Below are positions 1 through 64,000 of a stretch of DNA of 64,000 bases, piece by piece. Made by a program: the position numbers and the translations under genes. The stretch covers positions 124,001 through 188,000 of the IMG/VR virus record IMGVR_UViG_3300036770_007539. One strand, written 5' to 3'. Below the pieces are notes generated by a model. The model worked only from the letters and a program-made list of their open reading frames with translations, made no database searches and had not been told where the DNA came from. How positions within the stretch are numbered: position 1 is the stretch's first letter; each line of letters starts with the position of its first letter.

Positions 1-1
1 G

Positions 2-1222
2 CTTCAAGAATTATCAGAGTTCTTAACAAAGAACCCAAGTAAAGCCCCAGAAGCAAATAAGGCTGATTTTGATACCATTATGTTCGTTGGGAGATCCAAT
101 CAAAAAGGAAGCCTAGATGGAGATTGGGGCAGAAGAACCACCAGCTCAATCACCGCTGCAAACAAAGCAACTAAATTAAGTTTAACTCCTTCTCCTTCAA
201 ATAAAGCTGATGAATCAGTTTTATCGAATGAAGCTACTAAGAACACTCAAGCCATACAAAATTGGCTAGACAATAACGGATGGACAAGAGCAGGGGAGAG
301 ACCAGCAGTGGAGCTTGACAGAATTTCCATGGCTATATTTGATTATACTTCCGAGGCAACTGCCCAACAAGATCCAAATGGAACTCCATTAAAAGATAAA
401 GATCTATCTTCCTTATATGCTTTTTATAAATATTTAGAAAAATTTGTTTCAGAACTAAGTATATTGCCTAAAGATCAATGGTTTTTAATATTTAGCTGGT
501 TTAACGGCAGAGTGGAGGCATTACTTGGATCTGAACAAATTCCAGCAGGTAAAAAACCTATTTTTAATACTTATAAAAATTATATTTCTAATTTAAATTT
601 AAAATTTAATCAATTAATTGATGCTTATAAAATTACTGAAGGTCAAGTTCTTGGAGAAGACTTCTTTAAGCTTGATTCTGGAGCGGGCGGTGGCGGAATA
701 CCTATTGGTCAAAGCGGAGTGCCAGGTCAAGGTGGTCCGGACGGTGGCTGGGGACCTGGTGGTCAAGTCGGTCCCGGAGGCAAAGGATTTCAATATGGTA
801 CCATTGAAGAAGGAGAAGGCGATGTAGATCTCGATGAACCGCCCTTTGGTCCTAATGGAATTAATTTAAACTCTCCTCACTTTGATGGTTTTGAATTAGG
901 ATTCAAGAAAAAATTCCCCATATCCTATTTTAAATATAGAGCCGTTGATGTCGCAAGAACTTTATTTGCAAAAAACCATCGGTACACAGAATCTACAAGA
1001 GAATTGACCCTTAAGTGTGTTGATGATTACTCAATATTTTTAAGTAATTTGCAAGTAGCAGTTTCTGCTGCTCTTGATAGTTATAGAGAAAAAGCCAATC
1101 CTCCTGATGAAGTTTTTGAAATAGTATATAAAAACAGTGTAACAATTGGTAGAATGATCAGCAGTCACTTAAGTCAATTAACTGATGTGGCAAGACAAAT
1201 GGCAGCCGGAAGAACTCTATGA
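2..1222 (+). CDS. Hypothetical virion/internal head protein, 5'-truncated; peptidoglycan-binding-like motif and Gly/Pro-rich linker
   Basis: Frame is open from base 2, upstream of the ATG at 80. DGDWGRRT resembles the PG-binding DGxxGxxT signature. Contains a GVPGQGGPDGGWGPGG stretch and overlaps the next gene at ATGA. Confidence 0.55.
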   Translation, partial: LQELSEFLTKNPSKAPEANKADFDTIMFVGRSNQKGSLDGDWGRRTTSSITAANKATKLSLTPSPSNKADESVLSNEATKNTQAIQNWLDNNGWTRAGERPAVELDRISMAIFDYTSEATAQQDPNGTPLKDKDLSSLYAFYKYLEKFVSELSILPKDQWFLIFSWFNGRVEALLGSEQIPAGKKPIFNTYKNYISNLNLKFNQLIDAYKITEGQVLGEDFFKLDSGAGGGGIPIGQSGVPGQGGPDGGWGPGGQVGPGGKGFQYGTIEEGEGDVDLDEPPFGPNGINLNSPHFDGFELGFKKKFPISYFKYRAVDVARTLFAKNHRYTESTRELTLKCVDDYSIFLSNLQVAVSAALDSYREKANPPDEVFEIVYKNSVTIGRMISSHLSQLTDVARQMAAGRTL

Positions 1223-2553
1223 ATCTCTCCAAAGAAGAAATAAGCCTTTTAAGAGAATCTTTTCTTTTTGAAGAAGTTGAAAAGCTTTGCTTTCCTCAAC
1301 ATATTCAAAAAACAGCAGGATTGTTTGAAACCCTAGGTCTATCTTCTGTTCAAAATTTTTTACAAGACTTTTCTTCAAGATACATAAAAGACTCTTCCGA
1401 AACCCCAGGCGGATACATTACATCTATGCTTAATGTTTTATCAGCTGGCGTTTTATTTAGAATTAATCCTATACTGGGAGCAATCTATCTTGCTTTAGAT
1501 GCCTTCGGCTATAACATTTCTGATATGGCTAAAAAATTGGTTAAATACCTCAAGCCTAAATTAGAAGAAAAAGGCGAAGTCTCTAGCAAAGAAATTAACG
1601 AAGCAGCTGCCTCATTATTTGGAGGAATGGGAGAGTTTGCCATCAGCATGGCTGATGATGGGATTGTCGCCTCTGCTAGTAAAGAAAGTATCTCAGAAAT
1701 TATATTTGAAGAAATTCTTAAAGAAGCATCCCTAATTGAAGGGATAGATAAAATTGCCGCTCAAGAAATTGAAAAAACAGCAATTGGATGGCAAGATGAA
1801 GTAGATAAATATTATAAATCAAAATATTATGGCAAAGGAACTCCCGGTTCTCCGTTTTTATTCGGAGGAGGAAAAGAAGTTCCCATTATTCAAAGAATAT
1901 TTGGCAATCTTTTTAATAGACCAAATGGCGCCAGTAGACTTAAATGGTTCGGCGTCGGAATAGTTGCCTGGATAGTTAAATCTCTTTTCGCAGGTGCCCT
2001 TTTACTTTCTATTGGTAGAGGAGTTTCAAAATTAATAGGTCTTCCCGATCCAAAAGATCAAGCGCAGAAAGAAGAGCCTTCAACAAAATCTGAAATTGAA
2101 AACCCCTTCACGTTTGCAGAAAAAGAAGAAAAAGAAGAAAGAAAAGAAAAAGAAGAGCAAATAAGCCCATCAAAAAACTCCGGTCTTATTTGGGTAGTTC
2201 CTTTGGTTGGCTCTAAAACTGTAAAAGATACAATTAGAATTTGGACTTTAGATCTTTATTTGGATTCGCTTTATGAAAAATATCTAAAACAAGGACCTAA
2301 AAGCTTTGAAGAGTTGATGAAATCAGATCAATTTAAAGTTGAATCAAAAATATCCGAAGCAATAAAAAGATCACCAAAGTTTAACTCAATAGTTAATGGC
2401 ATTGAAATGTATATTAAAGATAGCAAAGGCACCGGATTTGAAAAGCTTAGAGGCAATCAATTGGTTATGCCAAAAGAATACTCCTCCATAAGCCAAGTTG
2501 TCAATCAGTTTATTGATGAAGTTGAAGAAAATTTAAAAAAGGGAATTAAATGA
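1219..2553 (+). CDS. Hypothetical protein with hydrophobic helices (candidate internal head/ejection protein)
   Basis: 444 aa, translationally coupled to both neighbours; hydrophobic segment WFGVGIVAWIVKSLFAGALLLSIG; several K-x-A motifs. Confidence 0.55.
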   Translation: MNLSKEEISLLRESFLFEEVEKLCFPQHIQKTAGLFETLGLSSVQNFLQDFSSRYIKDSSETPGGYITSMLNVLSAGVLFRINPILGAIYLALDAFGYNISDMAKKLVKYLKPKLEEKGEVSSKEINEAAASLFGGMGEFAISMADDGIVASASKESISEIIFEEILKEASLIEGIDKIAAQEIEKTAIGWQDEVDKYYKSKYYGKGTPGSPFLFGGGKEVPIIQRIFGNLFNRPNGASRLKWFGVGIVAWIVKSLFAGALLLSIGRGVSKLIGLPDPKDQAQKEEPSTKSEIENPFTFAEKEEKEERKEKEEQISPSKNSGLIWVVPLVGSKTVKDTIRIWTLDLYLDSLYEKYLKQGPKSFEELMKSDQFKVESKISEAIKRSPKFNSIVNGIEMYIKDSKGTGFEKLRGNQLVMPKEYSSISQVVNQFIDEVEENLKKGIK

Positions 2554-3962
2554 AATTAAAGAGCAGCGATGTTTTTGAAGAATATGCCAGAATTGCTATG
2601 GAACAAGGTTTAATTTCCACAGCCGCAGAAGAGGATTCTAAAGATGATTCTAAAAAAGAATCCGAAAAATCCAAAAAAGAACCCAAAGAATTATCTTCTG
2701 CCGAAATTTTTTATGGCATCAAAAACAAACCCATTTCAGAACTATTAGAAGAAGCTCATCCTAAAACTGTAGTCATGGGTCCTTCCTATGATAAGTTTAA
2801 TGGAGTCGTAGAAAATCTCTCTCAAAGATCCGATATGATGCAACATATCGCATTGAAAAATCCCGCCATTTTACAAACCAATCACCGATACATCAAAGCT
2901 CATCAAGATCTGTTAAATGAAACAGTAAAATTAGGATTCTATCTAGATAATTCTAATAATGAAAAATTAATGAAATTAGCAGATTATTGTACCGCATTCT
3001 TAAATAAAACTATTGAAAATCAAGAATTTTTTAAAAGTGCAAATCCATTTTTTGCAGCAGGGGCGTTGGGAATGCTTACCAAATGGGTAGCAATTCTCGC
3101 TGGAGCCGCTCTTGTTACAGGTACAGTTGCCAGCAATATGTACACTTCTCAAGGTATCAAAAATGACATTACCAATTTTACTGAAAGATTAAATAAATTA
3201 AAATCAAAATATCCAGAGATTAGCAAATTTTTTCATGGTTACAATGAAAAATTACAAGAATTAAAAGCAAAAATTATAAAATTAGAAAAAATTGGAAAAG
3301 ACCTTAAATTAAAACAATTAGAAGTTTTAAAAAATACTAATAAAAAAGTTCAAGAAAGAAAATTCAAAGAACTTTCTAAACTTATTAAAGCCAACAGAAT
3401 TGATGAGAAAATTAAAAGTGATTCAGATCAATTAGTAGAATTATTAGATAATATTATTGATCATAAAAGCATCCTCATTCCAACATTGCAAGAAGCTAAA
3501 TCTGAATATTCTATACCCGAAACCACCTTTGAACAATGGATGACTAGAGTTAAAGAACAAGTGGTTCAATCTAAAGAAGATGATGTCGTAGATATTATGA
3601 ACACAATTACCGAACAAGCTGAAAATTACAAACAAGTCATTGAAACTAATTTAATGAACATTGAAGAACTTGCCGGAAAAGCTTCGGAATACTCCGATGA
3701 ATATCAAGAAGAATATTCTGATGAATATGAAGAAGACGCCGAAGACTATGAAGATTCCCTAACTCAAAAAGTACAAGAATCAAGACGCCGACCATCAAAA
3801 ATGTATCAAGAGGACGAAGACGAAGACTATGAAGCCGTTGAAAATTTTCAAAGATCTTTCATCGATGGCGCAGCCAGCAAAGCTCGCGATAAAGCAAGAG
3901 GATTAACTCCAGAACGCTCTTATTACAGAGACCCCTTGGTCGAAGCCTTTAGCAAAGTATGA
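2550..3962 (+). CDS. Hypothetical coiled-coil protein with one hydrophobic segment and an acidic tail (candidate internal head/ejection protein)
   Basis: 470 aa; hydrophobic FFAAGALGMLTKWVAILAGAALVTG, then a K/E-rich helical region and an EYSDEY repeat. Confidence 0.55.
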   Translation: MKLKSSDVFEEYARIAMEQGLISTAAEEDSKDDSKKESEKSKKEPKELSSAEIFYGIKNKPISELLEEAHPKTVVMGPSYDKFNGVVENLSQRSDMMQHIALKNPAILQTNHRYIKAHQDLLNETVKLGFYLDNSNNEKLMKLADYCTAFLNKTIENQEFFKSANPFFAAGALGMLTKWVAILAGAALVTGTVASNMYTSQGIKNDITNFTERLNKLKSKYPEISKFFHGYNEKLQELKAKIIKLEKIGKDLKLKQLEVLKNTNKKVQERKFKELSKLIKANRIDEKIKSDSDQLVELLDNIIDHKSILIPTLQEAKSEYSIPETTFEQWMTRVKEQVVQSKEDDVVDIMNTITEQAENYKQVIETNLMNIEELAGKASEYSDEYQEEYSDEYEEDAEDYEDSLTQKVQESRRRPSKMYQEDEDEDYEAVENFQRSFIDGAASKARDKARGLTPERSYYRDPLVEAFSKV

Positions 3963-4618
3963 GCTTTACAGAAGATGCCGCTACCTTGTGGGATAAACCT
4001 ACCGCTACTCAAGTGGTTATCCCACAAGAAGCTAGAAACTTCCAACGACCACAAAGACAATTCCAACACTCTACCGTTCCATTAGAAGATGATAATATGG
4101 CTGCCGATACCAATACCATTATGCAATTTCAACAGTTCCTTAGAGGTTGCCCCCTAGGAATTTGTTATTCCGGTCCCATCGACGGAGAATCTTCTACTAA
4201 ATTACTCGCCGCCGTCTATTCCCTAGAATCTACCGCTAATAAAACCTTTCAAGAAAAAATTAATTTAACATCTGCCGCTGGATTGTCTCTCTCCGAATTA
4301 AATAAATTAAAATCATTAATCGCTAAAAATAAAAATAACCCGCCCACAGAAACATCCCCCCAAACAACCGAAACCCCACAAAAATTATCCAACTTAAATA
4401 AATTTCAAAAAGCTTTTAAATTACCAATATCTGATACCCTAGATCCAATACTAATTCAAAAATTAAAAGCAAAAGAAAAAGAAATAGCCGCTTATATCGA
4501 AGATTCTAGCGTGATCGGTATGATCGTTAAAAATAACAAAATCAATGTCTCCTTCCAAGATTTTATCTCTGCCCTCAATTTAATTAAAAAATTTAAAGCA
4601 AAAGAACAAAACCTTTGA
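3959..4618 (+). CDS. Hypothetical protein with degenerate peptidoglycan-binding-like motifs
   Basis: 219 aa; YSGPIDG and LNKFQKAFKLPISDTLD resemble PG_binding_1 helices. Confidence 0.5.
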   Translation: MSFTEDAATLWDKPTATQVVIPQEARNFQRPQRQFQHSTVPLEDDNMAADTNTIMQFQQFLRGCPLGICYSGPIDGESSTKLLAAVYSLESTANKTFQEKINLTSAAGLSLSELNKLKSLIAKNKNNPPTETSPQTTETPQKLSNLNKFQKAFKLPISDTLDPILIQKLKAKEKEIAAYIEDSSVIGMIVKNNKINVSFQDFISALNLIKKFKAKEQNL

Positions 4619-4640
4619 TATAATATTTAACATATTCATA

Positions 4641-4655
4641 TAATATTAAAATATA
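4641..4655 (+). promoter_or_regulatory. Putative late promoter motif YAATAT-N4-ATATW
   Basis: TAATAT-TAAA-ATATA; the same pattern recurs upstream of other structural genes at 12534, 13075, 25142, 25622, 31907 and 46149. Confidence 0.45.
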
Positions 4656-4721
4656 GCTTTAGAACTATTGTTAGTTCATTCGTAAGACCGGAGTAAGTTT
4701 AATTTTTTATAAGGAATTCAC

Positions 4722-5369
4722 ATGGCTTTAAAACCTCTTAATCCAAAACATGAACCCTATGGCGTATTCGACGGACTTGATGCAGAAGTTACTGCTCTCA
4801 AAGGCGGCGAAGTTGTTGCTTTTACCTACGTCGCTAAAGGTAGCTCCGTAGACAAAGGCTCAGCCGATCTCAATGACGGCTACGTCTCTGATACCACTCA
4901 AACCCGTCCAGCAGTTACCAAAACTTTAGCATCTGGCGTTCGTCCCCTCTTCCTCGCTGATGAAGGCGTTTCCGGTTACGGTACACTCTTCGGCGTCGTC
5001 GTCGGCGGCACCTCAGGTCAACAAGTTTCAGGCTCTGCCCTCGGTCCTCACACCGCATACGCCTCTGGCAAAGTTACCCTCTGGGATGGTCCCGGTCTTT
5101 ATGCCGTTACCCTTGATGCAGTTGATACAACCGCAGCAACCGGCTTAACCAAAACCAACACCACCCTCGCTGGTAATGCAGCTCTCTACGCAACCTCAGC
5201 TGGTCTCTTAACCCCCAACTCCGCAGCTTCATTCGAAGTTGGTGGTCCAGTCGTCGGTCGCTTTATCGAATTTACCACCAATGGTTCATTCGTCACCACT
5301 CCATCAGATCTTGTAACCGGAGCAGTGAACTTCACTCAAGCAGTTCTCCGCTTCAAAGTAGAAGACTGA
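4722..5369 (+). CDS. Putative head decoration / capsid cement protein
   Basis: 215 aa, G/A/T/V-rich, immediately upstream of the MCP, with an AAGGA RBS and the same biased codon usage as the MCP. Confidence 0.65.
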   Translation: MALKPLNPKHEPYGVFDGLDAEVTALKGGEVVAFTYVAKGSSVDKGSADLNDGYVSDTTQTRPAVTKTLASGVRPLFLADEGVSGYGTLFGVVVGGTSGQQVSGSALGPHTAYASGKVTLWDGPGLYAVTLDAVDTTAATGLTKTNTTLAGNAALYATSAGLLTPNSAASFEVGGPVVGRFIEFTTNGSFVTTPSDLVTGAVNFTQAVLRFKVED

Positions 5370-5382
5370 TTTTGAAAAGATT

Positions 5383-5412
5383 TGAGGGGTGGCAGTCGCT
5401 GCCCCTCATTTG
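5383..5412 (+). terminator. GC-rich hairpin (weak terminator or processing stem) between decoration and MCP genes
   Basis: TGAGGGG...CCCCTCA inverted repeat followed by a short T run. Confidence 0.45.
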
Positions 5413-5475
5413 TCAAATAACAATAGAAATGCTTATCATTGTGATGAGCAGAATTAACTAAATAAGGATCCAATT

Positions 5476-8400
5476 ATGACTATGTTCAATTCAAAGGGCG
5501 AAGTTAACGCTTCTAGCGTTAAAGAAGCTCTCGAAGTTCTCTCAAAATATGCCTCAGTTGTTCAGAACGGTCTCCCCAGCAATTTCGCACTCGCTGGTCA
5601 ACCCGCTCTCTCCGATGAACGCCGTGACGAACTCGTTGCTCGCGCTATTTCCGACCAAAACGGCAAATTAGCTCTTGCACAAGCCATGGCTAACCCCATT
5701 AACCACTGATTTACGAGTGGGGTCTAAATTTGGCTATATGCTGGAAACTCTAAAAGCTTCAATACTTTGCACCCATACAAGCTAATCACCGTAGATAGCT
5801 TACCCATAGCAAAGTAAAAACTTGAAGATGACATAGACAATCAGCAGGAAAGATCGATAACATCGAAATCCCCAACGACTACATGCCAAACTCCTAAATA
5901 GGATGATGATATAGTCTGAACTTCATAGAAATATGAAGAGCTAAACAGAAATGATTTAGCCAGTCTCGGTAATCACTGTAACAAATGTCGTAAAAACTTA
6001 GATTACCAAGGTATCGCTCGTCGCGCCCTTGTAACCGATCCCTGAACATAGGTAGGGGATCTAAAATTTGGCTATATGCTGGGACAACTGAAAGCGAGAT
6101 TACTTGACTACACTATAGATTATGCACCGTAGCTAATCTTTTTAACCAAGTCAAGTTATAATATCAAGATGATACAGTTAATCAGCAGGAAAGATTTTAA
6201 TGATTGATAAAGATACTCTGTCCGAATTATACGTTAATAAAAATTTAACCTCCTACGAAATAGCTCAAATCTATCAAGTAGATAATTCCATCGTTCAAAA
6301 ACTTCTCATCGATCTCAATATCGATAAAAATCCTAAACAGCGTAAATATGAACTTATCAAAAAAGTTCCATTTACTCAGGAACAAAGAGATGCCATCGCT
6401 GGAATACTACTCGGTCAAAACCATGTCAAAAAACATGGAGACTCCTATAGATTAGAAGTTAAATATCCAGAATCAAAAAAAGAATTGACACTCTGGATTA
6501 AATCCATCTTAGGAAATTTTATTAACGTCATCCATAAAGAAGAAAAAAATAACTCGACTGTGCTTAGCCTTCAAACCGCTACCCATAACGAATTAAGCTT
6601 CTTCCACAAACTCTTTTATGAAAATAATAAAAAAGTAATTCGAACACAGCTAATCAATTATCTAACGCCTCTCTCTGTTGCTATATGGTTCTCTGATCAA
6701 GGAGAAATTAAAAATCATCTAACCATGAAATTTAATTCCAATAAGTTCTCCAAATCAGAACAAGAAACTCTTCAGTATATTCTAAAAGTTAAATTTAATG
6801 TTCGTACAAAAATTTGTACCTATCTTAAAAATAATATAGAATATCACTACCTCTCAGTTAATAAAGAAAATTCAGAAAAATTAACAGAGATAATTAAACC
6901 ATATGCAATATACTATCAATCTCTAAAATCCTCCTCAACGACTTTATGCCAAACATCTGAATCCAAAAATTTAGATGATGATAAAGTCTGATCTTCATAG
7001 GAACATGAAGAGCTAAGCAGAAATGACTTAGCTAGGGTAAATGCTCTATAACAATGCACCAATGTACCTCAAGGTGCTCTTCCCGTTTATCACCGTGATA
7101 TCGACGTAACCGCTGTTGTCGTTGCCAGCAACGGTTCACCTCCCGAATCACGTATCTTCGGCGAATCAGTCACAGTTCCTACTTTCGAACTTGCTTCAAA
7201 CCCCACCGTCCGTATCGCTGAAGTACGTCGTCGTCGCTTCAACGTTATCGACCGTGCAGTCCAAAAAGCTCGTCAAGAAATCATGGCTCAAGAAGACGCC
7301 AACGTCTTCGCAGCCCTTGATGCAGCTGCAAGCGTCGAAAACACCCTCCAAGACATTGCTGATACCGGTCTCCTCAAAGCCGACCTTCTCGAACTCAAAG
7401 CAGAAGTTGACAAATGGGACCTCGTAACCAGCAAATACTTCATGAACATCAAAGAATTCACCGATATCCTCAAATGGGCATCCGGTGGTGGTCAAGGAGC
7501 TGGTGGTGGTGAAATCGATCCCGTTAACTGTGTAGCGGCTTTAGCAGCGTGAGCAGCTAAAGAATAAAATTTGGCTATATGCTGGAAAATCTAGTAAGCA
7601 ATCTGTACTAAACATCCAAACAAACTTGGCACCGAGCCGGTTTAAAAAATAGTTTAGTAAAAATCAAATTGATATAGATGATCAGCAGGAAAAATCAATG
7701 AAAAAGATAGATATCCCAAAAGAAAAACTGATAGAATTATATTGTGAAAACAACCTCACAATGATTAAAATTGCAAAAATTTATAATGTAGACCGTACCA
7801 CGATCTCTAATAAATTAAAACAATTTCAAATTGATTCAAATCCAAATCAAAGAAAATATGAGAGCTTTAAAAATAAGCCCTTAACCAAAGAGCAAAAAGA
7901 TTTTATAGTCGGCTCTACTCTTGGAGATGCTTCAATTATACTTTCAGGTAGAAGAACAAGACCCTACTTTAAAGTATCTCACTGCGAGAAACAAAAAGAT
8001 TACCTAGTATGGAAAAAAGAAATTTTAGGCGATCTAGTAATAACAATTAGTAAAACTATAGATAAAAGAGGAAACTCTGTAATGTATGGTTTTAACACTG
8101 TCAGTCACGATGACCTAAGTTTTTTTAGAAAATTATTTTATATAGATAATAAAAAAATAATTAAAGATGAACTTAGCTCTCAATTATCTCCCCTGGGATT
8201 AGCTGTCTGGTTTATGGATGATGGTAGTAAATCAAATAAATGGAACTATAGATTTTCAACAGAAGGATTCTCCTACGAAGAAAATCTAAAACTAGCAAAT
8301 ATGTTAAAAATAAACTTTAATTTAAATGCTAAAGTTCTAGAATATACTAGAAGTAATAAAAAATATCACTACCTCTTCTTAAATAAAGAAAATGCAATCA

Positions 8401-8856
8401 ATATGACGAAAATAATTGAACCGTATATCGTTGATTGTATGAAATATAAACTAATTGATTGCTCCTCAACGACTACATGCCAAACTCCCGAAAAGGGATG
8501 ATGATATAGTCTGACCCATACAGGGATGTATGGAACTGAGCAGAAATGACTCAGTATGAATCAAAAAGATTCATTAACAATCTTGTACACAACGCGAAAT
8601 CCTCCAAACCGGTCTCTATGCTCGTATCTGGGGTGCAGACATCATGGTCAGCAAAATTGTTCCAGTTGGTACAGTTTACGCTTGCGCAGATCCGGAATTC
8701 GTTGGCGTCATGCCAGTAAGGCAAGACATCGAGGTATTACCCGCCGATGAGCCAAAGCGCCTCAGCCTCGGCTGGGTTGTTTCAGAAGAAATCGGCATCG
8801 GCATCCTCGTTCCACGCGGTGTTGCAGCTGGTCGCAAATCAGTAGCAGCAGGCTGA
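5476..8856 (+). CDS. Major capsid protein, spliced: join(5476..5699,5988..6043,7065..7524,8586..8856), 1011 nt = 336 aa
   Basis: Removing three group I introns restores one open frame: ...LAQAMANPI|RKNLDYQGIARRALVTDPL|PQGALPVYHRDID...GGEIDPV|TQREILQTGLYARIWGADIMVSK...SVAAG*. Size, position and highly biased codons fit an HK97-fold MCP. Confidence 0.9.
5700..5987 (+). ncRNA. Group I intron 1 of MCP (288 nt, no ORF)
   Basis: P1: exon ACCCCAU(5693-5699) pairs with GUGGGGU(5717-5723), with U.G at the splice site. P10: UUUACGA(5710-5716) pairs with 3' exon UCGUAAA. Terminal G5987. Core elements TTTGGC/GCCAAA (P3), AATCAGCAGG and GACTA/TAGTC (P7). Confidence 0.92.
6044..7064 (+). mobile_element. 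Group I intron 2 of MCP (1021 nt) carrying a LAGLIDADG-type ORF
   Basis: P1: exon GAUCCCU(6037-6043) pairs with GGGGAUC(6055-6061), with U.G. P10: AGGUA(6050-6054) pairs with 3' exon UACCU. Terminal G7064. Same core elements as intron 1. Confidence 0.92.
6200..6991 (+). CDS. Intron-encoded LAGLIDADG_2-like protein with N-terminal HTH; catalytic motifs eroded
   Basis: AIAGILLGQNH and AIWFSDQG align with the GxxLGD and WFMDDG motifs of the intron 3 ORF but lack the acidic catalytic residues. Confidence 0.8.
   Translation: MIDKDTLSELYVNKNLTSYEIAQIYQVDNSIVQKLLIDLNIDKNPKQRKYELIKKVPFTQEQRDAIAGILLGQNHVKKHGDSYRLEVKYPESKKELTLWIKSILGNFINVIHKEEKNNSTVLSLQTATHNELSFFHKLFYENNKKVIRTQLINYLTPLSVAIWFSDQGEIKNHLTMKFNSNKFSKSEQETLQYILKVKFNVRTKICTYLKNNIEYHYLSVNKENSEKLTEIIKPYAIYYQSLKSSSTTLCQTSESKNLDDDKV
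7525..8585 (+). mobile_element. Group I intron 3 of MCP (1061 nt) carrying a LAGLIDADG ORF
   Basis: P1: exon CCGU(7521-7524) pairs with GCGG(7535-7538), with U.G. P10: UGUGUA(7529-7534) pairs with 3' exon UACACA. Terminal G8585. Same core elements as introns 1 and 2. Confidence 0.92.
7698..8501 (+). CDS. Intron-encoded LAGLIDADG_2 homing endonuclease with N-terminal HTH
   Basis: FIVGSTLGDAS and LSPLGLAVWFMDDGS motifs; STEGFSYEE. Confidence 0.88.
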   Translation: MKKIDIPKEKLIELYCENNLTMIKIAKIYNVDRTTISNKLKQFQIDSNPNQRKYESFKNKPLTKEQKDFIVGSTLGDASIILSGRRTRPYFKVSHCEKQKDYLVWKKEILGDLVITISKTIDKRGNSVMYGFNTVSHDDLSFFRKLFYIDNKKIIKDELSSQLSPLGLAVWFMDDGSKSNKWNYRFSTEGFSYEENLKLANMLKINFNLNAKVLEYTRSNKKYHYLFLNKENAINMTKIIEPYIVDCMKYKLIDCSSTTTCQTPEKG

Positions 8857-8940
8857 TGAGCCGTAAATCGGCTGCTGATGAACCGTAATTTGGCACTAAC
8901 CTGCCGACGAACCTAAAATCACCTGCCGATGAACCGTAAA
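8849..8940 (+). repeat. Four degenerate direct repeats, consensus about CCTGCYGAYGARCC(G)TAAA; a fifth copy lies inside the MCP at 8739-8757
   Basis: GCYGAYGAR cores start at 8852, 8874, 8903 and 8925 (spacing 22, 29, 22 bp) and at 8743. Confidence 0.85.
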
Positions 8941-8969
8941 AGGGCGCTGGAGAAATCCGGCGTCCTTTT
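8938..8969. terminator. Bidirectional intrinsic terminator between the convergent MCP and methyltransferase genes
   Basis: AAAAGGGCGCTGGA-GAAA-TCCGGCGTCCTTTT hairpin flanked by A and T runs. Confidence 0.8.
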
Positions 8970-10981
8970 CATTTTTTGCGCATAACGATCACTGGTTCAT
9001 TTTTAGATTTTCCTTCCAATCCAGTATAACTTAGATACAATTCATGATCATAATTAAAATATCTAGAAGCTATTGTTAATAGATCTTGTTTGTACTTATC
9101 GGAAATATTAATAATAAAACGCCCATTAGGTTTTAGCATCTTTTCAATATTTTCACAGGTTTTAATCCAATATCCAAGATAGGCATCATAGGATCCTAGA
9201 TTGCATTGCGTAGCTTCTGAGGAATAGATTTCAGTATCGTAGTAGGGTGGGGAGCTAAAGGCTAAACAAACCTTTTGATGAAGATCTTCTTGGAAGAATA
9301 TTTCAGATCCGATATTGTGCAGGTTACATTTTTCTTGTTTAAAAATAGCTTTAGAAAGTTTAATTAAATTATTATAGGATTCTGTCCAAGGTTCTGTCCC
9401 TACATAAGTTAGATTTTTATTGGACGCCATAGCTCCAACTAATCTCTGACCGAAACCAGCGGAATAATCATAAACAATACCATCTTGTTCAGCATAGGTG
9501 TCGTAGATGAATTTAGCCACAGTAGTCATAAACATACTGGGAGAGCTAGAGGCTCTAGAGTTTTTAAATCCTTGTCTAAGCATTGCTCCAGAGATATTAA
9601 AAGTTTCTTTGTAAGAGATTCCAAGGCGATTATCTAAAACTTTTAATAATAGATCGTCTTTATGAAAAGCATCTATCATGGATATTTTTTTATCAAAAGA
9701 AACTTGATAAAAGTTTTCAAAAAAATGTTTAGTTAATTTGTTGCCGGTGTAGTTTTTAACTTTGATTAAAGTGCCTTCTAAAACTGTAGAGCTGTCAAAA
9801 TCTTTGATATCTTTCCATTCATTTAATAGTTCTAGGTCTGAAAATTTTGGGTAAGGAAATCCAAAGCCTCTAAAATAGGAGAAAAGGTAATTTTTAATTT
9901 CTTCTCTTTCTTTGAGGTTTAGGGAGGCGATATAATCTTTGGTTAATTTTTGATCATTGTAGGAGATGATATCTGTGGAACCATAGTTATAAGGAGCGTT
10001 TGTTTGATTTGATAATGGTGGTTCCAGAGATATTCTAGCTAAAGTTTCTAAATAGTTATTGTATTTTCTAGACATTTTAATGGTAGAATTATTATAGATC
10101 CAATCTCCCAATAATTTAAACTTTTTCACTCCATGAAACTCTAAATGCATAATATTCTTGCTATTTTCTCTATATTTAATTTTTTTGCTTTTGTATGGAA
10201 TAATGTTTAAATTCTTTTGAACGACTTCAGATATGGCACAAAGCAATTCATCGGTTCCAGTAATGGAAATTAGAGGGGTCTTATAGTTTAAGACCGACCC
10301 ATCCCCGTCAATTACACCTCTGATAAAATGTCTATCTAAGTCGGAATTTAATCCGATAGGATATTGATTGGTAAAAGTCTTATTGGGATGGCAACCAATT
10401 TCTCCAAGTCTTTGTTTTAATTTTTGAGAGCACATTCTAAAAGTAGCAATTTCTTTATTGTTTCCATCAGTATGGATCATGACCCGATCTTTTTTGTAAA
10501 AGAACATAGATAATTGTTTTAAAACATCTTGGTCTTTGGATAGTAAACGAATGCTAATGTCATTTCCATTTTTGGAGATATTGCCATCCGACCACATCAA
10601 ACCTAAGAAATAAGCTTTTTCTTCGCAATCAATTTGATCCAAGATAGATTCATCCAAAGGATAAATTCTTTTGGATTCCGAATCGCTGCGGGCTTCGATA
10701 TTATTTCTTTTCAGAATTCTAAGAATGGTAGTACTGTGAATATTTAATTCTTTGGCAAGAATTTCTGAAGAAACGCCATCTTGATATTTTTGGATAATAT
10801 ATTGAGTAGTTTCGCTGGAGACTCTTGGGGCGGCTTGAGTGCGTTCGATGCCTCTTTTCCTAAGGAGGCGGGTAACGGAATTATTGTAAACTCCTAATTT
10901 CTCTCCAATTTCTTTGGGAGAGACGCCTGCTTGATATAGGCTAATGACTTCTTGGATAGTTTCTTCGGGTAATTTTTTCAT
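8969..10981 (-). CDS. Fusion protein: two HTHs + LAGLIDADG endonuclease + amino-DNA methyltransferase (SPPY type)
   Basis: AYFLGLMWSDG and RHFIRGVIDGDG (LAGLIDADG); VYDYSAGFGQRL (SAM-binding motif I), VGTEP and AFSSPPYY (catalytic motif IV). The only long minus-strand gene in the window. Confidence 0.85.
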   Translation of the reverse strand: MKKLPEETIQEVISLYQAGVSPKEIGEKLGVYNNSVTRLLRKRGIERTQAAPRVSSETTQYIIQKYQDGVSSEILAKELNIHSTTILRILKRNNIEARSDSESKRIYPLDESILDQIDCEEKAYFLGLMWSDGNISKNGNDISIRLLSKDQDVLKQLSMFFYKKDRVMIHTDGNNKEIATFRMCSQKLKQRLGEIGCHPNKTFTNQYPIGLNSDLDRHFIRGVIDGDGSVLNYKTPLISITGTDELLCAISEVVQKNLNIIPYKSKKIKYRENSKNIMHLEFHGVKKFKLLGDWIYNNSTIKMSRKYNNYLETLARISLEPPLSNQTNAPYNYGSTDIISYNDQKLTKDYIASLNLKEREEIKNYLFSYFRGFGFPYPKFSDLELLNEWKDIKDFDSSTVLEGTLIKVKNYTGNKLTKHFFENFYQVSFDKKISMIDAFHKDDLLLKVLDNRLGISYKETFNISGAMLRQGFKNSRASSSPSMFMTTVAKFIYDTYAEQDGIVYDYSAGFGQRLVGAMASNKNLTYVGTEPWTESYNNLIKLSKAIFKQEKCNLHNIGSEIFFQEDLHQKVCLAFSSPPYYDTEIYSSEATQCNLGSYDAYLGYWIKTCENIEKMLKPNGRFIINISDKYKQDLLTIASRYFNYDHELYLSYTGLEGKSKNEPVIVMRKK

Positions 10982-11099
10982 AATAAAATTTACTTAAAGC
11001 AAGTTTGAGCTGCTGTCAAGTTCAAATTATTATTGTCTTCAAACCAAATCGATAATAGATATTTTAAAGTTCTGGCTAATAATACAGTATTATTCTGAG

Positions 11100-11873
11100 A
11101 TGTTAAATTTAAAGGGAAAAGTAGAAATTTTAAAGAAGTTAGCGGCTGATTTTAATCAAGCTGTAGATGATGGTCTTATTCCCGTAGAAGTTACATATTC
11201 TGTGCAAGACAGCCGGGAAGATTTATCCATTGAAAGTCTAGCTAGAAAATCTTATTATAAAGCGGCTTTATCCAAAGAAGGATTAATTAAGCAAGCATTT
11301 GATACACGTAAATTCAATTCAGAAACGGATCGCAATCCAAGAGCTGGATTGCAGCATTATCATCGTTCGGATGAATTTATTAACACAGACGATCAGAAGA
11401 AAATAGAAATATTATCTAGATTAATTCGTCCATTAAATTCCTTAAAGAATAAATATGGAAGCGATACAGATTGGCATGATAGTTATGCCAGAGTTTTATT
11501 GGATAATTTAAATAAGACCTTAATTGTTAAGGAATCGGACGTAGAGATTTTCCGTCCTCAAGTAGAGTATTTGTCTCAGATATTGGATTTGCGATATCGT
11601 TTAAGTTTGGATGATATTGCAAAAATGTCTGCTGATCAATTGAGCGAAGCAATCTTGAAAAAAGATGAGAAGTTATTGAAGAAGGGTGCATTTATTAAAG
11701 AGATGGTAAGCAGAGAAGAGAAGTCTGTGCCAGTAGTTAAAGATGGAAATGGTGGGTTGACTCAAGAGTCTATTGTAAATGCAATCTTTGGAAATAACAA
11801 TATTCGGAGAGAGGGAGAGAAGACGGTAGAGAGAACGATAACGATTACAATTAAAGATACAGTTTTAGATTGA
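11100..11873 (+). CDS. Hypothetical protein
   Basis: 257-aa ORF with K-x-A motifs; no recognised domain. Confidence 0.6.
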   Translation: MLNLKGKVEILKKLAADFNQAVDDGLIPVEVTYSVQDSREDLSIESLARKSYYKAALSKEGLIKQAFDTRKFNSETDRNPRAGLQHYHRSDEFINTDDQKKIEILSRLIRPLNSLKNKYGSDTDWHDSYARVLLDNLNKTLIVKESDVEIFRPQVEYLSQILDLRYRLSLDDIAKMSADQLSEAILKKDEKLLKKGAFIKEMVSREEKSVPVVKDGNGGLTQESIVNAIFGNNNIRREGEKTVERTITITIKDTVLD

Positions 11874-11885
11874 TATATAGAATGT

Positions 11886-12515
11886 ATGGCAAATGTTTAT
11901 CGAACTACGGAATTTGAAAAAAATTCTTCTACACGATTTGTAGTTAAGAACATAGCTCCTCGTGGTAAGAGGATTCAAGTATTTCGTTATCCGATCGCTA
12001 ATCAGCAGACTCGTGATTTGTTGGCAATTCCTTATGTTTCTGAAGCGGACATTCGTCATTCTTTATTGAAGGGCGAATTGATGATGAAGATTAGAAATAA
12101 GGAGATTGAGGTAATAGAGAGTGATATTGATTTATTGCAATTTAACAATGAGCAGAAGCAATTTTTAAAGAATGCTGGGGTAGTGAAAGGATTGGAGATT
12201 GGTATTGAGCAACTGGACCCTAGTGTTTCATTGGGTGGTGGTGGTTTGCCGGTTCGTGAGAACGTGATGTTGTTGGGCGTTAGGGATGGTGTAAATCGAA
12301 TATTTATGACACCTGAGAAGTTTATAGAAGGAACGTATTTAGGTTCTACTTATAGTATTCGGATACGTCATAATGGTAGAGGATTAGATCCTGATTTGGA
12401 TTATGATCTTTCGGAGAGTGGCGGGGCTGGGACGGGATATGACACGATCTTTTTTAAGTCGTTTACTCCGTCTTTATTTAATAGTATATTAGCGGACTAT
12501 ACGGTTAAGCCTTAA
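11886..12515 (+). CDS. Hypothetical virion protein
   Basis: 209 aa; C-terminal DGVNRIF...HNGRGL...DYDL pattern is typical of small phage structural beta domains; N-terminus resembles ORF 16433. Confidence 0.55.
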   Translation: MANVYRTTEFEKNSSTRFVVKNIAPRGKRIQVFRYPIANQQTRDLLAIPYVSEADIRHSLLKGELMMKIRNKEIEVIESDIDLLQFNNEQKQFLKNAGVVKGLEIGIEQLDPSVSLGGGGLPVRENVMLLGVRDGVNRIFMTPEKFIEGTYLGSTYSIRIRHNGRGLDPDLDYDLSESGGAGTGYDTIFFKSFTPSLFNSILADYTVKP

Positions 12516-12564
12516 AATATTGTGAGGTTATCGCAATATTATTATATTTAGATATAAGGAAATT

Positions 12565-13077
12565 ATGTCAGCGGTATTCATAGATAATGTAACTGGAGAG
12601 TTAAAATATCAAGGACCTAATAGTACTCCTGCGGTATTATCGGATGGATATGGGGTAGTTCCATTAGTTCCGATGGTAATGCCTTATACATTATTAACTG
12701 GGGTACAGACAGCTGACAGCTCAGTATTTGCTGGATTAGGTGCTAGAGAATTGGATCCTAGTGTAATGTTTGCTGGTAATAGTAAAATAACACGTTCGGT
12801 AGAATTTCGAGTATTACTAGAGGCTACTACTGGGGTAACGGCAGAGGTCAGGCTATATAATTTGGATACGGGGTCTGCGGTTAGCGGATCGACATTAACG
12901 ACCAGCTCGAACAGTCCGGTATTATTGACGGCTGCATTAACTGTAGGAACTGCGCCTGATTTGGTGGATGCAACTCAAAATTATGAATTGCAGTTAAGGA
13001 TCTCGGCACCTGGGTCTCCTGGGGTTACGGATCGAGCAATTTGCAAGATGGCAGAAGTAGTATTTAATTATAGCTAA
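12565..13077 (+). CDS. Hypothetical virion protein (beta-rich)
   Basis: 170 aa, T/S/V/G-rich, AAGGA RBS, late-promoter-like motif upstream. Confidence 0.6.
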   Translation: MSAVFIDNVTGELKYQGPNSTPAVLSDGYGVVPLVPMVMPYTLLTGVQTADSSVFAGLGARELDPSVMFAGNSKITRSVEFRVLLEATTGVTAEVRLYNLDTGSAVSGSTLTTSSNSPVLLTAALTVGTAPDLVDATQNYELQLRISAPGSPGVTDRAICKMAEVVFNYS

Positions 13078-13115
13078 TATTTTAATATAATGTAAAGTTT
13101 TTAAAAGGTTTATTT

Positions 13116-14078
13116 ATGGCAATAGTAGCATCTACCAATCAAACAATTTCTACTTGGACTCAGGGAATTTTTAATGTTAAAGAAACATTAAAACTAGCAG
13201 GCTGGCAAGTCTTATCATCTAGTGATGGCACCACATACAATAGCACTTCTGATATTATAACTAGTGCAAGTTCCGGCGCTAATGGTTTGGGAAACACTAA
13301 TGCTTGGTTTAGAATACAATCTCCTGATGGATATGCCGAATATGTTTTCCAAAAAGGAAATGATGCAGATAATAGAAATTGGAGAGTGGTATTTAGTGGA
13401 GACACTATTTCTGGTGGATTTATAGGTGGAACTCCTAATGCTTCAACAATTCCTACTGCTACGGATGGAGTTCCACTAAGAGACGCTAGCGTACAGTTAT
13501 TTTCACAAACAATTGGCACTGCGGCTCCGAGATTTCATGTGGTAGCAGATGATGCAGCGCCTTATACTTGGTGGTTTGGAAGCTGGCAAAGCACCACAGG
13601 AGCTTTGAGTAATCATGGTGGAATGATTCATGATGTTTGTACAGCGTTAACTCCAGGAGATCCTTCTGGATATATTGCTTATCTTTCAAGCTCTTCATTT
13701 ACTACTGTAACATACATAAATGGAACTGCTGTTGGTCCTGGTGGAAGTACGACCTGGCATTTAGTATGTAGAACTCAAAATAATACTGGATGGACCGTTC
13801 CAGAAGGTCATTCATTTTCTATAGGCTCTACAGGACATACTACTTATCTTAACAGCGTAGCTAATCCTTTAACTTTAAAGGATGAATTGCTTCCGGTAAT
13901 CTACACCATATCCAGCAATAATTCTACTAATTTTTCTTGGAAAGGTGTTGCTACTATGATGCGGTGGAAGTCCATATCTAGACCCGTAACATCCACATAT
14001 ACGGTTAATACTACTAGGGATAGAGTTATTTTTGATTCTATCTCATTGCCTTGGGACGGTTCAGTACCATTGGTGTAA
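13116..14078 (+). CDS. Hypothetical virion protein (fibre/appendage-like)
   Basis: 320 aa, T/S/G/W-rich; starts with an LKLAGWQVLSSSDG motif; promoter-like motif upstream. Confidence 0.6.
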   Translation: MAIVASTNQTISTWTQGIFNVKETLKLAGWQVLSSSDGTTYNSTSDIITSASSGANGLGNTNAWFRIQSPDGYAEYVFQKGNDADNRNWRVVFSGDTISGGFIGGTPNASTIPTATDGVPLRDASVQLFSQTIGTAAPRFHVVADDAAPYTWWFGSWQSTTGALSNHGGMIHDVCTALTPGDPSGYIAYLSSSSFTTVTYINGTAVGPGGSTTWHLVCRTQNNTGWTVPEGHSFSIGSTGHTTYLNSVANPLTLKDELLPVIYTISSNNSTNFSWKGVATMMRWKSISRPVTSTYTVNTTRDRVIFDSISLPWDGSVPLV

Positions 14079-14081
14079 TTT

Positions 14082-14453
14082 ATGGCTGATTATGACGCTC
14101 AAGATCAAATAATTGCATATTTTCAATTGGCGGATTCTGCCATGTGGAATCCTCTTGAATTTGCCGCACAAGATCAGATAATATCTAGTTTTCCAGCAGA
14201 AGAATCTGCTCAATATAATCCTCTTTTTTTCTTTGCTCAAGAAACTGTTTCTCAAATTTTTACACCGCCAGCAACTCCTGGACCTACCACTTATTACGCT
14301 ATGCGTGCTATCGATCCAGACTGTCCAACTTTAACTTATGTATCTTGGGTTGTTGAAAATTCTCCTGACATTACTGGCTCTCAATATACCGGCGCAAGAT
14401 GCGGCGCATCTCCATTAATTGATATTACAATTACTGCAAAATGGCAAGAATAA
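14082..14453 (+). CDS. Small hypothetical protein with an internal tandem repeat
   Basis: AQDQII..F...SA..NPL.F.AQ unit repeated twice. Confidence 0.6.
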   Translation: MADYDAQDQIIAYFQLADSAMWNPLEFAAQDQIISSFPAEESAQYNPLFFFAQETVSQIFTPPATPGPTTYYAMRAIDPDCPTLTYVSWVVENSPDITGSQYTGARCGASPLIDITITAKWQE

Positions 14454-14470
14454 TGATATAGTTCTTTTAT

Positions 14471-15571
14471 ATGAAAGAATTATATTTAGATGCAAATGCA
14501 CATATTCCAGTAAGTAAAGAAACATTAAAATATTTTACAGAATTAAACTCCTCTGTTTCAGGTCATGGACATCCAAGTTCCTTAACGACCCCTGGCAGAA
14601 GAGCAGCTAATTTAATTGAAGATTCTCGCGCTAAAATAGCGGAATTAATCGGCGCTCAATCTTCTAGTCAAATTATTTTTACTTATGGTTGCACTCATGC
14701 TTGTGAGTGGGGCTTGGAAATTCTATTTAATCAAACTGCTGAAAAAGAAAATGTTCGTATAGGACCATACGAACATACAGCGGTAACAGATGTATATGAC
14801 AAATATCACAAGTCAAGAATTACCAAAAATAATTTTGATTATTTTGAAAATAACAATGGAAAATTATATAACTTAATGGGATTTCCATTGAAAGGAAGTT
14901 CAATTTTAATGCATATGCAGAATGAATTTGGAACAGTATTTGATCTTAAAAAATTTAAAGCTGATAGAATTTTTTCTGATATGAGTCAATCTTTAGGAAA
15001 AATTCCGGTAAACGTTACAGAATTAGACATAGATATAGGTGCTTTTGCCTGTCATAAATTTGGAGGCATGAATGGGCTTGGTTTTATATATCTTAAGGAT
15101 GCTAGCTGGTGGGTTCCTTTTGGGACTGGCTCACGTTATTACACTGATCGAACGGGTACTCCAGACGCTTGTATGGTTGCGGCTTCTGCCTTCGCTCTAG
15201 AAAAAGCATTGGCTTCATTTCAAGAACGTTTTCAACGCTGTCAAGAATTTCAATCCATTATTGAACCTGAACTAAAATCTTTAGGTTATTATGTAGTAGC
15301 TGAGGATACTTGTCGCTCACCTAATACCACCTTTATACATAAAAAAAGTGCTATTAATGACTTATTAAAATTAAACAATAATAATATTTATTGCGGGTTA
15401 GGTTCTGCTTGTGGATCCCATGCTACAGGCGTCAGTAAATCTTTAAAGAATTTTGTATATCCTTTGGAATATAAAGGCTCGTCTCCTCATGACTTTATTA
15501 GAATGTCACAATGGGGAGAGTATGGAAAAAAAGAAGCTAAAAAAGTTATTGATGTTTTAAGGAAAACTTGA
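14471..15571 (+). CDS. iscS: Cysteine desulfurase, IscS/NifS family (PLP-dependent)
   Basis: LYLDANA, GHPSSL, IIFTYGCT, EHTAV, DMSQSLGK, HKFGG (PLP lysine), RTGT and GSACGS (catalytic Cys). Confidence 0.85.
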   Translation: MKELYLDANAHIPVSKETLKYFTELNSSVSGHGHPSSLTTPGRRAANLIEDSRAKIAELIGAQSSSQIIFTYGCTHACEWGLEILFNQTAEKENVRIGPYEHTAVTDVYDKYHKSRITKNNFDYFENNNGKLYNLMGFPLKGSSILMHMQNEFGTVFDLKKFKADRIFSDMSQSLGKIPVNVTELDIDIGAFACHKFGGMNGLGFIYLKDASWWVPFGTGSRYYTDRTGTPDACMVAASAFALEKALASFQERFQRCQEFQSIIEPELKSLGYYVVAEDTCRSPNTTFIHKKSAINDLLKLNNNNIYCGLGSACGSHATGVSKSLKNFVYPLEYKGSSPHDFIRMSQWGEYGKKEAKKVIDVLRKT

Positions 15572-15888
15572 AACATGTTAAAGGACTGCCAAAAATAAAA
15601 TGTGAAATATCTGAATGCAGTATCACAGATCCAGCAGCATTACATTATCATCATGTCATAGAACAAAATGAATTGCAAACAGATAACAGCATTTGGAATC
15701 TTTGCGTAATTTGCGCTGTACATCATAATTTAGTTCATGCTGGAAAGTTAAAAATCATTGGACCCTATCCATCAACCCATGATAATGGGAGAACTTTAGT
15801 TTATGAATTAAATGGGGTATGCAATATTCCAGGGATAAATAAACCATACTATCAACCAAAGCCAAAAGGCATTAAATTAAGGAAGTAA
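15568..15888 (+). CDS. Small HNH-like zinc-binding protein
   Basis: C-x4-C...HYHHV...NLCVICAVHHNLVH. Confidence 0.65.
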   Translation: MKHVKGLPKIKCEISECSITDPAALHYHHVIEQNELQTDNSIWNLCVICAVHHNLVHAGKLKIIGPYPSTHDNGRTLVYELNGVCNIPGINKPYYQPKPKGIKLRK

Positions 15889-15889
15889 T

Positions 15890-16159
15890 ATGACAGGTAA
15901 AAGCGAAAAAGAAATGAGAAAAACAGTTTTGCACATGGCGAAATTATTAGGGTGTGCCCCAGAAGTACAAGCAATATTTAATAAATATGATGTATTACTA
16001 AAGCAAGCAATTGATCCCAATGAAAGATATCAAATTGGATTATCTGGTGTTAAAGAATTGCATACATTAATGGGAATGAGAGGCGCTCTAATTGTTAATG
16101 GACAAATTATTTTACCGCCAGATAAAAATTTCGATCCTAATAAATATATTATTTCATAA
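15890..16159 (+). CDS. Hypothetical protein
   Basis: 89-aa ORF with AAGGAAG RBS, tightly packed in the operon. Confidence 0.6.
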   Translation: MTGKSEKEMRKTVLHMAKLLGCAPEVQAIFNKYDVLLKQAIDPNERYQIGLSGVKELHTLMGMRGALIVNGQIILPPDKNFDPNKYIIS

Positions 16160-16208
16160 TTAAACGATCAATATATCCATAATCATGCATTTCATTAGGA
16201 ATATGAAT

Positions 16209-16436
16209 ATGGAAAAACAATTCACAGGTAAAGTTATTTGGTTTAACCCTAAAAATGGCTATGGCTTTATTGAATGGTCAGATGATGGAGTAAAGCAAAA
16301 AGATATGTTCGTTCATTTTTCTGATATTGTTTGCGAGGGATTTAAAACCCTCACAAAAGATCAGCAAGTTACCTTTAAATTAGGAAAAAATCATAGCGGC
16401 AATCCAAAAGCCGTTGAAGTTACCGTTGCTAAATGA
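16209..16436 (+). CDS. Cold-shock domain protein (CspA family)
   Basis: TGKVIWFNPKNGYGFI, DMFVHFSDI, GFKTL; start chosen 8 nt after AGGA. Confidence 0.9.
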   Translation: MEKQFTGKVIWFNPKNGYGFIEWSDDGVKQKDMFVHFSDIVCEGFKTLTKDQQVTFKLGKNHSGNPKAVEVTVAK

Positions 16437-16834
16437 AATTTTTAATTCATAATCGTTCTAGAGTGGCGGTTTCAATAGGTGATTTGAGAATTACTATTCC
16501 ACCTGGAAAAACTATTGATTTATTAAAAAATAAAATTGGAATAACTTTAGAACAAATAGAAACTTCTTATAAATCAGGATCTATCTTTAAAAAAAAAGAT
16601 AAGTTATTTAAAGTAGAAGAACCACCAAATCCATTTAAATTATCAGAGATTCAAGTATCTAAAATAGCAGGAATGACAGATAATCCAATTGGATATTTTT
16701 CTAAAAACACATCTGTTTATAACGATGTCTTTGGCGAAGACGTTAATATCTCAGATGACGAATTTATTAAAAAATTAATAGAAGAAGAGCAAATGTTATG
16801 GAATCCTCATGAGAGGAAGAAAGAAAAGAAATAA
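16433..16834 (+). CDS. Hypothetical protein
   Basis: 133 aa, coupled to the Csp gene; resembles the N-terminus of ORF 11886. Confidence 0.6.
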   Translation: MKFLIHNRSRVAVSIGDLRITIPPGKTIDLLKNKIGITLEQIETSYKSGSIFKKKDKLFKVEEPPNPFKLSEIQVSKIAGMTDNPIGYFSKNTSVYNDVFGEDVNISDDEFIKKLIEEEQMLWNPHERKKEKK

Positions 16835-16871
16835 CATCTTGTTATGATTGCCAATATTTTTGTATATTTTT

Positions 16872-17777
16872 ATGGCAACTTTAAAACCCCGCTCTCAAAT
16901 TATCCATCCTACCGAAGGGGTAAGTCTACGTGCGCAATTTTATGATTTAAATGGCGATCCGGTAGATCTAGTATCCGTTCCTCAAGTTGCAATCATTCAG
17001 CCAAGCGGAAACGTAGCCGTAGGACCAACTACAGTTGGAGTCTATCGTGTAGATACTGGTTTATATGGATTTGATTATACAACGGCATTGCAGACCAGCC
17101 AAGGAGTTTGGGTGGATTTATGGCGAGGTCAAATTCCATCGGGTCAAACTATTGTTAAAGAATTTAATTTTACAGTATTTTATACTCAAACACCATTAGC
17201 GAATAGCGATGGTTACTGGGCTTTAGGAGATGATGTACCATTTAATTATTCTCAAACTGCAATATTAAATATTAATAAATTATTAAAGGGATTAAAAGCC
17301 AGATTAAAATCCAGTGGAAAATCAGCTGGAGTAGATCAATTTAATAATCCAATTTATGTAGATTGTGATATTTATAGTACAGATCAGTTAGTTACATTTT
17401 TAGCAGAATCATTGAGTATGTTTAATCAAATTCCTCATTTTACAGCTTTTGAATTTCATCATACAGAAATTATTACAATATTTTATGATATTTTAGTTCA
17501 GGGTGCAACATTATTAGCCCTATCTAGCCAGGCTTTGATTGAAAGAGGAAGAGAATATAATCTCACAGACAATGGTGTTAGCTTGACCCCTCCAACAATT
17601 AGCGAATTGCTTAATACGCAATGGAGCACGGAGCTAACAAATCACATGGAAAAGTTGAAGATGATTAAGGCGTCAATGAAGCCAATCGCGTTGGGTTTGG
17701 GTACGCTAACAGGAAGCGTTGCCCGCGCTCCACAATTCGCCCGTCTCCGTTGGCTCAGAGCCCGTCAAATCTACTGA
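16872..17777 (+). CDS. Putative neck / head-tail adaptor protein with N-terminal Ig-like domain
   Basis: ATG at 16872; beta-rich N-terminus (TGLYGFDY, GVWVDLW) and helical C-terminus with YNLTDNGVSL, an adaptor-like pattern; located between head and tail genes. Confidence 0.55.
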   Translation: MATLKPRSQIIHPTEGVSLRAQFYDLNGDPVDLVSVPQVAIIQPSGNVAVGPTTVGVYRVDTGLYGFDYTTALQTSQGVWVDLWRGQIPSGQTIVKEFNFTVFYTQTPLANSDGYWALGDDVPFNYSQTAILNINKLLKGLKARLKSSGKSAGVDQFNNPIYVDCDIYSTDQLVTFLAESLSMFNQIPHFTAFEFHHTEIITIFYDILVQGATLLALSSQALIERGREYNLTDNGVSLTPPTISELLNTQWSTELTNHMEKLKMIKASMKPIALGLGTLTGSVARAPQFARLRWLRARQIY

Positions 17778-17791
17778 TAAAAGGAAAAGAA

Positions 17792-18751
17792 ATGCGATAT
17801 CAAGTCTATGCGCATATTAATAAGACCACAGGAAAAGTCTATGTAGGAATCACCAGCAAAGACATGATGAAAAGATGGCATCGTCATGTAGTAGAATCTG
17901 GAAAAAACAATCCTAAAAATGCATGTTACTTTCATCGTGCTATTCAAAAATACGGAAAAGATGACTGGTATCATATAGCGCTAGAGACGATAGAGTGCGA
18001 AAACATTAAAGAAGCTGAAGAATGCGAAATTAAATGGATTAAAATATACGAATCTAATAATCGCTTGTACGGTTACAATAGTACCTCTGGTGGAAAAATC
18101 AATGAATTCACACCAGAAGTTAGAGAAAGAATGTCTAAAAAAACAAAAGAAAGCTTAACGCCAGAGCGGCTAGAATTGCAATCTATAAAAATGAAAGAAT
18201 ATTATAAATATAATTCAAATCCATTTGAAGGTAAGCGGCATACTGACGAATCTAAAATAAAAATGTCAGAAAAAGTTAAAAAATATTATGAAAATAATCC
18301 AAATCCATTTAAAAACAAAGAGCATACCGATGAAACTAAAGCTTTAATGTCAAAAAAATTTAAAGAAAGACTATCTAAAGATAATTTTATATCTAATTTT
18401 AAATTAATGACGACTGAACAAAGACAAAAAGGAATAGAAGCATCAATCAATACTAGAAAAAACATGCACTTAAGCAAGTTCGATTTCAATGAAGTTCAAG
18501 AGCTTGCAAAGCAATGCTACACCAATGTTGAACTTGCTAAATTGCTAGGATGTACTAATTCTCATATTTCATATTTGAAAAAAAGAATAAAATTAGAATT
18601 TAAACAAAAAGAAATTAATTTAAATAAAATCCTAGAAGTAATATTAAAAGAGGCATCTTCTGTTAAAACAATAAAAGATCTTTGTAATAAGCTGAATATT
18701 TCAGAATATATTTTGCATAATATTTTAAAAAAAAAAATAATAAATCAATAA
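17792..18751 (+). CDS. Free-standing GIY-YIG homing endonuclease with NUMOD3 repeats
   Basis: QVYAHIN..TGKVYVGIT, RWHRH, FHRAIQKYG, E..WI and GYNST; NPFEGKRHTDESKIKMS repeated twice. Confidence 0.88.
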   Translation: MRYQVYAHINKTTGKVYVGITSKDMMKRWHRHVVESGKNNPKNACYFHRAIQKYGKDDWYHIALETIECENIKEAEECEIKWIKIYESNNRLYGYNSTSGGKINEFTPEVRERMSKKTKESLTPERLELQSIKMKEYYKYNSNPFEGKRHTDESKIKMSEKVKKYYENNPNPFKNKEHTDETKALMSKKFKERLSKDNFISNFKLMTTEQRQKGIEASINTRKNMHLSKFDFNEVQELAKQCYTNVELAKLLGCTNSHISYLKKRIKLEFKQKEINLNKILEVILKEASSVKTIKDLCNKLNISEYILHNILKKKIINQ

Positions 18752-18782
18752 AAGAAATTAAAAAAATAATTTTAGGCAAAAT

Positions 18783-19574
18783 ATGAGTATAGAAAAAGAT
18801 TTAGAAGTATTAAACGAAGTTAAAAAAAGAATAAAAAAATCAAAAACTGTCCAAAACATGTTCAAAGAATCAGATGTATCTTTGGATATTATTGATTTAG
18901 TACCCATGTGTTTTGGAGACTTAGAGGTTTCGGCACGAACACAGCATGGAATCATTGTTTTTAATAAAAAATTAAAAGAAAAACCCGAAGAAATTGATCA
19001 TTACATGGTTCATGAATTAACTCATATTTTGCAACAATGCTTCTCGGATGGACCTACTCAAGGCTCTAACAATGAAGATTATTTAGATAATCCCTATGAA
19101 CAAGAAGGATTTCAAAAACAAACAAAATTCTTATCTGAGACTGATGGCGATCATGCGGCAGAACATTACATAAATCAAGTCTTAGATCATCACGAAGTTC
19201 CAAAAAGCGAAAGAAAAGAAAAGAAAGATGAATTATTAACTTTGGCATCTTCCGAATCAAGAAGAAGCAGATTACTCGAACATCTCGAAGAACAACTTCC
19301 ATCTTCGTCAAGTGTTGGGGAAATGGTTCCTTCAAGAGATGCATTGAGAATTACCTCGGATATGCTAGAAAGAATGACCAAAGATCCTGATTATAGAGAA
19401 AGAGTTAAAGTTCTTATAAAAGAAGATGAGCGACAGAGGTTAATAGAAAATCCAGAAGAAATGAGACGTTTAGAAGAAGAGCAAGAGAGATATGAAAATC
19501 AAATAAAAACTAATAGAGAGGGAGCTGCAGGTCTCCAAAAATTCTTGGACACATTACCAAAGCCACTTAAATAA
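18783..19574 (+). CDS. Putative zinc metallopeptidase (HExxH)
   Basis: YMVHELTHILQ with a downstream YLDNPYEQEGF containing the likely third ligand Glu. Confidence 0.65.
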   Translation: MSIEKDLEVLNEVKKRIKKSKTVQNMFKESDVSLDIIDLVPMCFGDLEVSARTQHGIIVFNKKLKEKPEEIDHYMVHELTHILQQCFSDGPTQGSNNEDYLDNPYEQEGFQKQTKFLSETDGDHAAEHYINQVLDHHEVPKSERKEKKDELLTLASSESRRSRLLEHLEEQLPSSSSVGEMVPSRDALRITSDMLERMTKDPDYRERVKVLIKEDERQRLIENPEEMRRLEEEQERYENQIKTNREGAAGLQKFLDTLPKPLK

Positions 19575-19619
19575 AATTTAATTAATTAATAACATATTAT
19601 TAATTTGGCATATTTATGT

Positions 19620-21218
19620 ATGGCTTGCGTTGAACCTACCCCTAAATATTTGCCACACAGTTTGGTCGGAATTCAGAAGGTATCATGTACTTCTGATGGT
19701 CAAGCCATTGTACTAGATTGGACTAGAGCCTATCCGGATCCATATAATTTTACACTTGGTTACAACATATACTACTCTACTATAAAAGAAGATGTATTTT
19801 CTGAGGGTCCAAAATATTTAGTTTTAAATAAAACAACTATTGAACTTTTAGATTTTACCCCTGGAGATAGTTATTATTTTGCAGTTCGCGCCACAGAGTT
19901 TGATCCTGAGGTGGTTCAGTTATCTGGATTGCCGGATCTTGGTGTAGCCAAGATTTATCCTGAGGCGCTCTTGCTGTCAAACATTACAGATACCGATAGC
20001 ATTTTATACATTAGCGACATAGATTTATTTCCTAATTACGGAGTTGTTCAAGTTGGGGGAGAGCTAATTAGTTATACAAATAAAGACATTCCATCCAGTG
20101 CTTTGACCGGATTAACTCGTGGATTTTTAAAAACAATAGCAAAACCTCATAGCACAGATGGATACGATGGAACTACAACTTGGGATCCATTTATTAAATT
20201 TTGGAAGGGTTTTGAAGATAAAAATTTAAAATACTTTCAAGAAGTAATTAATTTTGCTTATCCTAATTATGCTTATACCGCTCTTGATGGGTATAAGTAC
20301 AGCAAAGATATTGTTTATTCTAATTTAGAAAATGTAAATTCAAATGAGCAGGATTTTCCGAAGTATGATCTTGTTGGTTGGAGAAGAACAAATCCAAAAG
20401 ATTATTTAACCGGTAAATGTATTGGTTCTTACTTTGGTGGAGAAATATATTGTGCTGATGGATATGATGGGGTTGGAAGACAAATTAGAGGACCTTCTGT
20501 TAACGATGAAAACAATAGAAGGCAAGAATTATTATTAGAACAGACGGGAAAGTCTGTTGTTTTGCTTAGAAGGTATCATACTGGAATTCGTTGCAAATGT
20601 TTCTTGGCAGAAGTGGAACAGCCAGACGATCGTTGTCCCTATTGTTTTGGTACTGGATTTACAGTTGGATACGAACAGTTTTTTAATCCCAGGAGAAGTG
20701 ATGGGAGAATTTTAGTTAGAATAGACACAGCTGATGAAGATATTCCAGTTCAAGATGGTGGATTAGAAAATATATATGCTCCTAGTGGATGGACACTAGT
20801 TTACCCGGTAATTAAAGACCGTGATATTATTATTTTATATGATCCTTATGAAAAAGAAGTAGAAGAAGCAAGATATGAGATCATGAGTGTTACAAGAAAC
20901 GTTTTATTTTATGAATTGTATGGTGCTCAAAAATTTAAATTACAAAGAATTAGAAAGACTGATCCCTTGTATAAGATTAAAGTTTTTTCAGATTCATCTA
21001 TGATGCCATCTCAATTAACTACAAGTATCAATATGGGAGGAGTATTTTTACCTCATTCTCATACAGTAGTTGTGAGTGAGAAGATACTAAATATATCTCA
21101 AATTAATCAATTGACTAGTATTGGTGGATCGAATTCTACACAGCATCATACTCATCAAATTGTTAATGGAATAATTCAACCAGCAGCTGATGGTCATACA
21201 CATACCATCATGTTATGA
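19620..21218 (+). CDS. Putative head-closure/neck protein: FN3-like domain, zinc finger and His-rich C-terminus
   Basis: LDW..AY...GYNIYY...YYFAVRA (FN3); CKC..CPYCFGTG; RYEIMSV; HSH/HHTH/HTH tail. Confidence 0.55.
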   Translation: MACVEPTPKYLPHSLVGIQKVSCTSDGQAIVLDWTRAYPDPYNFTLGYNIYYSTIKEDVFSEGPKYLVLNKTTIELLDFTPGDSYYFAVRATEFDPEVVQLSGLPDLGVAKIYPEALLLSNITDTDSILYISDIDLFPNYGVVQVGGELISYTNKDIPSSALTGLTRGFLKTIAKPHSTDGYDGTTTWDPFIKFWKGFEDKNLKYFQEVINFAYPNYAYTALDGYKYSKDIVYSNLENVNSNEQDFPKYDLVGWRRTNPKDYLTGKCIGSYFGGEIYCADGYDGVGRQIRGPSVNDENNRRQELLLEQTGKSVVLLRRYHTGIRCKCFLAEVEQPDDRCPYCFGTGFTVGYEQFFNPRRSDGRILVRIDTADEDIPVQDGGLENIYAPSGWTLVYPVIKDRDIIILYDPYEKEVEEARYEIMSVTRNVLFYELYGAQKFKLQRIRKTDPLYKIKVFSDSSMMPSQLTTSINMGGVFLPHSHTVVVSEKILNISQINQLTSIGGSNSTQHHTHQIVNGIIQPAADGHTHTIML

Positions 21219-21237
21219 TGAACATTGAAAAACCGCA

Positions 21238-21359
21238 TTGATCATACTTCGTATGATCAAGATTTATAAATATTAGATCTTAAATAGATCTAGATCTTAG
21301 ATCTTAATATAATTATATATAGATCTATATATCGCGTGTGCGCACATGTTACGCGCGTA
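21238..21359. repeat. Cluster of palindromes and AGATCT/GATC repeats in a 365-bp intergenic gap
   Basis: 10-bp inverted repeat 21238-21260; five AGATCT; 18-bp palindrome 21315-21332; TGTGCGCACA; TACGCGCGTA. Confidence 0.8.
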
Positions 21360-21583
21360 TAATAAAGAGTATTTTAGGTATAAGATTTTTTAGCTATAAG
21401 CAAGATGACGAGGCGGCAAGCTTGGCAAGCTACTCGGCAAAAAGGTTGTAGAACATAATTTAGATAAGTAAAATTTAAGTAATTAATTCGTTTTGTAGGG
21501 TGGAAGCTGTCTTGGCTCATAGTAAATAGAAAAGACTAAATAAACTTATTCTAGTAATTAGGGCAATCTTTTGGCATAAAGGC

Positions 21584-24500
21584 ATGACAAAATTCGTAGG
21601 ATCAAGCAGAGTAAGAGAAGGTGGTCGTCCTGTAACTCATTATCAGGATTTTATTTCTCATACTGGTGGAACTGATTGGCGACATGAGGCTGCTCAGATA
21701 GATATGAGCCCCAGCATATTAGGTGGATCTAATGTTCAATCTGCTATTCAAAATTTACTTGGCTTAGTTTTTGATAGTGGAACTGGTTTTATTTCTATTG
21801 GCAGTTTAGATGGATATTCAGGATTTTATGCTGCCGGAAAATATAATGTTAATTCTGTAGAGACCCCAACTTTAAAAGATGCAGTTAATGCTGCTGTAAA
21901 TGATGATAGGCTTGTTAATGGTGGAGTGATATTATTATTACCAGGATATTATAGGGTCTCTGATACTATTACTATTCCAAATGGAATTTCTTTAATTGGT
22001 GAGGGACCTGGAGTTTATATTATTGGAGAAACTTCCGGAGATAATCCTATATTCAATATCGCTTCAATGCCTACGGATTTTTCTATTAATGGAGATTCTG
22101 GCTCAGGGGATCAGGATTTAATTTTAGGAACAGGCGTTAAAAAGACTACTTTTAAAAATTTAATTATTACTGATAATTCAGATGGTTATGTAAATTCTGG
22201 AAATTCAACATTATCTAGCTCTGGAATGATTTTAGTAGATCGTGGCTCAAATGTTGACTTTGAAAAAGTTACATTTATTGGGCGATTGAATGATGGTCCA
22301 GTACTAAACAGATTAAAAACAGCCTCTGCAATATTTACTTTATCTGTGGGATTGGCGAGGGGAACATCGATAAATGTAGATGGTTGTTACTTTGATGGTT
22401 TTAAAAATTCTGTATCTTTTAGACCACAATTAGGAAGTAGTGATAATTTATCTATAATAAATTCTAAAATTAAATTCTATGGCGAAGAGACGGCTTCTTA
22501 TTCTATTAATGATTGTGCAATATTATCTTCTTTAGCTAGTATAAAAATTGAAAATAATTTCTTTTTGGGAGCTGGATCTTATTCTGAAACTATTTTAGGA
22601 ATTTTTTCTGACTCAGTATCAAATCCAACAGATTGCAGTGTTGCAATAGTTGGTAATTCGGGTTATTCTATAGGAAACACATCTAGGCTTTGTGACAATG
22701 CATATACTCTTCCAGTTAGAAGTACTATGCATAGCAATGCTTTTGGGGCTGGCAAAGATGGAAATAAGCCTTGGACCATTGTATTAGGAATGGATGAAGG
22801 AGATATTTTAGGCGAAGGCGGGTTAGATTTAATATTATCAACTTATTCATCACTATCAGAGGTTCCAACTAAAATTATTTTAAATCCAGGCAATTATTCT
22901 TTAACAGTAAATAGTGGCACGTTTTCCTCTTTGAAATTAGAGGGGAATCCAATAGGTAAGAAATATCCAACTATTAATTTAAATTTATCTGGTACAACAT
23001 CCATTTTAGGTAATAATAAATTTATTTATTTTGGAAATATTGAAAATATTTATTTTAATTCCATAAATGAAGTGCAATTAATTGTTGTTACCTCGCAGGT
23101 GAATGATTCGGATGTAATTGGAGAAAATGTTATTGTAAATAACTGTATATTTAAAGACACGGGTTTATATTTGGATGAAAGAGGCTCTGATAATTCAACT
23201 AATTCTACTGGTGCTTGGGACGGTTCAGCGACTAGAATGCAAGCTTTTATATCCAAATGCAGATTTTATCAATCTGGATTATTTAACGAGGATTGGTCTT
23301 TAATTATAGGCAGAGTAAATACAATTAAATTATCAGATTCATATTTTCATGGTTCTGGATATGCTTTAATTTTTAAAGATTCTGAAAGTTATACTGCCAA
23401 TTTCACTATAGATGCATGTACTTTTGATATATCTGGCGCATCAATTACTAGCGCGCCTGTTTACGATAACCCTTATTATATTAACATTTCTTCTAGAGAT
23501 ACAAAATTAAATATTAAAAATTCGGCTTTTATATCTAGCACTAATGGAGATTCTGTTGCTAATATAATATCAGTCCCTACAGCAAGTTTTTTTATTAATA
23601 TAAGAGCTTCAGATGTAAATATTGAATCTTGTTATTTTAATACGCCAAGCGATACGTATTTAGATACAATTTCATATCCTATGTCTGGATTGTATTTGCA
23701 ATGGGTAAATACAATAAATTTAAGTAATAACGTATTTAATTCTGGGGCTCTGCCAATAAAAATTGGAATAAATGATCCTAATTTAGCATCTATAGCTAGC
23801 CAAAATTATTGTAATATTTCTAATAATAAAATTTCTTTAATAGATTCTAATTATTTTACAATATTAGATTTTGATGTAGACCTAGATGGAACTGATTCTA
23901 TTAATAGATTTGTTAATATAGAGTCTAATTATTTTTCTAACTCTATTAATTCAAGCACATTAGGATTTCCACAGCATTTATTTGTCACAGGAGGAAATTA
24001 TAATACTTTTGCCGCTATTCAATTATATGCGTTAGGGGCGGATGTTGTTTTTTCTAATAATTATGTTTTTTCAGGACCGGCTACTATACCTGTAAGTTCT
24101 TCATTTACTTATTATTCTGGGGTTTATATAAATTCTTACGATTCGACCAATGGCAAATCATCATTAGTTACATTAAATAATAATAGCATAGATGCTCAAA
24201 TAAAATTTTTAACTCCTGCAAATTCTAGCCAGTATTCATCAGCTGTACATGTAAAGTCTAATTATATAAATATAAATAATAATAAAATAAATGCAAACAA
24301 TACTGGCGCATCTGCTAGCCCAGGATTTAAAGGGTGTTTAGTTTTAGATTGCTTGGGCAGATCTAGCGCTGGGGATTCAATTATAGTAAATAATATTTTT
24401 GACAGAACCTCTTCTTCTGGTTCATTATCTTCTTTGGAAAGAGGTTATATTTTAATTACCCCTACGACTAATATTCGTGGTCAAATTGTAGACAACTCAT

Positions 24501-25144
24501 TTGTAAGTCCTTATATTTCAGGGACTACTACTACATTGTTAGAGGATAATACTTCCGCTGCTAATAATTGGATTTTTGCTAGAAATAAAAATCAAACCGT
24601 TTCCTTATCAAGTATGGGAAGTATAGGTCAGATAGGACTTCGTAATGGAACGGCGGGCACTGGAAATAATTTATTTACTGTATCTGGTTTGACTGGTGGT
24701 TCTACGGCTACTACGTCTGATGTGGTTTTTAGAAACGACGCAAGTGTCCCAACAGGTCAAGCTGCTCTAGCATATCGCGATACTGCTAACACCATTAGCA
24801 TGTTATGGTCAGTTCCTTTATCAGTTATAATTCCACCTGGAGCTTATCTAGTTGAACTAGAGGCTGAAGTTGAGGTGTCTGGCACTTTAGCCAGTGATAA
24901 TATTACTGGCAGATTGCAACTATCTAATACTTCAACTAATTATTTCGATCCAGTAACTGTAGTTGCTTCTGGCGTGCAATATCCATTATCTCTAGTCGCT
25001 CCTGCTGATTTTCCAATAGGAACTATTAGAACTGATAATACTGGAACTTCTGGTCCATGGTTTGTTGAATTATTTTTACAAGTTTATAATAATAATAATT
25101 TGACTTGTTATGTTAACTTTTTGCAAGTTACTTATAGATATTAA
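21584..25144 (+). CDS. Tailspike/fibre-like protein with pectin-lyase-type parallel beta-helix
   Basis: 1186 aa; GGVILLLPGYYRVSDTITIPNGISLIGEG entry motif, followed by N/S/I-rich I.NN.F repeats. Confidence 0.7.
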   Translation: MTKFVGSSRVREGGRPVTHYQDFISHTGGTDWRHEAAQIDMSPSILGGSNVQSAIQNLLGLVFDSGTGFISIGSLDGYSGFYAAGKYNVNSVETPTLKDAVNAAVNDDRLVNGGVILLLPGYYRVSDTITIPNGISLIGEGPGVYIIGETSGDNPIFNIASMPTDFSINGDSGSGDQDLILGTGVKKTTFKNLIITDNSDGYVNSGNSTLSSSGMILVDRGSNVDFEKVTFIGRLNDGPVLNRLKTASAIFTLSVGLARGTSINVDGCYFDGFKNSVSFRPQLGSSDNLSIINSKIKFYGEETASYSINDCAILSSLASIKIENNFFLGAGSYSETILGIFSDSVSNPTDCSVAIVGNSGYSIGNTSRLCDNAYTLPVRSTMHSNAFGAGKDGNKPWTIVLGMDEGDILGEGGLDLILSTYSSLSEVPTKIILNPGNYSLTVNSGTFSSLKLEGNPIGKKYPTINLNLSGTTSILGNNKFIYFGNIENIYFNSINEVQLIVVTSQVNDSDVIGENVIVNNCIFKDTGLYLDERGSDNSTNSTGAWDGSATRMQAFISKCRFYQSGLFNEDWSLIIGRVNTIKLSDSYFHGSGYALIFKDSESYTANFTIDACTFDISGASITSAPVYDNPYYINISSRDTKLNIKNSAFISSTNGDSVANIISVPTASFFINIRASDVNIESCYFNTPSDTYLDTISYPMSGLYLQWVNTINLSNNVFNSGALPIKIGINDPNLASIASQNYCNISNNKISLIDSNYFTILDFDVDLDGTDSINRFVNIESNYFSNSINSSTLGFPQHLFVTGGNYNTFAAIQLYALGADVVFSNNYVFSGPATIPVSSSFTYYSGVYINSYDSTNGKSSLVTLNNNSIDAQIKFLTPANSSQYSSAVHVKSNYININNNKINANNTGASASPGFKGCLVLDCLGRSSAGDSIIVNNIFDRTSSSGSLSSLERGYILITPTTNIRGQIVDNSFVSPYISGTTTTLLEDNTSAANNWIFARNKNQTVSLSSMGSIGQIGLRNGTAGTGNNLFTVSGLTGGSTATTSDVVFRNDASVPTGQAALAYRDTANTISMLWSVPLSVIIPPGAYLVELEAEVEVSGTLASDNITGRLQLSNTSTNYFDPVTVVASGVQYPLSLVAPADFPIGTIRTDNTGTSGPWFVELFLQVYNNNNLTCYVNFLQVTYRY

Positions 25145-25188
25145 TATCTGCATATTTTTATATTATTATATAATAATATAGGAAAAAT

Positions 25189-25593
25189 ATGGATGAATTT
25201 ATATCTTCTGTAACCAGTTTATTTGGACCTGCCTTTCTAGTTCTTTGTGTTGTTATTTATGTTTTAGTTGAGCTTCAAAGAAAAATTTTAGAATTATTGT
25301 TTTCTAAATTTTTGCCTGTAATGTTAAAAGATGGTAAGTGGCAGAATAAATTATGGAAAGATATTTTATTGCCATCTGCAGCTCCGGGAACTGGTATGAT
25401 TTTTTCATGGATGATAACATCTTATCCATATCCAGAAATGTTTGCAACGTCTCCTGCGAATAGAATTATTTGGGGAATTTTTGCTGGCTTTTTTAGTGGG
25501 TATGTTTATAGAATGGTGAAACAATTATTTAATGGTTATATGTCAGGAATTGCTGAAAAATATTTTAAAAAAAATAAAAGCAAAACAGAATAA
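25189..25593 (+). CDS. Small membrane protein (holin-like)
   Basis: 134 aa, about three hydrophobic segments, basic C-terminus. Confidence 0.5.
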   Translation: MDEFISSVTSLFGPAFLVLCVVIYVLVELQRKILELLFSKFLPVMLKDGKWQNKLWKDILLPSAAPGTGMIFSWMITSYPYPEMFATSPANRIIWGIFAGFFSGYVYRMVKQLFNGYMSGIAEKYFKKNKSKTE

Positions 25594-25671
25594 TCAAATG
25601 GTTAAAATTTAATTAATACTCTAATATTTAGATATATAAATGCTAAATATTAAATAAAGTTTAGGAAATAA

Positions 25672-28600
25672 ATGAGCGTTTATCCATTTGAATTAGATGA
25701 TGACACTACACTTCCTCGTGTAGATGACAATATTACAGAAACAGGTCAAGAAGCTATCAATGCTTTACGTGATGCTGTTTTTAACGTTCAAGAAACTTTA
25801 GGCATAGAACCGCAAGGCTCAGTAACTACAGTAGCTAACAGGCTAGATGCTGCACTAAACGCCGATGGCACAATCAAAGCAAGCGCATTGACTTCAATAG
25901 GTCTAGTTACTCTTCCAATTACTAATAATCAAGTCGGATCAAATGCAGGGATAGAGGAGAGCAAATTATCTCTTGTTCATTCTACAACTGACTTATATAC
26001 TTTAATTTTAGCAAACAGTGCATTAACTAATTCTTTAAATATATTTGCTAATACTATTTTTACAGATTTTAATCTTCATATAACTGGAGCACTTTATCTT
26101 TCAGATGGTGTTACATCTGCTCGTCACGTTTTAAGCCATATAGATTTGAATAATATTCCTTCAGATTCCAGGGATCCGTCTTTTGTTTGGACGGGTCTTA
26201 GGGATAAAGATAACAATTTAAGATTAGCAAATAATGCTGCTCAAGGCTTGCTTTCAGTTAATGACGCCTTAACTGCTCATGAAAATAAAATACTAGAGGC
26301 TCATCCGGCATCTACAATTTCTGTTAATACGGATAGTTTTAAAGAAATTCCCTTAGTGGCAACAGATGCCCAGTCTGTATTTAATTATTTGGATCAGTCA
26401 GAAATATTAAATATGGGTCAGCACAGGGCAACGCAACACGCCAATGCTATTCCAAAAATTTCCAGATCTGATGTTATTGGCTTGGATGGATATGGACATA
26501 ATGTGGTTCCATCTACAACTTGTTATGCTTATTTAACTAACCCGCCTAATACATTTCCTGTAGATGATTTGTTTGTAGGCGATGATATTATTAAATTCGT
26601 TCCTGATAATTCTAATTTTATTTTTGATTCTTTGTTTTCTCAAGTAAAATCCGGGGATTTAATAAGAATTAATTACGGTAATGGATTAGAGGCTATCTAT
26701 CCGGTTAATTCTATTAGATTTACTCCTGATGCTGAGTGGATAGTTAGAATTAATGGCGTTAATTTATGCTCCTCGTTAGATGGCTATGCATCTGCTAGAA
26801 TTGATAGAGCCTTATATGACGTTGATACTGCTGGTATTTTTGCAACTGCAACTGCTAATGCAAGGGACTCCTCGGGACCAACTGCTACAAACGTTTTGTC
26901 TAGTTTGATTGTTGCAGACCCTCGTGGGGCAATGGCTTTGGGTTTAAATTTTGACCCCAATCAACTTGATTCAACTCATTATAATTTACATTTAGAATTT
27001 TATCCTACAGGGAATCCTTCTGAAAAGGTTATTTCTTTGCCTCCAATTGATGTAACTGGCAATTTGGGAGCGACTCCGGGCTTGTATAATTTATCATCAG
27101 TTATATCTGCTACAAATGATAAATTTAGAGAGTTTGGTTACAATTATAGATTTATAGCTTTTGAATATAATGGTGAATTTGGTATTATGTTAGCAGATGT
27201 TATTAATAATGCTTCTTTTGCAATTGTTAAAGGGACAAATGCTTCCGGCACTTTAATTACTGGAAGTTATGTTAATAACGTTATAGGGGGCAATGATCTT
27301 AATACAGATACTTTTGACTCTCTGGGGTTTGGTACAGCGGGTTCAAATTTAGCATCTCCAGCCTATCAAAATACTTGGACAAGTTCTTCATCTGCTTTAA
27401 TTCCTACCAAAGTAATTAGACCTTTAAAAAGAAGATATGCTATTGTAAATGGTCAAAAAATTGATCATTTTAAAGACATGTATTTAACTACCAATGGTTA
27501 TTGGGACGGATACATTTCTAGTAGAAATCAGTTAGGATTTTCAACTGTAGAAACAACTTATACTGTTGATGCAAATCTTGCACCTTCCGGCATTAAACCA
27601 GGCAGTACTATTGTAGTTCAGCCTGCGATAGCCTTGGATGATGCCTTGTACAATGATGTTGATTATGGTAGATTTATTGTAAAATCAGTTAATTTTGTTG
27701 GTGCGTGTGGCACTGCTCCAGCCTTAACTCAAATTACTGTTCTTAATTCTATTTTTGGAGTAGGTTTGCCTTTTTCTGCTTCAGCAAGCCCGAATCTGCC
27801 TGTTAAATTATATTTTTCTTATGATTCAATTAGCTTTAATAAACAAAACATAATTGATACATCTATTACACCTATTGATTACAAAAGATTTCATGAAATT
27901 TATCTTTCTGACGAAGGAAAGACATTTTCTCATGAGAGATTGAGAATGACGGTTCAATCAGAATCTCCTAACTTATTAGATACTAATAATTTTCATATTT
28001 TAAATGTATCTCCTAAATTAAGAGGGTATACAGACGGAAGTCCATTAAGTTTTAATAAGTTTTTAAGATTTTACGTGTTAAACTATGATTCTGTTACTGG
28101 GGAATTTGATGGATATTTAGGTCAGAGAAATCCTTTAAATTATACTGTTTCTAATACAGGGTCCGTAGTAACTGGAAAAATAAATGTAGTCACTAGATTC
28201 TATGATGAAACAAACATTGATTACGTAGATATTTTGTATTCTGATTCAAGCTCTTCTCCAGGATCTCCTGTGATGTCGTCTTCTTTGCCCAGATATGTTG
28301 ACTTTGAAATATTTGAAAGTTTGCAAAAAAATGATGAATTATTTTTACTATCAACATGTGAAGTTAATTGGGATCCATTATCTGGCGAAAATATTATTCA
28401 GTACTTGAATAATCGAAGAGAGTTCGGCTCAATAGATGAAACTGATTTTACCGAATCTGCAAAAGATTATATTGCAGCTGCAAACAAATACTTACATGAT
28501 AATGGAGTTATTAGAGGGCTGGATTATGAATCAACTGTAGCTGGCGGAGAAATAAGATTTAAAGGCGGGTCAGCAGTAATTAGCGGAAAGGTTATTGCAG

Positions 28601-30921
28601 CAAATAATCAAGGCGTAGTCATTCCTCAAATTTATCCGCAATCTACTTCTGTCCCTCAAATTCTTGACTGGGCAATTTGTTTAAATGAATTTGGTAACTT
28701 AGTTCCAATTATTTTAACGGCTTCTAAGCAATTATTTTTTGCAACTGATGGAATTCAAAATTATCAAATTAATTCTGCTACTTTTAATGAAATTATAAAT
28801 CAAAGAAAAGATCTTTGTTTAATAGCCATTATCAATGTAACGATTGCATCTATTACAATTAATAGCGTTTCAGATGCAAGAAAATTTATAGAAGGATTAG
28901 ATTCTTCAGCTCCATTGAATTGGTCAAGCGGCTCTGAGTACTTGGGCAATTTCTACTCTATAGATTCTCTTAAATATTGGATAAATAATTCTGATGGAAC
29001 AAATAATTATGTAAAATTAAGAGGTAGTTTTGTTTTTACAGAGAGTTTAGATTTATCTGGATTTAATAAAACTGTAATATTTGATGGATTAAATGCCAGT
29101 GTTACAGTAGCCACTAATGGATCTGGTGAAGGCATATTATTAGGTTCTAACTTGCATTTGCAAAATTGGTTCATTAATTATGCTCCAACAGGATTTGCTT
29201 CTGGAAGCACTACGATTGGACTTGATAAATTTGCCGGTAGTTTATTATTCCCAGGCGGAAACGTTTCTAATGTAAAAATTTCTGGCTGCTCTTTTTATTC
29301 GCAAGTAGATGACTATCCTTCTTTTATTACATTTAATTTTAATACAGGCGATGTATTAGAAGATATTGTAATTGAAAATAATAAATTTGATTCAGTTGGA
29401 TTATCATCTAGTATTCCTTATTATCAGCCAGCAATTCAATTCATAATTAACAATCCTATTGGCACTCAAGCTTCAATTATAAAAAATCTTAACATAAAAA
29501 ATAATTTTAGCAAAAAATTTCACGGAATATTAATTTTTGAAAATAATTTAAGCTCATCTTTTGGGCTCAAATTAAGTGCAACTATAGAAAATAACACTTG
29601 CGGCTATATTGGCTATTCTTTCGGATCTGATTCTGCAGACACTGCGGAAGTTAAACAAGGGTTAATTATAAAAAATAATTTTACAAAGCTTATTGGAACA
29701 TTTTTAGAATATGTACCATATTCTTCATTTAATAACGTGCAACAAAGTATAGGACCTGTATTAATTGAAAATAATACATGCTCTTGGATATATTGCCAAA
29801 TGTCAGAAAGAAGTCAAAACCACACAACTTCATTAATTATTAAAAATAATACATTGTTTGCAGATGATTCTTCTTTTTTCAATGTTTTTGGAGTTTCTCT
29901 TGTAGCCATTGGTGGAAGCATTGGAATTTATGTTTTAAATAATGAATTATCGCCTCTTAGCGACAAAACTGATTTTATTATTGATGGTAATTTTGTTGGT
30001 GCTGGCTCTAAAAATTCAATCACTTACAGGTATGACTCTTGTATTAGAATTATAGGAAATTCTAAAATAATTAACAATACTTTTAGCGGGATTAATGCTG
30101 GAAGTAATTATATGATGTATTGTAGTAAGCCTTTGTTTTCGGAGACTTATTATTCTAAAATAGAAAACAATAAATTCTTAAGAAGAGGCAATTCAATTGC
30201 TGGATATATAAAAATTGACTCTGAAAATACTTCTGGAAAAATTTTTAACAATGAATTTGATAAAGAAACGGTGGATGGCACCAGTGATGAATTAATTGTT
30301 AAATTTACATCAGGATCGATTTCAGGAACTTCTGATAATTTAATTTACTGGAGTATTTTTGGCAATAAAAATCAAAGAGCTGCCACCTATATACCAATTT
30401 CTATAAGTTCTATTTCTGCTGATTCAGATTCTGCTCTTCTATCTACTGATGATATGACTATCGGCGGCTTATTTGTTAGCTCCTCTACACCAAATAATTT
30501 GCAAGATAGCACGGTAACTAGTGATCAGATCAGTCCATCCATAAGATTAAATTATAAAGATAATCCTGACTCAATAAGATTATTATGGGGAGCAAAATTA
30601 TCTTCAATACTTCCTGAAGGAGTAACAGTTTATAGGGTAGAATTTTCTTATGCTTCTGCAGTCAATCCATCTTCTAAAAATATTATATTAAATTATTATG
30701 GAAATAGCGGAGCTGCTACTTCTCAAACTGGAGGTGCCGGAACGTGGACTTCTGCAGAGCAAAGTTTTTATTTAAATATTCCAGATAGCGAGGGTTTAAT
30801 AAAAAATTATCAAAATGATACTGGAATTTCTACATATTCAGTTTTATATGCAGGAATCACGCTTTCACATTCTACTGTTTTAGGTGCTACTTTTTCAATG
30901 AAAGCTTATTATAGATGGTAA
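25672..30921 (+). CDS. Large tail fibre/spike-like protein with C-terminal beta-helix
   Basis: 1749 aa; N-terminal YP..LD...LP...INALRDAV..VQ..LG fibre-type start; I.NN repeats in the C-terminal third. Confidence 0.65.
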   Translation: MSVYPFELDDDTTLPRVDDNITETGQEAINALRDAVFNVQETLGIEPQGSVTTVANRLDAALNADGTIKASALTSIGLVTLPITNNQVGSNAGIEESKLSLVHSTTDLYTLILANSALTNSLNIFANTIFTDFNLHITGALYLSDGVTSARHVLSHIDLNNIPSDSRDPSFVWTGLRDKDNNLRLANNAAQGLLSVNDALTAHENKILEAHPASTISVNTDSFKEIPLVATDAQSVFNYLDQSEILNMGQHRATQHANAIPKISRSDVIGLDGYGHNVVPSTTCYAYLTNPPNTFPVDDLFVGDDIIKFVPDNSNFIFDSLFSQVKSGDLIRINYGNGLEAIYPVNSIRFTPDAEWIVRINGVNLCSSLDGYASARIDRALYDVDTAGIFATATANARDSSGPTATNVLSSLIVADPRGAMALGLNFDPNQLDSTHYNLHLEFYPTGNPSEKVISLPPIDVTGNLGATPGLYNLSSVISATNDKFREFGYNYRFIAFEYNGEFGIMLADVINNASFAIVKGTNASGTLITGSYVNNVIGGNDLNTDTFDSLGFGTAGSNLASPAYQNTWTSSSSALIPTKVIRPLKRRYAIVNGQKIDHFKDMYLTTNGYWDGYISSRNQLGFSTVETTYTVDANLAPSGIKPGSTIVVQPAIALDDALYNDVDYGRFIVKSVNFVGACGTAPALTQITVLNSIFGVGLPFSASASPNLPVKLYFSYDSISFNKQNIIDTSITPIDYKRFHEIYLSDEGKTFSHERLRMTVQSESPNLLDTNNFHILNVSPKLRGYTDGSPLSFNKFLRFYVLNYDSVTGEFDGYLGQRNPLNYTVSNTGSVVTGKINVVTRFYDETNIDYVDILYSDSSSSPGSPVMSSSLPRYVDFEIFESLQKNDELFLLSTCEVNWDPLSGENIIQYLNNRREFGSIDETDFTESAKDYIAAANKYLHDNGVIRGLDYESTVAGGEIRFKGGSAVISGKVIAANNQGVVIPQIYPQSTSVPQILDWAICLNEFGNLVPIILTASKQLFFATDGIQNYQINSATFNEIINQRKDLCLIAIINVTIASITINSVSDARKFIEGLDSSAPLNWSSGSEYLGNFYSIDSLKYWINNSDGTNNYVKLRGSFVFTESLDLSGFNKTVIFDGLNASVTVATNGSGEGILLGSNLHLQNWFINYAPTGFASGSTTIGLDKFAGSLLFPGGNVSNVKISGCSFYSQVDDYPSFITFNFNTGDVLEDIVIENNKFDSVGLSSSIPYYQPAIQFIINNPIGTQASIIKNLNIKNNFSKKFHGILIFENNLSSSFGLKLSATIENNTCGYIGYSFGSDSADTAEVKQGLIIKNNFTKLIGTFLEYVPYSSFNNVQQSIGPVLIENNTCSWIYCQMSERSQNHTTSLIIKNNTLFADDSSFFNVFGVSLVAIGGSIGIYVLNNELSPLSDKTDFIIDGNFVGAGSKNSITYRYDSCIRIIGNSKIINNTFSGINAGSNYMMYCSKPLFSETYYSKIENNKFLRRGNSIAGYIKIDSENTSGKIFNNEFDKETVDGTSDELIVKFTSGSISGTSDNLIYWSIFGNKNQRAATYIPISISSISADSDSALLSTDDMTIGGLFVSSSTPNNLQDSTVTSDQISPSIRLNYKDNPDSIRLLWGAKLSSILPEGVTVYRVEFSYASAVNPSSKNIILNYYGNSGAATSQTGGAGTWTSAEQSFYLNIPDSEGLIKNYQNDTGISTYSVLYAGITLSHSTVLGATFSMKAYYRW

Positions 30922-30960
30922 ATAAGAAGCAACTACTATAAAGGTGGTTGCTTCTTATTT
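30920..30960. terminator. Intrinsic terminator-like hairpin
   Basis: AAATAAGAAGCAAC...GTTGCTTCTTATTT perfect 14-bp inverted repeat at the gene end. Confidence 0.75.
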
Positions 30961-31051
30961 CATAGACCCATAGCACAAGGCTATTGGTTTCCTTTAAAGA
31001 TTATAAATTTTAATGCATTTAAAATGCCAATAATATTTCATATATTTATAG

Positions 31052-31843
31052 ATGGGCGTAGGATTTTTAACCAAGTCAGATTTATATGCTTTACATAATT
31101 ATGTTCAACATACTGGACATGCTTATGTAAAGGAATTTATTATTGATTCTTTAAGAGAGTTCTTTAGCCAAGATTCTTATTATCGTTACGTTAGAGATGC
31201 TTGGGGGTTCCCTTTAACGCCCTCTCAAGAGGATTTAGCTTCAGACGCAGGAATTAATGACTCTACAACTACTCGTCTTTTTATTGGCGAATATACAAGG
31301 CAACATGCCCAATTTTTCCCAGCTATCCTAGTTAGATCTGGAGGTTATCGATCTACTCCAATTTCTATGTCTAGAAATAAATATTCAGTTCAATACGATC
31401 CGATTAAATATTTTGATGGATATGGCAACGAAACTATTATAAATACACCAGTATCTGTTGTCCATAATGGAGCTTGGGATGGAACTATCACAATGGATAT
31501 TGTGGCTCGGTCTAATCGAGCTAGAAGTGAGTTAGCTGATTTATGTATGATCTTTTTTACAGATTATCATTTTGAGGATTTTTATAAAGCAGGTATTGTA
31601 ATAAAAAGTTCTCAGCTTTCTGCTGATTCAGAGGCTGATGATAGAAATGATAAATTATATAAAACTACCGTTACTTTAGAGGTGCGATCTGAATGGGAAA
31701 GAAGCACTCCAATTCAAAGCACTTTAGACGCTATTACTATTTGCATGGATATTGGAAATATTAATCAAAAAAATACAATTTATGCACCAAATATTACAAT
31801 AGAGACTTCTTTAGAATTAAACGAATCTTTACTCAATCTATGA
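31052..31843 (+). CDS. Putative tail completion / terminator protein
   Basis: 263 aa directly upstream of the sheath; FPAILV and ITMDIVARS...R..LAD patterns. Confidence 0.55.
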   Translation: MGVGFLTKSDLYALHNYVQHTGHAYVKEFIIDSLREFFSQDSYYRYVRDAWGFPLTPSQEDLASDAGINDSTTTRLFIGEYTRQHAQFFPAILVRSGGYRSTPISMSRNKYSVQYDPIKYFDGYGNETIINTPVSVVHNGAWDGTITMDIVARSNRARSELADLCMIFFTDYHFEDFYKAGIVIKSSQLSADSEADDRNDKLYKTTVTLEVRSEWERSTPIQSTLDAITICMDIGNINQKNTIYAPNITIETSLELNESLLNL

Positions 31844-31953
31844 ACAAAAGATCTTTAAATTAAATATAAAAAATAATTAATAATAAGATATACCACTTGA
31901 ATGAAGTAATATTTCAATATATGTTATAGAAAATTTTCTTTAAAGGAATTTAG

Positions 31954-34386
31954 ATGCCTAACTTTCCCGGTTCACAAAATGCTAGTCCTGGAGTTTATAC
32001 AGATGTAGTTACCGTATCACGAGGAGCCAATGTTCCTGGCGGTGTGAGAACTGCAGTATTGATGGGTGAAGGTCTAAAAACAGAACGCCTTGTTACTTCT
32101 GCGGTGGGCGGCGGCTCTGATGGATTTAACTCAACTTATTCTGGTACAAACGGATCTGATGGTCGCCACTTTTTACTCAGCGGTGCCCCTCTTATTTCTA
32201 ATCGTTTAACATTGTACAAAAATGGAATTCCATTAAATGGGCTGGAACAGGCTTTTAGCCCCACTAGCGGCTCATTTAGCTCTTTATACGATTATCGTGT
32301 AAATATTACAAATGGTAGAATTGAATTGCAAGTAGCCTCTCTTGTCGATCAAGGAGGTTCATATTATTCAACTTCTGCCCTTAATCAAGGCGATGGTTCA
32401 ATCTCTAGCCTAACATTGGTGGACCAAAATGCCCCAACTGAAACTTGGACAATTCGTTGTACTTCGGTTCGCAGAGATGGTTATGGCAATCCAATTGATG
32501 GCTACGCTAAGTTTATTGCTCAGGGATCAGTCTCTGGCACTCTAAGAGACTCTTTTGGTAACAATGTTACTTGGACATCTGATAACACTGTAGTCTCTAA
32601 TGGTATTTTAAGTTTTGCAATTGCTGAAGGACTAACTCCATTTAGCGAAGGAGATAAGTTTACTGTTAAAGTTAAAAGCGGAGCCTTGGTAAGAGGCGAT
32701 TCTCTTTCAGCAACTTATATTTCTCAACTAGATATTAATGATCCTCAATTCTTTACTGACCCCAACACTTTCGCAGCTAAGCATGGATTTCCTAGTTTAG
32801 ACAATTATTTAGCCATTGGCGCTCAGCTTGCTTTTGCTAATAATCCTCCTGGAATTTGGGCAGTACAATGCGCCCCTTCCATTCCACGTAGAATATCATA
32901 CACGGTTGAAGTTTCAGCTTCAGGGTCATCATTAATTGATGATTTGAAATTCTCTTTGCCATTAGGAGTAATTCCTGATGCAGATGCTAATATTAATTTT
33001 TTCGTAACAGATCCTGCAACTGAAACTGAGTCTCAAATTATTCCAAATAAAGTTGCTTTCTACGATTCTTCTTATGCCTTATCTCCAAGCTCTTTCTGTT
33101 TTGGACCCTCTGTTTACTCTTATACCGTTATCTTGGAAGATGCAGTAGTTAAAGAAGCTGATGATGGTGAAATAACAGCATCGGGAGAATTGTCTAGTGA
33201 ATTTGTGGTCTTTGATTCGACAGATGTCGGTAAGACATTGAAAATTTTAACACCAAATGTAAATGCTGGTTCTTATACCATTGTTACCGTAGCTAACGGT
33301 GTGGCTACAATCTCTGGCGGTCCATTCACAGTTAGCACTGGAATGGAATTCCAAGTGATTGATAATACCGCTCAAACATCTGCAATTCTTTTGACTGATG
33401 ACTTAGCTTTATCAGCAGGTCAAAGCCTAAGAGTTACAGTAGTCGATAATAAAGATGCTGACTTCTTTGATGCTGGTTGGTTGGCAGCACTTGATTCTTT
33501 GGAAAGAATTGATGTTAGTATGTTAGTGCCATTGCCTTCACAAACGATTTCTGCAATTATGCAAAATGCCAAGAATCACTGTGAAACAATGTCAAACATT
33601 AAGAATAAAAAAGAAAGATTGTTATTCACAGGAGCAATTCAAGGTTTAACTCCAGATAATTTAACCGGAGTTGAAGACGCAGCAGTAGAAGACATTGGAA
33701 TTCTTGAAGGAATTCAAGGCGATGATGTTTCGGAGATTTTGGCTGGAAACATTGAAGATTTAACAAACTATAGTGTTTCTAACGCCTTTGGAAACTCATA
33801 TCGAGTTGTTTACTTCTACCCCGATGAAATCGTAGTTCAAGTCGGAGCAGATAATCAACTGCTTCCAGGTTACTTTGTTGCAGCGGCTGCAGCAGGTTAT
33901 TTAAGCGGAGTTCCTGCGCTCCAAGTTCCTTTAACTAGAAAAACACTATCAGGGTTTACAATTTTAAGAAACAAGCTTTTAAGACCAATTGTTCTTGAAG
34001 GATTGTTAGCTGCTGGCGTGTCTGTAGTGGAACCTGTAGCTGGTGGTGGAAAAGTTGTTTGGGGTCGCACCACGACTACTTCTGGTTTCCCAGAAGAAGA
34101 AGAAATTTCAATCATCTTCTGCAGAGATAGAGTTGCACAGTCTTTGAGAGCAGGTCTTGAGGCTTTTATCGGAGTTGCAGAAGATTCTACTTTGCAAGGA
34201 TCTTTAATTGCTAGAGTTCTTTCAATTCTTAAAGGTCTTAAAGGTCAAAAAGTTATTACTAACTTTAAAGACGTTAAAGTAACTCAAAATGAAACCGACG
34301 CACGTCAATGGGATGTAACTTGCCGTGTACGACCTGCCTATCCTGTCAACTGGATTTATGTCAAGGTTGAAGTAGGTGATGCTTGA
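31954..34386 (+). CDS. Contractile tail sheath protein
   Basis: N-terminal SPGVYT; C-terminal LT.K.LSGF, GV.VV, WGRTT, EISI...RD and V.P.YPVNWIYV, all typical of sheath proteins. Confidence 0.9.
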   Translation: MPNFPGSQNASPGVYTDVVTVSRGANVPGGVRTAVLMGEGLKTERLVTSAVGGGSDGFNSTYSGTNGSDGRHFLLSGAPLISNRLTLYKNGIPLNGLEQAFSPTSGSFSSLYDYRVNITNGRIELQVASLVDQGGSYYSTSALNQGDGSISSLTLVDQNAPTETWTIRCTSVRRDGYGNPIDGYAKFIAQGSVSGTLRDSFGNNVTWTSDNTVVSNGILSFAIAEGLTPFSEGDKFTVKVKSGALVRGDSLSATYISQLDINDPQFFTDPNTFAAKHGFPSLDNYLAIGAQLAFANNPPGIWAVQCAPSIPRRISYTVEVSASGSSLIDDLKFSLPLGVIPDADANINFFVTDPATETESQIIPNKVAFYDSSYALSPSSFCFGPSVYSYTVILEDAVVKEADDGEITASGELSSEFVVFDSTDVGKTLKILTPNVNAGSYTIVTVANGVATISGGPFTVSTGMEFQVIDNTAQTSAILLTDDLALSAGQSLRVTVVDNKDADFFDAGWLAALDSLERIDVSMLVPLPSQTISAIMQNAKNHCETMSNIKNKKERLLFTGAIQGLTPDNLTGVEDAAVEDIGILEGIQGDDVSEILAGNIEDLTNYSVSNAFGNSYRVVYFYPDEIVVQVGADNQLLPGYFVAAAAAGYLSGVPALQVPLTRKTLSGFTILRNKLLRPIVLEGLLAAGVSVVEPVAGGGKVVWGRTTTTSGFPEEEEISIIFCRDRVAQSLRAGLEAFIGVAEDSTLQGSLIARVLSILKGLKGQKVITNFKDVKVTQNETDARQWDVTCRVRPAYPVNWIYVKVEVGDA

Positions 34387-34422
34387 TATCACAAAAATTT
34401 ATCATAAAATTGGAGCTAAATA

Positions 34423-35055
34423 ATGGCTGATACACGCAATACTAGAACGTTAATTAATGACATTAACGGCAATAATGCAACTAAAACCCATTTATCTACA
34501 AATATTATTATTAAAGTAGATGGCAATCCTGTCGGCGCTGTAAAAACTTTATCTGTTACTGAAAGCAGAAACATTTCAAGAATTGCAGAGGTTGGCACGG
34601 ACGGATTTATTGACTCTGCTCCAAGTCGCTCAACTGAAATCAGCGTAAGCTGCTCTAGAACAAGATTCTCTCGCCAAAGAGTAGCAGAGGCTTTTGGAAG
34701 AGGCTTTGTTCACGCTAGCTCTCAAAGAATTCCTTTTGATGTAGAAATCCAAGATATTTTTGCAGACAGCAACGAAGCCAATGCAATTATTACAGTAATT
34801 GAAAATTGCTGGATCAATAGCATTCGTTATACTTATAGCTCTGACGATTTCGTAATATCAGAAGATATGGAACTTACAGCGGAAAGAATTTCAAGCGTTC
34901 TTAATGGTGGTAACGTTGTCACAGCGGTATCAAACGGTCGCTCCTTTCCAATTACAATTAATCAATTTGAAGCTGAGGCAGATAGAGGTTCATTTACAGG
35001 AGCATTAGACGCTGCAGGATTACTAAACGCATTCTTAGACGATCCAAGAGTTTGA
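34423..35055 (+). CDS. Tail tube protein
   Basis: Follows the sheath; IIIKVDG..VG.V..LS..E, EVG, PFDVEI, IENCWI..Y. Confidence 0.82.
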   Translation: MADTRNTRTLINDINGNNATKTHLSTNIIIKVDGNPVGAVKTLSVTESRNISRIAEVGTDGFIDSAPSRSTEISVSCSRTRFSRQRVAEAFGRGFVHASSQRIPFDVEIQDIFADSNEANAIITVIENCWINSIRYTYSSDDFVISEDMELTAERISSVLNGGNVVTAVSNGRSFPITINQFEAEADRGSFTGALDAAGLLNAFLDDPRV

Positions 35056-35073
35056 TTTATCAATTATTCAATA

Positions 35074-35105
35074 AAAATAGCCTTGGAAATATCCAGGGCT
35101 ATTTT
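35074..35105 (+). terminator. Intrinsic terminator after the tail tube gene
   Basis: AAAATAGCCTTGGA-AATA-TCCAGGGCTATTTT. Confidence 0.8.
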
Positions 35106-35145
35106 GCTTTTAATCAATGATATAGAATAAGAAAAGGAGAAAGAT

Positions 35146-35808
35146 ATGGCAGATATAAACAGTCCCTTAGGTCGCAGACAATTTGCAATGCAATCACAGC
35201 AAACAAGGAAAGTTCTTACGGTTCCAGATGAGACTGGTATGACCGCAGAATCCACTACTTTTGAAGATGAAAGATTTCAAAGAGAATCTTTTGCAGCAGC
35301 AGAAGAAAGCGCTCCAGTTAAGCGAGTTCGTCAGATGATGGCAGAGCCAGAAATTAACAGAGAAGAATTGCAAAGAATGCGGCAAGAATCTAAGCAAACA
35401 AAAATGGAAGTTCCTACAAGAGCAAAAAATAGAATTGAACTTCTATTGGGCTTAAAAAGAAAATCCAAAGATGTTTATGTAGATGGTGTTAAGTTTACTT
35501 TAAAAACCTTAAAGCATGCAGAATATCAGGAAGTATTTAGTGCATTATCAAAATTGAGCGATGTAAATAATATTGTTGTTTCTTTAGAAATGCAAATTCA
35601 ATCTCTTGCAAGATCAATTACTCATATTGATGACGTTCCCATTTTTACTGTATTATCAGTTTCTAGCACGGACGAAGTTGTTGATTATCTAAGAGAATTT
35701 GAAAGTGATGTCATCGATCAATTAAATGAAGAATTTAAAAGTTTAAAAAAAGAAACTGAAGTAACTAAAGAAGAAGAAAGCGAGGTGACTGAAAATTTAA
35801 AAAAATAG
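35146..35808 (+). CDS. Tail assembly chaperone (gpG-like)
   Basis: Lies between tube and tape measure; ends in a slippery sequence AAT TTA AAA AAA TAG. Confidence 0.78.
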   Translation: MADINSPLGRRQFAMQSQQTRKVLTVPDETGMTAESTTFEDERFQRESFAAAEESAPVKRVRQMMAEPEINREELQRMRQESKQTKMEVPTRAKNRIELLLGLKRKSKDVYVDGVKFTLKTLKHAEYQEVFSALSKLSDVNNIVVSLEMQIQSLARSITHIDDVPIFTVLSVSSTDEVVDYLREFESDVIDQLNEEFKSLKKETEVTKEEESEVTENLKK

Positions 35809-36173
35809 TTAAATATACAGACCATAGATTTTATTACTTCTTATTTAAGACTTTAGGCGAAAAAGCTTTGCCTGGAGGCTCCTTTTATGAAGAGGTAAAT
35901 CCCTGGGTTTATTCATGGCTGTATTATTCTTACGCACAAGAAGAAGAAGAATCTCAAAAATTTGCTAAAGATTTGGCATTATTTCAGGGAAGCTTTGCAA
36001 ATCCCGAAATGGCTAAAAGTATTCTTAAATCTGAAAACCCAACCGCAGAAATGGAAGATGAGCAATTTGAAGCTGTTTCTGAGTATATTTTGGATGAAAA
36101 CAAGAAAAAAGAAACTAAGCTAAGAAAACGTCAAAGAAAATTATTATTAAATCAACAAAATAATAAAAGATAA
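35805..36173 (+). CDS. Tail assembly chaperone extension (gpT-like), reached by -1 frameshift
   Basis: The -1 frame is open from 35805 (IVKYTDHRFYYFLFKTLGEKALPGG...) and is in frame with the ORF annotated at 35868, which has only a TTG start. Confidence 0.78.
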   Translation: MVKYTDHRFYYFLFKTLGEKALPGGSFYEEVNPWVYSWLYYSYAQEEEESQKFAKDLALFQGSFANPEMAKSILKSENPTAEMEDEQFEAVSEYILDENKKKETKLRKRQRKLLLNQQNNKR

Positions 36174-36175
36174 TT

Positions 36176-38311
36176 ATGGCAAATGAGATTGATGTAAATG
36201 CAGTGACGGATGCGACTAAAGCAGTTTCTGCTGGAGTAAAGGAAACTTCTGAAAGTATAGCACAATCCGCTAAGCAAATAGTGGCTCAAATAGAATCTGT
36301 TACAAAAGAATTTTTAAAATACGAAGAGGAGCTGAAAAGTTTTGGTGTTGATGGTGCCAAGGTACTTGCCAACTATAAGCTTCTAGTTACTATGCCACAA
36401 ATTAAAGGATTTGAAAATCTTGAAAAAGGGTCTGACATTGCGGGCGATACCAGCAAAAGCTTTGAGGAACTCAATGCCGCATATAGCAAACTCACTGGTG
36501 GCTTATCTATTCCATTTGCAGGTGCAATGATGCCGCTTCTTGAAGCCAATGATACTATAAATGCTCTCGAAGCAAATCTTTATGCAGCAAAAGCTGCCAC
36601 TGGTGAATTTGGAGATTTTCAAAAAGATTTAGCAGAAGGAACTACCGATTTAGTAAGAGAGCTTGAAGCTATTGATGATAACTTTTTGAATGTTGCCAAT
36701 GCTTCTGGCACTTCTCTGCAGAAGATTAGACAATTTGGCTTAGAAATGAATTCAAATTTGCCTTCGGCGATTGAATCTACAAGTGGAGCCCTTCAAGATA
36801 ATACAAAAGTAGCAGTAACAGCTACAGAAACAATGGATAGGCTTGAAGCTACAGTGAAAGTAGCGTTAGGCACCGGAATGGCAATGTCAGCAGTTCAAGC
36901 ACGTCAAAGCACTGAATTTAGAAAATTTAATTTGACGGTCCAGCAATCATTGGAAAATATTGCTAAATTATCGGCAGCCTCTAAAGAATTAAGACTTCCA
37001 TTAGATGTAATGACCGGGATTGTTGATCAAACAGCGGATCAATTTTTATATTTTAAAGATAACACTCAGTCATTGGTAGATATGATGACAAGATTGGGTC
37101 CATCTTTTAAAGCCGCAGGATTGTCGCCCGAGGCAATTACTAAATTGTCAACCACAATGGTTTCAAATATCAATCAGATGAGTCTTGCTCAAAGATCATT
37201 TCTAGCTATGCAATCAGGGGCTGCAGCAGGGCTTAGAGGTGGATATCAAATTGAATTGTTGAAAGCTCAGGGTAAATTTGATGAAATTCAAAAAATGACT
37301 GAGAAAGCTTTAAAAAAACAGGTTGGTGGAAAAATTGTTACTTTAGAGGAGGCAGCTAAAGATGAGGGAGCAGCAAGACAATTAGCAAAGCAAGTTCAAT
37401 TAGTTACTTCTGGACCACTAAAATCTGTAAACACAGAAGCTGAGGCTTATAAATTATTTGAATCTATGAGGTCAGGCGCGGCTCCTGGAGCTGCAATCAA
37501 AGGAGATGAAGCACTTAAAGATGCGGTGACGGTTGGCGGAGAAAGAGCGGAGCGCCAAAGCAATGAATTAGTAAAACTAAATAATATAATGCAGAAAACT
37601 TCAATGTCTAGCGCTATTACTGCAGCTGCTTCAGTAAAACAATTAGATTTTTTTCTTAAAGGAGAAGTTTCAAATAAATTGAAAAATTCTTCAGACAGCC
37701 CAGAGTCGCTGTTAAAGGCTCTTGGAGTTGGTATGCTTGAAACTTTATTGCCCACATCGGAAGAATCTTCTAGAAGGGCTGCATTTGAAAATGCAGCAGG
37801 TACAGGACCCGCATTTAGAGAAGGTCCTGTAAAGAAAACTCCAATGGAAAAAGTTGAATCTGTTTATGATTCAGCCTCTGCGGCAATTAGTAGGGCTCGT
37901 AAATTACCAGAAGATCCATTAAAGAAGCAAAAAGAGCAAGAAGAAAATCAAAAGAAATTAGAATCTAAGGTTGGTAAAGAGGCTAAAGCTCCTGGAAAAA
38001 TTCCAAGTGCCGCAAGAGAAAAATCTGAAGCTCCAGTGTTGCCCAGTGTGCCAATGCCAGTTCCAGAAAATAAGCAACTAAATGAACAAATTAAAAAGAC
38101 AATAGAAGAATCTGCTGCTAAAAAAGCTAAAGAAGCAACAACTGCTTCAATCGCCCCAGCAGAGCAAGTGTTAACAATTGTATTGCAAAATCCTGATGGA
38201 AGCAGCCAGGCACAAGCTAAAATTACTATGAAGGATGGAATAATTAAAGATATGAAACGAATGGAAGATGCAAAGGCAAGAAGAAATCAAGTTGGAGCGG
38301 GCTTAGCTTAA
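36176..38311 (+). CDS. Tape measure protein
   Basis: 711 aa, A/E/K/M-rich helical composition, immediately after the chaperone pair. Confidence 0.72.
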   Translation: MANEIDVNAVTDATKAVSAGVKETSESIAQSAKQIVAQIESVTKEFLKYEEELKSFGVDGAKVLANYKLLVTMPQIKGFENLEKGSDIAGDTSKSFEELNAAYSKLTGGLSIPFAGAMMPLLEANDTINALEANLYAAKAATGEFGDFQKDLAEGTTDLVRELEAIDDNFLNVANASGTSLQKIRQFGLEMNSNLPSAIESTSGALQDNTKVAVTATETMDRLEATVKVALGTGMAMSAVQARQSTEFRKFNLTVQQSLENIAKLSAASKELRLPLDVMTGIVDQTADQFLYFKDNTQSLVDMMTRLGPSFKAAGLSPEAITKLSTTMVSNINQMSLAQRSFLAMQSGAAAGLRGGYQIELLKAQGKFDEIQKMTEKALKKQVGGKIVTLEEAAKDEGAARQLAKQVQLVTSGPLKSVNTEAEAYKLFESMRSGAAPGAAIKGDEALKDAVTVGGERAERQSNELVKLNNIMQKTSMSSAITAAASVKQLDFFLKGEVSNKLKNSSDSPESLLKALGVGMLETLLPTSEESSRRAAFENAAGTGPAFREGPVKKTPMEKVESVYDSASAAISRARKLPEDPLKKQKEQEENQKKLESKVGKEAKAPGKIPSAAREKSEAPVLPSVPMPVPENKQLNEQIKKTIEESAAKKAKEATTASIAPAEQVLTIVLQNPDGSSQAQAKITMKDGIIKDMKRMEDAKARRNQVGAGLA

Positions 38312-38321
38312 TAGGAGAAAT

Positions 38322-39134
38322 ATGTCACTTTCTGATGCGCTTGGAGATGTAAAAGATGCAAGAGGGGCAGTTAATGATTCTTTTGGATCTGCTGCAGGTT
38401 ATTTAAATGAAGGGCTAGAGTTTTTTAGCGGATCTGCAACTCCATCCACTTTAGGTTATGGAACCAGGCAATCTAAATTACAAAATAATCGTGCCGCTGT
38501 AAGTACTAGACAAATTATTCACTGGGCAGTTCCTGAGGGACCAGTAATTCAAATGTATGTTAATCCTCAGACTATTACTTATAATTATGGAAAAGATATT
38601 TCTCCTCAAAGAACTAGAGGCGGATATGTTGTTCAATATTTTGGTCCTAAGCTAACAACGCTAAGAATCGGTGGAACAACTGGAAGCTCTGGAATTGAAG
38701 GAATTAATGTTTTGTATGATTTATATCGTTATGAGCAATTAGCATTCGATCCTTATGCTCTATATCTGGCAGCAGAAGCCTATGAGAACATTCAAAGTGA
38801 ATTTAATCCTAGTCTTGCTAGTACTTTATTTGGAGATGCAGGAAGCGTTACTACTAACGTAAACCCGCCTTCTTTAGCCGACATGGCATTTAGAGTAGAA
38901 ATGTTTTACGCTGGAGAAGTTTATCGTGGGTTCTTTACAGAATTTACAGTAAATGAGAAGGCTGACAACATAGGTTTATTTGATTATGACATGAGCTTTA
39001 CCGTAACGCAGAAACGTGGATTCAGACAAAACTTTTTTGCCTGGCATCGCTCTGCAGTTGATGGTCCAAGCAATAGTAATCCCAGATATGGCGCTCCTTA
39101 TAGTTATAGTTCTCTAATAGAGGTTCCAAGGTAA
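38322..39134 (+). CDS. Putative tail tube initiator / baseplate hub-proximal protein
   Basis: MYVNPQTI.Y...K.....TRGG and YRGFFTEFTV.E....FDY.MSFTV tube-like pattern. Confidence 0.65.
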   Translation: MSLSDALGDVKDARGAVNDSFGSAAGYLNEGLEFFSGSATPSTLGYGTRQSKLQNNRAAVSTRQIIHWAVPEGPVIQMYVNPQTITYNYGKDISPQRTRGGYVVQYFGPKLTTLRIGGTTGSSGIEGINVLYDLYRYEQLAFDPYALYLAAEAYENIQSEFNPSLASTLFGDAGSVTTNVNPPSLADMAFRVEMFYAGEVYRGFFTEFTVNEKADNIGLFDYDMSFTVTQKRGFRQNFFAWHRSAVDGPSNSNPRYGAPYSYSSLIEVPR

Positions 39135-39135
39135 T

Positions 39136-42100
39136 ATGACTGATGTAGGTAAGGCAATATTAGGCGGCATTAATGCGGCATTTGGCACAGCTGAAAATGA
39201 ACCGCAAAATCCAGTAAACGTATACTCTTATGAGGATCTTGGTAAGTTTGAACAGAAAATTAGCAAGTCAGAAGAGCGCGTTTATTTACAAGGCGGATAT
39301 ACAAGAAAATTAAAACCAAGGGCGATGGAAATTTTATTCCAAGAACCCGACGTTACAATTGTTATTAAAAAAAGACAATTCTCTTCTTTGGCTGAAAATT
39401 ATAGGTTAGATAGACTAGATCAAAAAACAAGAACTTATATTAAAGCCGTTAAAAGACTTTTTTATAATAAGTGCAGAAGAATAGCGGCATATGAAAGATT
39501 GACCAAGCTAGAAAAAATATATTCAAAATCTGCTGGTCAATTTAATGATCTTTTATTTCCAGCTGTATTTTCTTTTATAGAATTTTTTAATGCAGCTGGA
39601 GGGTTAGGAGAGTCTAATACTTCTTCTTTCGCAAGCAGCATTAAAAATAATTTTTCTATTTTAGATACTTTAAAAAAGTTAAAAAATCTATCCGATCCTC
39701 AATTATTTACTACTTGGTCTAATCCGGCAGAAATTCCCTATTTAGCAGATGTTGGAGAAGGAACTGGTACTTTTGAGCTAACTTTAGCTACTTCTATTAA
39801 TACTACAGTTTCTACTCAGATGGGACAAGGAAGTTGCAGTATAACTTTTGAGAACCCATTAGAGTTAATGATTATTACTCAAGAAGATATTGAAGAGGCT
39901 ATTTCTGATGTTGTTGGATTTACCAATAATGGATTTTTTAATTTTATTAAAGGTCAATTAAATGACGTTATTAAGAATTTAATGCAACAATTAAATTCTA
40001 AAAGAATGGACCGTGGAGCATCTTCGATTATAATTAATACTAACCCTGATACTTTGCAATTTAAAAAAATTCGTGCATTTATTGACGGGGAGGGAAGAGA
40101 AATACTTTTTAATTATGATGCTGGTCTTATGGGTATAGGGGGGTCTATTAGCTTAGATCAGTCTGCAAGAGAGGGATTTAATGGCTTAACTTCTGATGAA
40201 GAAAAATTATTTTCAGATATAATTACAAATTATTATTCATTATTAGATAATGAAAAATTAACAAGAAATCAAATTATAAATTTTAATCAAGAAAATGATT
40301 ATGTTAGAAAAAAAATGAGATTAGAATTTGAAGACCGCTGCATTATACAGCAACAAGATGTTGTTCATGTATTTGTTAGTTCTAAATCATCTTTAGATCC
40401 TGCAGTGTCTTCTGGCTTTAATTTTTCTTACAGTAAAGATAATTTTTTCAACCAAATTGATAAACAATTAAATAATATTGAAAATTTATTTAACGATTTA
40501 AGTTATACCTTTGCTGGCAAAGGATCAAACTTTATTGAATATGAAAGAAATGCCATTGTAGGACCTGATTTTCCATTGTGGTTATGGATGACTATGAGAA
40601 ATGATTTTACTCGTCAAGCTGCGGGAACTCATGTTTTTGCAGGGATTGCCGATGACATCAGGCAAGAATATTCTAGCGGTCAACATAAAGTTACTCTTAC
40701 ATGTAAAGACTTTACTGATTATTTGCAAAAAGGTCAAATTAATATTAAGCCATCTTCTGATGTAATTGACTCTTCTATTTATGATCCTTTAACTCCTTTT
40801 AAAACAGAATATGACCCGGCAAATGGAATTCTTCAAGGGTTAACTCCGCAATTATTAGATGAGAATGTTGCGTTATTAAATACTGGCTTTGTTAGATACA
40901 AAGCTGGAAGAAATAAAGGATCTACCGCCTCTACTTCTAATTATGAAATTCAAGACATAGAAATTGTAACTCCCGAGTCCCCATTTGCAAAAAAACGAAT
41001 TCAATTTTTTGATCCTGATGGTTTTGTTTATAGATGGAAAGAAGGAATTGGTACTTTAATATTATCAGGCGCCCCTCACAGTTATGGAACTGGTTCTTTA
41101 AGAAAAGAAACTTCTAGTATGATCACGACCAATGTATTTTCTGGACAAGATGTTATGAATACATTGTCTTTATTAATTACTGGTCAGCCATATAATTTTT
41201 CAAGCTTTTTAAAATCAGCAGCTAAATCTGGGTTTATTACAACTGATAAAAGAATTAGTTATTCTTCTTCTGAAAATTTCTTAAAAGGATTAATTACGGA
41301 TATTAATAAAACAAATTCTATTTGGGGAAATTTTGTTCCTTTTAAACGTTTGGGTCTTACAGACGCAGCTTACCGAAAGATTTTGCAAGGAGAATTTGAT
41401 GCTAGCGTTAATAATCAATATATTAATGATCTGTTGGCTGAAAAAGCCAGATTACTTGATGAACTAGCTTCTCTTGTTCCGGGTGCAAATATTGGATTAA
41501 AATCATTTAAAGTCGGCGCGAGTAATTCGCCAGCGCCATCTGCTACAGATCTTCCTATTGGAGAAGGATTGAGGGTTTTTGGCACTTCAATTTTTGAACT
41601 AGATCAGAAAATAAATTCTTTTCAAGAAAAATTTTTAGAATCTGTTTCTACTAAAAATATTAGCGGCATAGGCGGAATTAAAATTTATGGTGATGACATA
41701 TCGGTTGAAACAGTTGATATGTCATCTGCTTCAGATGAAAAGAAGCTTAAGGCTAAAGAACAATTTAATAAAAAGTTATTGTATTTAACTCAGCGTAGGC
41801 TTTGGAAGGTTAAAGCCAACGATGATCAAAACTATTTTATAGTAGATGATTCTTATGATAAGAATTATGATATTCAAGCATTTGAAGATTCGCTAACGGA
41901 TTTAGGAGGTCCATTTCAAAGCACTTATACGTCTATCTTTGATCAAGTTAAACAAGCGGGCGATTTGTTAGGCTTAGAAATTTTTGCAGATTCTCAAGGT
42001 CATATTAACGCAAGACCCCCCGCTTACAATAGAATTCCAAGCTCGGTTTTATTTAATCTTGTTAAAATAAAAGATCAGAAAGGTATTAAGTTATTTCCTG

Positions 42101-44109
42101 ATTATTTAGAGAGTTTATTTTTTAATCAAGTTAAAGGATTGACTGAGAAAATAGAAATTCTTGAAGACCGAATCAGGCTGAGGGCTTATTTGCTCGGTGG
42201 TCAAAATGATTATGACATAGGTAATTTATTAGGTGGGAGCAAAGAAGTTACTGGAAATGCTTTGGCTAGATTTTCTTTTGTAACAGATCCGGTTACTGGA
42301 AAATTAGAAGTAGAAGGCTTTCAATCATTATTACTTCAAAGTGACCCTGACTTCACTGAAGAGGCTAATAGAACTCCCCTAATATCTTTTAATACCAAAT
42401 TAACAAAAGCCATTAATACTAATGTACAATTCGATATTGTCAAAAGAGCAAGCTTGCTTACTACTAGAGCAAAAGCCGTAAATTCAGACAAAATTAAAGA
42501 AGTTCAAAATAGATTAAAAGCTAAATACTATGAAGATGAAATTGTTAAAGATGTTTCAAACTATAGATCTGAAAGGGGCAATTTATCACAAGTTAAGATG
42601 CTAGAACTATTTTCTCAAATAGTCCCATTAATATCTGAAAGACAAGCAGCGATTAAGACGCTAGCAAACTCTGTGAAAAATTTAGAAGAAGGAACTAGCA
42701 TTAATCAAGAATTTGATGCATCTACTCCTATTTTTAGTACTTTAAATTCTAAAATTAATAATGGTAAAATACCTGAAATACTTCTTCATATGGTAGAAGA
42801 TGAAGATGTAGATGATTTAGGACCAGGGTCTGGTGCTAGATATATTATCAAAGATTCTCAAATTATAAGTTTTTCAATTTCTGAAAATGCCCCTCCTTTT
42901 ACGATAGTTGAAGTAACAGGATCTCCTAGTAATAATTTAGTGAATGCGCCTTCTGGAATAGAGGTTGGTAGAAGCGGAAACATTATGAATACCGCTTGCG
43001 TTGCAGATTATGATATGTGGAGGTTATACGGATTTAAAGGCACTCATCCAGTGTCTATTCCCATCCTATCAGATGCTACAACTCAATGCGCTCCATACGG
43101 TGTATTTTTATTAAATCAAGCTAGAAAAAATATTTTCACCGTTAATATTACTATGGTGGGAAATGAATATATTCAAGCAGGAGAAGTATATTATCTAGAA
43201 AGTAGAGATTTATTATTTTATGCAGAATCAGTCTCTCATGCATTTGATTTTTCTGGTAGTTTTCAAACTACTATAAAAGGAACTTATACTAGAAAGCCAG
43301 GAGAATTTATTCCAACAATGCTGGATATAATTGGAAAAGGACTTTACACCAGAAGAAATCAAGCCGATATTATTAAAAATATTAGAAATGTTACTTTGGA
43401 AGATCAAAGTCCGCTAGGAGCACTTAAGGCAGAGGAAGAATCTTTTACATCGGAAGATGCCGAAGGATCTTCTGAAAAGAATTCATTTTCTGAAATGAAT
43501 AGACAAACTATTTCATCTATTTTGTTTTCAGTTTCTGGACTATTAAACCCATCAAGTTATGGAAAAAATGTAAAAGTTGAGTTAAGAGTATATCATGATT
43601 CATCACCAGATTCCGACTTAACAAAATACGCCGGAACAATTAAAGAATTTTTAATTAATCCAGAAAAATTTACTACATCTACATCGACATCTACGACTGT
43701 ACCCGACGACCAAATAACTAACTCTTTAAGCGATAAAGATATTGAAATTGTTCCTATTAAACTTGGCACTGCAGATGGAACAGAGTTAAGAACACCTTCT
43801 TCTGAAGCTTGGGATTTAGCTAGAAGATTAATAGAATATCCATCTGGATCCAATATAACTCCCGACCTTATTTCTAATGGATTGAAAAATAATTTATTTA
43901 AGTATGTTATAGATGTTTGGGCTGTATTCTCTGATAATACAGAGACTGGATTAGAAACTAGTAACGGTAATAATGAAAAGACGGATGAAAATTCTCAAAA
44001 ACTAGAAAACTTCCTTAAAAGCCTAGCAGGTGAAGTTCTTCAAGCAGAAGAAACTAAGAAAAAAGTTAATGAAACAATTAAAACAGTTTCTAATGCAACT
44101 AAAAAATAA
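39136..44109 (+). CDS. Putative baseplate hub protein (large)
   Basis: 1657 aa; GSCSITFENP, VF.G, LEIFADSQGHI..RPP.YN, ITMVGN..IQAG..Y...YAESVSH.F hub-like patterns. Confidence 0.62.
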   Translation: MTDVGKAILGGINAAFGTAENEPQNPVNVYSYEDLGKFEQKISKSEERVYLQGGYTRKLKPRAMEILFQEPDVTIVIKKRQFSSLAENYRLDRLDQKTRTYIKAVKRLFYNKCRRIAAYERLTKLEKIYSKSAGQFNDLLFPAVFSFIEFFNAAGGLGESNTSSFASSIKNNFSILDTLKKLKNLSDPQLFTTWSNPAEIPYLADVGEGTGTFELTLATSINTTVSTQMGQGSCSITFENPLELMIITQEDIEEAISDVVGFTNNGFFNFIKGQLNDVIKNLMQQLNSKRMDRGASSIIINTNPDTLQFKKIRAFIDGEGREILFNYDAGLMGIGGSISLDQSAREGFNGLTSDEEKLFSDIITNYYSLLDNEKLTRNQIINFNQENDYVRKKMRLEFEDRCIIQQQDVVHVFVSSKSSLDPAVSSGFNFSYSKDNFFNQIDKQLNNIENLFNDLSYTFAGKGSNFIEYERNAIVGPDFPLWLWMTMRNDFTRQAAGTHVFAGIADDIRQEYSSGQHKVTLTCKDFTDYLQKGQINIKPSSDVIDSSIYDPLTPFKTEYDPANGILQGLTPQLLDENVALLNTGFVRYKAGRNKGSTASTSNYEIQDIEIVTPESPFAKKRIQFFDPDGFVYRWKEGIGTLILSGAPHSYGTGSLRKETSSMITTNVFSGQDVMNTLSLLITGQPYNFSSFLKSAAKSGFITTDKRISYSSSENFLKGLITDINKTNSIWGNFVPFKRLGLTDAAYRKILQGEFDASVNNQYINDLLAEKARLLDELASLVPGANIGLKSFKVGASNSPAPSATDLPIGEGLRVFGTSIFELDQKINSFQEKFLESVSTKNISGIGGIKIYGDDISVETVDMSSASDEKKLKAKEQFNKKLLYLTQRRLWKVKANDDQNYFIVDDSYDKNYDIQAFEDSLTDLGGPFQSTYTSIFDQVKQAGDLLGLEIFADSQGHINARPPAYNRIPSSVLFNLVKIKDQKGIKLFPDYLESLFFNQVKGLTEKIEILEDRIRLRAYLLGGQNDYDIGNLLGGSKEVTGNALARFSFVTDPVTGKLEVEGFQSLLLQSDPDFTEEANRTPLISFNTKLTKAINTNVQFDIVKRASLLTTRAKAVNSDKIKEVQNRLKAKYYEDEIVKDVSNYRSERGNLSQVKMLELFSQIVPLISERQAAIKTLANSVKNLEEGTSINQEFDASTPIFSTLNSKINNGKIPEILLHMVEDEDVDDLGPGSGARYIIKDSQIISFSISENAPPFTIVEVTGSPSNNLVNAPSGIEVGRSGNIMNTACVADYDMWRLYGFKGTHPVSIPILSDATTQCAPYGVFLLNQARKNIFTVNITMVGNEYIQAGEVYYLESRDLLFYAESVSHAFDFSGSFQTTIKGTYTRKPGEFIPTMLDIIGKGLYTRRNQADIIKNIRNVTLEDQSPLGALKAEEESFTSEDAEGSSEKNSFSEMNRQTISSILFSVSGLLNPSSYGKNVKVELRVYHDSSPDSDLTKYAGTIKEFLINPEKFTTSTSTSTTVPDDQITNSLSDKDIEIVPIKLGTADGTELRTPSSEAWDLARRLIEYPSGSNITPDLISNGLKNNLFKYVIDVWAVFSDNTETGLETSNGNNEKTDENSQKLENFLKSLAGEVLQAEETKKKVNETIKTVSNATKK

Positions 44110-44123
44110 TTATAAAGATTAAT

Positions 44124-46151
44124 ATGGATGCAATTTATACTGGTATTGAGCCTGGATTATTTTTTACAGGAACAGTTCAATCGGTTAATGTCGAGCGTGG
44201 CACCATGGATGTTGCATTTAACATTACAGGCGCTGGAGCCTCTAGACAATATGTAACTGTATCGATTCCAAATTCTTGGATTGGAACTAGAGGTCAATTT
44301 GCTGGTGGATATCCATCCATTGGTCAAGAAGTAAAAATTGTCCAAGGACATACTGGTAAAAACTGGCACTGCCTAGGTTATGAGCCTGATAGAAGAGGTT
44401 TACCGCCAAGTGTTAAAGGCAATTTAGAGCCAGATAGATATTTAATTAAAACTAATGGTTCTCATAGAATTTATATAGATCCAGATGAGATTAGTTTAGG
44501 AAATGCATTAAACGGTATTAATATTTCTTCCGGAATTATTAGTTCTAATTTTAATCAAGATTTATCATTTAATAATTCTGCCAGAAATATCTCCGGAGAG
44601 ATAAAGAGATATACAAGCGCAAAAACTATTAGCGATGTAGGTAATTCTACCCTGAGTGGAATTGCTTATGAAAAAGCTTTAAAAACTATAGGCATGGATC
44701 CTGAAATCGAAGTTCAAAATATGAACTCAGAAAAGACTGCAAGGAACCCAGCCCTAGCAGAAACCAGAAATGTTTATTATGAGTTTTCTGATAAATATAA
44801 TTTTGGCAACTATCAGACCGAACATGATGATTATATTAAAGGGACAACAACTGCTCTCTTCGATTTAAATTTAAACTCTAAGCCCAAAAATAGAGCCATT
44901 GCCTTATCATTGACTTTAGAGCACCCTAATCATTTAGTGGAGACAATAGTTGGCACGGCAGTTGATTCATTCGGAAATGTTTTAGATCTTAATAGATCTC
45001 CGCTTCCAATTGGGCAAATAGAAGAATTGTCTTTATTAAAGAATCAAGACAAAGACAAGGCTTATAAAGGAATCTTAAAACAATTAAGAAAGAGCATCGC
45101 ATATCATTTTGAAATTAACTCTAGAAAAGATTTAAAGGGTGAGCTTAATGTTCCAGACCCTGAAGATAAAGAAGACTACGCCAGGAACAGATCTAAATTT
45201 TTTATTGATGTTGATAAAGAAGGTCAATTTAAAATTAATGTTCCAGCGTCTTCTGAAACTGGAAACATTCCTTTATTAACTAGATATGAAAATTATTCCG
45301 TAATAAAATCTAAAACATCTAAAGAAAATGAAAAAATCTTACCAACAACATTGGTAACACCCGCCGATAATGTTGATATTTATTTAGAAGATTTTTCAAC
45401 CAAGTCTTTAATAAAGTTAACTTCTAGCGTTAAAGAATTAGATGGATACGCCTCTCCAATAGATCGTTTTACTGATTCGCCAATTTCTTATGGTACAACT
45501 CATCACAACATACTAAGAACTTGTCATGAGTTTTTAAAAGATTCTGACTATTCTTTTAGCGGTAAAAAATTAATAAATTTTGATCCCAACAATAGATTAA
45601 ATGATGAGCTTGTTTGGAGTCCCTTAGATTATATTGTATCTGGTAATATTTTAGTTTCTGGCGATGATGCTAATGCTGGTGGGCGAAGCGGAATGGTCAA
45701 TTTAGATGGATTCATTTCAGTTAATATCGGCGCTAATACTATTGATCGCCAATCAATTTGGTTAGATACAGCGGGCGGGATTGTTCAAACAGTAGGAAGG
45801 GATAAAAATAATATCAGTCATGCAGCACACTTTGATGGGGATGTGCTTTGGCAGATAGGCGGATCTGGAATTGGAAATATTTATGATTCTAGATTTTCTA
45901 ATCAAAATGATGGATTTAGAAATGGGACTCTAGACATCAGAGTACTGATAAATGGGCAAATTGCTATATTTAGAATTGGACCTGATGGTATTTATATTGT
46001 TTCTCCTGGAACAATTAATTTAGTTAGTCAGCAAGATGTTATTATTAAATCCAATTCTAATATTTTAATGGAAGCTCCAAATATTGTCATGTACGCAGAA
46101 ACTACAAAAAGAATAGTAGATAGACTTCCAGCAAATAGAACTATTACCTAA
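44124..46151 (+). CDS. Putative baseplate central spike protein (gp5/gpV-like)
   Basis: N-terminal OB-fold-like G.V..VN.E...P.IG..V; C-terminal beta repeats (GTINLVSQQDVIIKS). Confidence 0.58.
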   Translation: MDAIYTGIEPGLFFTGTVQSVNVERGTMDVAFNITGAGASRQYVTVSIPNSWIGTRGQFAGGYPSIGQEVKIVQGHTGKNWHCLGYEPDRRGLPPSVKGNLEPDRYLIKTNGSHRIYIDPDEISLGNALNGINISSGIISSNFNQDLSFNNSARNISGEIKRYTSAKTISDVGNSTLSGIAYEKALKTIGMDPEIEVQNMNSEKTARNPALAETRNVYYEFSDKYNFGNYQTEHDDYIKGTTTALFDLNLNSKPKNRAIALSLTLEHPNHLVETIVGTAVDSFGNVLDLNRSPLPIGQIEELSLLKNQDKDKAYKGILKQLRKSIAYHFEINSRKDLKGELNVPDPEDKEDYARNRSKFFIDVDKEGQFKINVPASSETGNIPLLTRYENYSVIKSKTSKENEKILPTTLVTPADNVDIYLEDFSTKSLIKLTSSVKELDGYASPIDRFTDSPISYGTTHHNILRTCHEFLKDSDYSFSGKKLINFDPNNRLNDELVWSPLDYIVSGNILVSGDDANAGGRSGMVNLDGFISVNIGANTIDRQSIWLDTAGGIVQTVGRDKNNISHAAHFDGDVLWQIGGSGIGNIYDSRFSNQNDGFRNGTLDIRVLINGQIAIFRIGPDGIYIVSPGTINLVSQQDVIIKSNSNILMEAPNIVMYAETTKRIVDRLPANRTIT

Positions 46152-46173
46152 TATCCTGATATAGATTAACAAA

Positions 46174-48315
46174 ATGCCTTGCAGTCCTAATGATAATCAA
46201 ATTAATGTAGATATACCGCCGCCAATTCCGGTTCCGGGATTTGGTATACCTTTTTCTCCTATTCAAATACCTTTACCAAGCTTTGAACTTCCAACTGACT
46301 TTATTGCGGATGCTTTGGCATTAATTCAGCAATTAGGGGCGCTATTTCCTAGCGGACTATTTAGCCCTATTCCTGATATTAATATGAAAGATGTTTTTGA
46401 TTTTCTTTCTAACGTCCTAAGTATGATTGCCCCATACTTAAGTTTGTATAATTTTTTTCTTGCAATATTAAAATTGCTTAAGTGCATAATAGATGTTTTA
46501 TGTGCAATTCCAAATCCATTTGCAGTTGCAAGCAAGCTAATTGTTTTATTCACTCAGTGCTTACCTCCATTTTTAAATTTATTTCCAATTTTTGCACTCA
46601 TTGCAATGATAATTGCTTTATTATTATTGATTTTAGCTTTAATTCAATACATTATTGACACTATACTAGCAATTATTATTGAAATCTTGCAAAATCTTTT
46701 GGTATTTGAAAACGCCTTGGTTTTACAAGATTCCCAATCTATCTTGGCAGTTGCTCAAAAAATAGCCAGCGTTTTGTGTTTCTTACAAAATATCTTTGCA
46801 GTTTTAGTTGCATTGGCAGCCATCATTAATATAATTAAAGCCTTGGCTTCTTTTGGTGGAGTTACTTTCTGCGAAAGCGAAGAAGAAGACGGATGTTGCC
46901 CATTAGTATTGTGCCCTCCGTTTATTAAAAATACTCCAGATGGAATTTCTACTACTCAAGGAAGACTAATTTATATTAGTCAAATTGGCGTTGATTCTTT
47001 GACTTTATTGGGAATTCCAGAAACCGATCCTAATTATGAAACTATGAAGGAATTGTTTTATTTCCCACCTATTCGCCAAGAGCGATGGCAAGTATATGAT
47101 AAGAATCCATCTACTATATATAAAATTAAAGATATTATTACCCCTATTATTCCAGTACTAGGAGACGATTTCTGGGCAGAAGAAGTATCTATGACAAAGG
47201 ATACTTCTTCAAAGAAGTCGCAATATACCGTGGATATGAAGGTTAAAGTTAATCCTGCAAATTTCCAAAATCCAGCTACCGATTTTAAAGGTGAAAGATT
47301 CTTCAACATTAAAGATTGCATTGTGGTTGAAAAGCCATATTTTGGAGTGTATGCATATTATTCTACTTCTGAAGAACTGAGAGATCCGACCCAAGGTATT
47401 TTTGGCACATTAAGCATTGCTGGTGGCAAAGTTTTTGAAATTTTACCAGATGGTTCTGAAACAGAATATTTGGTTAATGGAGAGCAAGCATCACTAAATA
47501 ATTTCATGTCTAAACGAGGACCTGACGGCAAATTTATTCAAGGCACTGAAATTCCCGGATCTGATGACTCTGTTGTTTTTGATGATATTGAATTTACTTG
47601 GAAGCCTAACGCTGCTGCTCTAGCAGGTTACAACGTAACTACTTTTGGATGCATTCCTCAAGTAGCAGTAGAAAGAGATGTTTTAAATGCAGTAATTATT
47701 GCAGAAGGATTGCAGCCCGTAGAGACCAAGTTGCCGCCTTTGCCAGATGTGGAAGCTACTTATCGCTGTTGTATAAATGCTTTAGAGGAGTTTAGAAAAG
47801 ATATTTCAAATAATGGAGCTGCTATTTTTCAAGCAGCAGCGGTGGATTGCATGAATAAACTTAAAGATGATGTAATTACAACCATTATAGCTGCAATTAA
47901 AGCTGGTACGAGTGCTTTTAAGACTGAATACGCCCTGGATACCGATCTCCAGTTTACTGGCAGGAGTATTAAAGTTAATGTATCTTTGAAAGATCCGGCT
48001 GGAACATTGTTGACAACTCGATTGCCAGCTTCTTGCTCTGATGCAATTGCACCCGAGATAAAAGCTGAAGTTACCCTTGGAGAAATAACTTCATTTGCAT
48101 ATGATGGCTATTCTACTTTCGTGGCAGATTTGTCATCAGATATTCCTGGAGATGGTCAAATTACAGTATTATTTGGCGATAAGGTGATTTCAAAATACAT
48201 TCCATCTGCAAATGGAAGTCCATCTATAATTCAAGAAGATGTTAAAACTTATACATTCGTCGCAGATCTACCAGGCGCCGTCCCAGTACGTCGTGACGAA
48301 ACTGACGTGGAGTGA
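46174..48315 (+). CDS. Hypothetical tail-tip protein with a long hydrophobic helical region
   Basis: 713 aa; Pro-rich start; FPIFALIAMIIALLLLILALIQYII segment; many Cys. Confidence 0.55.
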   Translation: MPCSPNDNQINVDIPPPIPVPGFGIPFSPIQIPLPSFELPTDFIADALALIQQLGALFPSGLFSPIPDINMKDVFDFLSNVLSMIAPYLSLYNFFLAILKLLKCIIDVLCAIPNPFAVASKLIVLFTQCLPPFLNLFPIFALIAMIIALLLLILALIQYIIDTILAIIIEILQNLLVFENALVLQDSQSILAVAQKIASVLCFLQNIFAVLVALAAIINIIKALASFGGVTFCESEEEDGCCPLVLCPPFIKNTPDGISTTQGRLIYISQIGVDSLTLLGIPETDPNYETMKELFYFPPIRQERWQVYDKNPSTIYKIKDIITPIIPVLGDDFWAEEVSMTKDTSSKKSQYTVDMKVKVNPANFQNPATDFKGERFFNIKDCIVVEKPYFGVYAYYSTSEELRDPTQGIFGTLSIAGGKVFEILPDGSETEYLVNGEQASLNNFMSKRGPDGKFIQGTEIPGSDDSVVFDDIEFTWKPNAAALAGYNVTTFGCIPQVAVERDVLNAVIIAEGLQPVETKLPPLPDVEATYRCCINALEEFRKDISNNGAAIFQAAAVDCMNKLKDDVITTIIAAIKAGTSAFKTEYALDTDLQFTGRSIKVNVSLKDPAGTLLTTRLPASCSDAIAPEIKAEVTLGEITSFAYDGYSTFVADLSSDIPGDGQITVLFGDKVISKYIPSANGSPSIIQEDVKTYTFVADLPGAVPVRRDETDVE

Positions 48316-48318
48316 TAA

Positions 48319-50034
48319 ATGCCATTAGCTGAGATTGCCCCAAATAAAACTAATGATGATTTAAGTCAAGTCGAAGAGAATATTGAAGTTTTATATTCTA
48401 CTTATCTTAGACCAATAGATCGAATCAGATCCAAAGCGTTGCCAATATTAGATCCGCCCAGCCCCAATGATATTGAAACTGATAAAGTTGAAAATTATTT
48501 AATTAAAGATTTTAAAGAAATAAATATAGATGTTAGTAAAAGTTTGGAGAGCAGAGCGCATGCTTTTTTCAGATCTTTGGGAATGCCGGTTGTAACTGCG
48601 GAAGATGGCTTTTATAGTCCTGGGTTTAATCCGAATCAAGAAGAAATTAAAAGCAGAGCATCAGTTATATCTTCATTTTATAAAAATAAAGAGCTTGTAA
48701 ATTTTATTTATGAAAGAGAGAAGAAGATATCTGAAAATCAATTTATTTTTTCAGATTCTACATCTGAATTAATTACTGTTGTTTATTCTTTAATAAGTAG
48801 ATATACTTTTCCATTTGCAGTTATTAATACTGATAAGGAAGACCACTTAGCCATTGATAAACAAAATATTGAAACTGATTCTAGAGATTTATTTTTATAT
48901 TTTTTTAAAATTGCCAATCCAGATTATTCTTCAGAGATTGACAGTTATGCTAAAAGATTTAAAAATATTTTTCATCCTATAAAACCATTTGTTGTAGACC
49001 CTAGGATAGAAAATGTTGTAACTCCTGCGGCAAATAAAATATGCGTCCCGTTCTTAAAAACAGGTAAAAATTCAGATAGACAAAATGATTTATTAAGACC
49101 TGGGCTAGAAGGCATTATAAGAATGAGATTAAAAGATAGTGAGTTAGATAGTGATTATTTAAAAAATATTGAAAATATATTAAAAAATAATAATAAAAAT
49201 AAAGCAACTACTACTATTGATTATCAAACTCTCTCGGTATCAGTTGCGGCATTGATGGAAGATTCTAAAATCCCTGATGATTTTAAAAGCTTTACGCAAG
49301 ATAAAATCAAAGGAGTTTCTGCCTTACAATTTAATATGATTGTCGTTTTGACAAAAACAATTAAATCATTAGTTAAGCAGCTTTTAGAGTCTCAAAAATT
49401 ATTAGATGAAGTTAATATTAGTATAAATTGGGTTCCTGTTCCACCTAAGACTGGACCTGAAACTTCTATTGGGTGGTCAATTTCTAAAACTTTCTATGGA
49501 CTATCTTTAGAAAAAGATTTTAAAATAAAAGAGTTAAAGTTAAAAAAGATAACTTCAGAAAACTTATCTAAGGATTTTGAAAAACTTGGAGAATTTGCTT
49601 TTCCTTTTATTAAAAATGAGTCTTCGGAATATACTAAAAATTTTGATAAAGAATTAAAAAAACTAGAACAATATAATTTAGAAGTATCTGAAAAAGGATT
49701 TTTAGCACTTAGGGATATTGAAATTATTAAAGGAGAATCTGCGGGTTTTGGTCTTATTGATGTTTTGGCTGTTTATTATGGATTATTTTCTATGGATATA
49801 AAGCATTTATTAAATTTAATAGATGATAGTTCCGTGTTTAGAATGTGGGAAAATGTGCCTGAATTTAGAGGAATTTCATCAGTTTCTCAGAGGTTTGATA
49901 CTTCGGCTGGCTCCAAAGAAGTGTTAGACGCCCTATTTGAATTAGAAAAAAAAGTATTTTTCATCTTAGACTTTGCTGATAAATATTATGAAGAGTGTTT
50001 GACAACTAAAAATTCTACAGACTCCAGCGCTTAA
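48319..50034 (+). CDS. Hypothetical protein (baseplate region)
   Basis: 571-aa ORF tightly packed in the operon; no recognised motif. Confidence 0.6.
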   Translation: MPLAEIAPNKTNDDLSQVEENIEVLYSTYLRPIDRIRSKALPILDPPSPNDIETDKVENYLIKDFKEINIDVSKSLESRAHAFFRSLGMPVVTAEDGFYSPGFNPNQEEIKSRASVISSFYKNKELVNFIYEREKKISENQFIFSDSTSELITVVYSLISRYTFPFAVINTDKEDHLAIDKQNIETDSRDLFLYFFKIANPDYSSEIDSYAKRFKNIFHPIKPFVVDPRIENVVTPAANKICVPFLKTGKNSDRQNDLLRPGLEGIIRMRLKDSELDSDYLKNIENILKNNNKNKATTTIDYQTLSVSVAALMEDSKIPDDFKSFTQDKIKGVSALQFNMIVVLTKTIKSLVKQLLESQKLLDEVNISINWVPVPPKTGPETSIGWSISKTFYGLSLEKDFKIKELKLKKITSENLSKDFEKLGEFAFPFIKNESSEYTKNFDKELKKLEQYNLEVSEKGFLALRDIEIIKGESAGFGLIDVLAVYYGLFSMDIKHLLNLIDDSSVFRMWENVPEFRGISSVSQRFDTSAGSKEVLDALFELEKKVFFILDFADKYYEECLTTKNSTDSSA

Positions 50035-50060
50035 ATCTATTAATTTTTAGATAAAATAAT

Positions 50061-50498
50061 ATGAGTTTTGATTTGAAAATTTTAAATGGGGATCTTGTAG
50101 TAGACTCTACTGGAGATTTAAAAAAAGTAGAAAACAAAGATAAGTTAATACAAGATCTATTGAAAATATGCACTACCCCAAAAGGATCTAAGAGAAAATA
50201 TCCTTTTTATGGATCTTTAATTACTAATTCTTTAATTGGATCTGCTTTCCCCGAAGATTTTATTAACACCTACGCAAGTTCTCAATTAAAAGATTCTTTG
50301 CAATCTCTTATAGATATGCAGGGGCTTCAGCAGAGATTTCAATATATGTCTCCCCAAGAATCCATTGCTGCTTTGCGCGAGGTTTCTATTAATAGATTTA
50401 CTGGAGATCCTAGATATTTTTTAATTTACATTTCAGTTATTAATAAAGCTTTTGATAGGGTGGATGCGCAATTTGAATTAAACACTACTGGATTATAA
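50061..50498 (+). CDS. Baseplate wedge / sheath initiator (gp25-like)
   Basis: DL.I..GDL, LIQDL...TPKGS...P.YGS. Confidence 0.72.
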   Translation: MSFDLKILNGDLVVDSTGDLKKVENKDKLIQDLLKICTTPKGSKRKYPFYGSLITNSLIGSAFPEDFINTYASSQLKDSLQSLIDMQGLQQRFQYMSPQESIAALREVSINRFTGDPRYFLIYISVINKAFDRVDAQFELNTTGL

Positions 50499-50635
50499 TT
50501 AAAATTTGTTAATTTTTAAAATTAAATCTTAAGTAATGTAAATTTGTTTTTAACGTTAAAAACAAGGCATATTGATATATTTTGTTATAGTTACATTTGT
50601 AAGTTATTTTTAATAATACTTTAAGGCAGATCTAA

Positions 50636-53600
50636 ATGGCTAGAATTCGTACATCCAGTGAAATTATCAGAAGCTATCTGGATTTTTATAGGACGGCTCA
50701 GCCCTCTTTAGATACTAAACCGGGAACCGTCACAAGAGATATCCTAATTGATGGACCATCTGATCAGATTTCTAGATTATATGATGAATTAAACAGCGTA
50801 TCTAATCTTCAGTCTTTGCGCCAGTCATTTGGAACAGACCTTGACAACTGGGCTCAAAATATAGGCGCTAGCAGGCGTAGAGGTGCAAAAGCTACGGTTC
50901 CTGCTTTGTTATTATTTGATAGCATTGACGCAGACATTCCTATTAGCAAAGGAGATTTAATTTTTGCTAAAAACGGATCTTCTTTTGCCGTATTAAATAA
51001 TATTGTTATTTCTTCTACTAAAGAAAGTCAGTATAAATCCACAGTATCAAAATACAGAGGCGACTTAGACTTTTTAGGATTTACTGAGGAGTATGCTTTA
51101 GAAGTTGTTGTAGAGGCAACATCTCCTGGTGAGCAAGGAAATATATCTAAATATAATTTAAACAATACAAATATTTCTGGAATTACTCATGTAACTAACG
51201 TATTTCCTGCGGGCGGAGGTCGTCCAGCAGAAACCGATTCTATATTTAAAAATAGAATATTGGCAATCTTTAGCGGCTCCAATACTGGAACATCTTTGGG
51301 ATATGAAAGTACAGCAAGAACAGATCCGTCTGTTATTGATGCTATAGTAGTTTCCCCTGGAGATCCACTAATGACTAGGGACGGAACTCAAGTATCGATA
51401 GCGGAAGATGGTACAAGAACAATTATTTCCGATGGTACTGGTGGAAAAGTTGATATTATTACTTATGGAGTTAGATTACAAGAAACCATAGATTCATTTA
51501 TTTACAAAGATAAAAGTAATACAGGGGACCCTACTAATTTTGCTAATGATTTTATTTTAGGGCAGGTTTCTGGAGACGAAAATAAAACGGTAACTAAAAA
51601 AAGAATAGATAATTTGGCATCTGGAATTCTTCCAAATCAGCCTACTTATAATATTGCTTCTGTTACTGGATCGTCTAGCGGACCTAATTTTAAAGCTATA
51701 TCCGTTGATTCTTTCGGTAGAATTTCTGGAAATTATGAATTAATTAAAGATACGGGAGCATATGCTGGATCTCCTTGGGGCTTTGATAGGTTGCGATGGA
51801 TTTCAAATACAATAGAAGATTATCCGGAAGATAAGAGTAAAATTAATTTTAATAGCCAAGACCCTTTGTCTTACACTGATATTTCTAAAATTGGAAGAAT
51901 AACTCAAAATATTGTTATTACTAATGAAAATAGCAAAACATCCCCTACAGACAGGACAATAATTCAACTAGCTCACAAGCCCGTAACAACAGTTACTAGA
52001 GTATTTAACGTTTCTACCGGGGAAAGATATGTAATAGCTAGCCAAAATCCAGATGGCACCGGCACTATTAACACCACTGGAAGAATAAAAATTACTGGAA
52101 AATCTTTACCTTCAACCAGTGACATCTTGCAAGTAGATTATACTTGGGTTTTTGATTATGATCCATATTGGGATTTTGATAATAGATTTTTTTCTTTCAA
52201 TGCTAGAACCGCAACAGATAGCGTTGACTGGGGATATTCTAATTTAGTTAGAAGAGAAAGGGGCGTCTTAGTTTCATCTGGAAGTTATTTATCTTTAGAT
52301 CTAACTCATAATGTTTCTTCTGTAATTAAAGTAGATGTTTTCTCTGAGGAAAATTCTTCCGTTACAATAACATCGGGCAAATTATCTGTAATAACATCTT
52401 CTGTCATATCTAATATAGTTTCAATTAAAAGAGTTTCTGATAATTCTGAACTTTGGGACACGCAGGATAATGACGGAACTATTAGCGGACTAACCGCTTA
52501 TTTGCCAACAGACACAGTTGCCCAATTCAATGATGCAGTAGTTATAATTTATAATGCAACTGATATTTATGGAGATACTGGGTCGTTTAATAACAATCAA
52601 TTAACAATTATCCCTTCAAGCTTAGCTGTTTCAGGGGCAATTGTTGAAGCTACTTATGTTTCTAATATTAACAACTTATTGCCTGCAACTTTGCTATCCT
52701 CTCTCCCAGCTATAAGAAGTGAAAATTATTTCTCAACTAACAGCGCCAATGTGATTGGTAATCAACCAACTTCTCATATATTTTCAGGTTTAAATATTGT
52801 TCAAAATCTTAGACAAGCCCCCTCTAATTTAGTTTTAACCATTACCGGTACAATTGTTCCAGGTACTATTACTTGCTCTGGCACAACAATTTTTAATTCA
52901 GGGGAAATTGTATTTACTGCAAGTAATTCTGGTTTAACTCATGATTTGTCGCCAGCCATTAGAACATCTCTGGGTTTGACATCTAGAGATTCTTTGCCTT
53001 CTAATATTAAAATTGGAAGATTAGTTCAATTTGAAAAAGTTGTAACTGATACCGGTTCTAATGTTTTAGCCATTATTAATTCGTATGATGTTCCAGGTTA
53101 CTCAATCAAAGATAATTTTTTAGTTAAATCTGAATCAGTGCAAAATACTAATTTAAATAATTTTCAAATTACCCTGCCTAGTACAATAGACAATTTAAAT
53201 AATGAAATTAATATTGGAGATAAAATTAGAGTAAGATTCTTTTTAATTTACATGAATGATTCAGAAAATGTATACTTTACTAGGTCAGGCACTCAATATA
53301 CACAAAAAAGGTTTGTTTTTGTTGATGCTATAGCCATTACAAGTGGATTTAATAATTCATCTTCTTCTGCGGCAACTTTAACTGTTAACAATTTAAATCA
53401 GCCACTAAATAAATCTAGATATAAAACTTTTTATAATTATTTAGCTCCTAAAAGCAATGAAAGAATAACTATCACTTCTAACTATAATAAACTAATAAGC
53501 GATGTTACTTTAGCTGTCGAGCAAAACAGACCAATTACTGCAGATGTATTAGTGAAAGAAGCTCAGTTTATATTAGTAGATGTAACAATGTACGTTGTTT

Positions 53601-53866
53601 TAACCGAGGAGTTTAAAAATTCTCCATCTGTAGTAAAGCAAAATGTTCAAGATACTGTTACGGCAGCAGTTAATTCTGATGCTTTGAATCAAATTATTGA
53701 CTCTTCAGATCTCATTAATACTGCATATACAGTGCCAGGAGTGGATAGGGCAAGAATTATATTCTTTAATGAGAGCGGAAAGACAGGCTCAGTGTTAAGT
53801 ATTAAGCCACAAAAAAATCAATATACCGTGGCAAATACTATCTCTATAGTTATAGAAGAACGATAA
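50636..53866 (+). CDS. Baseplate J-like wedge protein (gp6-like)
   Basis: D.KPGTV.RD, DLD..A.N.G..R, A..PG..GN, GG...ETD..F..RI; C-terminal VPGVD. Confidence 0.8.
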   Translation: MARIRTSSEIIRSYLDFYRTAQPSLDTKPGTVTRDILIDGPSDQISRLYDELNSVSNLQSLRQSFGTDLDNWAQNIGASRRRGAKATVPALLLFDSIDADIPISKGDLIFAKNGSSFAVLNNIVISSTKESQYKSTVSKYRGDLDFLGFTEEYALEVVVEATSPGEQGNISKYNLNNTNISGITHVTNVFPAGGGRPAETDSIFKNRILAIFSGSNTGTSLGYESTARTDPSVIDAIVVSPGDPLMTRDGTQVSIAEDGTRTIISDGTGGKVDIITYGVRLQETIDSFIYKDKSNTGDPTNFANDFILGQVSGDENKTVTKKRIDNLASGILPNQPTYNIASVTGSSSGPNFKAISVDSFGRISGNYELIKDTGAYAGSPWGFDRLRWISNTIEDYPEDKSKINFNSQDPLSYTDISKIGRITQNIVITNENSKTSPTDRTIIQLAHKPVTTVTRVFNVSTGERYVIASQNPDGTGTINTTGRIKITGKSLPSTSDILQVDYTWVFDYDPYWDFDNRFFSFNARTATDSVDWGYSNLVRRERGVLVSSGSYLSLDLTHNVSSVIKVDVFSEENSSVTITSGKLSVITSSVISNIVSIKRVSDNSELWDTQDNDGTISGLTAYLPTDTVAQFNDAVVIIYNATDIYGDTGSFNNNQLTIIPSSLAVSGAIVEATYVSNINNLLPATLLSSLPAIRSENYFSTNSANVIGNQPTSHIFSGLNIVQNLRQAPSNLVLTITGTIVPGTITCSGTTIFNSGEIVFTASNSGLTHDLSPAIRTSLGLTSRDSLPSNIKIGRLVQFEKVVTDTGSNVLAIINSYDVPGYSIKDNFLVKSESVQNTNLNNFQITLPSTIDNLNNEINIGDKIRVRFFLIYMNDSENVYFTRSGTQYTQKRFVFVDAIAITSGFNNSSSSAATLTVNNLNQPLNKSRYKTFYNYLAPKSNERITITSNYNKLISDVTLAVEQNRPITADVLVKEAQFILVDVTMYVVLTEEFKNSPSVVKQNVQDTVTAAVNSDALNQIIDSSDLINTAYTVPGVDRARIIFFNESGKTGSVLSIKPQKNQYTVANTISIVIEER

Positions 53867-53867
53867 T

Positions 53868-56800
53868 ATGGCAGTATTAAAAGCTTTAGAAGTTAAAGTT
53901 TTAAGTAGCACAAAGATTCAGGCTAAATTTAATTTAGAGCTTGATCCTTTGATTAATACATCTAATATATCTATCAGATCCAACGTATTTAATATTCCAG
54001 ACCCTGCTGTCTTGGAGGTCAAGGTTAGTAAAGATAAATTAACTATTTTAACTCAGCCTTTATTTCCTTACACTCAATATTTTGTAACTTTCAAGTCTTC
54101 AGATTTATTATTGTTTAAATCTATCAATGGCGTTTCCCTAGTGGAAGATGGAAAATTAAATGTATTTTTAATTTTAGGTGCGGAAGACCCTAGCAATCCT
54201 TTTAGAGATTATTTCTTATATGAATTAAAAGATGATCCATATAATTTAGATTATGGCACAATAGTTAGAGATATAATAAATGTTAACTCAGACTTTTTAG
54301 CTAATGCTCTTTATGATATACGAGAGCTTAAAAATGATAACTATTTAAGCAGAACTATTTTTAATGAATTAAAAACTAGGGGAGCTGGACCCGTAGACCG
54401 CTTATCCGAAGGCGGAGCATATGAGATAATTAAAGTTTCTAAAAATGCCGAAGGAAGATTAATAAATGATTCTATTAATTTTGAAGAGTTTCCTTCTTAT
54501 CCAATAACCTTGCAAAGAAAGGTTGTTTCATCAGAAAAGTTAACTCCCGGAAGTGGCACTTCTACAGTTAACGGTTTGTTGTTAAACTTAAAAAATAAAC
54601 CAATAACTGCAGTCAAATCTATTATTATTCAATATAGTAACTCTGGAAAATACATTTATAATATTTCTTCTTTGGGGTATCAAATACAGGATAATCGATA
54701 TGACCCTGATTACGCTTCTTCTTATCAATTATTAGAAGAAAACCAGGTATTATTATCTTCTTTAGTGCTAGAGGATGATAATTTTTTCACCCCTGTAGCC
54801 GGAGATATTGTTTATGTCTCTTATGAATATAAAGATTTGGGCAGAATTGTCAGCGAGGATTCGATAGAAGTTTATAAAATTTTAGAAATTAATAGAGAGG
54901 TCGTACCTCCAATCTTAAATTCCTTTTCGCTTCCTCATTATCCAATAGTAGATGAAGTTGGAAATATTCCAACATTTAATGGAATAGAATTTTTAGATCC
55001 TCTTTCCAATCCTCCTTTTTCTCAAACTCATCCTGCATTTATTAAAGAAATACCTTACAAGCTGGAAGGTCTTCCCAAAGCTGTTGGGGAGTATTCTGTT
55101 GATTATTCTACTGGATCTATTTATGTTTATGGAGCTGAAAAAAATGATGGAACTGGAGATTTTCCACCGGTAGTATCATACTTATATAAAAATTTATTTG
55201 TTAAAGAGTTAGATTATAATTATGATGAAGACACATATGAAGTTGTAAGATCTCCTTTGAGATTTTTAGAAGGCGATTCCGCTAAAATAAGTTTCTCTTA
55301 TGAGAAGACTTTAATTCCATATATTGATTTTATACCTAAAGTTCATACTGAAGTTTTAAATGAAAGAATTGAAAATAAATTTCTTTCCAATAACTCTTTT
55401 ATTGTCAACAATGCCCCAGTGACAAATGTTTTTAGAATATATAATGAAACTTCTGGGGAGGTTTATTCAGTTGATAGGTTTTCCTTTAATAAGGTATATT
55501 TTTCATCTAGAATATCTCCACAAGTTAATACAATCATTAAAGAACGAGCAGAATTTTCAAAAGTTGAAAATGAACTACTTCTTGTAAATGAAGAGCTAAC
55601 TAACTTATCTTCAGTTAAAATTTTTAAAATTAATTTACAAAATAATAAGATAATATCTTCTACTGAAGATTCTATAGGCTCTTCTTTTAATAGTTCTGTC
55701 TTTTTTAGTAGGACTGATATTTTCTCTACTGAATTGTATTATGATTACGTTAGTTTGACCGAAGGAAGTAATATTAATAAATTGTCTGTTGGTCAATATC
55801 TAATTAATTATCAAGATGGCATAGTATATGTTGGAGTTGATAATAATCAAGTTTATGATGTGGGAACAATTTCATATAAAAAACCATACATAAAGACTCA
55901 ATTTAGTCATATTATTGCTGTTAATAACTTATATAATAGCATTCTGCCAAATAAAATTTATAAAAATATTAAATATAATTCTTTCTCTGATTCTGAAATT
56001 TTACCATCAACTTTTGAAGTTTCAGATGAAAGATTTTTAAATCAAAGCACACTAAATCCATATATTGTATCTTCAAATACAATTACTGTAACTGATGATA
56101 TTAGTTATGTTAGGGGCGTGTACGATTTATATGATTTGAATAATAATATTGATGTTGTTAATTTTTCTGAAAATTATTCTTCTTCATCCAATGTTATAAC
56201 TTTGACTCCAATACAGAGAATAGTTTCTAGCCAGATATCTGCTGGATTAATTGTTTCATTACCATATGTTTCTCCGGGAGTAGAAATATACGAGGTTAAA
56301 TCTATAATTAGAAAATCTGACAATGTAGAATTATATGATACCGGTGCAATAATTTCTGGTTATGATATTATTTTATCAGGGGTTAATTCTCCTGTAACTG
56401 GAGAAGAAGTTACAGTTTATTATAGCATAAGAATGAATGGCTCTGCTACCCCAGTCGTTGATTATGCAAGGGGCGATCTTTTTCTTGATTATGAATATGT
56501 TGCAGATGAAGTCCTTGTAAGTTATGAGCATGGGGATAATTGTTTAGATTTTTCTCAAAGTAATTCTATTGATGAAGGCGAAGAATATTATGTTACTTAC
56601 AAGGTTGGAGCATTAAGAAATGCACTATTTAAAAACTTTGGTTCATTAGTAAATATTCCAATTTTAAATAGTTTCGATACTTCATTAGAAAGAGAAAGAT
56701 ACAGAGATGCATTGAGGGGAGCCTTGCAATCCTTTGCTAAAGGTCCAACTTTACCTTCTATGAAGTCTTTAGTTGAATTTATCACTCATATTCCGCCTGA

Positions 56801-59800
56801 AATTGTTGAAGCCGCTTTCGATAATTGGAACTTAAACATTGGTCATTTATACAATAATCAAATTGAAACAACTGGCAATCTTTTGCTTAGCCCTGGAAAA
56901 TTTGACAATGGTGTTTTAATTGAAAACGCCGATGAAACAATATCATTCCCAGTGTCTAACAATCTAAAATTAGAAGAAGGTACTTTAGAAATGTGGGTTG
57001 TTCCTAAGTGGAACGGCTTAGACAATGATGCTACACTAACCTTTCAAGTTCTAAAAGATGGATATGTATTGCCGAGCGATCATATTTTTATTGGAGCCGC
57101 AGGAAATCATCCAACGTTAGATCTTAATAATAAATTTTCTGTCATTAAAAATGATAATTCAATAGGCTTGCCAACAGCAATCTACACCAATATTGGCGCT
57201 TTTATTTTTTATGATGAAGACCAGTTCCGTTGGAAATTCTTAGTAAGAGATAAGATAAGTGACGGATATTCTTATCATGGAACAATAGAAACTTCTGGAA
57301 GTTTTTATCATGTTAATTTTATTGATGGTCTAGGCGAGTTGACAGATAAATTAAAAACAAAAAATTCTATTATTGAATTTACTTTCAATATAGATTCTCA
57401 GGACGAGTTATATCCAGACGGCTACGTTGATGGCTATGCAGATGGATATGTAGATGGTTATGATGGATATTCTGATGGATATTATCCTTTAGATGGATAC
57501 GTGCCAGGTTATTCCTTTGACGGTATAAGATTCATGTCCGATAACGAACATTATTTATTTGATTTTGGTAATGAGTCTTATAAAAATAGATTCTCTTTAT
57601 TTAAAGATGGCTCTGGTTATTTAACTTTTAGAGTATACGATAATGGATCATTTGATAGAATTAACAAATATACAGTCAGTGCCGACATTTCAAATTGGAG
57701 AGCTGGAGAATCTCACCACGTTGCTATTTCTTGGAAGTTGGCAACAAAAGATAAAAAAGATGAGATGCATTTATTTATTGATGGCATAGAGATTCCAAAC
57801 ATCATTAAGTATGGCGGCAGACCAATTTCTACATTAACAGATCGGTTTAGGACGGTAGTTCCAGAATATGTACTAGGAACTATTACTCAAAAGATAATTA
57901 CATTTAATGATTTAAATACTGATGGAAGTAATCTTGTATATTCCGACAGTATTAATTTTACTTCAGAAGGAATTGTTCCAGGGGACATTTTAGAAATTAA
58001 AGAATTGGGATTGGGTGCTTATACCATATCTTCCGTTTCTGGTAATTACTTGACTTTAACAAGTGCGGTTCCTTCAGTGCTAAGCAATGCACGATTCACA
58101 ATAAATCCATATTCTATTATTGTATCTTCGGAAATTGATCTTTATAAGAACTTTACAGTTTCGCTTTTCAGTGGTTCTTCCGAAGAAGAACTACCCGGAC
58201 TAAGAGCTGATATTCCAGGCTATGAGATTAGTAAAAACTTTTTAAATCAAAATATTTTAACTATTTTGGGAAATGCCAATGTTGGAGATCAGGTTGTTAT
58301 TAGGACATTAGGGTTGAATTTCCGAAGAGCCAGAGAAAGAGTTTATGTTTGGGGCAACAATTTAAATATATTAAGAACACAGCTGCCATCACCAATCAAT
58401 TTAGACGAAGTAAAAATATACCCAGTCATTTTGCCAAAGGTAGCTATTGGACCAAGTAATTCTACCTATTCTTTAGGTTTGTTTAATTTTACTACGTCAG
58501 ATATTTCTCAAACTTCTTCTCCTTTAGAAGGAAGAACTTTGGCAATAAAAGTATTTTCTGGAAATGTTGATTTTTCAACTCCAGTTACGGTAGTTATTAA
58601 TGGCACAACCAACTCTACACCTAATGAAACTTTAACCTTTAGTTCAGCAGGGACACAATACACAACTAAAAAATTTACCAACATTACATCTGTGGATGTA
58701 ATTGCTAAGCCGTTTAATCCGCTAAAAAATTCGGCAATTGTTGAAATTAAAGAAAAGTATACTATTACTTATTCCGAAGGAAATTCTGTTTTTCCAGTTA
58801 TTAGGTATTCTTACAAAACTCAAACTGGAAGTACTTTATCTGGAAATTCTGGCTCTTCTATTGTGGAAGATTTAAATGGATATTTTGTTTTTTCAAATAT
58901 AGATCAGTCCTTAGTTATCTCTTCACCTATAAGTGTGGCTGGCACTTATCAAATTGTCAATAAGCTTTCCGATAAAAGCATAGAAGTTTTCCCTGCCCTT
59001 CCTGCAAGTTTTTCTAATGGAATCTATGATATTTTTAATACATCTATTAGCCGCTCAGGTTTTGCTAATGGATTTTTTACATTAGAGACTGCTGGTCAGG
59101 TAAATGTTCCATTTAATTTAAATAACGGATATTATGATTTTGATTATTCTGTTAATTTAGAAATTCCTTTTGATCCATTAACAAATGATAAAATGTATAT
59201 TGGATCTAGTATTCATGGTGATTGTCAGGCGTCTTCTATTATTGATGAATTGAGAATTTTATCTACAATGTTAACCGATGTCAGAATAGGCGAGACTTTA
59301 ATATCTGGAACTGAAAGTGTAACTATAGACGCTGCTAAGATTAGACCATTTAGAAAAAATAGTGACACATTAACTTTGATTCACTTCGATGATAAACCAT
59401 TTAATAATGATTCAGATTTTTGGATTTCATCTAACAAAGAATATATTCAATCAACATCTAGTGTTAACAGTGATTTCGGAAAGTCTTTATTAATTAAAGA
59501 TAGACCTTTAATTTATGATAATTTAGGATATCTATCAACATCTTCTCAGGGTACAATTGAATTTTGGGTTTCTCCAATGTTTGATACTGGAAACGACCCA
59601 GAGTATAGGTTTTATTTTGATGCCGCCGCATTGACCACGGAAGATTTGATTTCTACTTCTAAGGCAAGCATTATATTGAATAATAGAGCGTCTTCTATTA
59701 GTTCTATTTATGTAGAAGGTGATAAGAAGAACTATGCAGCTCAAGCTGTAATACAATCAGATTTTAAAACAGTAAAATTGAGCATTCCATTGCCATATCA

Positions 59801-60545
59801 AAAAACTCCTGTAAAAGTAACATATACTCAAGTGGGAGTTCTTGGAGATAGAATATCTATTTATAAAGATTCAGAGAGCTATATTAATTTAACTGTTAAA
59901 GCTTCTGGTAAAGAGTATCAAGTTAGACAACCTGTCTTATGGACTAAAAACTCTTGGCATAGAATTAAAGCTACATTTAAATTTAATCAGCCCAATAATA
60001 ATGATGAGATTGGATTGTTTGTGGACGGTGAAGAAAGAGGAACAGTCAGATTTGGAAATGGTTTGCTTTTTGGAACAGGAGCTGTTTATGGTCAGGGATT
60101 TGCCGGTGTAGATAATTCTACGCTAACTGCCGACATTAATTTCTTGGATGTTATTAGTAAATTTTACATAGGCTCTGACATTAATTCCGTTAATTTAGCC
60201 AAAGCCAGAATAGATAATTTTAAAATTTCTAATATTGTTCAGCCGTTCTATATGATCGCGGGTCAATCTAAAGACGTAAACTATAATTCCAATATAGATA
60301 CTGTATTTCCCGTTGTAGAAGATGCTTATACGACATTTTTATTAAATTTTAATGCTTTATTTAGTATAAATACAGAGTGGGCAACTCTAAGAGATAAATA
60401 CTTTGGAATTTATAATTTTACAATTAAAATAATAGATTCTTTTGATATAGTTTCTGAAAGCGAAAAAGTAAAGCAAATATTAGAGACTTTAATCAATATT
60501 CTTAAGCCCGCTCAATCTAAGGTAACATTAGAATACTTAGACTAG
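53868..60545 (+). CDS. Very large baseplate wedge protein with LamG/concanavalin-like domains
   Basis: 2225 aa; YRDAL...KGPT..SM; EGTLEMWV.P.W, HHVAISW..LFIDG, IDELRI, WHRI...LFVDG; ends LKPAQSKV. Confidence 0.7.
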   Translation: MAVLKALEVKVLSSTKIQAKFNLELDPLINTSNISIRSNVFNIPDPAVLEVKVSKDKLTILTQPLFPYTQYFVTFKSSDLLLFKSINGVSLVEDGKLNVFLILGAEDPSNPFRDYFLYELKDDPYNLDYGTIVRDIINVNSDFLANALYDIRELKNDNYLSRTIFNELKTRGAGPVDRLSEGGAYEIIKVSKNAEGRLINDSINFEEFPSYPITLQRKVVSSEKLTPGSGTSTVNGLLLNLKNKPITAVKSIIIQYSNSGKYIYNISSLGYQIQDNRYDPDYASSYQLLEENQVLLSSLVLEDDNFFTPVAGDIVYVSYEYKDLGRIVSEDSIEVYKILEINREVVPPILNSFSLPHYPIVDEVGNIPTFNGIEFLDPLSNPPFSQTHPAFIKEIPYKLEGLPKAVGEYSVDYSTGSIYVYGAEKNDGTGDFPPVVSYLYKNLFVKELDYNYDEDTYEVVRSPLRFLEGDSAKISFSYEKTLIPYIDFIPKVHTEVLNERIENKFLSNNSFIVNNAPVTNVFRIYNETSGEVYSVDRFSFNKVYFSSRISPQVNTIIKERAEFSKVENELLLVNEELTNLSSVKIFKINLQNNKIISSTEDSIGSSFNSSVFFSRTDIFSTELYYDYVSLTEGSNINKLSVGQYLINYQDGIVYVGVDNNQVYDVGTISYKKPYIKTQFSHIIAVNNLYNSILPNKIYKNIKYNSFSDSEILPSTFEVSDERFLNQSTLNPYIVSSNTITVTDDISYVRGVYDLYDLNNNIDVVNFSENYSSSSNVITLTPIQRIVSSQISAGLIVSLPYVSPGVEIYEVKSIIRKSDNVELYDTGAIISGYDIILSGVNSPVTGEEVTVYYSIRMNGSATPVVDYARGDLFLDYEYVADEVLVSYEHGDNCLDFSQSNSIDEGEEYYVTYKVGALRNALFKNFGSLVNIPILNSFDTSLERERYRDALRGALQSFAKGPTLPSMKSLVEFITHIPPEIVEAAFDNWNLNIGHLYNNQIETTGNLLLSPGKFDNGVLIENADETISFPVSNNLKLEEGTLEMWVVPKWNGLDNDATLTFQVLKDGYVLPSDHIFIGAAGNHPTLDLNNKFSVIKNDNSIGLPTAIYTNIGAFIFYDEDQFRWKFLVRDKISDGYSYHGTIETSGSFYHVNFIDGLGELTDKLKTKNSIIEFTFNIDSQDELYPDGYVDGYADGYVDGYDGYSDGYYPLDGYVPGYSFDGIRFMSDNEHYLFDFGNESYKNRFSLFKDGSGYLTFRVYDNGSFDRINKYTVSADISNWRAGESHHVAISWKLATKDKKDEMHLFIDGIEIPNIIKYGGRPISTLTDRFRTVVPEYVLGTITQKIITFNDLNTDGSNLVYSDSINFTSEGIVPGDILEIKELGLGAYTISSVSGNYLTLTSAVPSVLSNARFTINPYSIIVSSEIDLYKNFTVSLFSGSSEEELPGLRADIPGYEISKNFLNQNILTILGNANVGDQVVIRTLGLNFRRARERVYVWGNNLNILRTQLPSPINLDEVKIYPVILPKVAIGPSNSTYSLGLFNFTTSDISQTSSPLEGRTLAIKVFSGNVDFSTPVTVVINGTTNSTPNETLTFSSAGTQYTTKKFTNITSVDVIAKPFNPLKNSAIVEIKEKYTITYSEGNSVFPVIRYSYKTQTGSTLSGNSGSSIVEDLNGYFVFSNIDQSLVISSPISVAGTYQIVNKLSDKSIEVFPALPASFSNGIYDIFNTSISRSGFANGFFTLETAGQVNVPFNLNNGYYDFDYSVNLEIPFDPLTNDKMYIGSSIHGDCQASSIIDELRILSTMLTDVRIGETLISGTESVTIDAAKIRPFRKNSDTLTLIHFDDKPFNNDSDFWISSNKEYIQSTSSVNSDFGKSLLIKDRPLIYDNLGYLSTSSQGTIEFWVSPMFDTGNDPEYRFYFDAAALTTEDLISTSKASIILNNRASSISSIYVEGDKKNYAAQAVIQSDFKTVKLSIPLPYQKTPVKVTYTQVGVLGDRISIYKDSESYINLTVKASGKEYQVRQPVLWTKNSWHRIKATFKFNQPNNNDEIGLFVDGEERGTVRFGNGLLFGTGAVYGQGFAGVDNSTLTADINFLDVISKFYIGSDINSVNLAKARIDNFKISNIVQPFYMIAGQSKDVNYNSNIDTVFPVVEDAYTTFLLNFNALFSINTEWATLRDKYFGIYNFTIKIIDSFDIVSESEKVKQILETLINILKPAQSKVTLEYLD
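57417..57500 (+). repeat. Tandem coding repeat of seven DGY units
   Basis: DGYVDGYADGYVDGYDGYSDGYYPLDGY, encoded with varied synonymous codons. Confidence 0.9.
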
Positions 60546-60567
60546 ACTACTTTTCCGATATAAAAAC

Positions 60568-63489
60568 ATGACAAAAAGAATAGAAGTTTCCGGATTGCAA
60601 AATTTATTTAGGGACGCTCAGCGTGTATCTAAAGAAGACTTGGACACAGAGCAAAACTATAATAATAAAATTCAATCATCAATTATAAACAATCATCTTG
60701 GCTCTGGAATATTATTAGAAAATCCAGAACAAGTTATTATTTTTGATTCTGATTCTTTAACTTCTGTTCAAGCAGGTCTGTTAGCCGCTGGTAATTTTGA
60801 TGGAACAGGCTTGTCGCCCCACTCTCAGCCATCGGATATTAATCTTGGAAATCAATTAGAAATATCTTTAACGGATTCTTCCGTTGTTGGCAGATTTTCT
60901 GCTAAGGTAGCTATAATAGGGTTGTCTTTTGATGGAGAATTGCAGATTGATAGATTTTATTTTTATAAAAACGAATCTCAAGTTACTGCAAATCATTATA
61001 AAAGAGTTCTTGCTATTTTAACAAATGATTTTAAAGGTAATAATAATTGTTCAAGAAATTTGGGCGGCAGATTAGTCATTAAAGAAGCAAAGTCTTTTCA
61101 AATATCGAGAGATCCTATTATGATTTCTCAGGACGTAGAGCCTGATATTTTTTGGAGAGATTTTAAAATAGCCAATTCCACTTCTAGCTTACAAGCTACA
61201 TTGCAAGCCGCCATTGGACCTGAATATAATGTTGATTCTTTAAATATAAATACTACTGGCAGACCTAATAGAGAATTGACTATTGGAGACGTATCATCTC
61301 ATGTTGGTCAAAAATTTATTGCAAAAACTGATAATATTCAAAAAATTACTTTATTAATGGGAGCTTCTCGCGATGACTCAGCTCCAGAAGTCAATAGATA
61401 TGATTGGTCTGGCTCTTTAGTTGTAAGTATTTATGCCTTGCAAACTTCTGTTTCTTGCCCAACAGATATAATTCCATCTTTGGCAATTGATTTTGATCCT
61501 CAAGCAGAACCATTGGTTCAATTTGCTTTTAATCAATCAGATCTTAAGGATAATGGATATGTATTAACCGATGTTTTGCAGCCCGTGGATATTGTCTTTT
61601 CATCTTCTAAAATAGGCGCATCTAGATCTTTAAATATAAATAATTATTACGCTTTTACAATTAAAAGAACAGGAGATGCTTCGGTTGGAAACATTCAATT
61701 TGGCTCAGGCAATAATCGCACTGATGACTCTAAGTTAACTTTATATAGTGGCGGATCTTGGGTAGATGTTGTAGAAGAAGATTTATGGTATCAAGTTTGG
61801 ACCGATGCACTTAAAATATCAGATGGTCAAGGGTATGACTCTGGTCAAGGAGTTTTTTATCCTAAAACAATTATAGATTCTTCTACTGGAGCTACAATTG
61901 ATAATAAAAAGCAAAATTTTTCATTTAACGACACAGGATTTAATATTCCAAATATTGGAATTTTACAAGCAGTTACAGAGTCTAGTGTAATTGAACAAGA
62001 TGAAAGAACGGGCAATGATACTTTTTCAAGAAAGCAGTTTATTCCCAGCTTTAGTTTAATTTCTAATACTGAATTAACGGATCTTCAAGTTACAACAGAT
62101 CCTTTGGTGGTTGGAGCTGCTAAAGATGTCAACCCTAAAAAAAATCCAGTTTTGCTTAAAAACCAAAGTGTAATTGGTCTTGCTAAATCAAATATATTTT
62201 GTATTTTGAATCCAGACCCAGATTTAATTACCAATAATTTGGTTGGATCTGTTTTAACTCCTAACCTTTTGTCTAGTAGTAAATTTAAAATTGTTAAAGT
62301 TGATTTATGTACAGATGGGTATGGCGATGTAAATGGCGACGGTCAGATCGATTTGTCAGATGTTACTCTTGCGTCTTCTTTAATTGGCGAAAGTATATAT
62401 TATCCTGTTACTCAGCAAAAAATTGTTGATGGATACATTAATACATTTGATCTGTTAAGGGCGGACGTGGATGGTGACGGATATATCACTACTAATGATA
62501 TTGATTTACTAACTCAATACGTAAATAAATCAATTAATTCATTTCCTGCAGGCACATCATTTAATCATCTATGCCTTGAGCTTCAGCCATTAGTTGGGAG
62601 ATACGATGGATACTTTGACTGCGGAGATGGATATGTAAGGGTAGATGGCTCCTCTTCTAATATAATTTCATCTAGTTTACTTAGTGAGTATGAGCTTTTA
62701 TATGATGGATATTACATTCCATCTAATCTGGAATTAGATCCTGTATTTTCTACCGTTCCATTTGCAGGAGTTAATTATCAAATTGCTCCTAAGCCATTTT
62801 GGCAAGATTGGCAAATAAACTTATCTTCTGATGCAAGACTAGTTCCGGCAGCGTTTACATATCTTGAAAGTTCGGAAACTTTTTCTTGTACTGAGACTGT
62901 TGATACGGTGTGCGATTCTCAATATCAAGAAGCTCCAACAATAGACACTGGAAGAAATGACTTTTTTATTCCAAATAATTTATTAATTGGTAATGGTCAA
63001 ATTTTGAATGTTGATGGGTCGCATTTTAAACAAGACTTTGAAATTGCAACTATTGAGCTTAGACTTCCAGAAATTCCTTTAAATGAATCAAAAATTAATA
63101 TTTTTGAAAAATTTGTAGTGGACGTAGGCAGTGGTAAAACAGCTTCTGGATATCCGGCTATGAAATATTCTGATTGCTCAACAGTTCAAATAGAAGATTT
63201 GTTTTTAAATAAAGTTAAATTCAATGTTGCAGTTCAAGCCTTCTATAAAAACTTGGATGGATATGACGCAGATTTAGATGGGTATGTTGTCATTGAAGAT
63301 CCTACGATTGGCGTCCTAATAGATCATTCTACTGGCATTCTTACTTTAAATGCCAGCGATCTTGCCGAAGATACGGTCTTCAAATCATTAGTAACAAAGA
63401 TTTCAGTAACAGTATACTTAAAGAAGGCAGGGTGGAATAATAGACATCTTATTGTGACTTCGAATGAGATACAGGGATTACTCTCATAA
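60568..63489 (+). CDS. Virion/baseplate-associated protein with a dockerin-like paired Ca-binding motif
   Basis: 973 aa; YGDVNGDGQIDLSDV and RADVDGDGYITTNDI; eight DGY motifs in the C-terminal half. Confidence 0.65.
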   Translation: MTKRIEVSGLQNLFRDAQRVSKEDLDTEQNYNNKIQSSIINNHLGSGILLENPEQVIIFDSDSLTSVQAGLLAAGNFDGTGLSPHSQPSDINLGNQLEISLTDSSVVGRFSAKVAIIGLSFDGELQIDRFYFYKNESQVTANHYKRVLAILTNDFKGNNNCSRNLGGRLVIKEAKSFQISRDPIMISQDVEPDIFWRDFKIANSTSSLQATLQAAIGPEYNVDSLNINTTGRPNRELTIGDVSSHVGQKFIAKTDNIQKITLLMGASRDDSAPEVNRYDWSGSLVVSIYALQTSVSCPTDIIPSLAIDFDPQAEPLVQFAFNQSDLKDNGYVLTDVLQPVDIVFSSSKIGASRSLNINNYYAFTIKRTGDASVGNIQFGSGNNRTDDSKLTLYSGGSWVDVVEEDLWYQVWTDALKISDGQGYDSGQGVFYPKTIIDSSTGATIDNKKQNFSFNDTGFNIPNIGILQAVTESSVIEQDERTGNDTFSRKQFIPSFSLISNTELTDLQVTTDPLVVGAAKDVNPKKNPVLLKNQSVIGLAKSNIFCILNPDPDLITNNLVGSVLTPNLLSSSKFKIVKVDLCTDGYGDVNGDGQIDLSDVTLASSLIGESIYYPVTQQKIVDGYINTFDLLRADVDGDGYITTNDIDLLTQYVNKSINSFPAGTSFNHLCLELQPLVGRYDGYFDCGDGYVRVDGSSSNIISSSLLSEYELLYDGYYIPSNLELDPVFSTVPFAGVNYQIAPKPFWQDWQINLSSDARLVPAAFTYLESSETFSCTETVDTVCDSQYQEAPTIDTGRNDFFIPNNLLIGNGQILNVDGSHFKQDFEIATIELRLPEIPLNESKINIFEKFVVDVGSGKTASGYPAMKYSDCSTVQIEDLFLNKVKFNVAVQAFYKNLDGYDADLDGYVVIEDPTIGVLIDHSTGILTLNASDLAEDTVFKSLVTKISVTVYLKKAGWNNRHLIVTSNEIQGLLS

Positions 63490-63510
63490 TCTGCTGTTAT
63501 AGAAAGGCTC

Positions 63511-64000
63511 ATGCGAGTTAAAGTACAAGGATTTTTATTTGGTAAGTCTCATAGCTGGGCATATGTTAATCAAAATTTAGGCAGATCCTTGCTTAAATTG
63601 GGGCATGATGTAGAGTTCGTTTCCACAGATGGCAATGACCCCAAGCATACCCCAAATGATTTAAAACCGTTTATTAAATCATTTGGAATTGGCAATTATG
63701 ATATGCAAATATCTTATACTGCTATGATTAATTTTCCTCAATATTTATCTTCTGGAGATAAAAATAGATTTGGAATATGGTGCTATGAATTTCCAATTAT
63801 TCCAAAAGACTTTATTAAATATTATAAAAGCTGCGATAAAATTCTAGCTCCCAGTAATTTTGCCAAAGATATTTTTATTAATAATAAAGTTCCAGGAGAT
63901 AGTGTTGTAGTCGTTCCTCATGGTATTGATTTAGATGCATTTAATAATAAAAATAAATTTAAATTAAAAACCAATAAAAAAATAAAATTTTTAATTCCAT
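63511..64000 (+). CDS. Glycosyltransferase, GT4/GT-B-like, 3'-truncated (not in the ORF track)
   Basis: MRVKVQGFLFGKSHSWAYVNQNLGRSLLKLGHDVEFV...WCYEF...CDKILAPSNFAKDIF...VVVVPHGID; frame open to the window end. Confidence 0.8.
   Translation, partial: MRVKVQGFLFGKSHSWAYVNQNLGRSLLKLGHDVEFVSTDGNDPKHTPNDLKPFIKSFGIGNYDMQISYTAMINFPQYLSSGDKNRFGIWCYEFPIIPKDFIKYYKSCDKILAPSNFAKDIFINNKVPGDSVVVVPHGIDLDAFNNKNKFKLKTNKKIKFLIP

Follow-up and report, generated by a model that had tools for sequence, protein, structure and literature searches.

A DGY tripeptide concentrated in the outer virion proteins of a family of uncultured jumbo phages, and its possible role as a protein-modification tag

We have found that a large family of uncultured jumbo phages packs the tripeptide Asp-Gly-Tyr (DGY) into its outer tail, neck and fibre proteins, on loops or hairpin tips in the structures modelled, and largely keeps it out of inner tail proteins and enzymes. 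Seven outer protein groups, among them the sheath insertion domain, the tail terminator and two fibre proteins, carry 721 DGY against 48.9 expected, while the tube, tape measure and other inner tail proteins carry 3 against 17.0, and sugar enzymes plus tubulin carry 2 against 15.6. This pattern, next to a conserved sugar-transferase gene cluster, looks like a new protein-modification tag, although it has not been shown chemically.

Enrichment of DGY in the window and across the family

The sequence analyzed, referred to here as the window, is a 64,000-nt stretch (positions 124,001 to 188,000) of IMG/VR record IMGVR_UViG_3300036770_007539, which lies in a 301-kb jumbo myovirus contig. An earlier note, made from the sequence alone, had counted about 35 DGY by eye in 13 unrelated predicted virion proteins. 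Translation of the 40 long ORFs (19,915 aa) gives exactly 35 DGY in 13 proteins, with the same count per ORF; the observation in the note is correct and much stronger than could be seen from the letters alone. The note reported no DGY in the major capsid protein, but our searches did not identify which ORF encodes that protein. Comparison with shuffled proteins and with DGF, EGY and NGY controls had been put forward in the note as a way of testing the excess. The expectation from the composition of each protein is 3.4, and 2000 per-protein shuffles gave a mean of 3.46, a standard deviation of 1.87 and a maximum of 11. DGY ranks first of all 8000 tripeptides (Poisson P = 1.4e-23), and the next best, LTP, reaches only 6e-6. 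Observed and expected counts for the controls are 8/4.0 for DGF, 6/3.9 for NGY, 0/2.8 for EGY, 0/0.6 for DGW, 7/3.4 for GYD and 3/3.4 for YGD. A first-order (dipeptide) model raises the DGY expectation to 8.1. Two fibre genes hold 17 of the 35 copies, one run alone holding seven, but without these two genes the count is still 18 against 2.64 (P = 5e-10), and 13 proteins carry the motif against 3.0 expected. At the DNA level, GAYGGNTAY occurs 35 times in frame 0, never in frames 1 and 2, and twice on the minus strand, with mixed codon use, so the signal is at the peptide level. The contexts are unrelated between proteins, only two marginal local similarities having been found, and no extended consensus appears in 322 non-redundant contexts. 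The unit is the tripeptide itself.

About 80 related, divergent genomes (sheath identity 39-100%) show the same excess of 5-20x. The note had named an equal frequency of the motif in unrelated phages as grounds for rejecting its idea. As background, 80 random AT-rich viral loci (155 kaa) give 42/25.4, or 1.65x, and their proteins of 600 aa or more give 8/6.5. The T4 structural region gives 9/2.56, a 3.5x excess without any such system, and SPO1 gives 2/3.08. Non-redundant DGY:DGF sites are 258:38 in outer proteins and 2:31 in inner ones, against 39:18 in random viruses (Fisher P = 3e-9). The hydroxyl-bearing residue is therefore what is gained or shunned, although the Phe preference of inner proteins could partly reflect burial. 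The depletion counts pool orthologs and are not phylogenetically independent, and for genes after the tubulin gene the depletion is mild, with 15 DGY against 23.4 expected and 14:16 non-redundant DGY:DGF sites (P = 0.065).

Distribution, conservation and modelled location of DGY sites

All features described below lie on the plus strand. The two DGY-richest proteins are encoded by the fibre genes. Fibre/baseplate-distal protein TF1 (53868..60545; 2225 aa) contains nine DGY (aa 1064, 1132 and 1184-1209) and a ConA-like lectin domain at aa 1995-2090; its ortholog group carries 56 DGY against 4.4 expected, and 35 against 3.0 in a second sample. Seven of its sites form a run at 57417..57500 with variable spacers of 0-3 residues (DGYVDGYADGYVDGYDGYSDGYYPLDGY). 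Orthologs keep DGY in this run but vary in copy number and spacers, and at the DNA level it is only a degenerate 12/24-nt repeat with 72-78% matches. Fibre protein TF2 (60568..63489; 973 aa) contains eight DGY (aa 583-904) and a dockerin type I domain at aa 585-653, and its group carries 196 DGY against 8.9 expected, with only 8 DGF. The dockerin, whose Pfam hit covers aa 585-653 only, is an ordinary calcium-loop domain, and only about 2 of the 35 sites (TF2 aa 637 and 904) fit a DxDxDG loop of the EF-hand/dockerin type, in which DG is preceded by D/N at positions -2 and -4 and followed by a hydrophobic residue and an acidic ligand; the motif as a whole does not match such loops. Some outer-looking fibre proteins have no DGY, such as the 1205-aa proteins in the loci L028 and L032.

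The tail sheath (31954..34386; 810 aa) has DGY at aa 175 and 182 (nt 32476-32484 and 32497-32505), and a third site at aa 199 is DSF here but DGY in relatives. The protein has the fold of a contractile-tail sheath, with a Pfam Phage_sheath_1C hit and Foldseek matches of the model to phi812, T4, A-1(L) and pyocin sheaths with E values down to 2e-15. Its group carries 178 DGY against 11.1 expected. Sheaths hold about three DGY at different columns in different clades, all in the first 455 residues, although one sheath clade has none in the sheath. The tail terminator/neck gateway-like protein (31052..31843; 263 aa) carries DGYGN at aa 122-126 (nt 31415-31429), its predicted fold matches neck and terminator proteins, and its group carries 55 DGY against 3.7 expected. 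Sites are conserved far above background. In the sheath at 50-70% identity, DGY is kept in 55% of pairs, other D/N-G-x triplets in 28% and all other triplets in 21%; in the terminator, DGY is kept in 86% of pairs at 30-50% identity, against 1-9%. Mapping of the motifs on predicted structures for surface-loop exposure was among the checks proposed in the note, and AF2 models were used to examine it: in the sheath model (pLDDT 82.8) the sites lie in loops of a beta-rich insertion domain, and the terminator site lies at the tip of a long beta hairpin.

Two large virion proteins carry four DGY (25672..30921; 1749 aa; aa 272, 370, 612 and 813) and two DGY (21584..25144; 1186 aa; aa 76 and 200), with group totals of 206 against 16.7 expected and 17 against 3.4, respectively. 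A virion structural protein with a weak fn3 hit (19605..21218; 537 aa) carries three (aa 185, 228 and 285; group 13 against 0.6). Single copies occur in a connector-like protein (16848..17777; 309 aa; aa 121), where DGY is kept in three close relatives, and in two baseplate-region proteins, 44124..46151 (675 aa; aa 440; group 4 against 0.86) and 46174..48315 (713 aa; aa 644; group 9 against 0.66). The remaining single copies are in an ORF of 215 aa (4722..5369; aa 52) that lies just upstream of a group I intron and may be an exon, an ORF of 170 aa (12565..13077; aa 27) whose DGY is kept in the relative L296, and an ORF of 320 aa (13116..14078; aa 71).

In contrast, the putative tail tube (34423..35055), assigned from its position after the sheath and a virion-structural PHROG hit, is DGY-free, and its group carries 0 DGY against 1.9 expected despite 150 DG and 13 DGF. 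The group of the putative tape measure (39136..44109; 1657 aa), assigned from size and gene order, carries 0 DGY in 66,547 aa against 9.1 expected (5.5 by the dipeptide model), with 34 DGF. A protein with a weak tube-initiator hit (38322..39134) is also DGY-free, and its group carries 0 against 2.8 expected, with 14 DGF.

The adjacent glycosyltransferase cluster

The note had also pointed to a GT4-like gene after the most DGY-rich genes. This gene does follow, as 63511..64000 encodes the first 163 aa of a 364-aa GT4-family glycosyltransferase, but it is only the first gene of a sugar cluster of about 17 kb and 18 genes that continues beyond the window. GT4, three GT2, a GT2+GT6 fusion, GT11, pyruvyl transferases, methyltransferases and three NDP-sugar epimerase/dehydratases start 21 nt after TF2 on the same strand. 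None of the cluster proteins has a convincing membrane span: the one pyruvyl-transferase window above the threshold lies inside a soluble fold, and the cluster protein u191 is marginal (1.62 against 1.6). No flippase, polymerase or oligosaccharyltransferase was found among the cluster genes, which fits direct transfer to a soluble acceptor. The order TF1-TF2-GT4-GT2-...-epimerase-tubulin is kept in every relative whose locus reaches that region. Co-occurrence of DGY enrichment with glycosyltransferase genes had been suggested in the note as a test, but the comparison does not discriminate, because every relative sampled across that region has the cluster and the sequence of the one DGY-free lineage (L018) was not extended to it, leaving no informative motif-free control; any family-specific gene could be responsible. 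No enzyme in the cluster has a known protein acceptor, matches being to generic polysaccharide, LPS and teichoic-acid transferases, and no enzyme was assigned to the motif. The cluster could instead modify DNA or a host surface polymer.

Interpretation and comparison with known systems

The note inferred that DGY is a short tag that marks outer virion proteins for an enzyme or for a decoration partner. This interpretation is partly supported, in that DGY behaves as a selected three-residue unit rather than as part of a shared domain, is confined to outer virion proteins apart from the few copies counted above, needs Tyr rather than Phe, is purged from inner tail proteins and neighboring enzymes, and is followed by a soluble glycosyltransferase cluster, whereas the docking alternative has no specific support. 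We tentatively favor, at somewhat less than even odds, the hypothesis that DGY is a surface tag placed on exposed loops, hairpin tips and linker runs of the sheath outer domain, neck terminator, baseplate periphery and fibres, where it is most likely the acceptor motif for covalent modification of the tyrosine hydroxyl by a phage enzyme in the cytoplasm before or during assembly. The best candidate chemistry is stepwise O-glycosylation by the soluble glycosyltransferase, sugar-nucleotide, pyruvyl-transferase and methyltransferase genes that directly follow the fibre genes, and the result would be a glycan coat on the tail and fibres. Our analysis demonstrates the enrichment and its peptide-level nature, its limitation to outer proteins and depletion elsewhere, the preference for Tyr over Phe, the conservation with turnover, the loop location and the gene neighborhood; that an enzyme reads the motif, that Tyr is what is modified, that the modification is a sugar and that the neighboring genes attach it are inferences, and no glycan mass was measured, as the phage is uncultured and proteomic data were lacking. 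In its boldest form, which is possible but less likely than not, DGY would be the acceptor sequon of a previously unknown cytoplasmic protein tyrosine O-glycosylation pathway encoded by a widespread family of 200-480 kb jumbo phages, coating the sheath, neck, baseplate and fibres with a complex (fucosylated, pyruvylated, methylated) glycan and having reshaped the phage proteome, the motif multiplying on outer loops and being purged from inner tail proteins and the phage's own enzymes.

If DGY is a modification tag, it would be the first sequon described for a phage particle and the first consensus for Tyr-linked protein glycosylation, readable directly from sequence in hundreds of uncultured jumbo phages. 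It would predict a glycan-cloaked contractile tail, with consequences for host recognition, sticking to polysaccharide matrices and resistance to proteases or grazers, and would supply a compact tripeptide-plus-enzyme system that could be tested for site-directed protein glyco-tagging. Even if the chemistry is different, enrichment on the outside and purging on the inside is a rare, clean example of a short linear motif shaping viral protein evolution, and gives a sequence-only way to tell outer from inner virion proteins in this family.

Other explanations are considered less likely. DGY could be a non-covalent patch whose exposed Asp and Tyr bind a host capsule or exopolysaccharide, mucus-like glycans, a metal ion or a decoration or docking partner on the particle, many weak copies making the tail and fibres sticky, with the sugar cluster unrelated and serving, for example, host surface or DNA modification. 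The restriction to outer proteins, the peak in fibres that also carry lectin-like and dockerin domains, the multi-copy fibre runs and the loop location agree with this unlikely reading, and the Tyr hydroxyl and Asp carboxylate are typical ligand contacts. However, a three-residue patch in unrelated folds with no flanking consensus is a poor binding site, the sheath and neck terminator are odd places for receptor contacts, few sites fit a calcium loop, and depletion in cytoplasmic enzymes and inner tail proteins is not predicted. It is also unlikely that DGY marks Tyr for a covalent chemistry not involving the sugar cluster, such as phosphorylation, sulfation, nucleotidylation, oxidation to DOPA or Tyr-based cross-links that harden or glue the particle. 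The preference for Tyr over Phe, the outer-inner contrast and the purging from enzymes apply equally, and nothing in the data specifies the group that is attached, but no kinase, sulfotransferase, tyrosinase or peroxidase was seen in the 84 kb examined, most of the 301-kb genome lying outside that stretch, and the sugar cluster is the only conserved enzyme set at the structural module.

A further unlikely reading is that DGY is a lineage-specific structural idiom, an Asp-Gly tight turn followed by a Tyr whose hydroxyl staples the hairpin, inherited and reused in beta-rich outer domains with no reader enzyme or ligand. In its favor, DGY arises at positions that are D/N-G-x turns in other clades (DGV, DGE, NGT, DAN), the modelled sites are hairpin or loop turns, and random viruses and T4 show a mild excess. 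Against it, beta-rich inner proteins use DG often (the tube sequences above) but never DGY, the excess is 12-22x rather than 1.5-3x, runs such as DGYVDGYADGYVDGYDGYSDGY with variable spacers are not hairpins, the count is held while positions move, and the tyrosine-corner consensus (LxPGxY) does not match. A by-product of composition, DNA-level constraints, repeats or shared domains is already contradicted by the shuffles, the count without the fibre genes, the absence of out-of-frame copies, the mixed codons, the unrelated contexts and the recurrence across the family.

Phage virion glycosylation is established in mycobacteriophages (Freeman et al. 2023, cited in PMC12619734), where phage-encoded soluble glycosyltransferases likewise lie beside the structural genes, modification is presumed to occur in the cytoplasm and surface proteins of the particle are the targets. 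Here the adjacent arrangement is present, with at least six transferase genes after TF2. There, glycans sit on C-terminal extensions of the capsid and tail-tube subunits, but here the tube has no motif, the candidate capsid gene is unidentified and the sites are internal loops of the sheath, terminator, baseplate and fibre proteins. The candidate acceptor is Tyr in a fixed tripeptide spread over at least 12 protein families, and the gene set is much larger, with fucosyl-, pyruvyl- and methyl-transferases and three sugar-nucleotide enzymes. Tyr O-glycosylation is chemically established in the S-layers of Paenibacillus and Thermoanaerobacter, where complex, deoxyhexose-rich glycans are O-linked to Tyr on a repetitive surface array (PMC2943079). 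That system builds the glycan on a lipid carrier and transfers it outside the membrane with a membrane oligosaccharyltransferase, a machinery not found in the phage cluster, and the review describes no acceptor consensus. Whether Tyr is the linkage residue here is addressed only indirectly by the DGY:DGF contrast, which leaves the matter undecided.

Short glycosylation sequons, such as D-(S/T)-(A/I/L/V/M/T) of Bacteroidota and D/E-x-N-x-S/T of Campylobacter, are 3-5 residue motifs beginning with an acidic residue that mark many unrelated proteins on exposed loops for one machinery. DGY shares the feature of a short motif in many unrelated proteins on exposed loops, but it matches none of these sequons or N-x-S/T, as no Ser, Thr or Asn is required; those enzymes are cellular and act in the periplasm, and no sequon is known for Tyr. 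Chlorovirus PBCV-1 also carries its own soluble glycan-building enzymes and uses atypical acceptor sites, but it is a eukaryotic virus with N-linked glycans on the major capsid protein, and the similarity of B736L (PDB 3oy2) to the GT4 here is marginal (E = 0.21). Maturation-protease motifs (T4 L/I-x-E, phiKZ S/A/G-x-E) are likewise three-residue motifs that recur across unrelated virion proteins and are read by one phage enzyme, but they lie in head and internal proteins, usually one per protein near a terminus, and are removed or cut once. DGY sites lie in the sheath, terminator and fibres, up to nine per protein and in tandem runs, so cutting there would shred the proteins.

Enrichment of the Asp-Gly-Tyr tripeptide in the window

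In order to count Asp-Gly-Tyr (DGY), the 40 long ORFs of the window were translated, yielding 19,915 aa. DGY occurs exactly 35 times in 13 proteins, so the observation in the earlier note, which had given about 35 copies in 13 predicted virion proteins, is correct, including its per-gene numbers. The note had proposed comparison with shuffled proteins and with the variants DGF, EGY and NGY. The expectation from each protein's own composition is 3.4, and 2000 per-protein shuffles gave a mean of 3.46 and a maximum of 11, while a dipeptide-aware expectation is 8.1. Among all tripeptides DGY ranks first by a wide margin (Poisson P 1.4e-23), with the next, LTP, reaching 6e-6. Close variants are not enriched in the same way, with DGF at 8 against 4.0 expected, NGY at 6 against 3.9, EGY at 0 against 2.8, GYD at 7 against 3.4 and YGD at 3 against 3.4. 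Excluding the two fibre genes, which hold 17 copies, still leaves 18 against 2.64 (P 5e-10), and 13 proteins carry the motif where three would be expected.

A DNA-level cause, such as a restriction or methylation site or a skewed oligomer, was rejected. The pattern GAYGGNTAY occurs 35 times in the coding frame, never in the other two frames of the plus strand and twice on the minus strand, and codons are mixed, and the signal is therefore in the peptide rather than the DNA. A shared domain or recent repeats were likewise rejected, since windows of about 80 residues around the sites are unrelated between proteins apart from two marginal local similarities, and the run of DGY in the fibre gene TF1 is only a degenerate repeat at the DNA level. 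A calcium-loop explanation fits only about 2 sites, and a protease-site explanation is incompatible with tandem runs and with the sheath and fibre location.

The window (bases 124,001-188,000 of the 301,007-bp contig IMG/VR UViG_3300036770_007539) is a myovirus module. ORF 31954 is a tail sheath by Pfam and by predicted fold, ORF 31052 has the predicted fold of neck/tail-terminator proteins, ORF 50636 is baseplate-J-like, ORF 50061 is a sheath initiator, ORF 53868 (the fibre protein TF1) carries a ConA-like lectin domain and ORF 60568 (the fibre protein TF2) carries a type I dockerin domain (aa 585-653 of window 60568-63489; Pfam E 3e-8), for which no cohesin partner was sought. Cultured phages are only remotely similar, with the SPO1-type sheath C-terminus being 27% identical. 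The major capsid gene was not identified by Pfam, PHROGs, PDB sequence or tblastn searches against phages with ORFs 80-5369, 11100-14453 and others, leaving without confirmation the note's statement that the capsid protein lacks DGY. Promoter and terminator scans were uninformative, apart from the absence of a terminator-like hairpin between TF2 and the GT4 gene that follows it and a hairpin before the tubulin gene.

The note had named an equal frequency in unrelated phage structural proteins as a result that would count against it. In 80 random AT-rich viral loci (155,296 aa), DGY is found 42 times against 25.4 expected (1.65x), and 8 times against 6.5 in proteins of 600 aa or more. The SPO1 structural region gives 2 against 3.08. 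Phage T4 (75-125 kb) gives 9 against 2.56, a 3.5x excess that is spread over the sheath, gp7, gp8, gp12, gp27, gp28, SegD, SegE and UvsW, and derives partly from homing endonucleases and UvsW; it is higher than the random-virus baseline and is unexplained. A mild excess is thus common, but nothing near 10x.

Distribution, conservation and gene neighbourhood of DGY in the phage family

Searches anchored on the sheath, the first glycosyltransferase, the tubulin and baseplate J retrieved about 200 loci from contigs of up to 480 kb. Around the sheath, about 80 genomes with 39-100% sheath identity show a 4-22x DGY excess, with the exception of L018 and three other low-count loci. The latter three (L264, L272 and L286) simply cover DGY-poor genes or belong to a clade whose sheath lacks DGY while its neighbouring genes are rich, and no replacement motif is enriched in the low-count loci. 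The only truly motif-free relative is the long-branch locus L018 (IMGVR_UViG_3300033069_001735, 493-9520; sheath 44% identical), whose sheath, terminator and two large upstream proteins have 0 DGY against 0.84 expected, where relatives have 7-14. Searches with the L018 sheath found no longer contig, so that the presence of GT4 in this lineage was not examined. At the terminator hairpin tip L018 has DVHTGQ instead of DGYGN.

The note had also called for a split between structural and non-structural genes, and grouping unique sequences by ortholog gave two sharply different classes. The enriched groups (DGY observed against expected) are those of ORF 19605 (13 against 0.6), ORF 21584 (17 against 3.4), ORF 25672 (206 against 16.7), the terminator (55 against 3.7), the sheath (178 against 11.1), TF1 (56 against 4.4), TF2 (196 against 8.9), the baseplate ORFs 46174 (9 against 0.66) and 44124 (4 against 0.86), and baseplate J (5 against 1.09). 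The empty or depleted groups are the putative tube (0 against 1.9), ORF 38322 (0 against 2.8), the putative tape measure (0 against 9.1 in 66,547 aa), GT4 (0 against 2.4), a 269-aa transferase-like protein (0 against 2.0), the epimerase (1 against 3.5) and the tubulin (0 against 3.5). Pooled, the outer groups carry 721 against 48.9, the inner tail proteins 3 against 17.0, and the sugar enzymes plus tubulin 2 against 15.6, while genes after the tubulin gene carry 15 against 23.4.

The inner proteins do use Asp-Gly (150 in tube sequences, 269 in tape measures) and Asp-Gly-Phe (69 against 30.5), but not Asp-Gly-Tyr. Orthologous sites were collapsed to non-redundant contexts in order to compare DGY with DGF, and the DGY:DGF ratio was 39:18 in random viruses, 14:16 in genes after the tubulin, 2:7 in the sugar cluster and tubulin, 2:31 in inner tail proteins (Fisher P 3e-9 against random) and 258:38 in outer proteins. 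What is gained outside and shunned inside is the residue with the hydroxyl. Part of the inner-protein bias could reflect burial, and the pooled counts are not phylogenetically independent. We therefore treat the depletion as strong for inner tail proteins and for the sugar cluster plus tubulin, and as suggestive for the genes after the tubulin gene.

At equal divergence, DGY triplets are kept far more often than other triplets. In sheath pairs at 50-70% identity, 55% of DGY are kept, compared to 28% of other D/N-G-x triplets and 21% of all other triplets; in the ORF 25672 group at 30-50% identity the figures are 30%, 8% and 6%, and in the terminator at 30-50% identity they are 86%, about 1% and about 9%. 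Over longer distances the sites move. Most sheaths hold three DGY, but at different alignment columns in different clades, corresponding to positions near 67, 147, 175, 182, 199, 404 and 455 of the window's sheath. All lie in the first 455 residues and none in the conserved C-terminal core, and they usually sit where other clades have DGV, DGE, NGT, DAN, DSY or DAY. Where a conserved sheath DGY is lost in close relatives it becomes DSF, both in the window (32548-32556; sheath aa 199-201) and independently at another site in the sheath of the relative L005, with Gly and Tyr changing together. In TF1 the run DGYVDGYADGYVDGYDGYSDGYYPLDGY is replaced in relatives by runs with other copy numbers and spacers. 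In 322 non-redundant contexts there is no extended consensus, although Gly at +1 and aromatic residues at -2 are mildly favoured and Lys, Arg and Glu are mildly depleted. The selected unit is the tripeptide.

Structural models were used to place the sites, as the note had suggested. The sheath model (pLDDT 82.8) places DGY175 and DGY182, and the lost third site at 199, in loops between strands of a confidently modelled beta-rich insertion domain at about aa 130-260. Minimal sheaths in the PDB align only to about 320-335 columns, that is, to the core. Insertion domains of sheaths face outward, although exposure was not computed here. In the terminator model (pLDDT 71.9), DGYGN forms the tip of a long beta hairpin.

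Twenty-one bases after ORF 60568, on the same strand, begins a run of about 17 kb and 18 genes (1299-18456 of locus L021, which continues the contig beyond the window), followed by a TubZ/PhuZ-like tubulin (L021 18479-19798; contig 204,691-206,010) and a UvsW helicase. The run contains a GT4, three GT2, an 896-aa GT2+GT6 fusion, a GT11 (fucosyltransferase family), two pyruvyl-transferase-like proteins, methyltransferases, several proteins of unknown function and three NDP-sugar epimerase/dehydratases. None of these proteins has a convincing membrane span, and no flippase, polymerase, initiating phosphotransferase or oligosaccharyltransferase family was hit in the run. The order TF1-TF2-GT4-GT2-...-269-aa protein-epimerase-tubulin is kept in every relative sampled across that region. 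Comparison with the relatives' loci L027-L032 and L157-L219 shows a conserved core of about 5 genes (GT4, GT2, one or two unknowns, the 269-aa GT2-like protein and an epimerase) that is expanded to about 18 genes (GT11, the GT2+GT6 fusion, pyruvyl transferases, methyltransferases and two more epimerase/dehydratases) in this phage and a few others, suggesting lineage-specific glycan structures. The 269-aa protein gave no PDB sequence hit, and its consensus motifs look GT2-like by inspection, without a formal test. The tubulin, which directly follows the sugar cluster across the family (41-100% identity, contigs of 200-480 kb), was the most convenient family marker.

Candidate functions of DGY and comparison with known systems

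A short motif that is multiplied on loops of outer proteins, conserved as a unit, renewed at new positions, dependent on the Tyr hydroxyl, and purged from inner virion proteins and nearby enzymes behaves like something read by a catalyst with costly off-target effects. In this view a bulky adduct would be harmless or useful on the outside, whereas inside the sheath-tube interface or the tube lumen it would be harmful. The only conserved enzyme set at the structural module is a soluble glycan-building cluster, which fits stepwise transfer to a soluble acceptor. Tyr-directed modification, most likely O-glycosylation, is therefore ranked first, although only tentatively. The analysis itself establishes that the pattern is real, highly non-random, family-wide and structured in a way that implies function, but that an enzyme reads DGY, that Tyr is what is modified, that the group is a sugar and that these genes are responsible are all inferences, and there is no chemical evidence. 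The note's interpretation, in which DGY marks outer virion proteins for an enzyme or a decoration partner, is supported in part, with the sequon hypothesis being the best available but unproven.

Several alternatives were weighed against this reading. A non-covalent binding or adhesion patch is considered unlikely but is the strongest rival, followed by another Tyr chemistry and then by a lineage-specific turn idiom, both of which are regarded as more doubtful still, while an artefact is all but excluded. The transferases resemble ordinary polysaccharide enzymes and could serve DNA or host-surface modification. Co-occurrence of DGY enrichment with glycosyltransferase genes, a test put forward in the note, does not discriminate, as every relative sampled across that region has the cluster and the sole motif-free lineage could not be extended.

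In the favoured reading, the system works most like phage virion glycosylation in mycobacteriophages and like sequon-directed general glycosylation, and it borrows its presumed linkage from S-layer Tyr O-glycosylation (PMC2943079). It is not a member of the S-layer pathway, because it has no membrane machinery; it does not use any known sequon; and it does not target capsid or tube tails as mycobacteriophages do. Literature searches for a DGY or Asp-Gly-Tyr motif, or for Tyr glycosylation, in phages found nothing relevant. A recently described aquatic jumbo-phage lineage, the 'moraphages' (200-307 kb, four core glycosyltransferase groups), may overlap this family, and whether the two are equivalent was not established.

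Group I intron, homing endonuclease and other genes of the module

A group I intron at window 5690-5938 (+) matches Rfam RF00028 (75 bits, full length) and is followed by two paralogous LAGLIDADG endonuclease ORFs (6200-6991 and 7698-8501; 41% identical). GC rises to 0.39 with negative GC skew over 4-8 kb. ORF 4722-5369, which carries one DGY, may be an exon of a split gene, possibly the unidentified capsid gene. The only long minus-strand ORF (8969-10981; 670 aa) combines HTH domains, a LAGLIDADG-like domain and a fragment of an N6/N4 DNA methylase, and its homolog in the relative L296 is shorter by 129 N-terminal residues.

A class-V aminotransferase/cysteine-desulfurase-like gene (IscS-like; window 14471-15571, +) is embedded in the head-neck module and is conserved in close relatives (87-96%). 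A single scan of genome contigs with this gene, performed in order to identify a host, found no close cellular homolog. A GIY-YIG/NUMOD3 homing endonuclease (window 17750-18751, +) sits between structural genes; it is present in L296 and absent at the same place in the relative L294. Copies also occur next to the tubulin gene in other family members, so this endonuclease appears to be mobile within the family.

What the first reader, a model, noticed from the sequence alone, without database searches (positions are those of the whole stretch)
6200..8501. Intact, catalytically eroded and empty introns side by side; the intron 2 protein may be a maturase
Seen: the intron 2 and 3 ORFs are paralogues (LSELYVNKNLT..IAQIYQVD..NPKQRKYE versus LIELYCENNLT..IAKIYNVD..NPNQRKYE). 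Intron 3 keeps LGD and MDDG. Intron 2 has LGQ and SDQG yet remains a full uninterrupted 263-aa ORF. Intron 1 has no ORF. Established: LAGLIDADG proteins can become RNA maturases in organelle introns. Inference: loss of both catalytic acids without frame decay suggests retention for RNA or DNA binding, possibly acting in trans on all three introns.
Basis: partly seen in the sequence, partly recalled or inferred. Interest (0 to 1): 0.62.

Follow-up and report, generated by a model that had tools for sequence, protein, structure and literature searches.

The report
Nuclease-dead intron protein kept by selection
A giant phage's capsid gene is split by three related self-splicing introns, and the protein encoded in the middle one has lost its DNA-cutting residues yet has been strictly conserved across many related phages, so it has been kept for a new job, most plausibly helping the intron RNA to splice.

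Summary
An HK97-type major capsid gene of a Phage-G-like jumbo phage (exons 5476-5699, 5988-6043, 7065-7524, 8586-8856) carries three homologous group I introns. Intron 1 has no ORF. Intron 2 encodes ORF2, with Q at both catalytic positions. Intron 3 encodes ORF3, which keeps D/D. Both ORFs are I-SceI-family LAGLIDADG_2 proteins with an N-terminal HTH.

Nine further ORF2 orthologues (78-99% identity) sit in the same capsid-gene intron site wherever flanking exon sequence is available. All are full length and all lack both acids (Q/R/H and Q/L). dN/dS is 0.10-0.20 at dS up to 1.1, the same as in active relatives, and omega = 1 is rejected. This group nests in a larger, deeply diverged clade of about 30 nuclease-dead proteins. 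ORF2 has diverged about as much as neighbouring genes, whereas ORF3 looks recently spread.

ORF2 is therefore not a decaying homing endonuclease but an exapted protein. A maturase role is the best-precedented reading but is untested. The intron 2 ribozyme shows no visible decay. A non-cleaving DNA-binding role remains a serious rival. Action in trans on all three introns is only weakly suggested.

The parts
5476..5699 (+). Major capsid protein exon 1 (ends in phase 2 after ...AAC CCC AT)
   Evidence: The ORF list and sequence give the reading frame. The spliced product is collinear with intron-less alleles. The junction string matches L049 and L085.
5700..5987 (+). Intron 1: ORF-less group I intron, 288 nt
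   Evidence: It matches Rfam RF00028 at 75.3 bits, E 3e-17. P1 is CCCCAU/GUGGGG with a U.G pair at the splice site, and the intron ends in G. An in-frame stop lies 3 codons into the intron. No ORF remnant was found.
5988..6043 (+). Capsid exon 2 (56 nt)
   Evidence: It encodes (I)RKNLDYQGIARRALVTDP, which is collinear with intron-less alleles.
6044..7064 (+). Intron 2: group I intron, 1021 nt, with ORF2 in the P6 loop
   Evidence: It shares core blocks with introns 1 and 3. P1 is AUCCCU/GGGGAU. A TGA spans the 5' splice site. P7 is kept by a compensatory change (GACUU/AAGUC versus GACUA/UAGUC). P7, P9 and P9.1 covary across 25 introns.
6200..6991 (+). ORF2: nuclease-dead LAGLIDADG_2 protein, 263 aa. 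It has an HTH (residues 4-38) and two LAGLIDADG domains. The tail (239-263) is encoded by ribozyme core P6'-P8. Q73 is at 6416-6418 and Q167 at 6698-6700.
   Evidence: Pfam assigns the family. The I-SceI alignment maps the catalytic positions. The AlphaFold2 model has mean pLDDT 89.6. Foldseek finds I-WcaI and I-SceI as best matches. The orthologues are aligned, and dN/dS is given.
7065..7524 (+). Capsid exon 3
   Evidence: It is 99-100% identical to L001-L006 and 76-83% identical to many jumbo-phage capsid genes. The nearest isolate is the Bacillus phage G major head protein at 48%.
7525..8585 (+). Intron 3: group I intron, 1061 nt, with ORF3 in the P6 loop
   Evidence: It carries the shared core blocks. 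P1 is CCGU/GCGG and the intron ends in G. It is absent from the 99%-identical capsid alleles L003-L006.
7698..8501 (+). ORF3: LAGLIDADG_2 homing endonuclease, 267 aa, that keeps both catalytic Asp (D77 at 7926-7928, D175 at 8220-8222) and the conserved H/Q/K/T active-site periphery
   Evidence: Its dS against the L086 copy is 0.10, while neighbouring genes of the same two phages differ by 0.7.
8586..8856 (+). Capsid exon 4 with stop codon
   Evidence: The exon 3/4 junction matches the intron-less alleles L005 and L003.

Best explanation
Shown: the window carries the major capsid gene of a Phage-G-like jumbo phage, interrupted by three paralogous group I introns. ORF2, in intron 2, is an I-SceI-family LAGLIDADG protein with an N-terminal HTH. 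It has lost both metal-binding aspartates and several further active-site residues. It belongs to an old, diversified clade of such nuclease-dead intron proteins. It is translated and held under purifying selection as strong as that on active relatives. Unlike ORF3, it behaves as a long-resident element rather than a recently spreading one.

Inferred: the protein has been exapted as a splicing cofactor (maturase). On this reading it binds the folded or folding ribozyme of its own intron, and possibly the near-identical cores of introns 1 and 3, and speeds formation of the active RNA in a very highly expressed late gene. Once the intron depends on the protein, loss of the ORF would block capsid production, which locks the ORF in.

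I put about 0.9 on 'dead nuclease retained for another function'. The confidence given below is for the maturase mechanism itself.
For: Catalytic loss:
- Q73 and Q167 align to the LGD and DDG motifs of I-SceI.
- These positions are D/D in 47 of 47 relatives outside the clade. Within the clade they are Q/R/H and Q/L.
- H89, K92, Q93, K100 and T180, which are 81-96% conserved in active relatives, are also replaced, while fold-defining residues are kept.

Fold:
- The AlphaFold2 model has mean pLDDT 89.6.
- The best structural matches are I-WcaI and I-SceI at target-normalised TM 0.70-0.72.

Selection:
- Ten orthologous coding sequences are all full length. Pairwise dN/dS is 0.10-0.20 with dS 0.3-1.1.
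- Bootstrap 95% intervals lie between 0.09 and 0.31.
- The codon model gives lnL -3166.6 with omega free against -3405.1 with omega = 1 and kappa fixed at 2.
- Active clades give omega 0.07-0.25.

Age and breadth:
- With 10 active-site columns removed, all 20 dead sequences form one clade. Support is UFboot 85 and SH-aLRT 96, and 83% of bootstrap trees need a single change. Tip branches are 0.4-0.9 substitutions per site.
- More dead members were found.

Resident behaviour:
- Between the window and L086, ORF2 dS is 0.63, neighbouring genes 0.71-0.77, and ORF3 0.10.

Shift of constraint:
- The C-terminal-domain hairpin 168-182 has pN 0.005 at pS 0.48 and no variable column, against 13-53% variable columns in active clades.
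- Strands 108-126 of the N-terminal domain are relaxed.
- From memory, unverified here: the C-terminal domain of I-AniI suffices for maturase activity.

The ribozyme is functional:
- The part of ORF2 that overlaps the core has dS 0.15 against about 0.8 elsewhere.
- P7, P9 and P9.1 covary: 17 of 22 pairs change on both sides, and 0 of 500 shuffles reach the observed score.

Precedent:
- Organellar LAGLIDADG maturases, the yeast homologous endonuclease/maturase pair, and a bacterial 23S-intron LAGLIDADG maturase (PMC3943268, PMC3984707).

Circumstantial:
- ORF-less introns of this family occur only in capsid genes that also hold an ORF-bearing intron.
Against: - No RNA-binding or splicing data exist.
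- Dead-lineage introns keep every core helix and show no visible loss of structure that would call for a protein.
- The same intron family works in phages with no dead-clade protein, for example L005, L006 and L029.
- Across the wider dead clade the beta-saddle residues differ between sub-lineages that sit at different insertion sites. This looks more like site-specific recognition than binding to the shared ribozyme core.
- The DNA-binding-type HTH is retained at omega 0.17.
- Charge and pI do not differ from active relatives.
- dN/dS was measured in one sub-lineage only.
Confidence: 0.45

Rival explanations
1. ORF2 is a non-cleaving, sequence-specific DNA-binding protein. It would still recognise a DNA site, such as its ancestral homing site or an operator, through the HTH and the C-terminal half-saddle. 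It could act as a regulator (as I-TevI autorepression or WhiA do), as a roadblock on competing intron-less genomes, or as a recombination stimulator without cutting.
For: - The HTH is retained at omega 0.17 and the linker at 0.08.
- The C-terminal beta-hairpin, which contacts DNA in I-SceI-type enzymes, is invariant within the clade.
- Saddle residues differ between dead sub-lineages at different sites, as specificity residues do.
- Foldseek also finds WhiA, a dead LAGLIDADG plus HTH transcription factor.
- I-TevI is a precedent for a second, DNA-binding role (PMC3943268).
Against: - The homing site in the phage's own genome is split by the intron, so no target in cis is obvious.
- Strands 108-126 of the N-terminal half-saddle are relaxed (pN 0.27), so full-site recognition is not being maintained.
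- No conserved candidate operator was identified.
- Long-term residence with the genome fits an 'addictive' splicing role more simply.
Confidence: 0.3
2. ORF2 is an ordinary homing endonuclease gene caught in the degeneration phase of the invasion-decay-loss cycle. On this view its open frame is a matter of recency.
For: All three stages (active, dead, empty) lie side by side in one gene. Intron occupancy varies among 99%-identical capsid alleles, as the cycle predicts.
Against: - Ten orthologues down to 78% identity are all intact.
- dN/dS is 0.10-0.20 at dS up to 1.1, and omega = 1 is rejected by 238 log-likelihood units.
- Constraint equals that of active clades.
- The dead state is shared by a deep clade.
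Confidence: 0.03
3. ORF2 still cuts or nicks DNA with a non-canonical active site.
For: The fold, both LAGLIDADG helices and D166 next to Q167 are kept.
Against: - The two metal-binding positions are Q/R/H and Q/L among orthologues, so no single substitute chemistry is conserved.
- Periphery residues are lost as well.
- Metal-binding residues in this family are D or E (PMC6294521).
- ORF2 shows none of the recent spread seen for ORF3.
Confidence: 0.05
4. ORF2 acts through protein-protein contacts. For example, it could modulate or inhibit an active paralogue such as ORF3 or an incoming site-2 enzyme, or recruit another nuclease.
For: Dead and active paralogues often share one capsid gene (window, L086, L090, L099).
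Against: L004 carries the dead ORF without intron 3. Monomeric I-SceI-type enzymes have no known partner interface. No test was made.
Confidence: 0.07

Closest known systems
Yeast mitochondrial bI4 maturase and aI4 endonuclease (I-SceII): two homologous intron-encoded LAGLIDADG proteins, one a maturase and one an endonuclease (cited in PMC3943268)
   Same: Paralogous LAGLIDADG proteins in related group I introns, one keeping cleavage and the other kept for a non-cleaving role.
   Different: That pair is organellar and split between two genes. Here both lie in one phage capsid gene, belong to the I-SceI/LAGLIDADG_2 branch and carry an extra N-terminal HTH. Maturase activity is unproven here.
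bI3 maturase (PDB 2ab5) and the bifunctional I-AniI (PDB 1p8k)
   Same: Intron-encoded two-domain LAGLIDADG proteins that bind their own group I intron. bI3 has no nuclease activity. Both appear among the Foldseek matches.
   Different: The structural match is only distant (TM 0.44-0.47) and sequence identity is 13%. They lack the HTH and are mitochondrial.
I-SceI and I-WcaI homing endonucleases
   Same: They are the closest solved relatives by sequence (E 1e-9) and by fold (target-normalised TM 0.70-0.72). They have the same two-motif monomer.
   Different: I-SceI has aspartates in its LGD and DDG motifs where ORF2 has Q73 and Q167, and it cleaves DNA.
Thermotoga neapolitana 23S rRNA intron LAGLIDADG maturase (Mo et al. 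2011, as cited in PMC3984707)
   Same: It is the only bacterial example of a group I intron LAGLIDADG protein that activates its own intron.
   Different: It sits in a bacterial rRNA gene, not a phage protein-coding gene, and no dead clade has been described for it.
WhiA/DUF199
   Same: A nuclease-dead LAGLIDADG scaffold fused to an HTH and kept as a DNA-binding regulator. It appears among the Foldseek matches.
   Different: It is a free-standing chromosomal gene with a C-terminal HTH, and the fold match is weak (TM 0.4-0.58).
Degraded LAGLIDADG genes in coral mitochondrial cox1 introns (PMC5344465)
   Same: LAGLIDADG ORFs of doubtful activity that persist inside group I introns.
   Different: Those are discussed as degradation within the homing cycle. 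I did not read that paper beyond the listing returned by the search.

Membership tests
Group I intron | Conserved catalytic core (P3-P9) recognisable by covariance model or covariation | tested here: met
   Intron 1 scores 75.3 bits on RF00028 against a gathering score of 50. Introns 2 and 3 give only partial hits of 22 and 15 bits because their ORFs split the model. They share exact core blocks with intron 1. P7, P9 and P9.1 covary across 25 family members.
Group I intron | 5' exon ends in U paired to G in P1; intron ends in G; removal restores the host reading frame | tested here: met
   All three introns follow a U and end in G. P1 pairings can be read from the sequence. The spliced product is collinear with intron-less alleles.
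Group I intron | Self-splicing with guanosine cofactor | not testable with these tools
   This needs in vitro transcription and splicing, or metatranscriptome reads across the junctions.
LAGLIDADG_2 (I-SceI-type) homing endonuclease | Two LAGLIDADG helices in a pseudo-symmetric alpha-beta-beta-alpha-beta-beta-alpha fold | tested here: met
   Pfam PF03161 matches at E 3e-26. The AlphaFold2 model has pLDDT 89.6 with the expected elements. Foldseek finds I-WcaI and I-SceI.
LAGLIDADG_2 (I-SceI-type) homing endonuclease | Acidic metal-binding residue (D or E) at the end of each LAGLIDADG motif | tested here: not met
   ORF2 has Q73 and Q167, and its orthologues have Q/R/H and Q/L. ORF3 meets the feature with D77 and D175.
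LAGLIDADG_2 (I-SceI-type) homing endonuclease | Cleaves the intron-less allele and drives homing | not testable with these tools
   Indirect evidence only: ORF3 shows recent spread (dS 0.10 against a background of 0.7), and ORF2 does not.
LAGLIDADG intron maturase | Encoded inside the group I intron it serves, and translated | tested here: met
   The ORF lies in the P6 loop, with AGGA of P6 7-9 nt upstream of the ATG. Amino-acid-level purifying selection implies translation.
LAGLIDADG intron maturase | Maintained by selection independently of nuclease activity | tested here: met
   dN/dS is 0.10-0.20 in a clade that lacks both catalytic acids.
LAGLIDADG intron maturase | Binds its intron RNA specifically and is needed for, or stimulates, splicing | not testable with these tools
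   This is the defining feature, so membership stays open. There is no sign that the RNA core has decayed.
Degenerating homing endonuclease gene (homing cycle) | Relaxed selection: omega near 1, with frameshifts or stops in orthologues | tested here: not met
   All 10 orthologues are intact. Omega is about 0.15 and omega = 1 is rejected.
WhiA-like domesticated LAGLIDADG regulator | Nuclease-dead LAGLIDADG domain plus HTH in a free-standing cellular gene that binds promoters | tested here: inconclusive
   A dead LAGLIDADG with an HTH is present, but the HTH is N-terminal and the gene is intron-borne. The fold match is weak. DNA binding was not tested.

The most novel reading that the evidence does not exclude
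An ancient clade of nuclease-dead LAGLIDADG proteins has been domesticated in jumbo-phage capsid genes as the first phage-encoded group I intron maturases. One such protein would serve several near-identical introns of the same transcript in trans, including the ORF-less ones, which would explain how capsid genes with three or four introns and a 12-nt micro-exon remain viable.
Probability: 0.3. Interest if true: 0.8.

Novelty: new variant of a known kind. Interest (0 to 1): 0.66.

Why it matters
Phage group I introns are usually treated as self-sufficient ribozymes that carry purely selfish endonucleases. In the review read here, intron-encoded maturases appear as an organellar speciality with a single bacterial case (PMC3984707).

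Here a whole clade of intron proteins has given up DNA cutting yet has been conserved as strictly as working enzymes, inside the most highly expressed structural gene of giant phages. That shows a selfish endonuclease being converted into something the phage or the intron cannot lose.

It also offers a clean natural experiment. Active, dead and empty introns of one family occur in otherwise 99%-identical capsid genes, which lets one test how maturases or other exapted functions arise.

The system is small and tractable: one RNA of about 290 nt without the ORF, and one 263-aa protein.

Tried and rejected
- A megablast of 4700-9000 against 50,697 phage records found nothing. By protein, the nearest isolate is Bacillus phage G at 48%.
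- Rfam cannot score introns 2 and 3 as wholes because the ORFs split the model. Only partial hits of 22 and 15 bits were obtained.
- The metagenome-contig scan with the dead-clade alignment returned only two loci, both already known.
- Viral-contig scans with P0044, P0050, P0206 and P0042 found nothing. As a result dN/dS could be measured in only one dead sub-lineage.
- A first quick tree put P0040 outside the dead clade. The careful tree without active-site columns puts it inside. An AU test of the 19 sequences without P0040 was not significant (p 0.41).
- I looked for visible decay of the ribozyme in dead-lineage introns (missing helices or broken pairs) and found none.
- I compared charge and pI of dead and active proteins as a crude pointer to RNA binding and found no difference.
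- Exon 3 dS (0.14-0.30) at first suggested that ORF2 was older than its host gene. Neighbouring genes (dS 0.7) showed instead that the capsid exons are unusually slow.
- Bolduc et al. 2003 on the I-AniI RNA surface is not held. The statement that the C-terminal domain suffices for maturase activity therefore rests on memory.
- No protein-complex prediction was run, because no protein-protein claim is made.
Full report
**What is at the locus**

The region 5476-8856 (+) is one gene for an HK97-type major capsid protein, split into four exons: 5476-5699, 5988-6043, 7065-7524 and 8586-8856. Joining them gives a 336-aa protein with no stop. It is collinear over its full length with about 60 uninterrupted capsid genes from viral contigs of 100-470 kb. 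The window matches a 301-kb contig at 100% identity over both the capsid exon and ORF2. The nearest cultured relative is the major head protein of Bacillus phage G, at 48% identity.

The junctions at sites 1 and 3 match intron-less alleles at nucleotide level. All three introns follow a U and end in G. P1 pairings with a U.G at the splice site can be read directly: CCCCAU/GUGGGG, AUCCCU/GGGGAU and CCGU/GCGG. An in-frame stop lies at, or within nine codons of, each 5' splice site.

**The three introns are paralogues**

Intron 1 (5700-5987) matches Rfam RF00028 end to end at 75 bits. Two core blocks of 18 and 19 nt occur exactly three times in the 64 kb, once per intron, against 0.16 and 0.01 expected by chance.

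In introns 2 and 3 the ORF sits in the P6 loop and starts 131-138 nt after the P3 block. The AGGA of P6 serves as the ribosome-binding site. The ORF then runs on through P6', P7, P3' and P8. Intron 1 has a 17-nt hairpin at that place and no ORF remnant.

Across 25 introns of this family, P7, P9 and P9.1 are supported by covariation. Of all cells, 88.9% are paired, against 30-48% when partners are slid. Seventeen of 22 pairs change on both sides, and 0 of 500 shuffles reach the observed score. Intron 2 keeps P7 through a compensatory change (GACUU/AAGUC). P3 and P1 also covary with their partners in relatives.

**The two proteins**

ORF2 (263 aa) and ORF3 (267 aa) are 41% identical, and both are Pfam LAGLIDADG_2. 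The closest solved relative is I-SceI. A profile of the ORF2 clade places Q73 opposite the aspartate of its LGD motif and Q167 opposite the second aspartate of its DDG motif. The metal-binding residue at the end of each LAGLIDADG helix is D or E in this superfamily (PMC6294521).

ORF3 has D77 and D175. The AlphaFold2 model of ORF2 is confident (mean pLDDT 89.6). It shows a three-helix HTH (residues 4-38), a linker helix, two LAGLIDADG domains, and a disordered tail (239-263) that corresponds exactly to the part encoded by the ribozyme core. Foldseek ranks I-WcaI and I-SceI first.

The protein database holds nine further clusters at 78-99% identity to ORF2, followed by a gap down to 54%. All nine are 251-263 aa. 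All lack both acids: position 73 is Q, R or H, and position 167 is Q or L. By contrast, 47 of 47 relatives outside this group keep D/D.

I recovered DNA for all nine. Wherever flanking exon sequence is present, the ORF lies in an intron between capsid residues 93 and 94, in capsid genes 97-100% identical to the window's. L093 has only the downstream exon.

Outside the core overlap, pairwise Nei-Gojobori dN/dS is 0.10-0.20 at dS 0.3-1.1. Bootstrap intervals lie between 0.09 and 0.31. A codon model with omega free fits 238 log-likelihood units better than one with omega = 1. Active clades of the same family give 0.07-0.25.

The constraint acts on the protein, not the RNA. Synonymous change is near saturation everywhere except in the last 25 codons. 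There dS drops to 0.15 and omega rises to 0.68, as expected if that stretch is constrained as ribozyme and the tail is dispensable as protein.

**What was lost and what was kept**

Among positions at least 80% conserved in active relatives, the ORF2 clade has replaced the two aspartates, G74, H89, K92, Q93, K100, T180, and (near or in the tail) M240, Y242 and S256. It keeps the structural residues G68, L71, G72, Y140, K145, A161, W163, D166, G168, F183 and F199.

Within the clade, the C-terminal-domain hairpin 168-182 has no variable column (pN 0.005 at pS 0.48). Active clades of similar depth vary at 13-53% of these columns. Strands 108-126 of the N-terminal domain are relaxed, with pN 0.27. 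The pattern of constraint has shifted, which argues for a changed ligand rather than maintained recognition of the full homing site.

**A larger dead clade**

An exhaustive search of cluster representatives showed that 22 of 136 comparable relatives lack one or both acids. With ten active-site columns removed, a careful maximum-likelihood tree joins all 20 fully dead sequences in one clade. Support is UFboot 85 and SH-aLRT 96, a single change of state suffices, and 83% of bootstrap trees agree. Tip branches are 0.4-0.9 substitutions per site. The ORF2 group (100/100) sits on a long stem.

A profile search added six more dead clusters and one half-dead cluster. Two of the distant dead members were placed in context. 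Both lie in group I introns of the same capsid gene family, but at residues 74-76 rather than 93/94. In one of them the gene also carries an active D/D paralogue in the site-3 intron. How a dead lineage came to occupy two sites is unexplained. Exchange of ORFs or intron halves between the very similar introns is plausible, because the 5' half of window intron 1 nearly equals the site-2 intron of L006.

**Resident versus mobile**

Between the window and L086, two neighbouring genes differ by dS 0.71-0.77, ORF2 by 0.63, and ORF3 by only 0.10. The capsid exons are slow (dS 0.20), probably through codon selection. They are 45-54% GC against 29-33% in the intron ORFs.

Intron 3 is missing from the 99%-identical alleles L003-L006. 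Site 2 holds the dead ORF in the window and L004, an active D/D ORF of another lineage in L006, or an ORF-less derivative of that active lineage in L005. ORF3 thus behaves like a currently homing element, and ORF2 like a long-term resident.

**Mechanism**

The evidence establishes a nuclease-dead protein retained by selection. It does not say for what. A maturase role has the best precedent:
- organellar maturases generally;
- the yeast pair of one endonuclease and one homologous maturase;
- I-AniI;
- a bacterial 23S-intron case (PMC3943268, PMC3984707).

A maturase would explain lock-in inside an essential, highly expressed gene. It also fits the dominance of C-terminal-domain constraint.

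Several points count against it. The ribozymes of the dead lineage show no visible weakness. The intron family functions in phages without any dead-clade protein. Saddle residues differ between dead sub-lineages at different sites. The HTH is retained. A non-cleaving DNA-binding role is therefore a serious rival.

For action in trans there is one circumstantial pattern. ORF-less introns of this family (window, L004, L086, L090, L005, L083) are found only in capsid genes that also hold an ORF-bearing intron. None is found among about 60 genes without one. These cases represent only about three independent lineages.

**Novelty**

Group I introns in jumbo-phage genes are known (PMC12880540, PMC11620839). 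So are LAGLIDADG maturases and domesticated dead LAGLIDADG proteins. In the library searched, I found no report of a conserved nuclease-dead LAGLIDADG clade in phage introns, nor of a phage intron maturase. I rate this a new variant of a known kind.

Noticed in passing
window 8969-10981 (-): A 670-aa fusion of two HTH domains, a LAGLIDADG_3 domain that keeps its aspartates, and an N6/N4 DNA methylase (SPPY motif). It lies tail-to-tail with the capsid gene. It is conserved in L086/L087 (92% identity, omega 0.06) and in L099. L098 has a 365-aa form without the methylase. It may be a free-standing homing endonuclease joined to its own protective methylase.
   Followed up: partly
L086 3230-3780; L090 365-945: Close relatives carry four introns in the capsid gene. 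An extra ORF-less intron after residue 70 and the counterpart of intron 1 are separated by a 12-nt micro-exon (GGCAAATCCCAT).
   Followed up: partly
window 6035-6043|7065-7067 and 7515-7524|8586-8588: Insertion sites 2 and 3 share CGATCCC(G)T|TAC. This suggests that one intron arose from the other by ectopic homing or reverse splicing into a look-alike site.
   Followed up: no
window 5724-5860 versus L006 2190-2320: The 5' half of ORF-less intron 1 is almost identical to the site-2 intron of L006, which carries an active endonuclease. The ORF-less site-2 intron of L005 derives from that same lineage. Introns or intron halves move between sites.
   Followed up: partly
window 8857-8975: Three copies of CTGCYGAYGAACCKTAA lie between the capsid stop codon and a strong terminator hairpin (8941-8975). 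The hairpin gave a sub-threshold match to the sRNA family BjrC68.
   Followed up: no
window 4722-5369 and L004: The window and L004 share a nearly identical capsid gene plus intron 2 (dS 0.04-0.08), but the adjacent 215-aa GC-rich gene differs by dS 0.83. The capsid block has been exchanged between otherwise diverged phages.
   Followed up: partly
P0189: One relative has N at the first catalytic position but keeps D at the second. It is a possible natural nickase or an early stage of inactivation.
   Followed up: no
P0017, P0020, P0024, P0027, P0032, P0203: Several active relatives are named 'recombination protein RecA' by one source. At least one of them (P0032) is identical to an ORF in a capsid-gene intron (L085), so the name is probably an annotation artefact.
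   Followed up: no

What the first reader, a model, noticed from the sequence alone, without database searches (positions are those of the whole stretch)
5476..8856. Major capsid gene split by three related group I introns
Seen: three introns with U.G P1 helices, P10 helices and terminal G; their removal gives a continuous 336-aa frame, including a 56-nt middle exon. Each unspliced junction hits a stop soon after (5707, 6043, 7550). All three share near-identical core blocks (TTTGGCTATATGCTGG, AATCAGCAGGAAA, CAACGACT..ATGCCAAA, GAT.ATAGTCTGA, CAGAAATGA). Established: phage group I introns are best known in nucleotide-metabolism, polymerase, terminase and lysin genes. Inference: three splicing events gating the most abundant virion protein is unusual and could be regulatory. 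Standard gene callers will miss this MCP.
Basis: partly seen in the sequence, partly recalled or inferred. Interest (0 to 1): 0.82.

Follow-up and report, generated by a model that had tools for sequence, protein, structure and literature searches.

The report
Capsid gene split by three introns
The major capsid gene of an uncultured giant phage is broken by three related, mobile self-splicing (group I) introns. Environmental RNA holds the gene with its four pieces joined exactly at the predicted points. This is a well-supported new example of something already reported in other phages.

Summary
Exons 5476-5699, 5988-6043, 7065-7524 and 8586-8856 join into a 1011-nt, 336-aa frame. It is 52% identical, with no gap at any junction, to Bacillus phage G gp27, a capsid protein with a solved structure (PDB 6WKK). 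About 64 intron-less homologues also align across all three junctions.

Intron 1 scores 75 bits on Rfam's group I model. Introns 2 and 3 share its core (61-69% identity, with compensatory base-pair changes). Both carry LAGLIDADG genes in the P6 loop.

One metatranscriptome contig holds all four exons joined exactly as predicted. A near-identical DNA haplotype in another sample keeps introns 1 and 2.

The introns come and go among near-identical alleles, across at least six insertion sites. One relative has a 12-nt micro-exon between two introns.

Capsid-gene introns are already published (mycobacteriophage LittleE, crAss-like phages), so this is a new member of a known kind.

One new lead: the intron 2 protein has lost both metal-binding Asp residues, yet evolves under strong purifying selection (dN/dS about 0.15). 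It may be a maturase.

The parts
5410..5439 (+). Promoter-like site (TTGTCA, 18-nt spacer, TATCAT) upstream of the capsid gene. A small hairpin at 5391-5403 precedes it.
   Evidence: Consensus scan only, 10 of 12 matches. The RNA contigs begin to match at 5375. Function not shown.
5476..5699 (+). Capsid gene exon 1 (224 nt, aa 1-75). It ends in T. CCCCAT at 5694-5699 is the 5' strand of P1.
   Evidence: phrog_2522 major head protein, profile positions 9-67. Residues 45-75 align to phage G gp27 residues 4-34.
5700..5987 (+). Intron 1, at insertion site B. Group I ribozyme of 288 nt with no ORF. Guide sequence: P10 at 5710-5716 and P1 at 5717-5722. The last base is G at 5987.
   Evidence: Rfam RF00028, 75.3 bits, E 2.6e-17. 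The minimum-energy fold reproduces P1, P3-P6, P8 and P9, z = -4.9. Skipped exactly in RNA contig X15.
5988..6043 (+). Capsid gene exon 2 (56 nt).
   Evidence: X15 contig piece 5988-6043. Aligns to the conserved RKNLDYQG..DP stretch of gp27.
6044..7064 (+). Intron 2, at insertion site C. Group I intron of 1021 nt with an ORF in the P6 loop.
   Evidence: The ORF-less core is 69% identical to intron 1, with compensatory changes in P7, P8, P9 and P9.1. The 3' half scores 22 bits on RF00028. Joint 6043/7065 is seen in RNA runs X15 and X19.
6200..6991 (+). Intron 2 ORF: 263 aa, HTH plus LAGLIDADG_2. Both metal-binding Asp residues are replaced (LLGQN and SDQGE). The ribosome-binding site AGGAAA lies in P4'/P6. 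The last ~25 codons overlap the stretch from P6' to P7'.
   Evidence: Pfam PF03161, E 2.6e-26. Alignments. A clade of nine proteins at 78-99% identity keeps intact ORFs without these Asp residues. dN/dS is 0.14-0.19.
7065..7524 (+). Capsid gene exon 3 (460 nt).
   Evidence: phrog_2522, profile positions 88-226, E 3e-29. PDB 6WKK residues 54-191, E 8.5e-35.
7525..8585 (+). Intron 3, at insertion site D. Group I intron of 1061 nt with a P2 hairpin (7539-7562, GTGA loop) and an ORF in the P6 loop.
   Evidence: The core is 61-65% identical to introns 1 and 2. Joint 7524/8586 is seen in RNA runs X15 and X16. The same joined form also exists as DNA (X4, L003-L006), and X4 holds a variant without the ORF.
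7698..8501 (+). Intron 3 ORF: 267 aa, HTH plus LAGLIDADG_2, with both canonical acidic residues (LGDAS and DDGS). Presumed active homing endonuclease.
   Evidence: Pfam PF03161, E 1.6e-33. 41% identical to the intron 2 ORF. Alignment.
8586..8856 (+). Capsid gene exon 4 (271 nt, including the TGA stop).
   Evidence: phrog_2522, profile positions 234-317, E 6.5e-23. PDB 6WKK residues 198-273, E 1.2e-29.
8938..8979 (+). Terminator-like hairpin (14 pairs) followed by a run of T, ending the capsid transcription unit.
   Evidence: The same stretch gives a weak, below-threshold hit to an sRNA terminator model.

Best explanation
The region is the major capsid protein gene (HK97-type, phage G gp27 family) of an uncultured jumbo phage. 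The identical contig in IMG/VR is 301 kb.

Three paralogous group I introns interrupt the gene, each inserted in a locally invariant stretch of the protein. After transcription, each ribozyme folds. P1 pairs the last exon bases with the internal guide sequence, with a U.G wobble at the cut. An external guanosine attacks the 5' splice site. P10 then aligns the next exon, and the freed exon end attacks after the terminal G. This ligates the exons into one 336-codon mRNA. The stop codons just inside each intron would release ribosomes before they run into the ribozyme core.

The introns are mobile selfish elements.
- Intron 3 carries an apparently intact LAGLIDADG homing endonuclease. It is still polymorphic in natural populations.
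- Intron 2 carries a LAGLIDADG protein that has lost both catalytic residues but is kept by selection.
- Intron 1 has no ORF. It probably spreads by co-conversion with its neighbour, which lies only 56 nt away.

Shown here: exon structure, capsid protein identity, the ribozyme fold (model score and covariation), the joined form in RNA, and the DNA polymorphism. Inferred: self-splicing chemistry, endonuclease activity, homing, co-conversion and the role of the in-frame stops.
For: - Frame restoration and the T...G rule at each intron.
- Rfam group I hit on intron 1: 75 bits, E 2.6e-17.
- Core similarity of 61-69% and shared exact blocks found only in this gene.
- Covariation in 13 distinct family members: compensatory changes in P1, P5a, P5b, P8, P9, P9.1 and P9.2, and a few in P3 and P7. 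P4 is invariant.
- Fold z-score of -4.9 for intron 1.
- Capsid identity:
  - The exon pieces hit phrog_2522 in order along the profile.
  - Exons 3 and 4 hit PDB 6WKK.
  - The spliced protein is 52% identical to gp27 with no gap at any junction.
  - About 64 of 80 related loci encode an uninterrupted homologue that aligns over residues 1-336.
- RNA:
  - The 1412-nt contig of metatranscriptome X15 lies on 5375-5699, 5988-6043, 7065-7524 and 8586-8832 without a break.
  - X16 and X19 show the same joints.
  - RNA depth over the introns is 0, against 10-18 over the exons.
  - DNA run X4 has the same SNP haplotype, but running continuously through introns 1 and 2.
- Mobility: introns are present or absent at sites A, B, C and D among 97-100% identical alleles, and further sites occur in diverged alleles. 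All the intron ORFs checked are HTH plus LAGLIDADG_2.
Against: - The RNA and DNA runs come from different samples. A never-sampled, fully intron-free near-identical strain could in principle have produced the RNA contigs.
- For junction 3, an intron-less DNA allele with exactly the same joined sequence does exist (L005). That junction alone therefore proves nothing.
- Contigs cannot show splicing efficiency or rare unspliced RNA.
- Introns 2 and 3 do not reach Rfam's threshold on their own, because of the ~800-nt ORF in P6.
- P1 of intron 3 has only 4 pairs.
Confidence: 0.9

Rival explanations
1. The introns are real, but the joined RNA contigs come from intron-free strains. Splicing of this allele would then be unproven, and the window's copy could be a disabled gene.
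For: - RNA and DNA were not taken from the same sample.
- An intron-3-less DNA allele with the identical junction exists (L005; X4 joint).
- Contigs show presence, not absence.
Against: - None of the near-identical DNA alleles seen lacks the site C intron, or lacks both A and B. These are the window, L001-L006, L082, L083 and X4.
- Three independent metatranscriptomes nevertheless show site C joined.
- The RNA haplotype matches the X4 DNA haplotype that carries introns 1 and 2.
- The exons are fully conserved in frame, and the ribozyme cores keep their pairing through compensatory changes. A dead gene would not be expected to do either.
Confidence: 0.06
2. Splicing acts as a regulatory gate on capsid production. 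One version: intron 2 needs its own catalytically dead LAGLIDADG protein as a maturase, so capsid mRNA matures only after that protein has been made.
For: - The intron 2 ORF lacks both metal-binding Asp residues. The same is true across a clade with up to 22% aa divergence, and the ORFs stay intact.
- dN/dS is 0.14-0.19 at dS 0.5-0.9.
- The ribosome-binding site lies inside P4'/P6.
- LAGLIDADG maturases are known in fungal mitochondria and in one bacterium (PMC3984707, PMC3943268).
Against: - Intron content differs among near-identical alleles. L005 has an ORF-less intron at site C, and L006 has one with a canonical DG/DDG endonuclease there. Capsid expression therefore needs no particular intron or protein.
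- No RNA-binding or splicing data exist.
- Selection on the protein could reflect some other function, such as DNA binding.
Confidence: 0.2
3. The insertions are not spliced at the RNA level. Instead they would be free-standing endonuclease genes that split the capsid gene into separately translated pieces (as reported for Aeh1 NrdA), or inteins.
For: Split genes with unspliced endonuclease insertions are known in phages (described in PMC7344957).
Against: - Intron 1 has no ORF at all, yet is a full ribozyme.
- The frames are broken by stops and frame shifts, which excludes inteins.
- A 56-nt exon cannot make a stand-alone subunit.
- RNA contigs carry precise joints.
Confidence: 0.02

Closest known systems
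Capsid-gene intron of mycobacteriophage LittleE (Cluster J; Pope et al. 2013, PMC3706429)
   Same: A probable group I intron (U at the exon end, G at the intron end) inside the major capsid subunit gene. It carries a LAGLIDADG-like ORF. Splicing was shown at the RNA level. A related ORF-less copy sits in another structural gene.
   Different: One 819-bp intron, with the ORF on the opposite strand, in a temperate siphovirus of about 110 kb. Here there are three paralogous introns in one capsid gene of a jumbo phage, with same-strand ORFs in P6 and multiple insertion sites across the population.
Intron-rich capsid genes of crAss-like phages, Delta and Zeta groups (Yutin et al. 2021, PMC7886860)
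   Same: A capsid ORF split into several fragments (five in OLRF01000054). Three of the intervening segments encode group I intron-type proteins. They were found in metagenome assemblies and confound annotation.
   Different: A different phage order and capsid family. Those insertions were identified through protein domains, without the ribozyme structure, junction-level RNA evidence or allele polymorphism shown here.
Staphylococcus phage Twort orf142 with three group I introns (Landthaler and Shub 1999, cited in PMC6669764; details from memory, paper not held)
   Same: One late phage gene interrupted by three related self-splicing group I introns. Exon skipping between related introns was reported.
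   Different: Twort introns are subgroup IA2, with P7.1/P7.2 (from memory). The introns here have only 3 nt between P7 and P3', so they lack that element. No exon-skipped joints were seen here, although contigs would miss rare forms.
Jug jumbo gut phages (PMC12880540)
   Same: Jumbo phages whose essential genes are often split by group I introns. Splicing was validated by metatranscriptome reads mapping across junctions.
   Different: The genes named as split there are terL, nrdD and DNA polymerase, and most introns are about 206 nt. In this 64-kb window the intron family occurs only in the capsid gene.
LAGLIDADG maturases: I-AniI, the yeast bI3/bI4 proteins and the Thermotoga neapolitana 23S intron protein (reviewed in PMC3943268 and PMC3984707)
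   Same: Intron-encoded LAGLIDADG proteins kept for a function other than, or besides, DNA cleavage. The intron 2 ORF has that signature: catalytic residues lost and strong purifying selection.
   Different: No RNA-binding or splicing test was done here. I found no phage LAGLIDADG maturase in the literature I searched.

Membership tests
Group I catalytic intron (Rfam RF00028) | Covariance-model score above the curated gathering threshold (50 bits) | tested here: met
   Intron 1 scores 75.3 bits over the full-length model. Introns 2 and 3 do not reach it on their own (22 bits for the 3' half of intron 2, no hit for intron 3), because about 800 nt of ORF sits in P6. They are assigned by homology to intron 1.
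Group I catalytic intron (Rfam RF00028) | U at the last exon position, paired with G in P1; a terminal G on the intron; P10 pairing with the 3' exon | tested here: met
   All three introns meet this. U.G is found in 12 of 13 distinct family members; the exception is an alignment error.
Group I catalytic intron (Rfam RF00028) | Conserved P3-P9 core supported by compensatory base changes | tested here: met
   My own pair count on a MAFFT alignment of 13 cores found 37 of 66 listed pairs with both-side changes. The P5 and P6 rows of that table (7 pairs) were mis-mapped by my script and are disregarded. P3 and P7 are nearly invariant and P4 is invariant, so they are uninformative.
Group I catalytic intron (Rfam RF00028) | Precise excision from RNA | tested here: met
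   Exact joints are seen in metatranscriptome contigs from three runs. Caveat: the DNA and RNA are not sample-matched, and junction 3 also exists as DNA.
Group I catalytic intron (Rfam RF00028) | Guanosine-dependent self-splicing in vitro | not testable with these tools
   Needs a bench assay.
LAGLIDADG homing endonuclease (Pfam PF03161, two-motif single chain) | Domain match above the Pfam cut-off | tested here: met
   Intron 2 ORF: 93 bits. Intron 3 ORF: 116.5 bits. The cut-off is 25 bits.
LAGLIDADG homing endonuclease (Pfam PF03161, two-motif single chain) | An acidic (D/E) metal-binding residue at the end of each LAGLIDADG helix (PMC6294521) | tested here: not met
   Not met for the intron 2 ORF, which has Q in both motifs (LLGQN, SDQGE). 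Met for the intron 3 ORF (LGDAS, DDGS) and for all 11 other intron ORFs aligned. The intron 2 protein is therefore a family member by fold, but should not be filed as an active endonuclease.
LAGLIDADG homing endonuclease (Pfam PF03161, two-motif single chain) | Site-specific cleavage of the intron-less allele, and homing | not testable with these tools
   There is only indirect support, from presence/absence polymorphism at identical sites.
HK97-fold major capsid protein, phage G gp27 family | Significant full-length similarity to a capsid protein with a solved structure | tested here: met
   Exon 3 against 6WKK: E 8.5e-35. Exon 4: E 1.2e-29. The spliced protein is 52% identical over 283 columns. 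An intron-less homologue gives E 3e-95. No structure was predicted here.

The most novel reading that the evidence does not exclude
The intron 2 LAGLIDADG protein has lost both catalytic Asp residues but is conserved under strong purifying selection in a whole clade. It may be a phage-encoded group I intron maturase, or a cleavage-dead DNA binder used against co-infecting intron-less phages. If it is a maturase, making the most abundant virion protein would depend on a protein encoded inside its own intron.
Probability: 0.25. Interest if true: 0.65.

Novelty: new member of a known kind. Interest (0 to 1): 0.5.

Why it matters
- **Annotation.** This capsid family is widespread: 295 relatives in IMG/VR, with contigs up to 470 kb. 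In 16 of the 80 best relatives, the intron-bearing alleles are called only as small anonymous ORFs. The marker gene used for classification and phylogeny is therefore missed.
- **A natural population series for the homing cycle.** The locus offers near-identical alleles carrying different intron sets at at least six sites within one gene. These include introns without an ORF, with a live endonuclease and with a dead one. There is also a 12-nt micro-exon between two ribozymes.
- **The dead LAGLIDADG clade.** It is a concrete candidate for testing how homing endonucleases take on new functions in phages.

None of this overturns current understanding. Group I introns in phage capsid genes, and intron-rich jumbo phages, are already documented.

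Tried and rejected
- **DNA search of the region against GenBank phages.** It found only 40-47-nt matches (94-96%) to Staphylococcus epidermidis phage introns over P8-P9, and no close relative.
- **Rfam at a permissive threshold on the region and on the whole window.** Intron 3 was not detected and intron 2 only weakly. There is no further group I intron in the window. The other hits (BjrC68-like, cspA-like) are below threshold and were treated as chance or as the terminator.
- **Search for the family's core blocks elsewhere in the window.** Only isolated 13-mer matches with 2 mismatches turned up, so there are no further copies.
- **Pfam on the exon pieces.** No hit. PHROGs and PDB were needed to identify the protein.
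- **Exon 1 alone against PDB.** No hit, because the N-terminal 44 aa are not shared with gp27.
- **Upstream ORF 4722-5369 against the phage G decoration protein gp26.** No similarity. Its function was left open.
- **PHROGs and Pfam on ten neighbouring ORFs.** Almost all are unknown.
- **tRNA scan.** None found.
- **Subgroup of the introns (IA, IB, ...).** Not assigned, because no subgroup models are available here. I note only that there is no room for P7.1/P7.2.
- **A covariance model of my own.** Not built, because only three ORF-less copies can be given by reference and it would add little.
- **The Twort paper (PMC22036).** Not held.
- **My pair-count script.** It mis-mapped P5 and P6, so those rows are disregarded.
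Full report
**What is in the sequence**

The four stretches 5476-5699, 5988-6043, 7065-7524 and 8586-8856 join into 1011 nt. That is a 336-aa frame plus a stop codon, with no internal stop. Each upstream exon ends in T and each intervening stretch ends in G.

The guide sequences can be read directly.
- Intron 1: CCCCAT pairs with GTGGGG, with a U.G wobble at the cut. The adjacent TTTACGA pairs with the first seven bases of exon 2 (P10).
- Intron 2: GATCCCT pairs with GGGGATC, and AGGTA pairs with TACCT.
- Intron 3: CCGT pairs with GCGG, which is only 4 bp. TGTGTA pairs with TACACA. A P2 hairpin with a GTGA loop follows.

Read through without splicing, the frames stop at 5707-5709, 6043-6045 (T|GA across the junction) and 7550-7552.

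The exons are 48-54% G+C. The introns are 30-38% and the whole window is 34%.

**The intervening stretches are group I introns of one family**

- Rfam's group I model matches intron 1 end to end at 75.3 bits (threshold 50, E 2.6e-17).
- The minimum-energy fold of intron 1 reproduces P1, P3, P4, P5 with a long P5a-c arm, P6, P8 and P9. Its z-score is -4.9 against shuffled sequences.
- Introns 2 and 3 fall below the Rfam threshold because each holds about 800 nt of ORF in the P6 loop.
- With the ORFs cut out, their cores are 61-69% identical to intron 1 and to each other.
- I added ten further distinct members from related phage contigs. Base-pair counting on that alignment shows both-side compensatory changes in P1, P5a, P5b, P8, P9, P9.1 and P9.2, and a few in P3 and P7. 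P4 is invariant.
- Only 3 nt separate P7 from P3'. The introns therefore lack the P7.1/P7.2 element of subgroup IA, to which the T4 and Twort introns belong (from my own knowledge). I did not assign a subgroup.

**The host gene is the major capsid protein**

- The exon pieces hit PHROG 2522, "major head protein", in order along the profile: positions 9-67, 88-226 and 234-317 of 318.
- Exons 3 and 4 hit the solved structure of Bacillus phage G gp27 (PDB 6WKK) at E 8.5e-35 and 1.2e-29.
- The spliced protein aligns with gp27 at 52% identity over 283 columns, with no gap at any junction.
- Each junction lies in a locally invariant stretch: AQAMANPIR, DPLPQGA and DPVTQ.
- In phage G the gene is uninterrupted.
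- In IMG/VR, 295 stretches encode relatives, on contigs of up to 470 kb.
- Among the best 80, about 64 encode an uninterrupted protein that aligns over residues 1-336 at 74-81% identity.

**RNA evidence**

The window comes from subsurface metagenomes. Close relatives occur in many freshwater DNA and RNA data sets. I laid three metatranscriptomes and one DNA run on 5300-9000.

- In RNA run X15, one 1412-nt contig lies on 5375-5699, 5988-6043, 7065-7524 and 8586-8832 with nothing between the pieces. All three predicted joints are exact.
- X16 shows 7524/8586. It also shows exon 1 to exon 3 with a diverged 56-nt exon 2 between them.
- X19 shows 6043/7065.
- RNA depth is 10-18 over the exons and 0 over all three introns.
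- In DNA run X4, contigs with the same SNP haplotype as the RNA run continuously from exon 1 into intron 1. They also run from intron 1 through exon 2 and intron 2 into exon 3.

Two caveats apply.
- The RNA and DNA come from different samples.
- For site D, an intron-less DNA allele exists (X4 joint 7524 to 8590; L003-L006). L005 has exactly the joined sequence. Junction 3 in RNA is therefore not proof by itself.

For sites B and C, no near-identical DNA allele lacks the site C intron, and none is free of an intron at both A and B. Splicing is the parsimonious reading.

**The introns are mobile and dispensable**

Among alleles whose capsid protein is 97-100% identical, intron content varies:
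- the window and L002 have sites B, C and D;
- L004 has B and C;
- L005 has A, B and C;
- L006 has A and C.

In L005, introns A and B are separated by a 12-nt micro-exon, GGCAAATCCCAT.

More diverged alleles carry family members at these positions:
- 2 nt upstream of site B (L014);
- 4 nt downstream of site B (L030, L044);
- site A (L041);
- site C (L029, L064, L072).

In all, 16 of the 80 loci carry at least one intron.

X4 holds intron 3 in three states: with its ORF, without its ORF (7692 to 8463) and absent.

The exon sequences at sites B', C and D resemble each other (ATCCGT| or GATCC(C)GT|, then TAC at C and D). This would suit spread to new sites through similar P1 pairing or relaxed endonuclease specificity. 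That last point is inference.

The whole pattern matches the homing cycle of invasion, fixation, decay of the endonuclease and loss. It argues against any single intron being a required regulator.

**The intron proteins**

- All the intron ORFs checked are HTH plus LAGLIDADG_2. The window's two are 41% identical.
- Both start just after AGGAAA, which is part of P4'/P6.
- Both run about 70 nt into the 3' core. Their shared C-terminus (SSTTxCQT...DDDxV) and their stop codon (the TGA of GTCTGA) are dictated by the ribozyme.
- The intron 3 protein keeps the two metal-binding acidic residues that define active enzymes (PMC6294521).
- The intron 2 protein has Gln at both positions.
- Nine database clusters, 78-99% identical to it, also lack an acidic residue there (Q, R or H in motif 1; Q or L in motif 2). 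Their ORFs are nevertheless intact.
- Three of them were recovered with their DNA. Two sit in the same capsid-gene architecture.
- Pairwise dN/dS over 230 codons outside the ribozyme overlap is 0.14-0.19, at dS 0.5-0.9.

The protein is therefore selected for something other than cleavage. A maturase role is the obvious candidate. It is known for fungal mitochondrial LAGLIDADG proteins and for one bacterial intron (PMC3943268, PMC3984707). It is untested here. Alleles with an ORF-less or endonuclease-bearing intron at the same site show that the site does not intrinsically need this protein.

**Comparison with what is known**

- A capsid-gene intron with a LAGLIDADG-like ORF, spliced in RNA, was shown in mycobacteriophage LittleE (PMC3706429).
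- Capsid genes split into up to five fragments by group I-type insertions were described in crAss-like phages (PMC7886860).
- Jumbo gut phages average 18.5 group I introns per genome, validated with metatranscriptomes (PMC12880540).
- Twort orf142 has three related introns (cited in PMC6669764).

The present case is a new member of this kind, in the phage G-like jumbo lineage. It has unusually complete evidence and some attractive details: paralogous introns, six or more sites, the micro-exon and the dead LAGLIDADG clade.

The rarity claim is overstated, and the regulatory idea has no support beyond the maturase lead.

**Context**

- A promoter-like site at 5410-5439 and a strong terminator at 8938-8969 bracket the gene.
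- Gene callers on related contigs report the capsid gene only as 70-, 89- and 70-aa fragments with no domain hit.

Noticed in passing
window 8969-10981 (minus strand): A 670-aa ORF that fuses HTH domains, a LAGLIDADG_3 domain and an N6/N4 DNA methylase domain. It is the only minus-strand gene in this structural block and sits directly downstream of the capsid gene. It is syntenic in related contig L082 (704 aa). Possibly a free-standing homing endonuclease fused to a methyltransferase.
   Followed up: partly
window 17750-18751: A GIY-YIG plus NUMOD3 homing-endonuclease gene in a 25.6% G+C stretch. It lies between ORF 16848-17777 (weak head-tail connector hit) and ORF 18783-19574. I did not check whether it lies in an intron or splits a gene. 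Rfam finds no ribozyme there.
   Followed up: partly
window 8852-8948: The capsid 3' untranslated region holds two 46-nt direct repeats (74% alike), built from units like CTGCYGATGAACCGTAA. DNA run X4 has a variant that replaces 8857-8967. Function unknown.
   Followed up: partly
L005:1995-3452: Two group I introns of the same family (265 nt without an ORF; 1181 nt with a LAGLIDADG ORF) are separated by a 12-nt micro-exon, GGCAAATCCCAT. A third intron lies 56 nt further on. That makes three ribozymes within 82 nt of coding sequence.
   Followed up: yes
L044:3183-5133: A single 1951-nt intron at a site 4 nt downstream of site B carries two LAGLIDADG_2 ORFs. One is in the P6 loop and one lies between P7 and P7'. 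Possibly a nested insertion.
   Followed up: partly
window 5893-5939: The P8-P9 part of intron 1 is 94-96% identical over 40-47 nt to sequences in Staphylococcus epidermidis, S. hominis and S. haemolyticus phages (PH15, phiIPLA5, StB12 and others). In some of them the match lies within cell-wall hydrolase genes. This suggests a shared intron lineage across very different phages.
   Followed up: no
window 5476-8856 against the whole window: The capsid exons are 48-54% G+C, in a genome region of 34%. The upstream ORF 4722-5369 is also G+C-rich. This probably reflects codon bias in highly expressed late genes.
   Followed up: no
L003:716 and L004:3224; DNA run X4, joint 7524 to 8590: Several alleles without intron 3 read GTCACC at the insertion site, instead of the GTTACA of intron-bearing alleles. 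Both encode the same amino acids. L005 is intron-less with GTTACA. The synonymous variant could be a cleavage-resistant homing site.
   Followed up: partly
window 16299-16377: A below-threshold match (32 bits; gathering score 78) to part of the cspA thermoregulator model, upstream of ORF 16433-16834. Probably chance.
   Followed up: no
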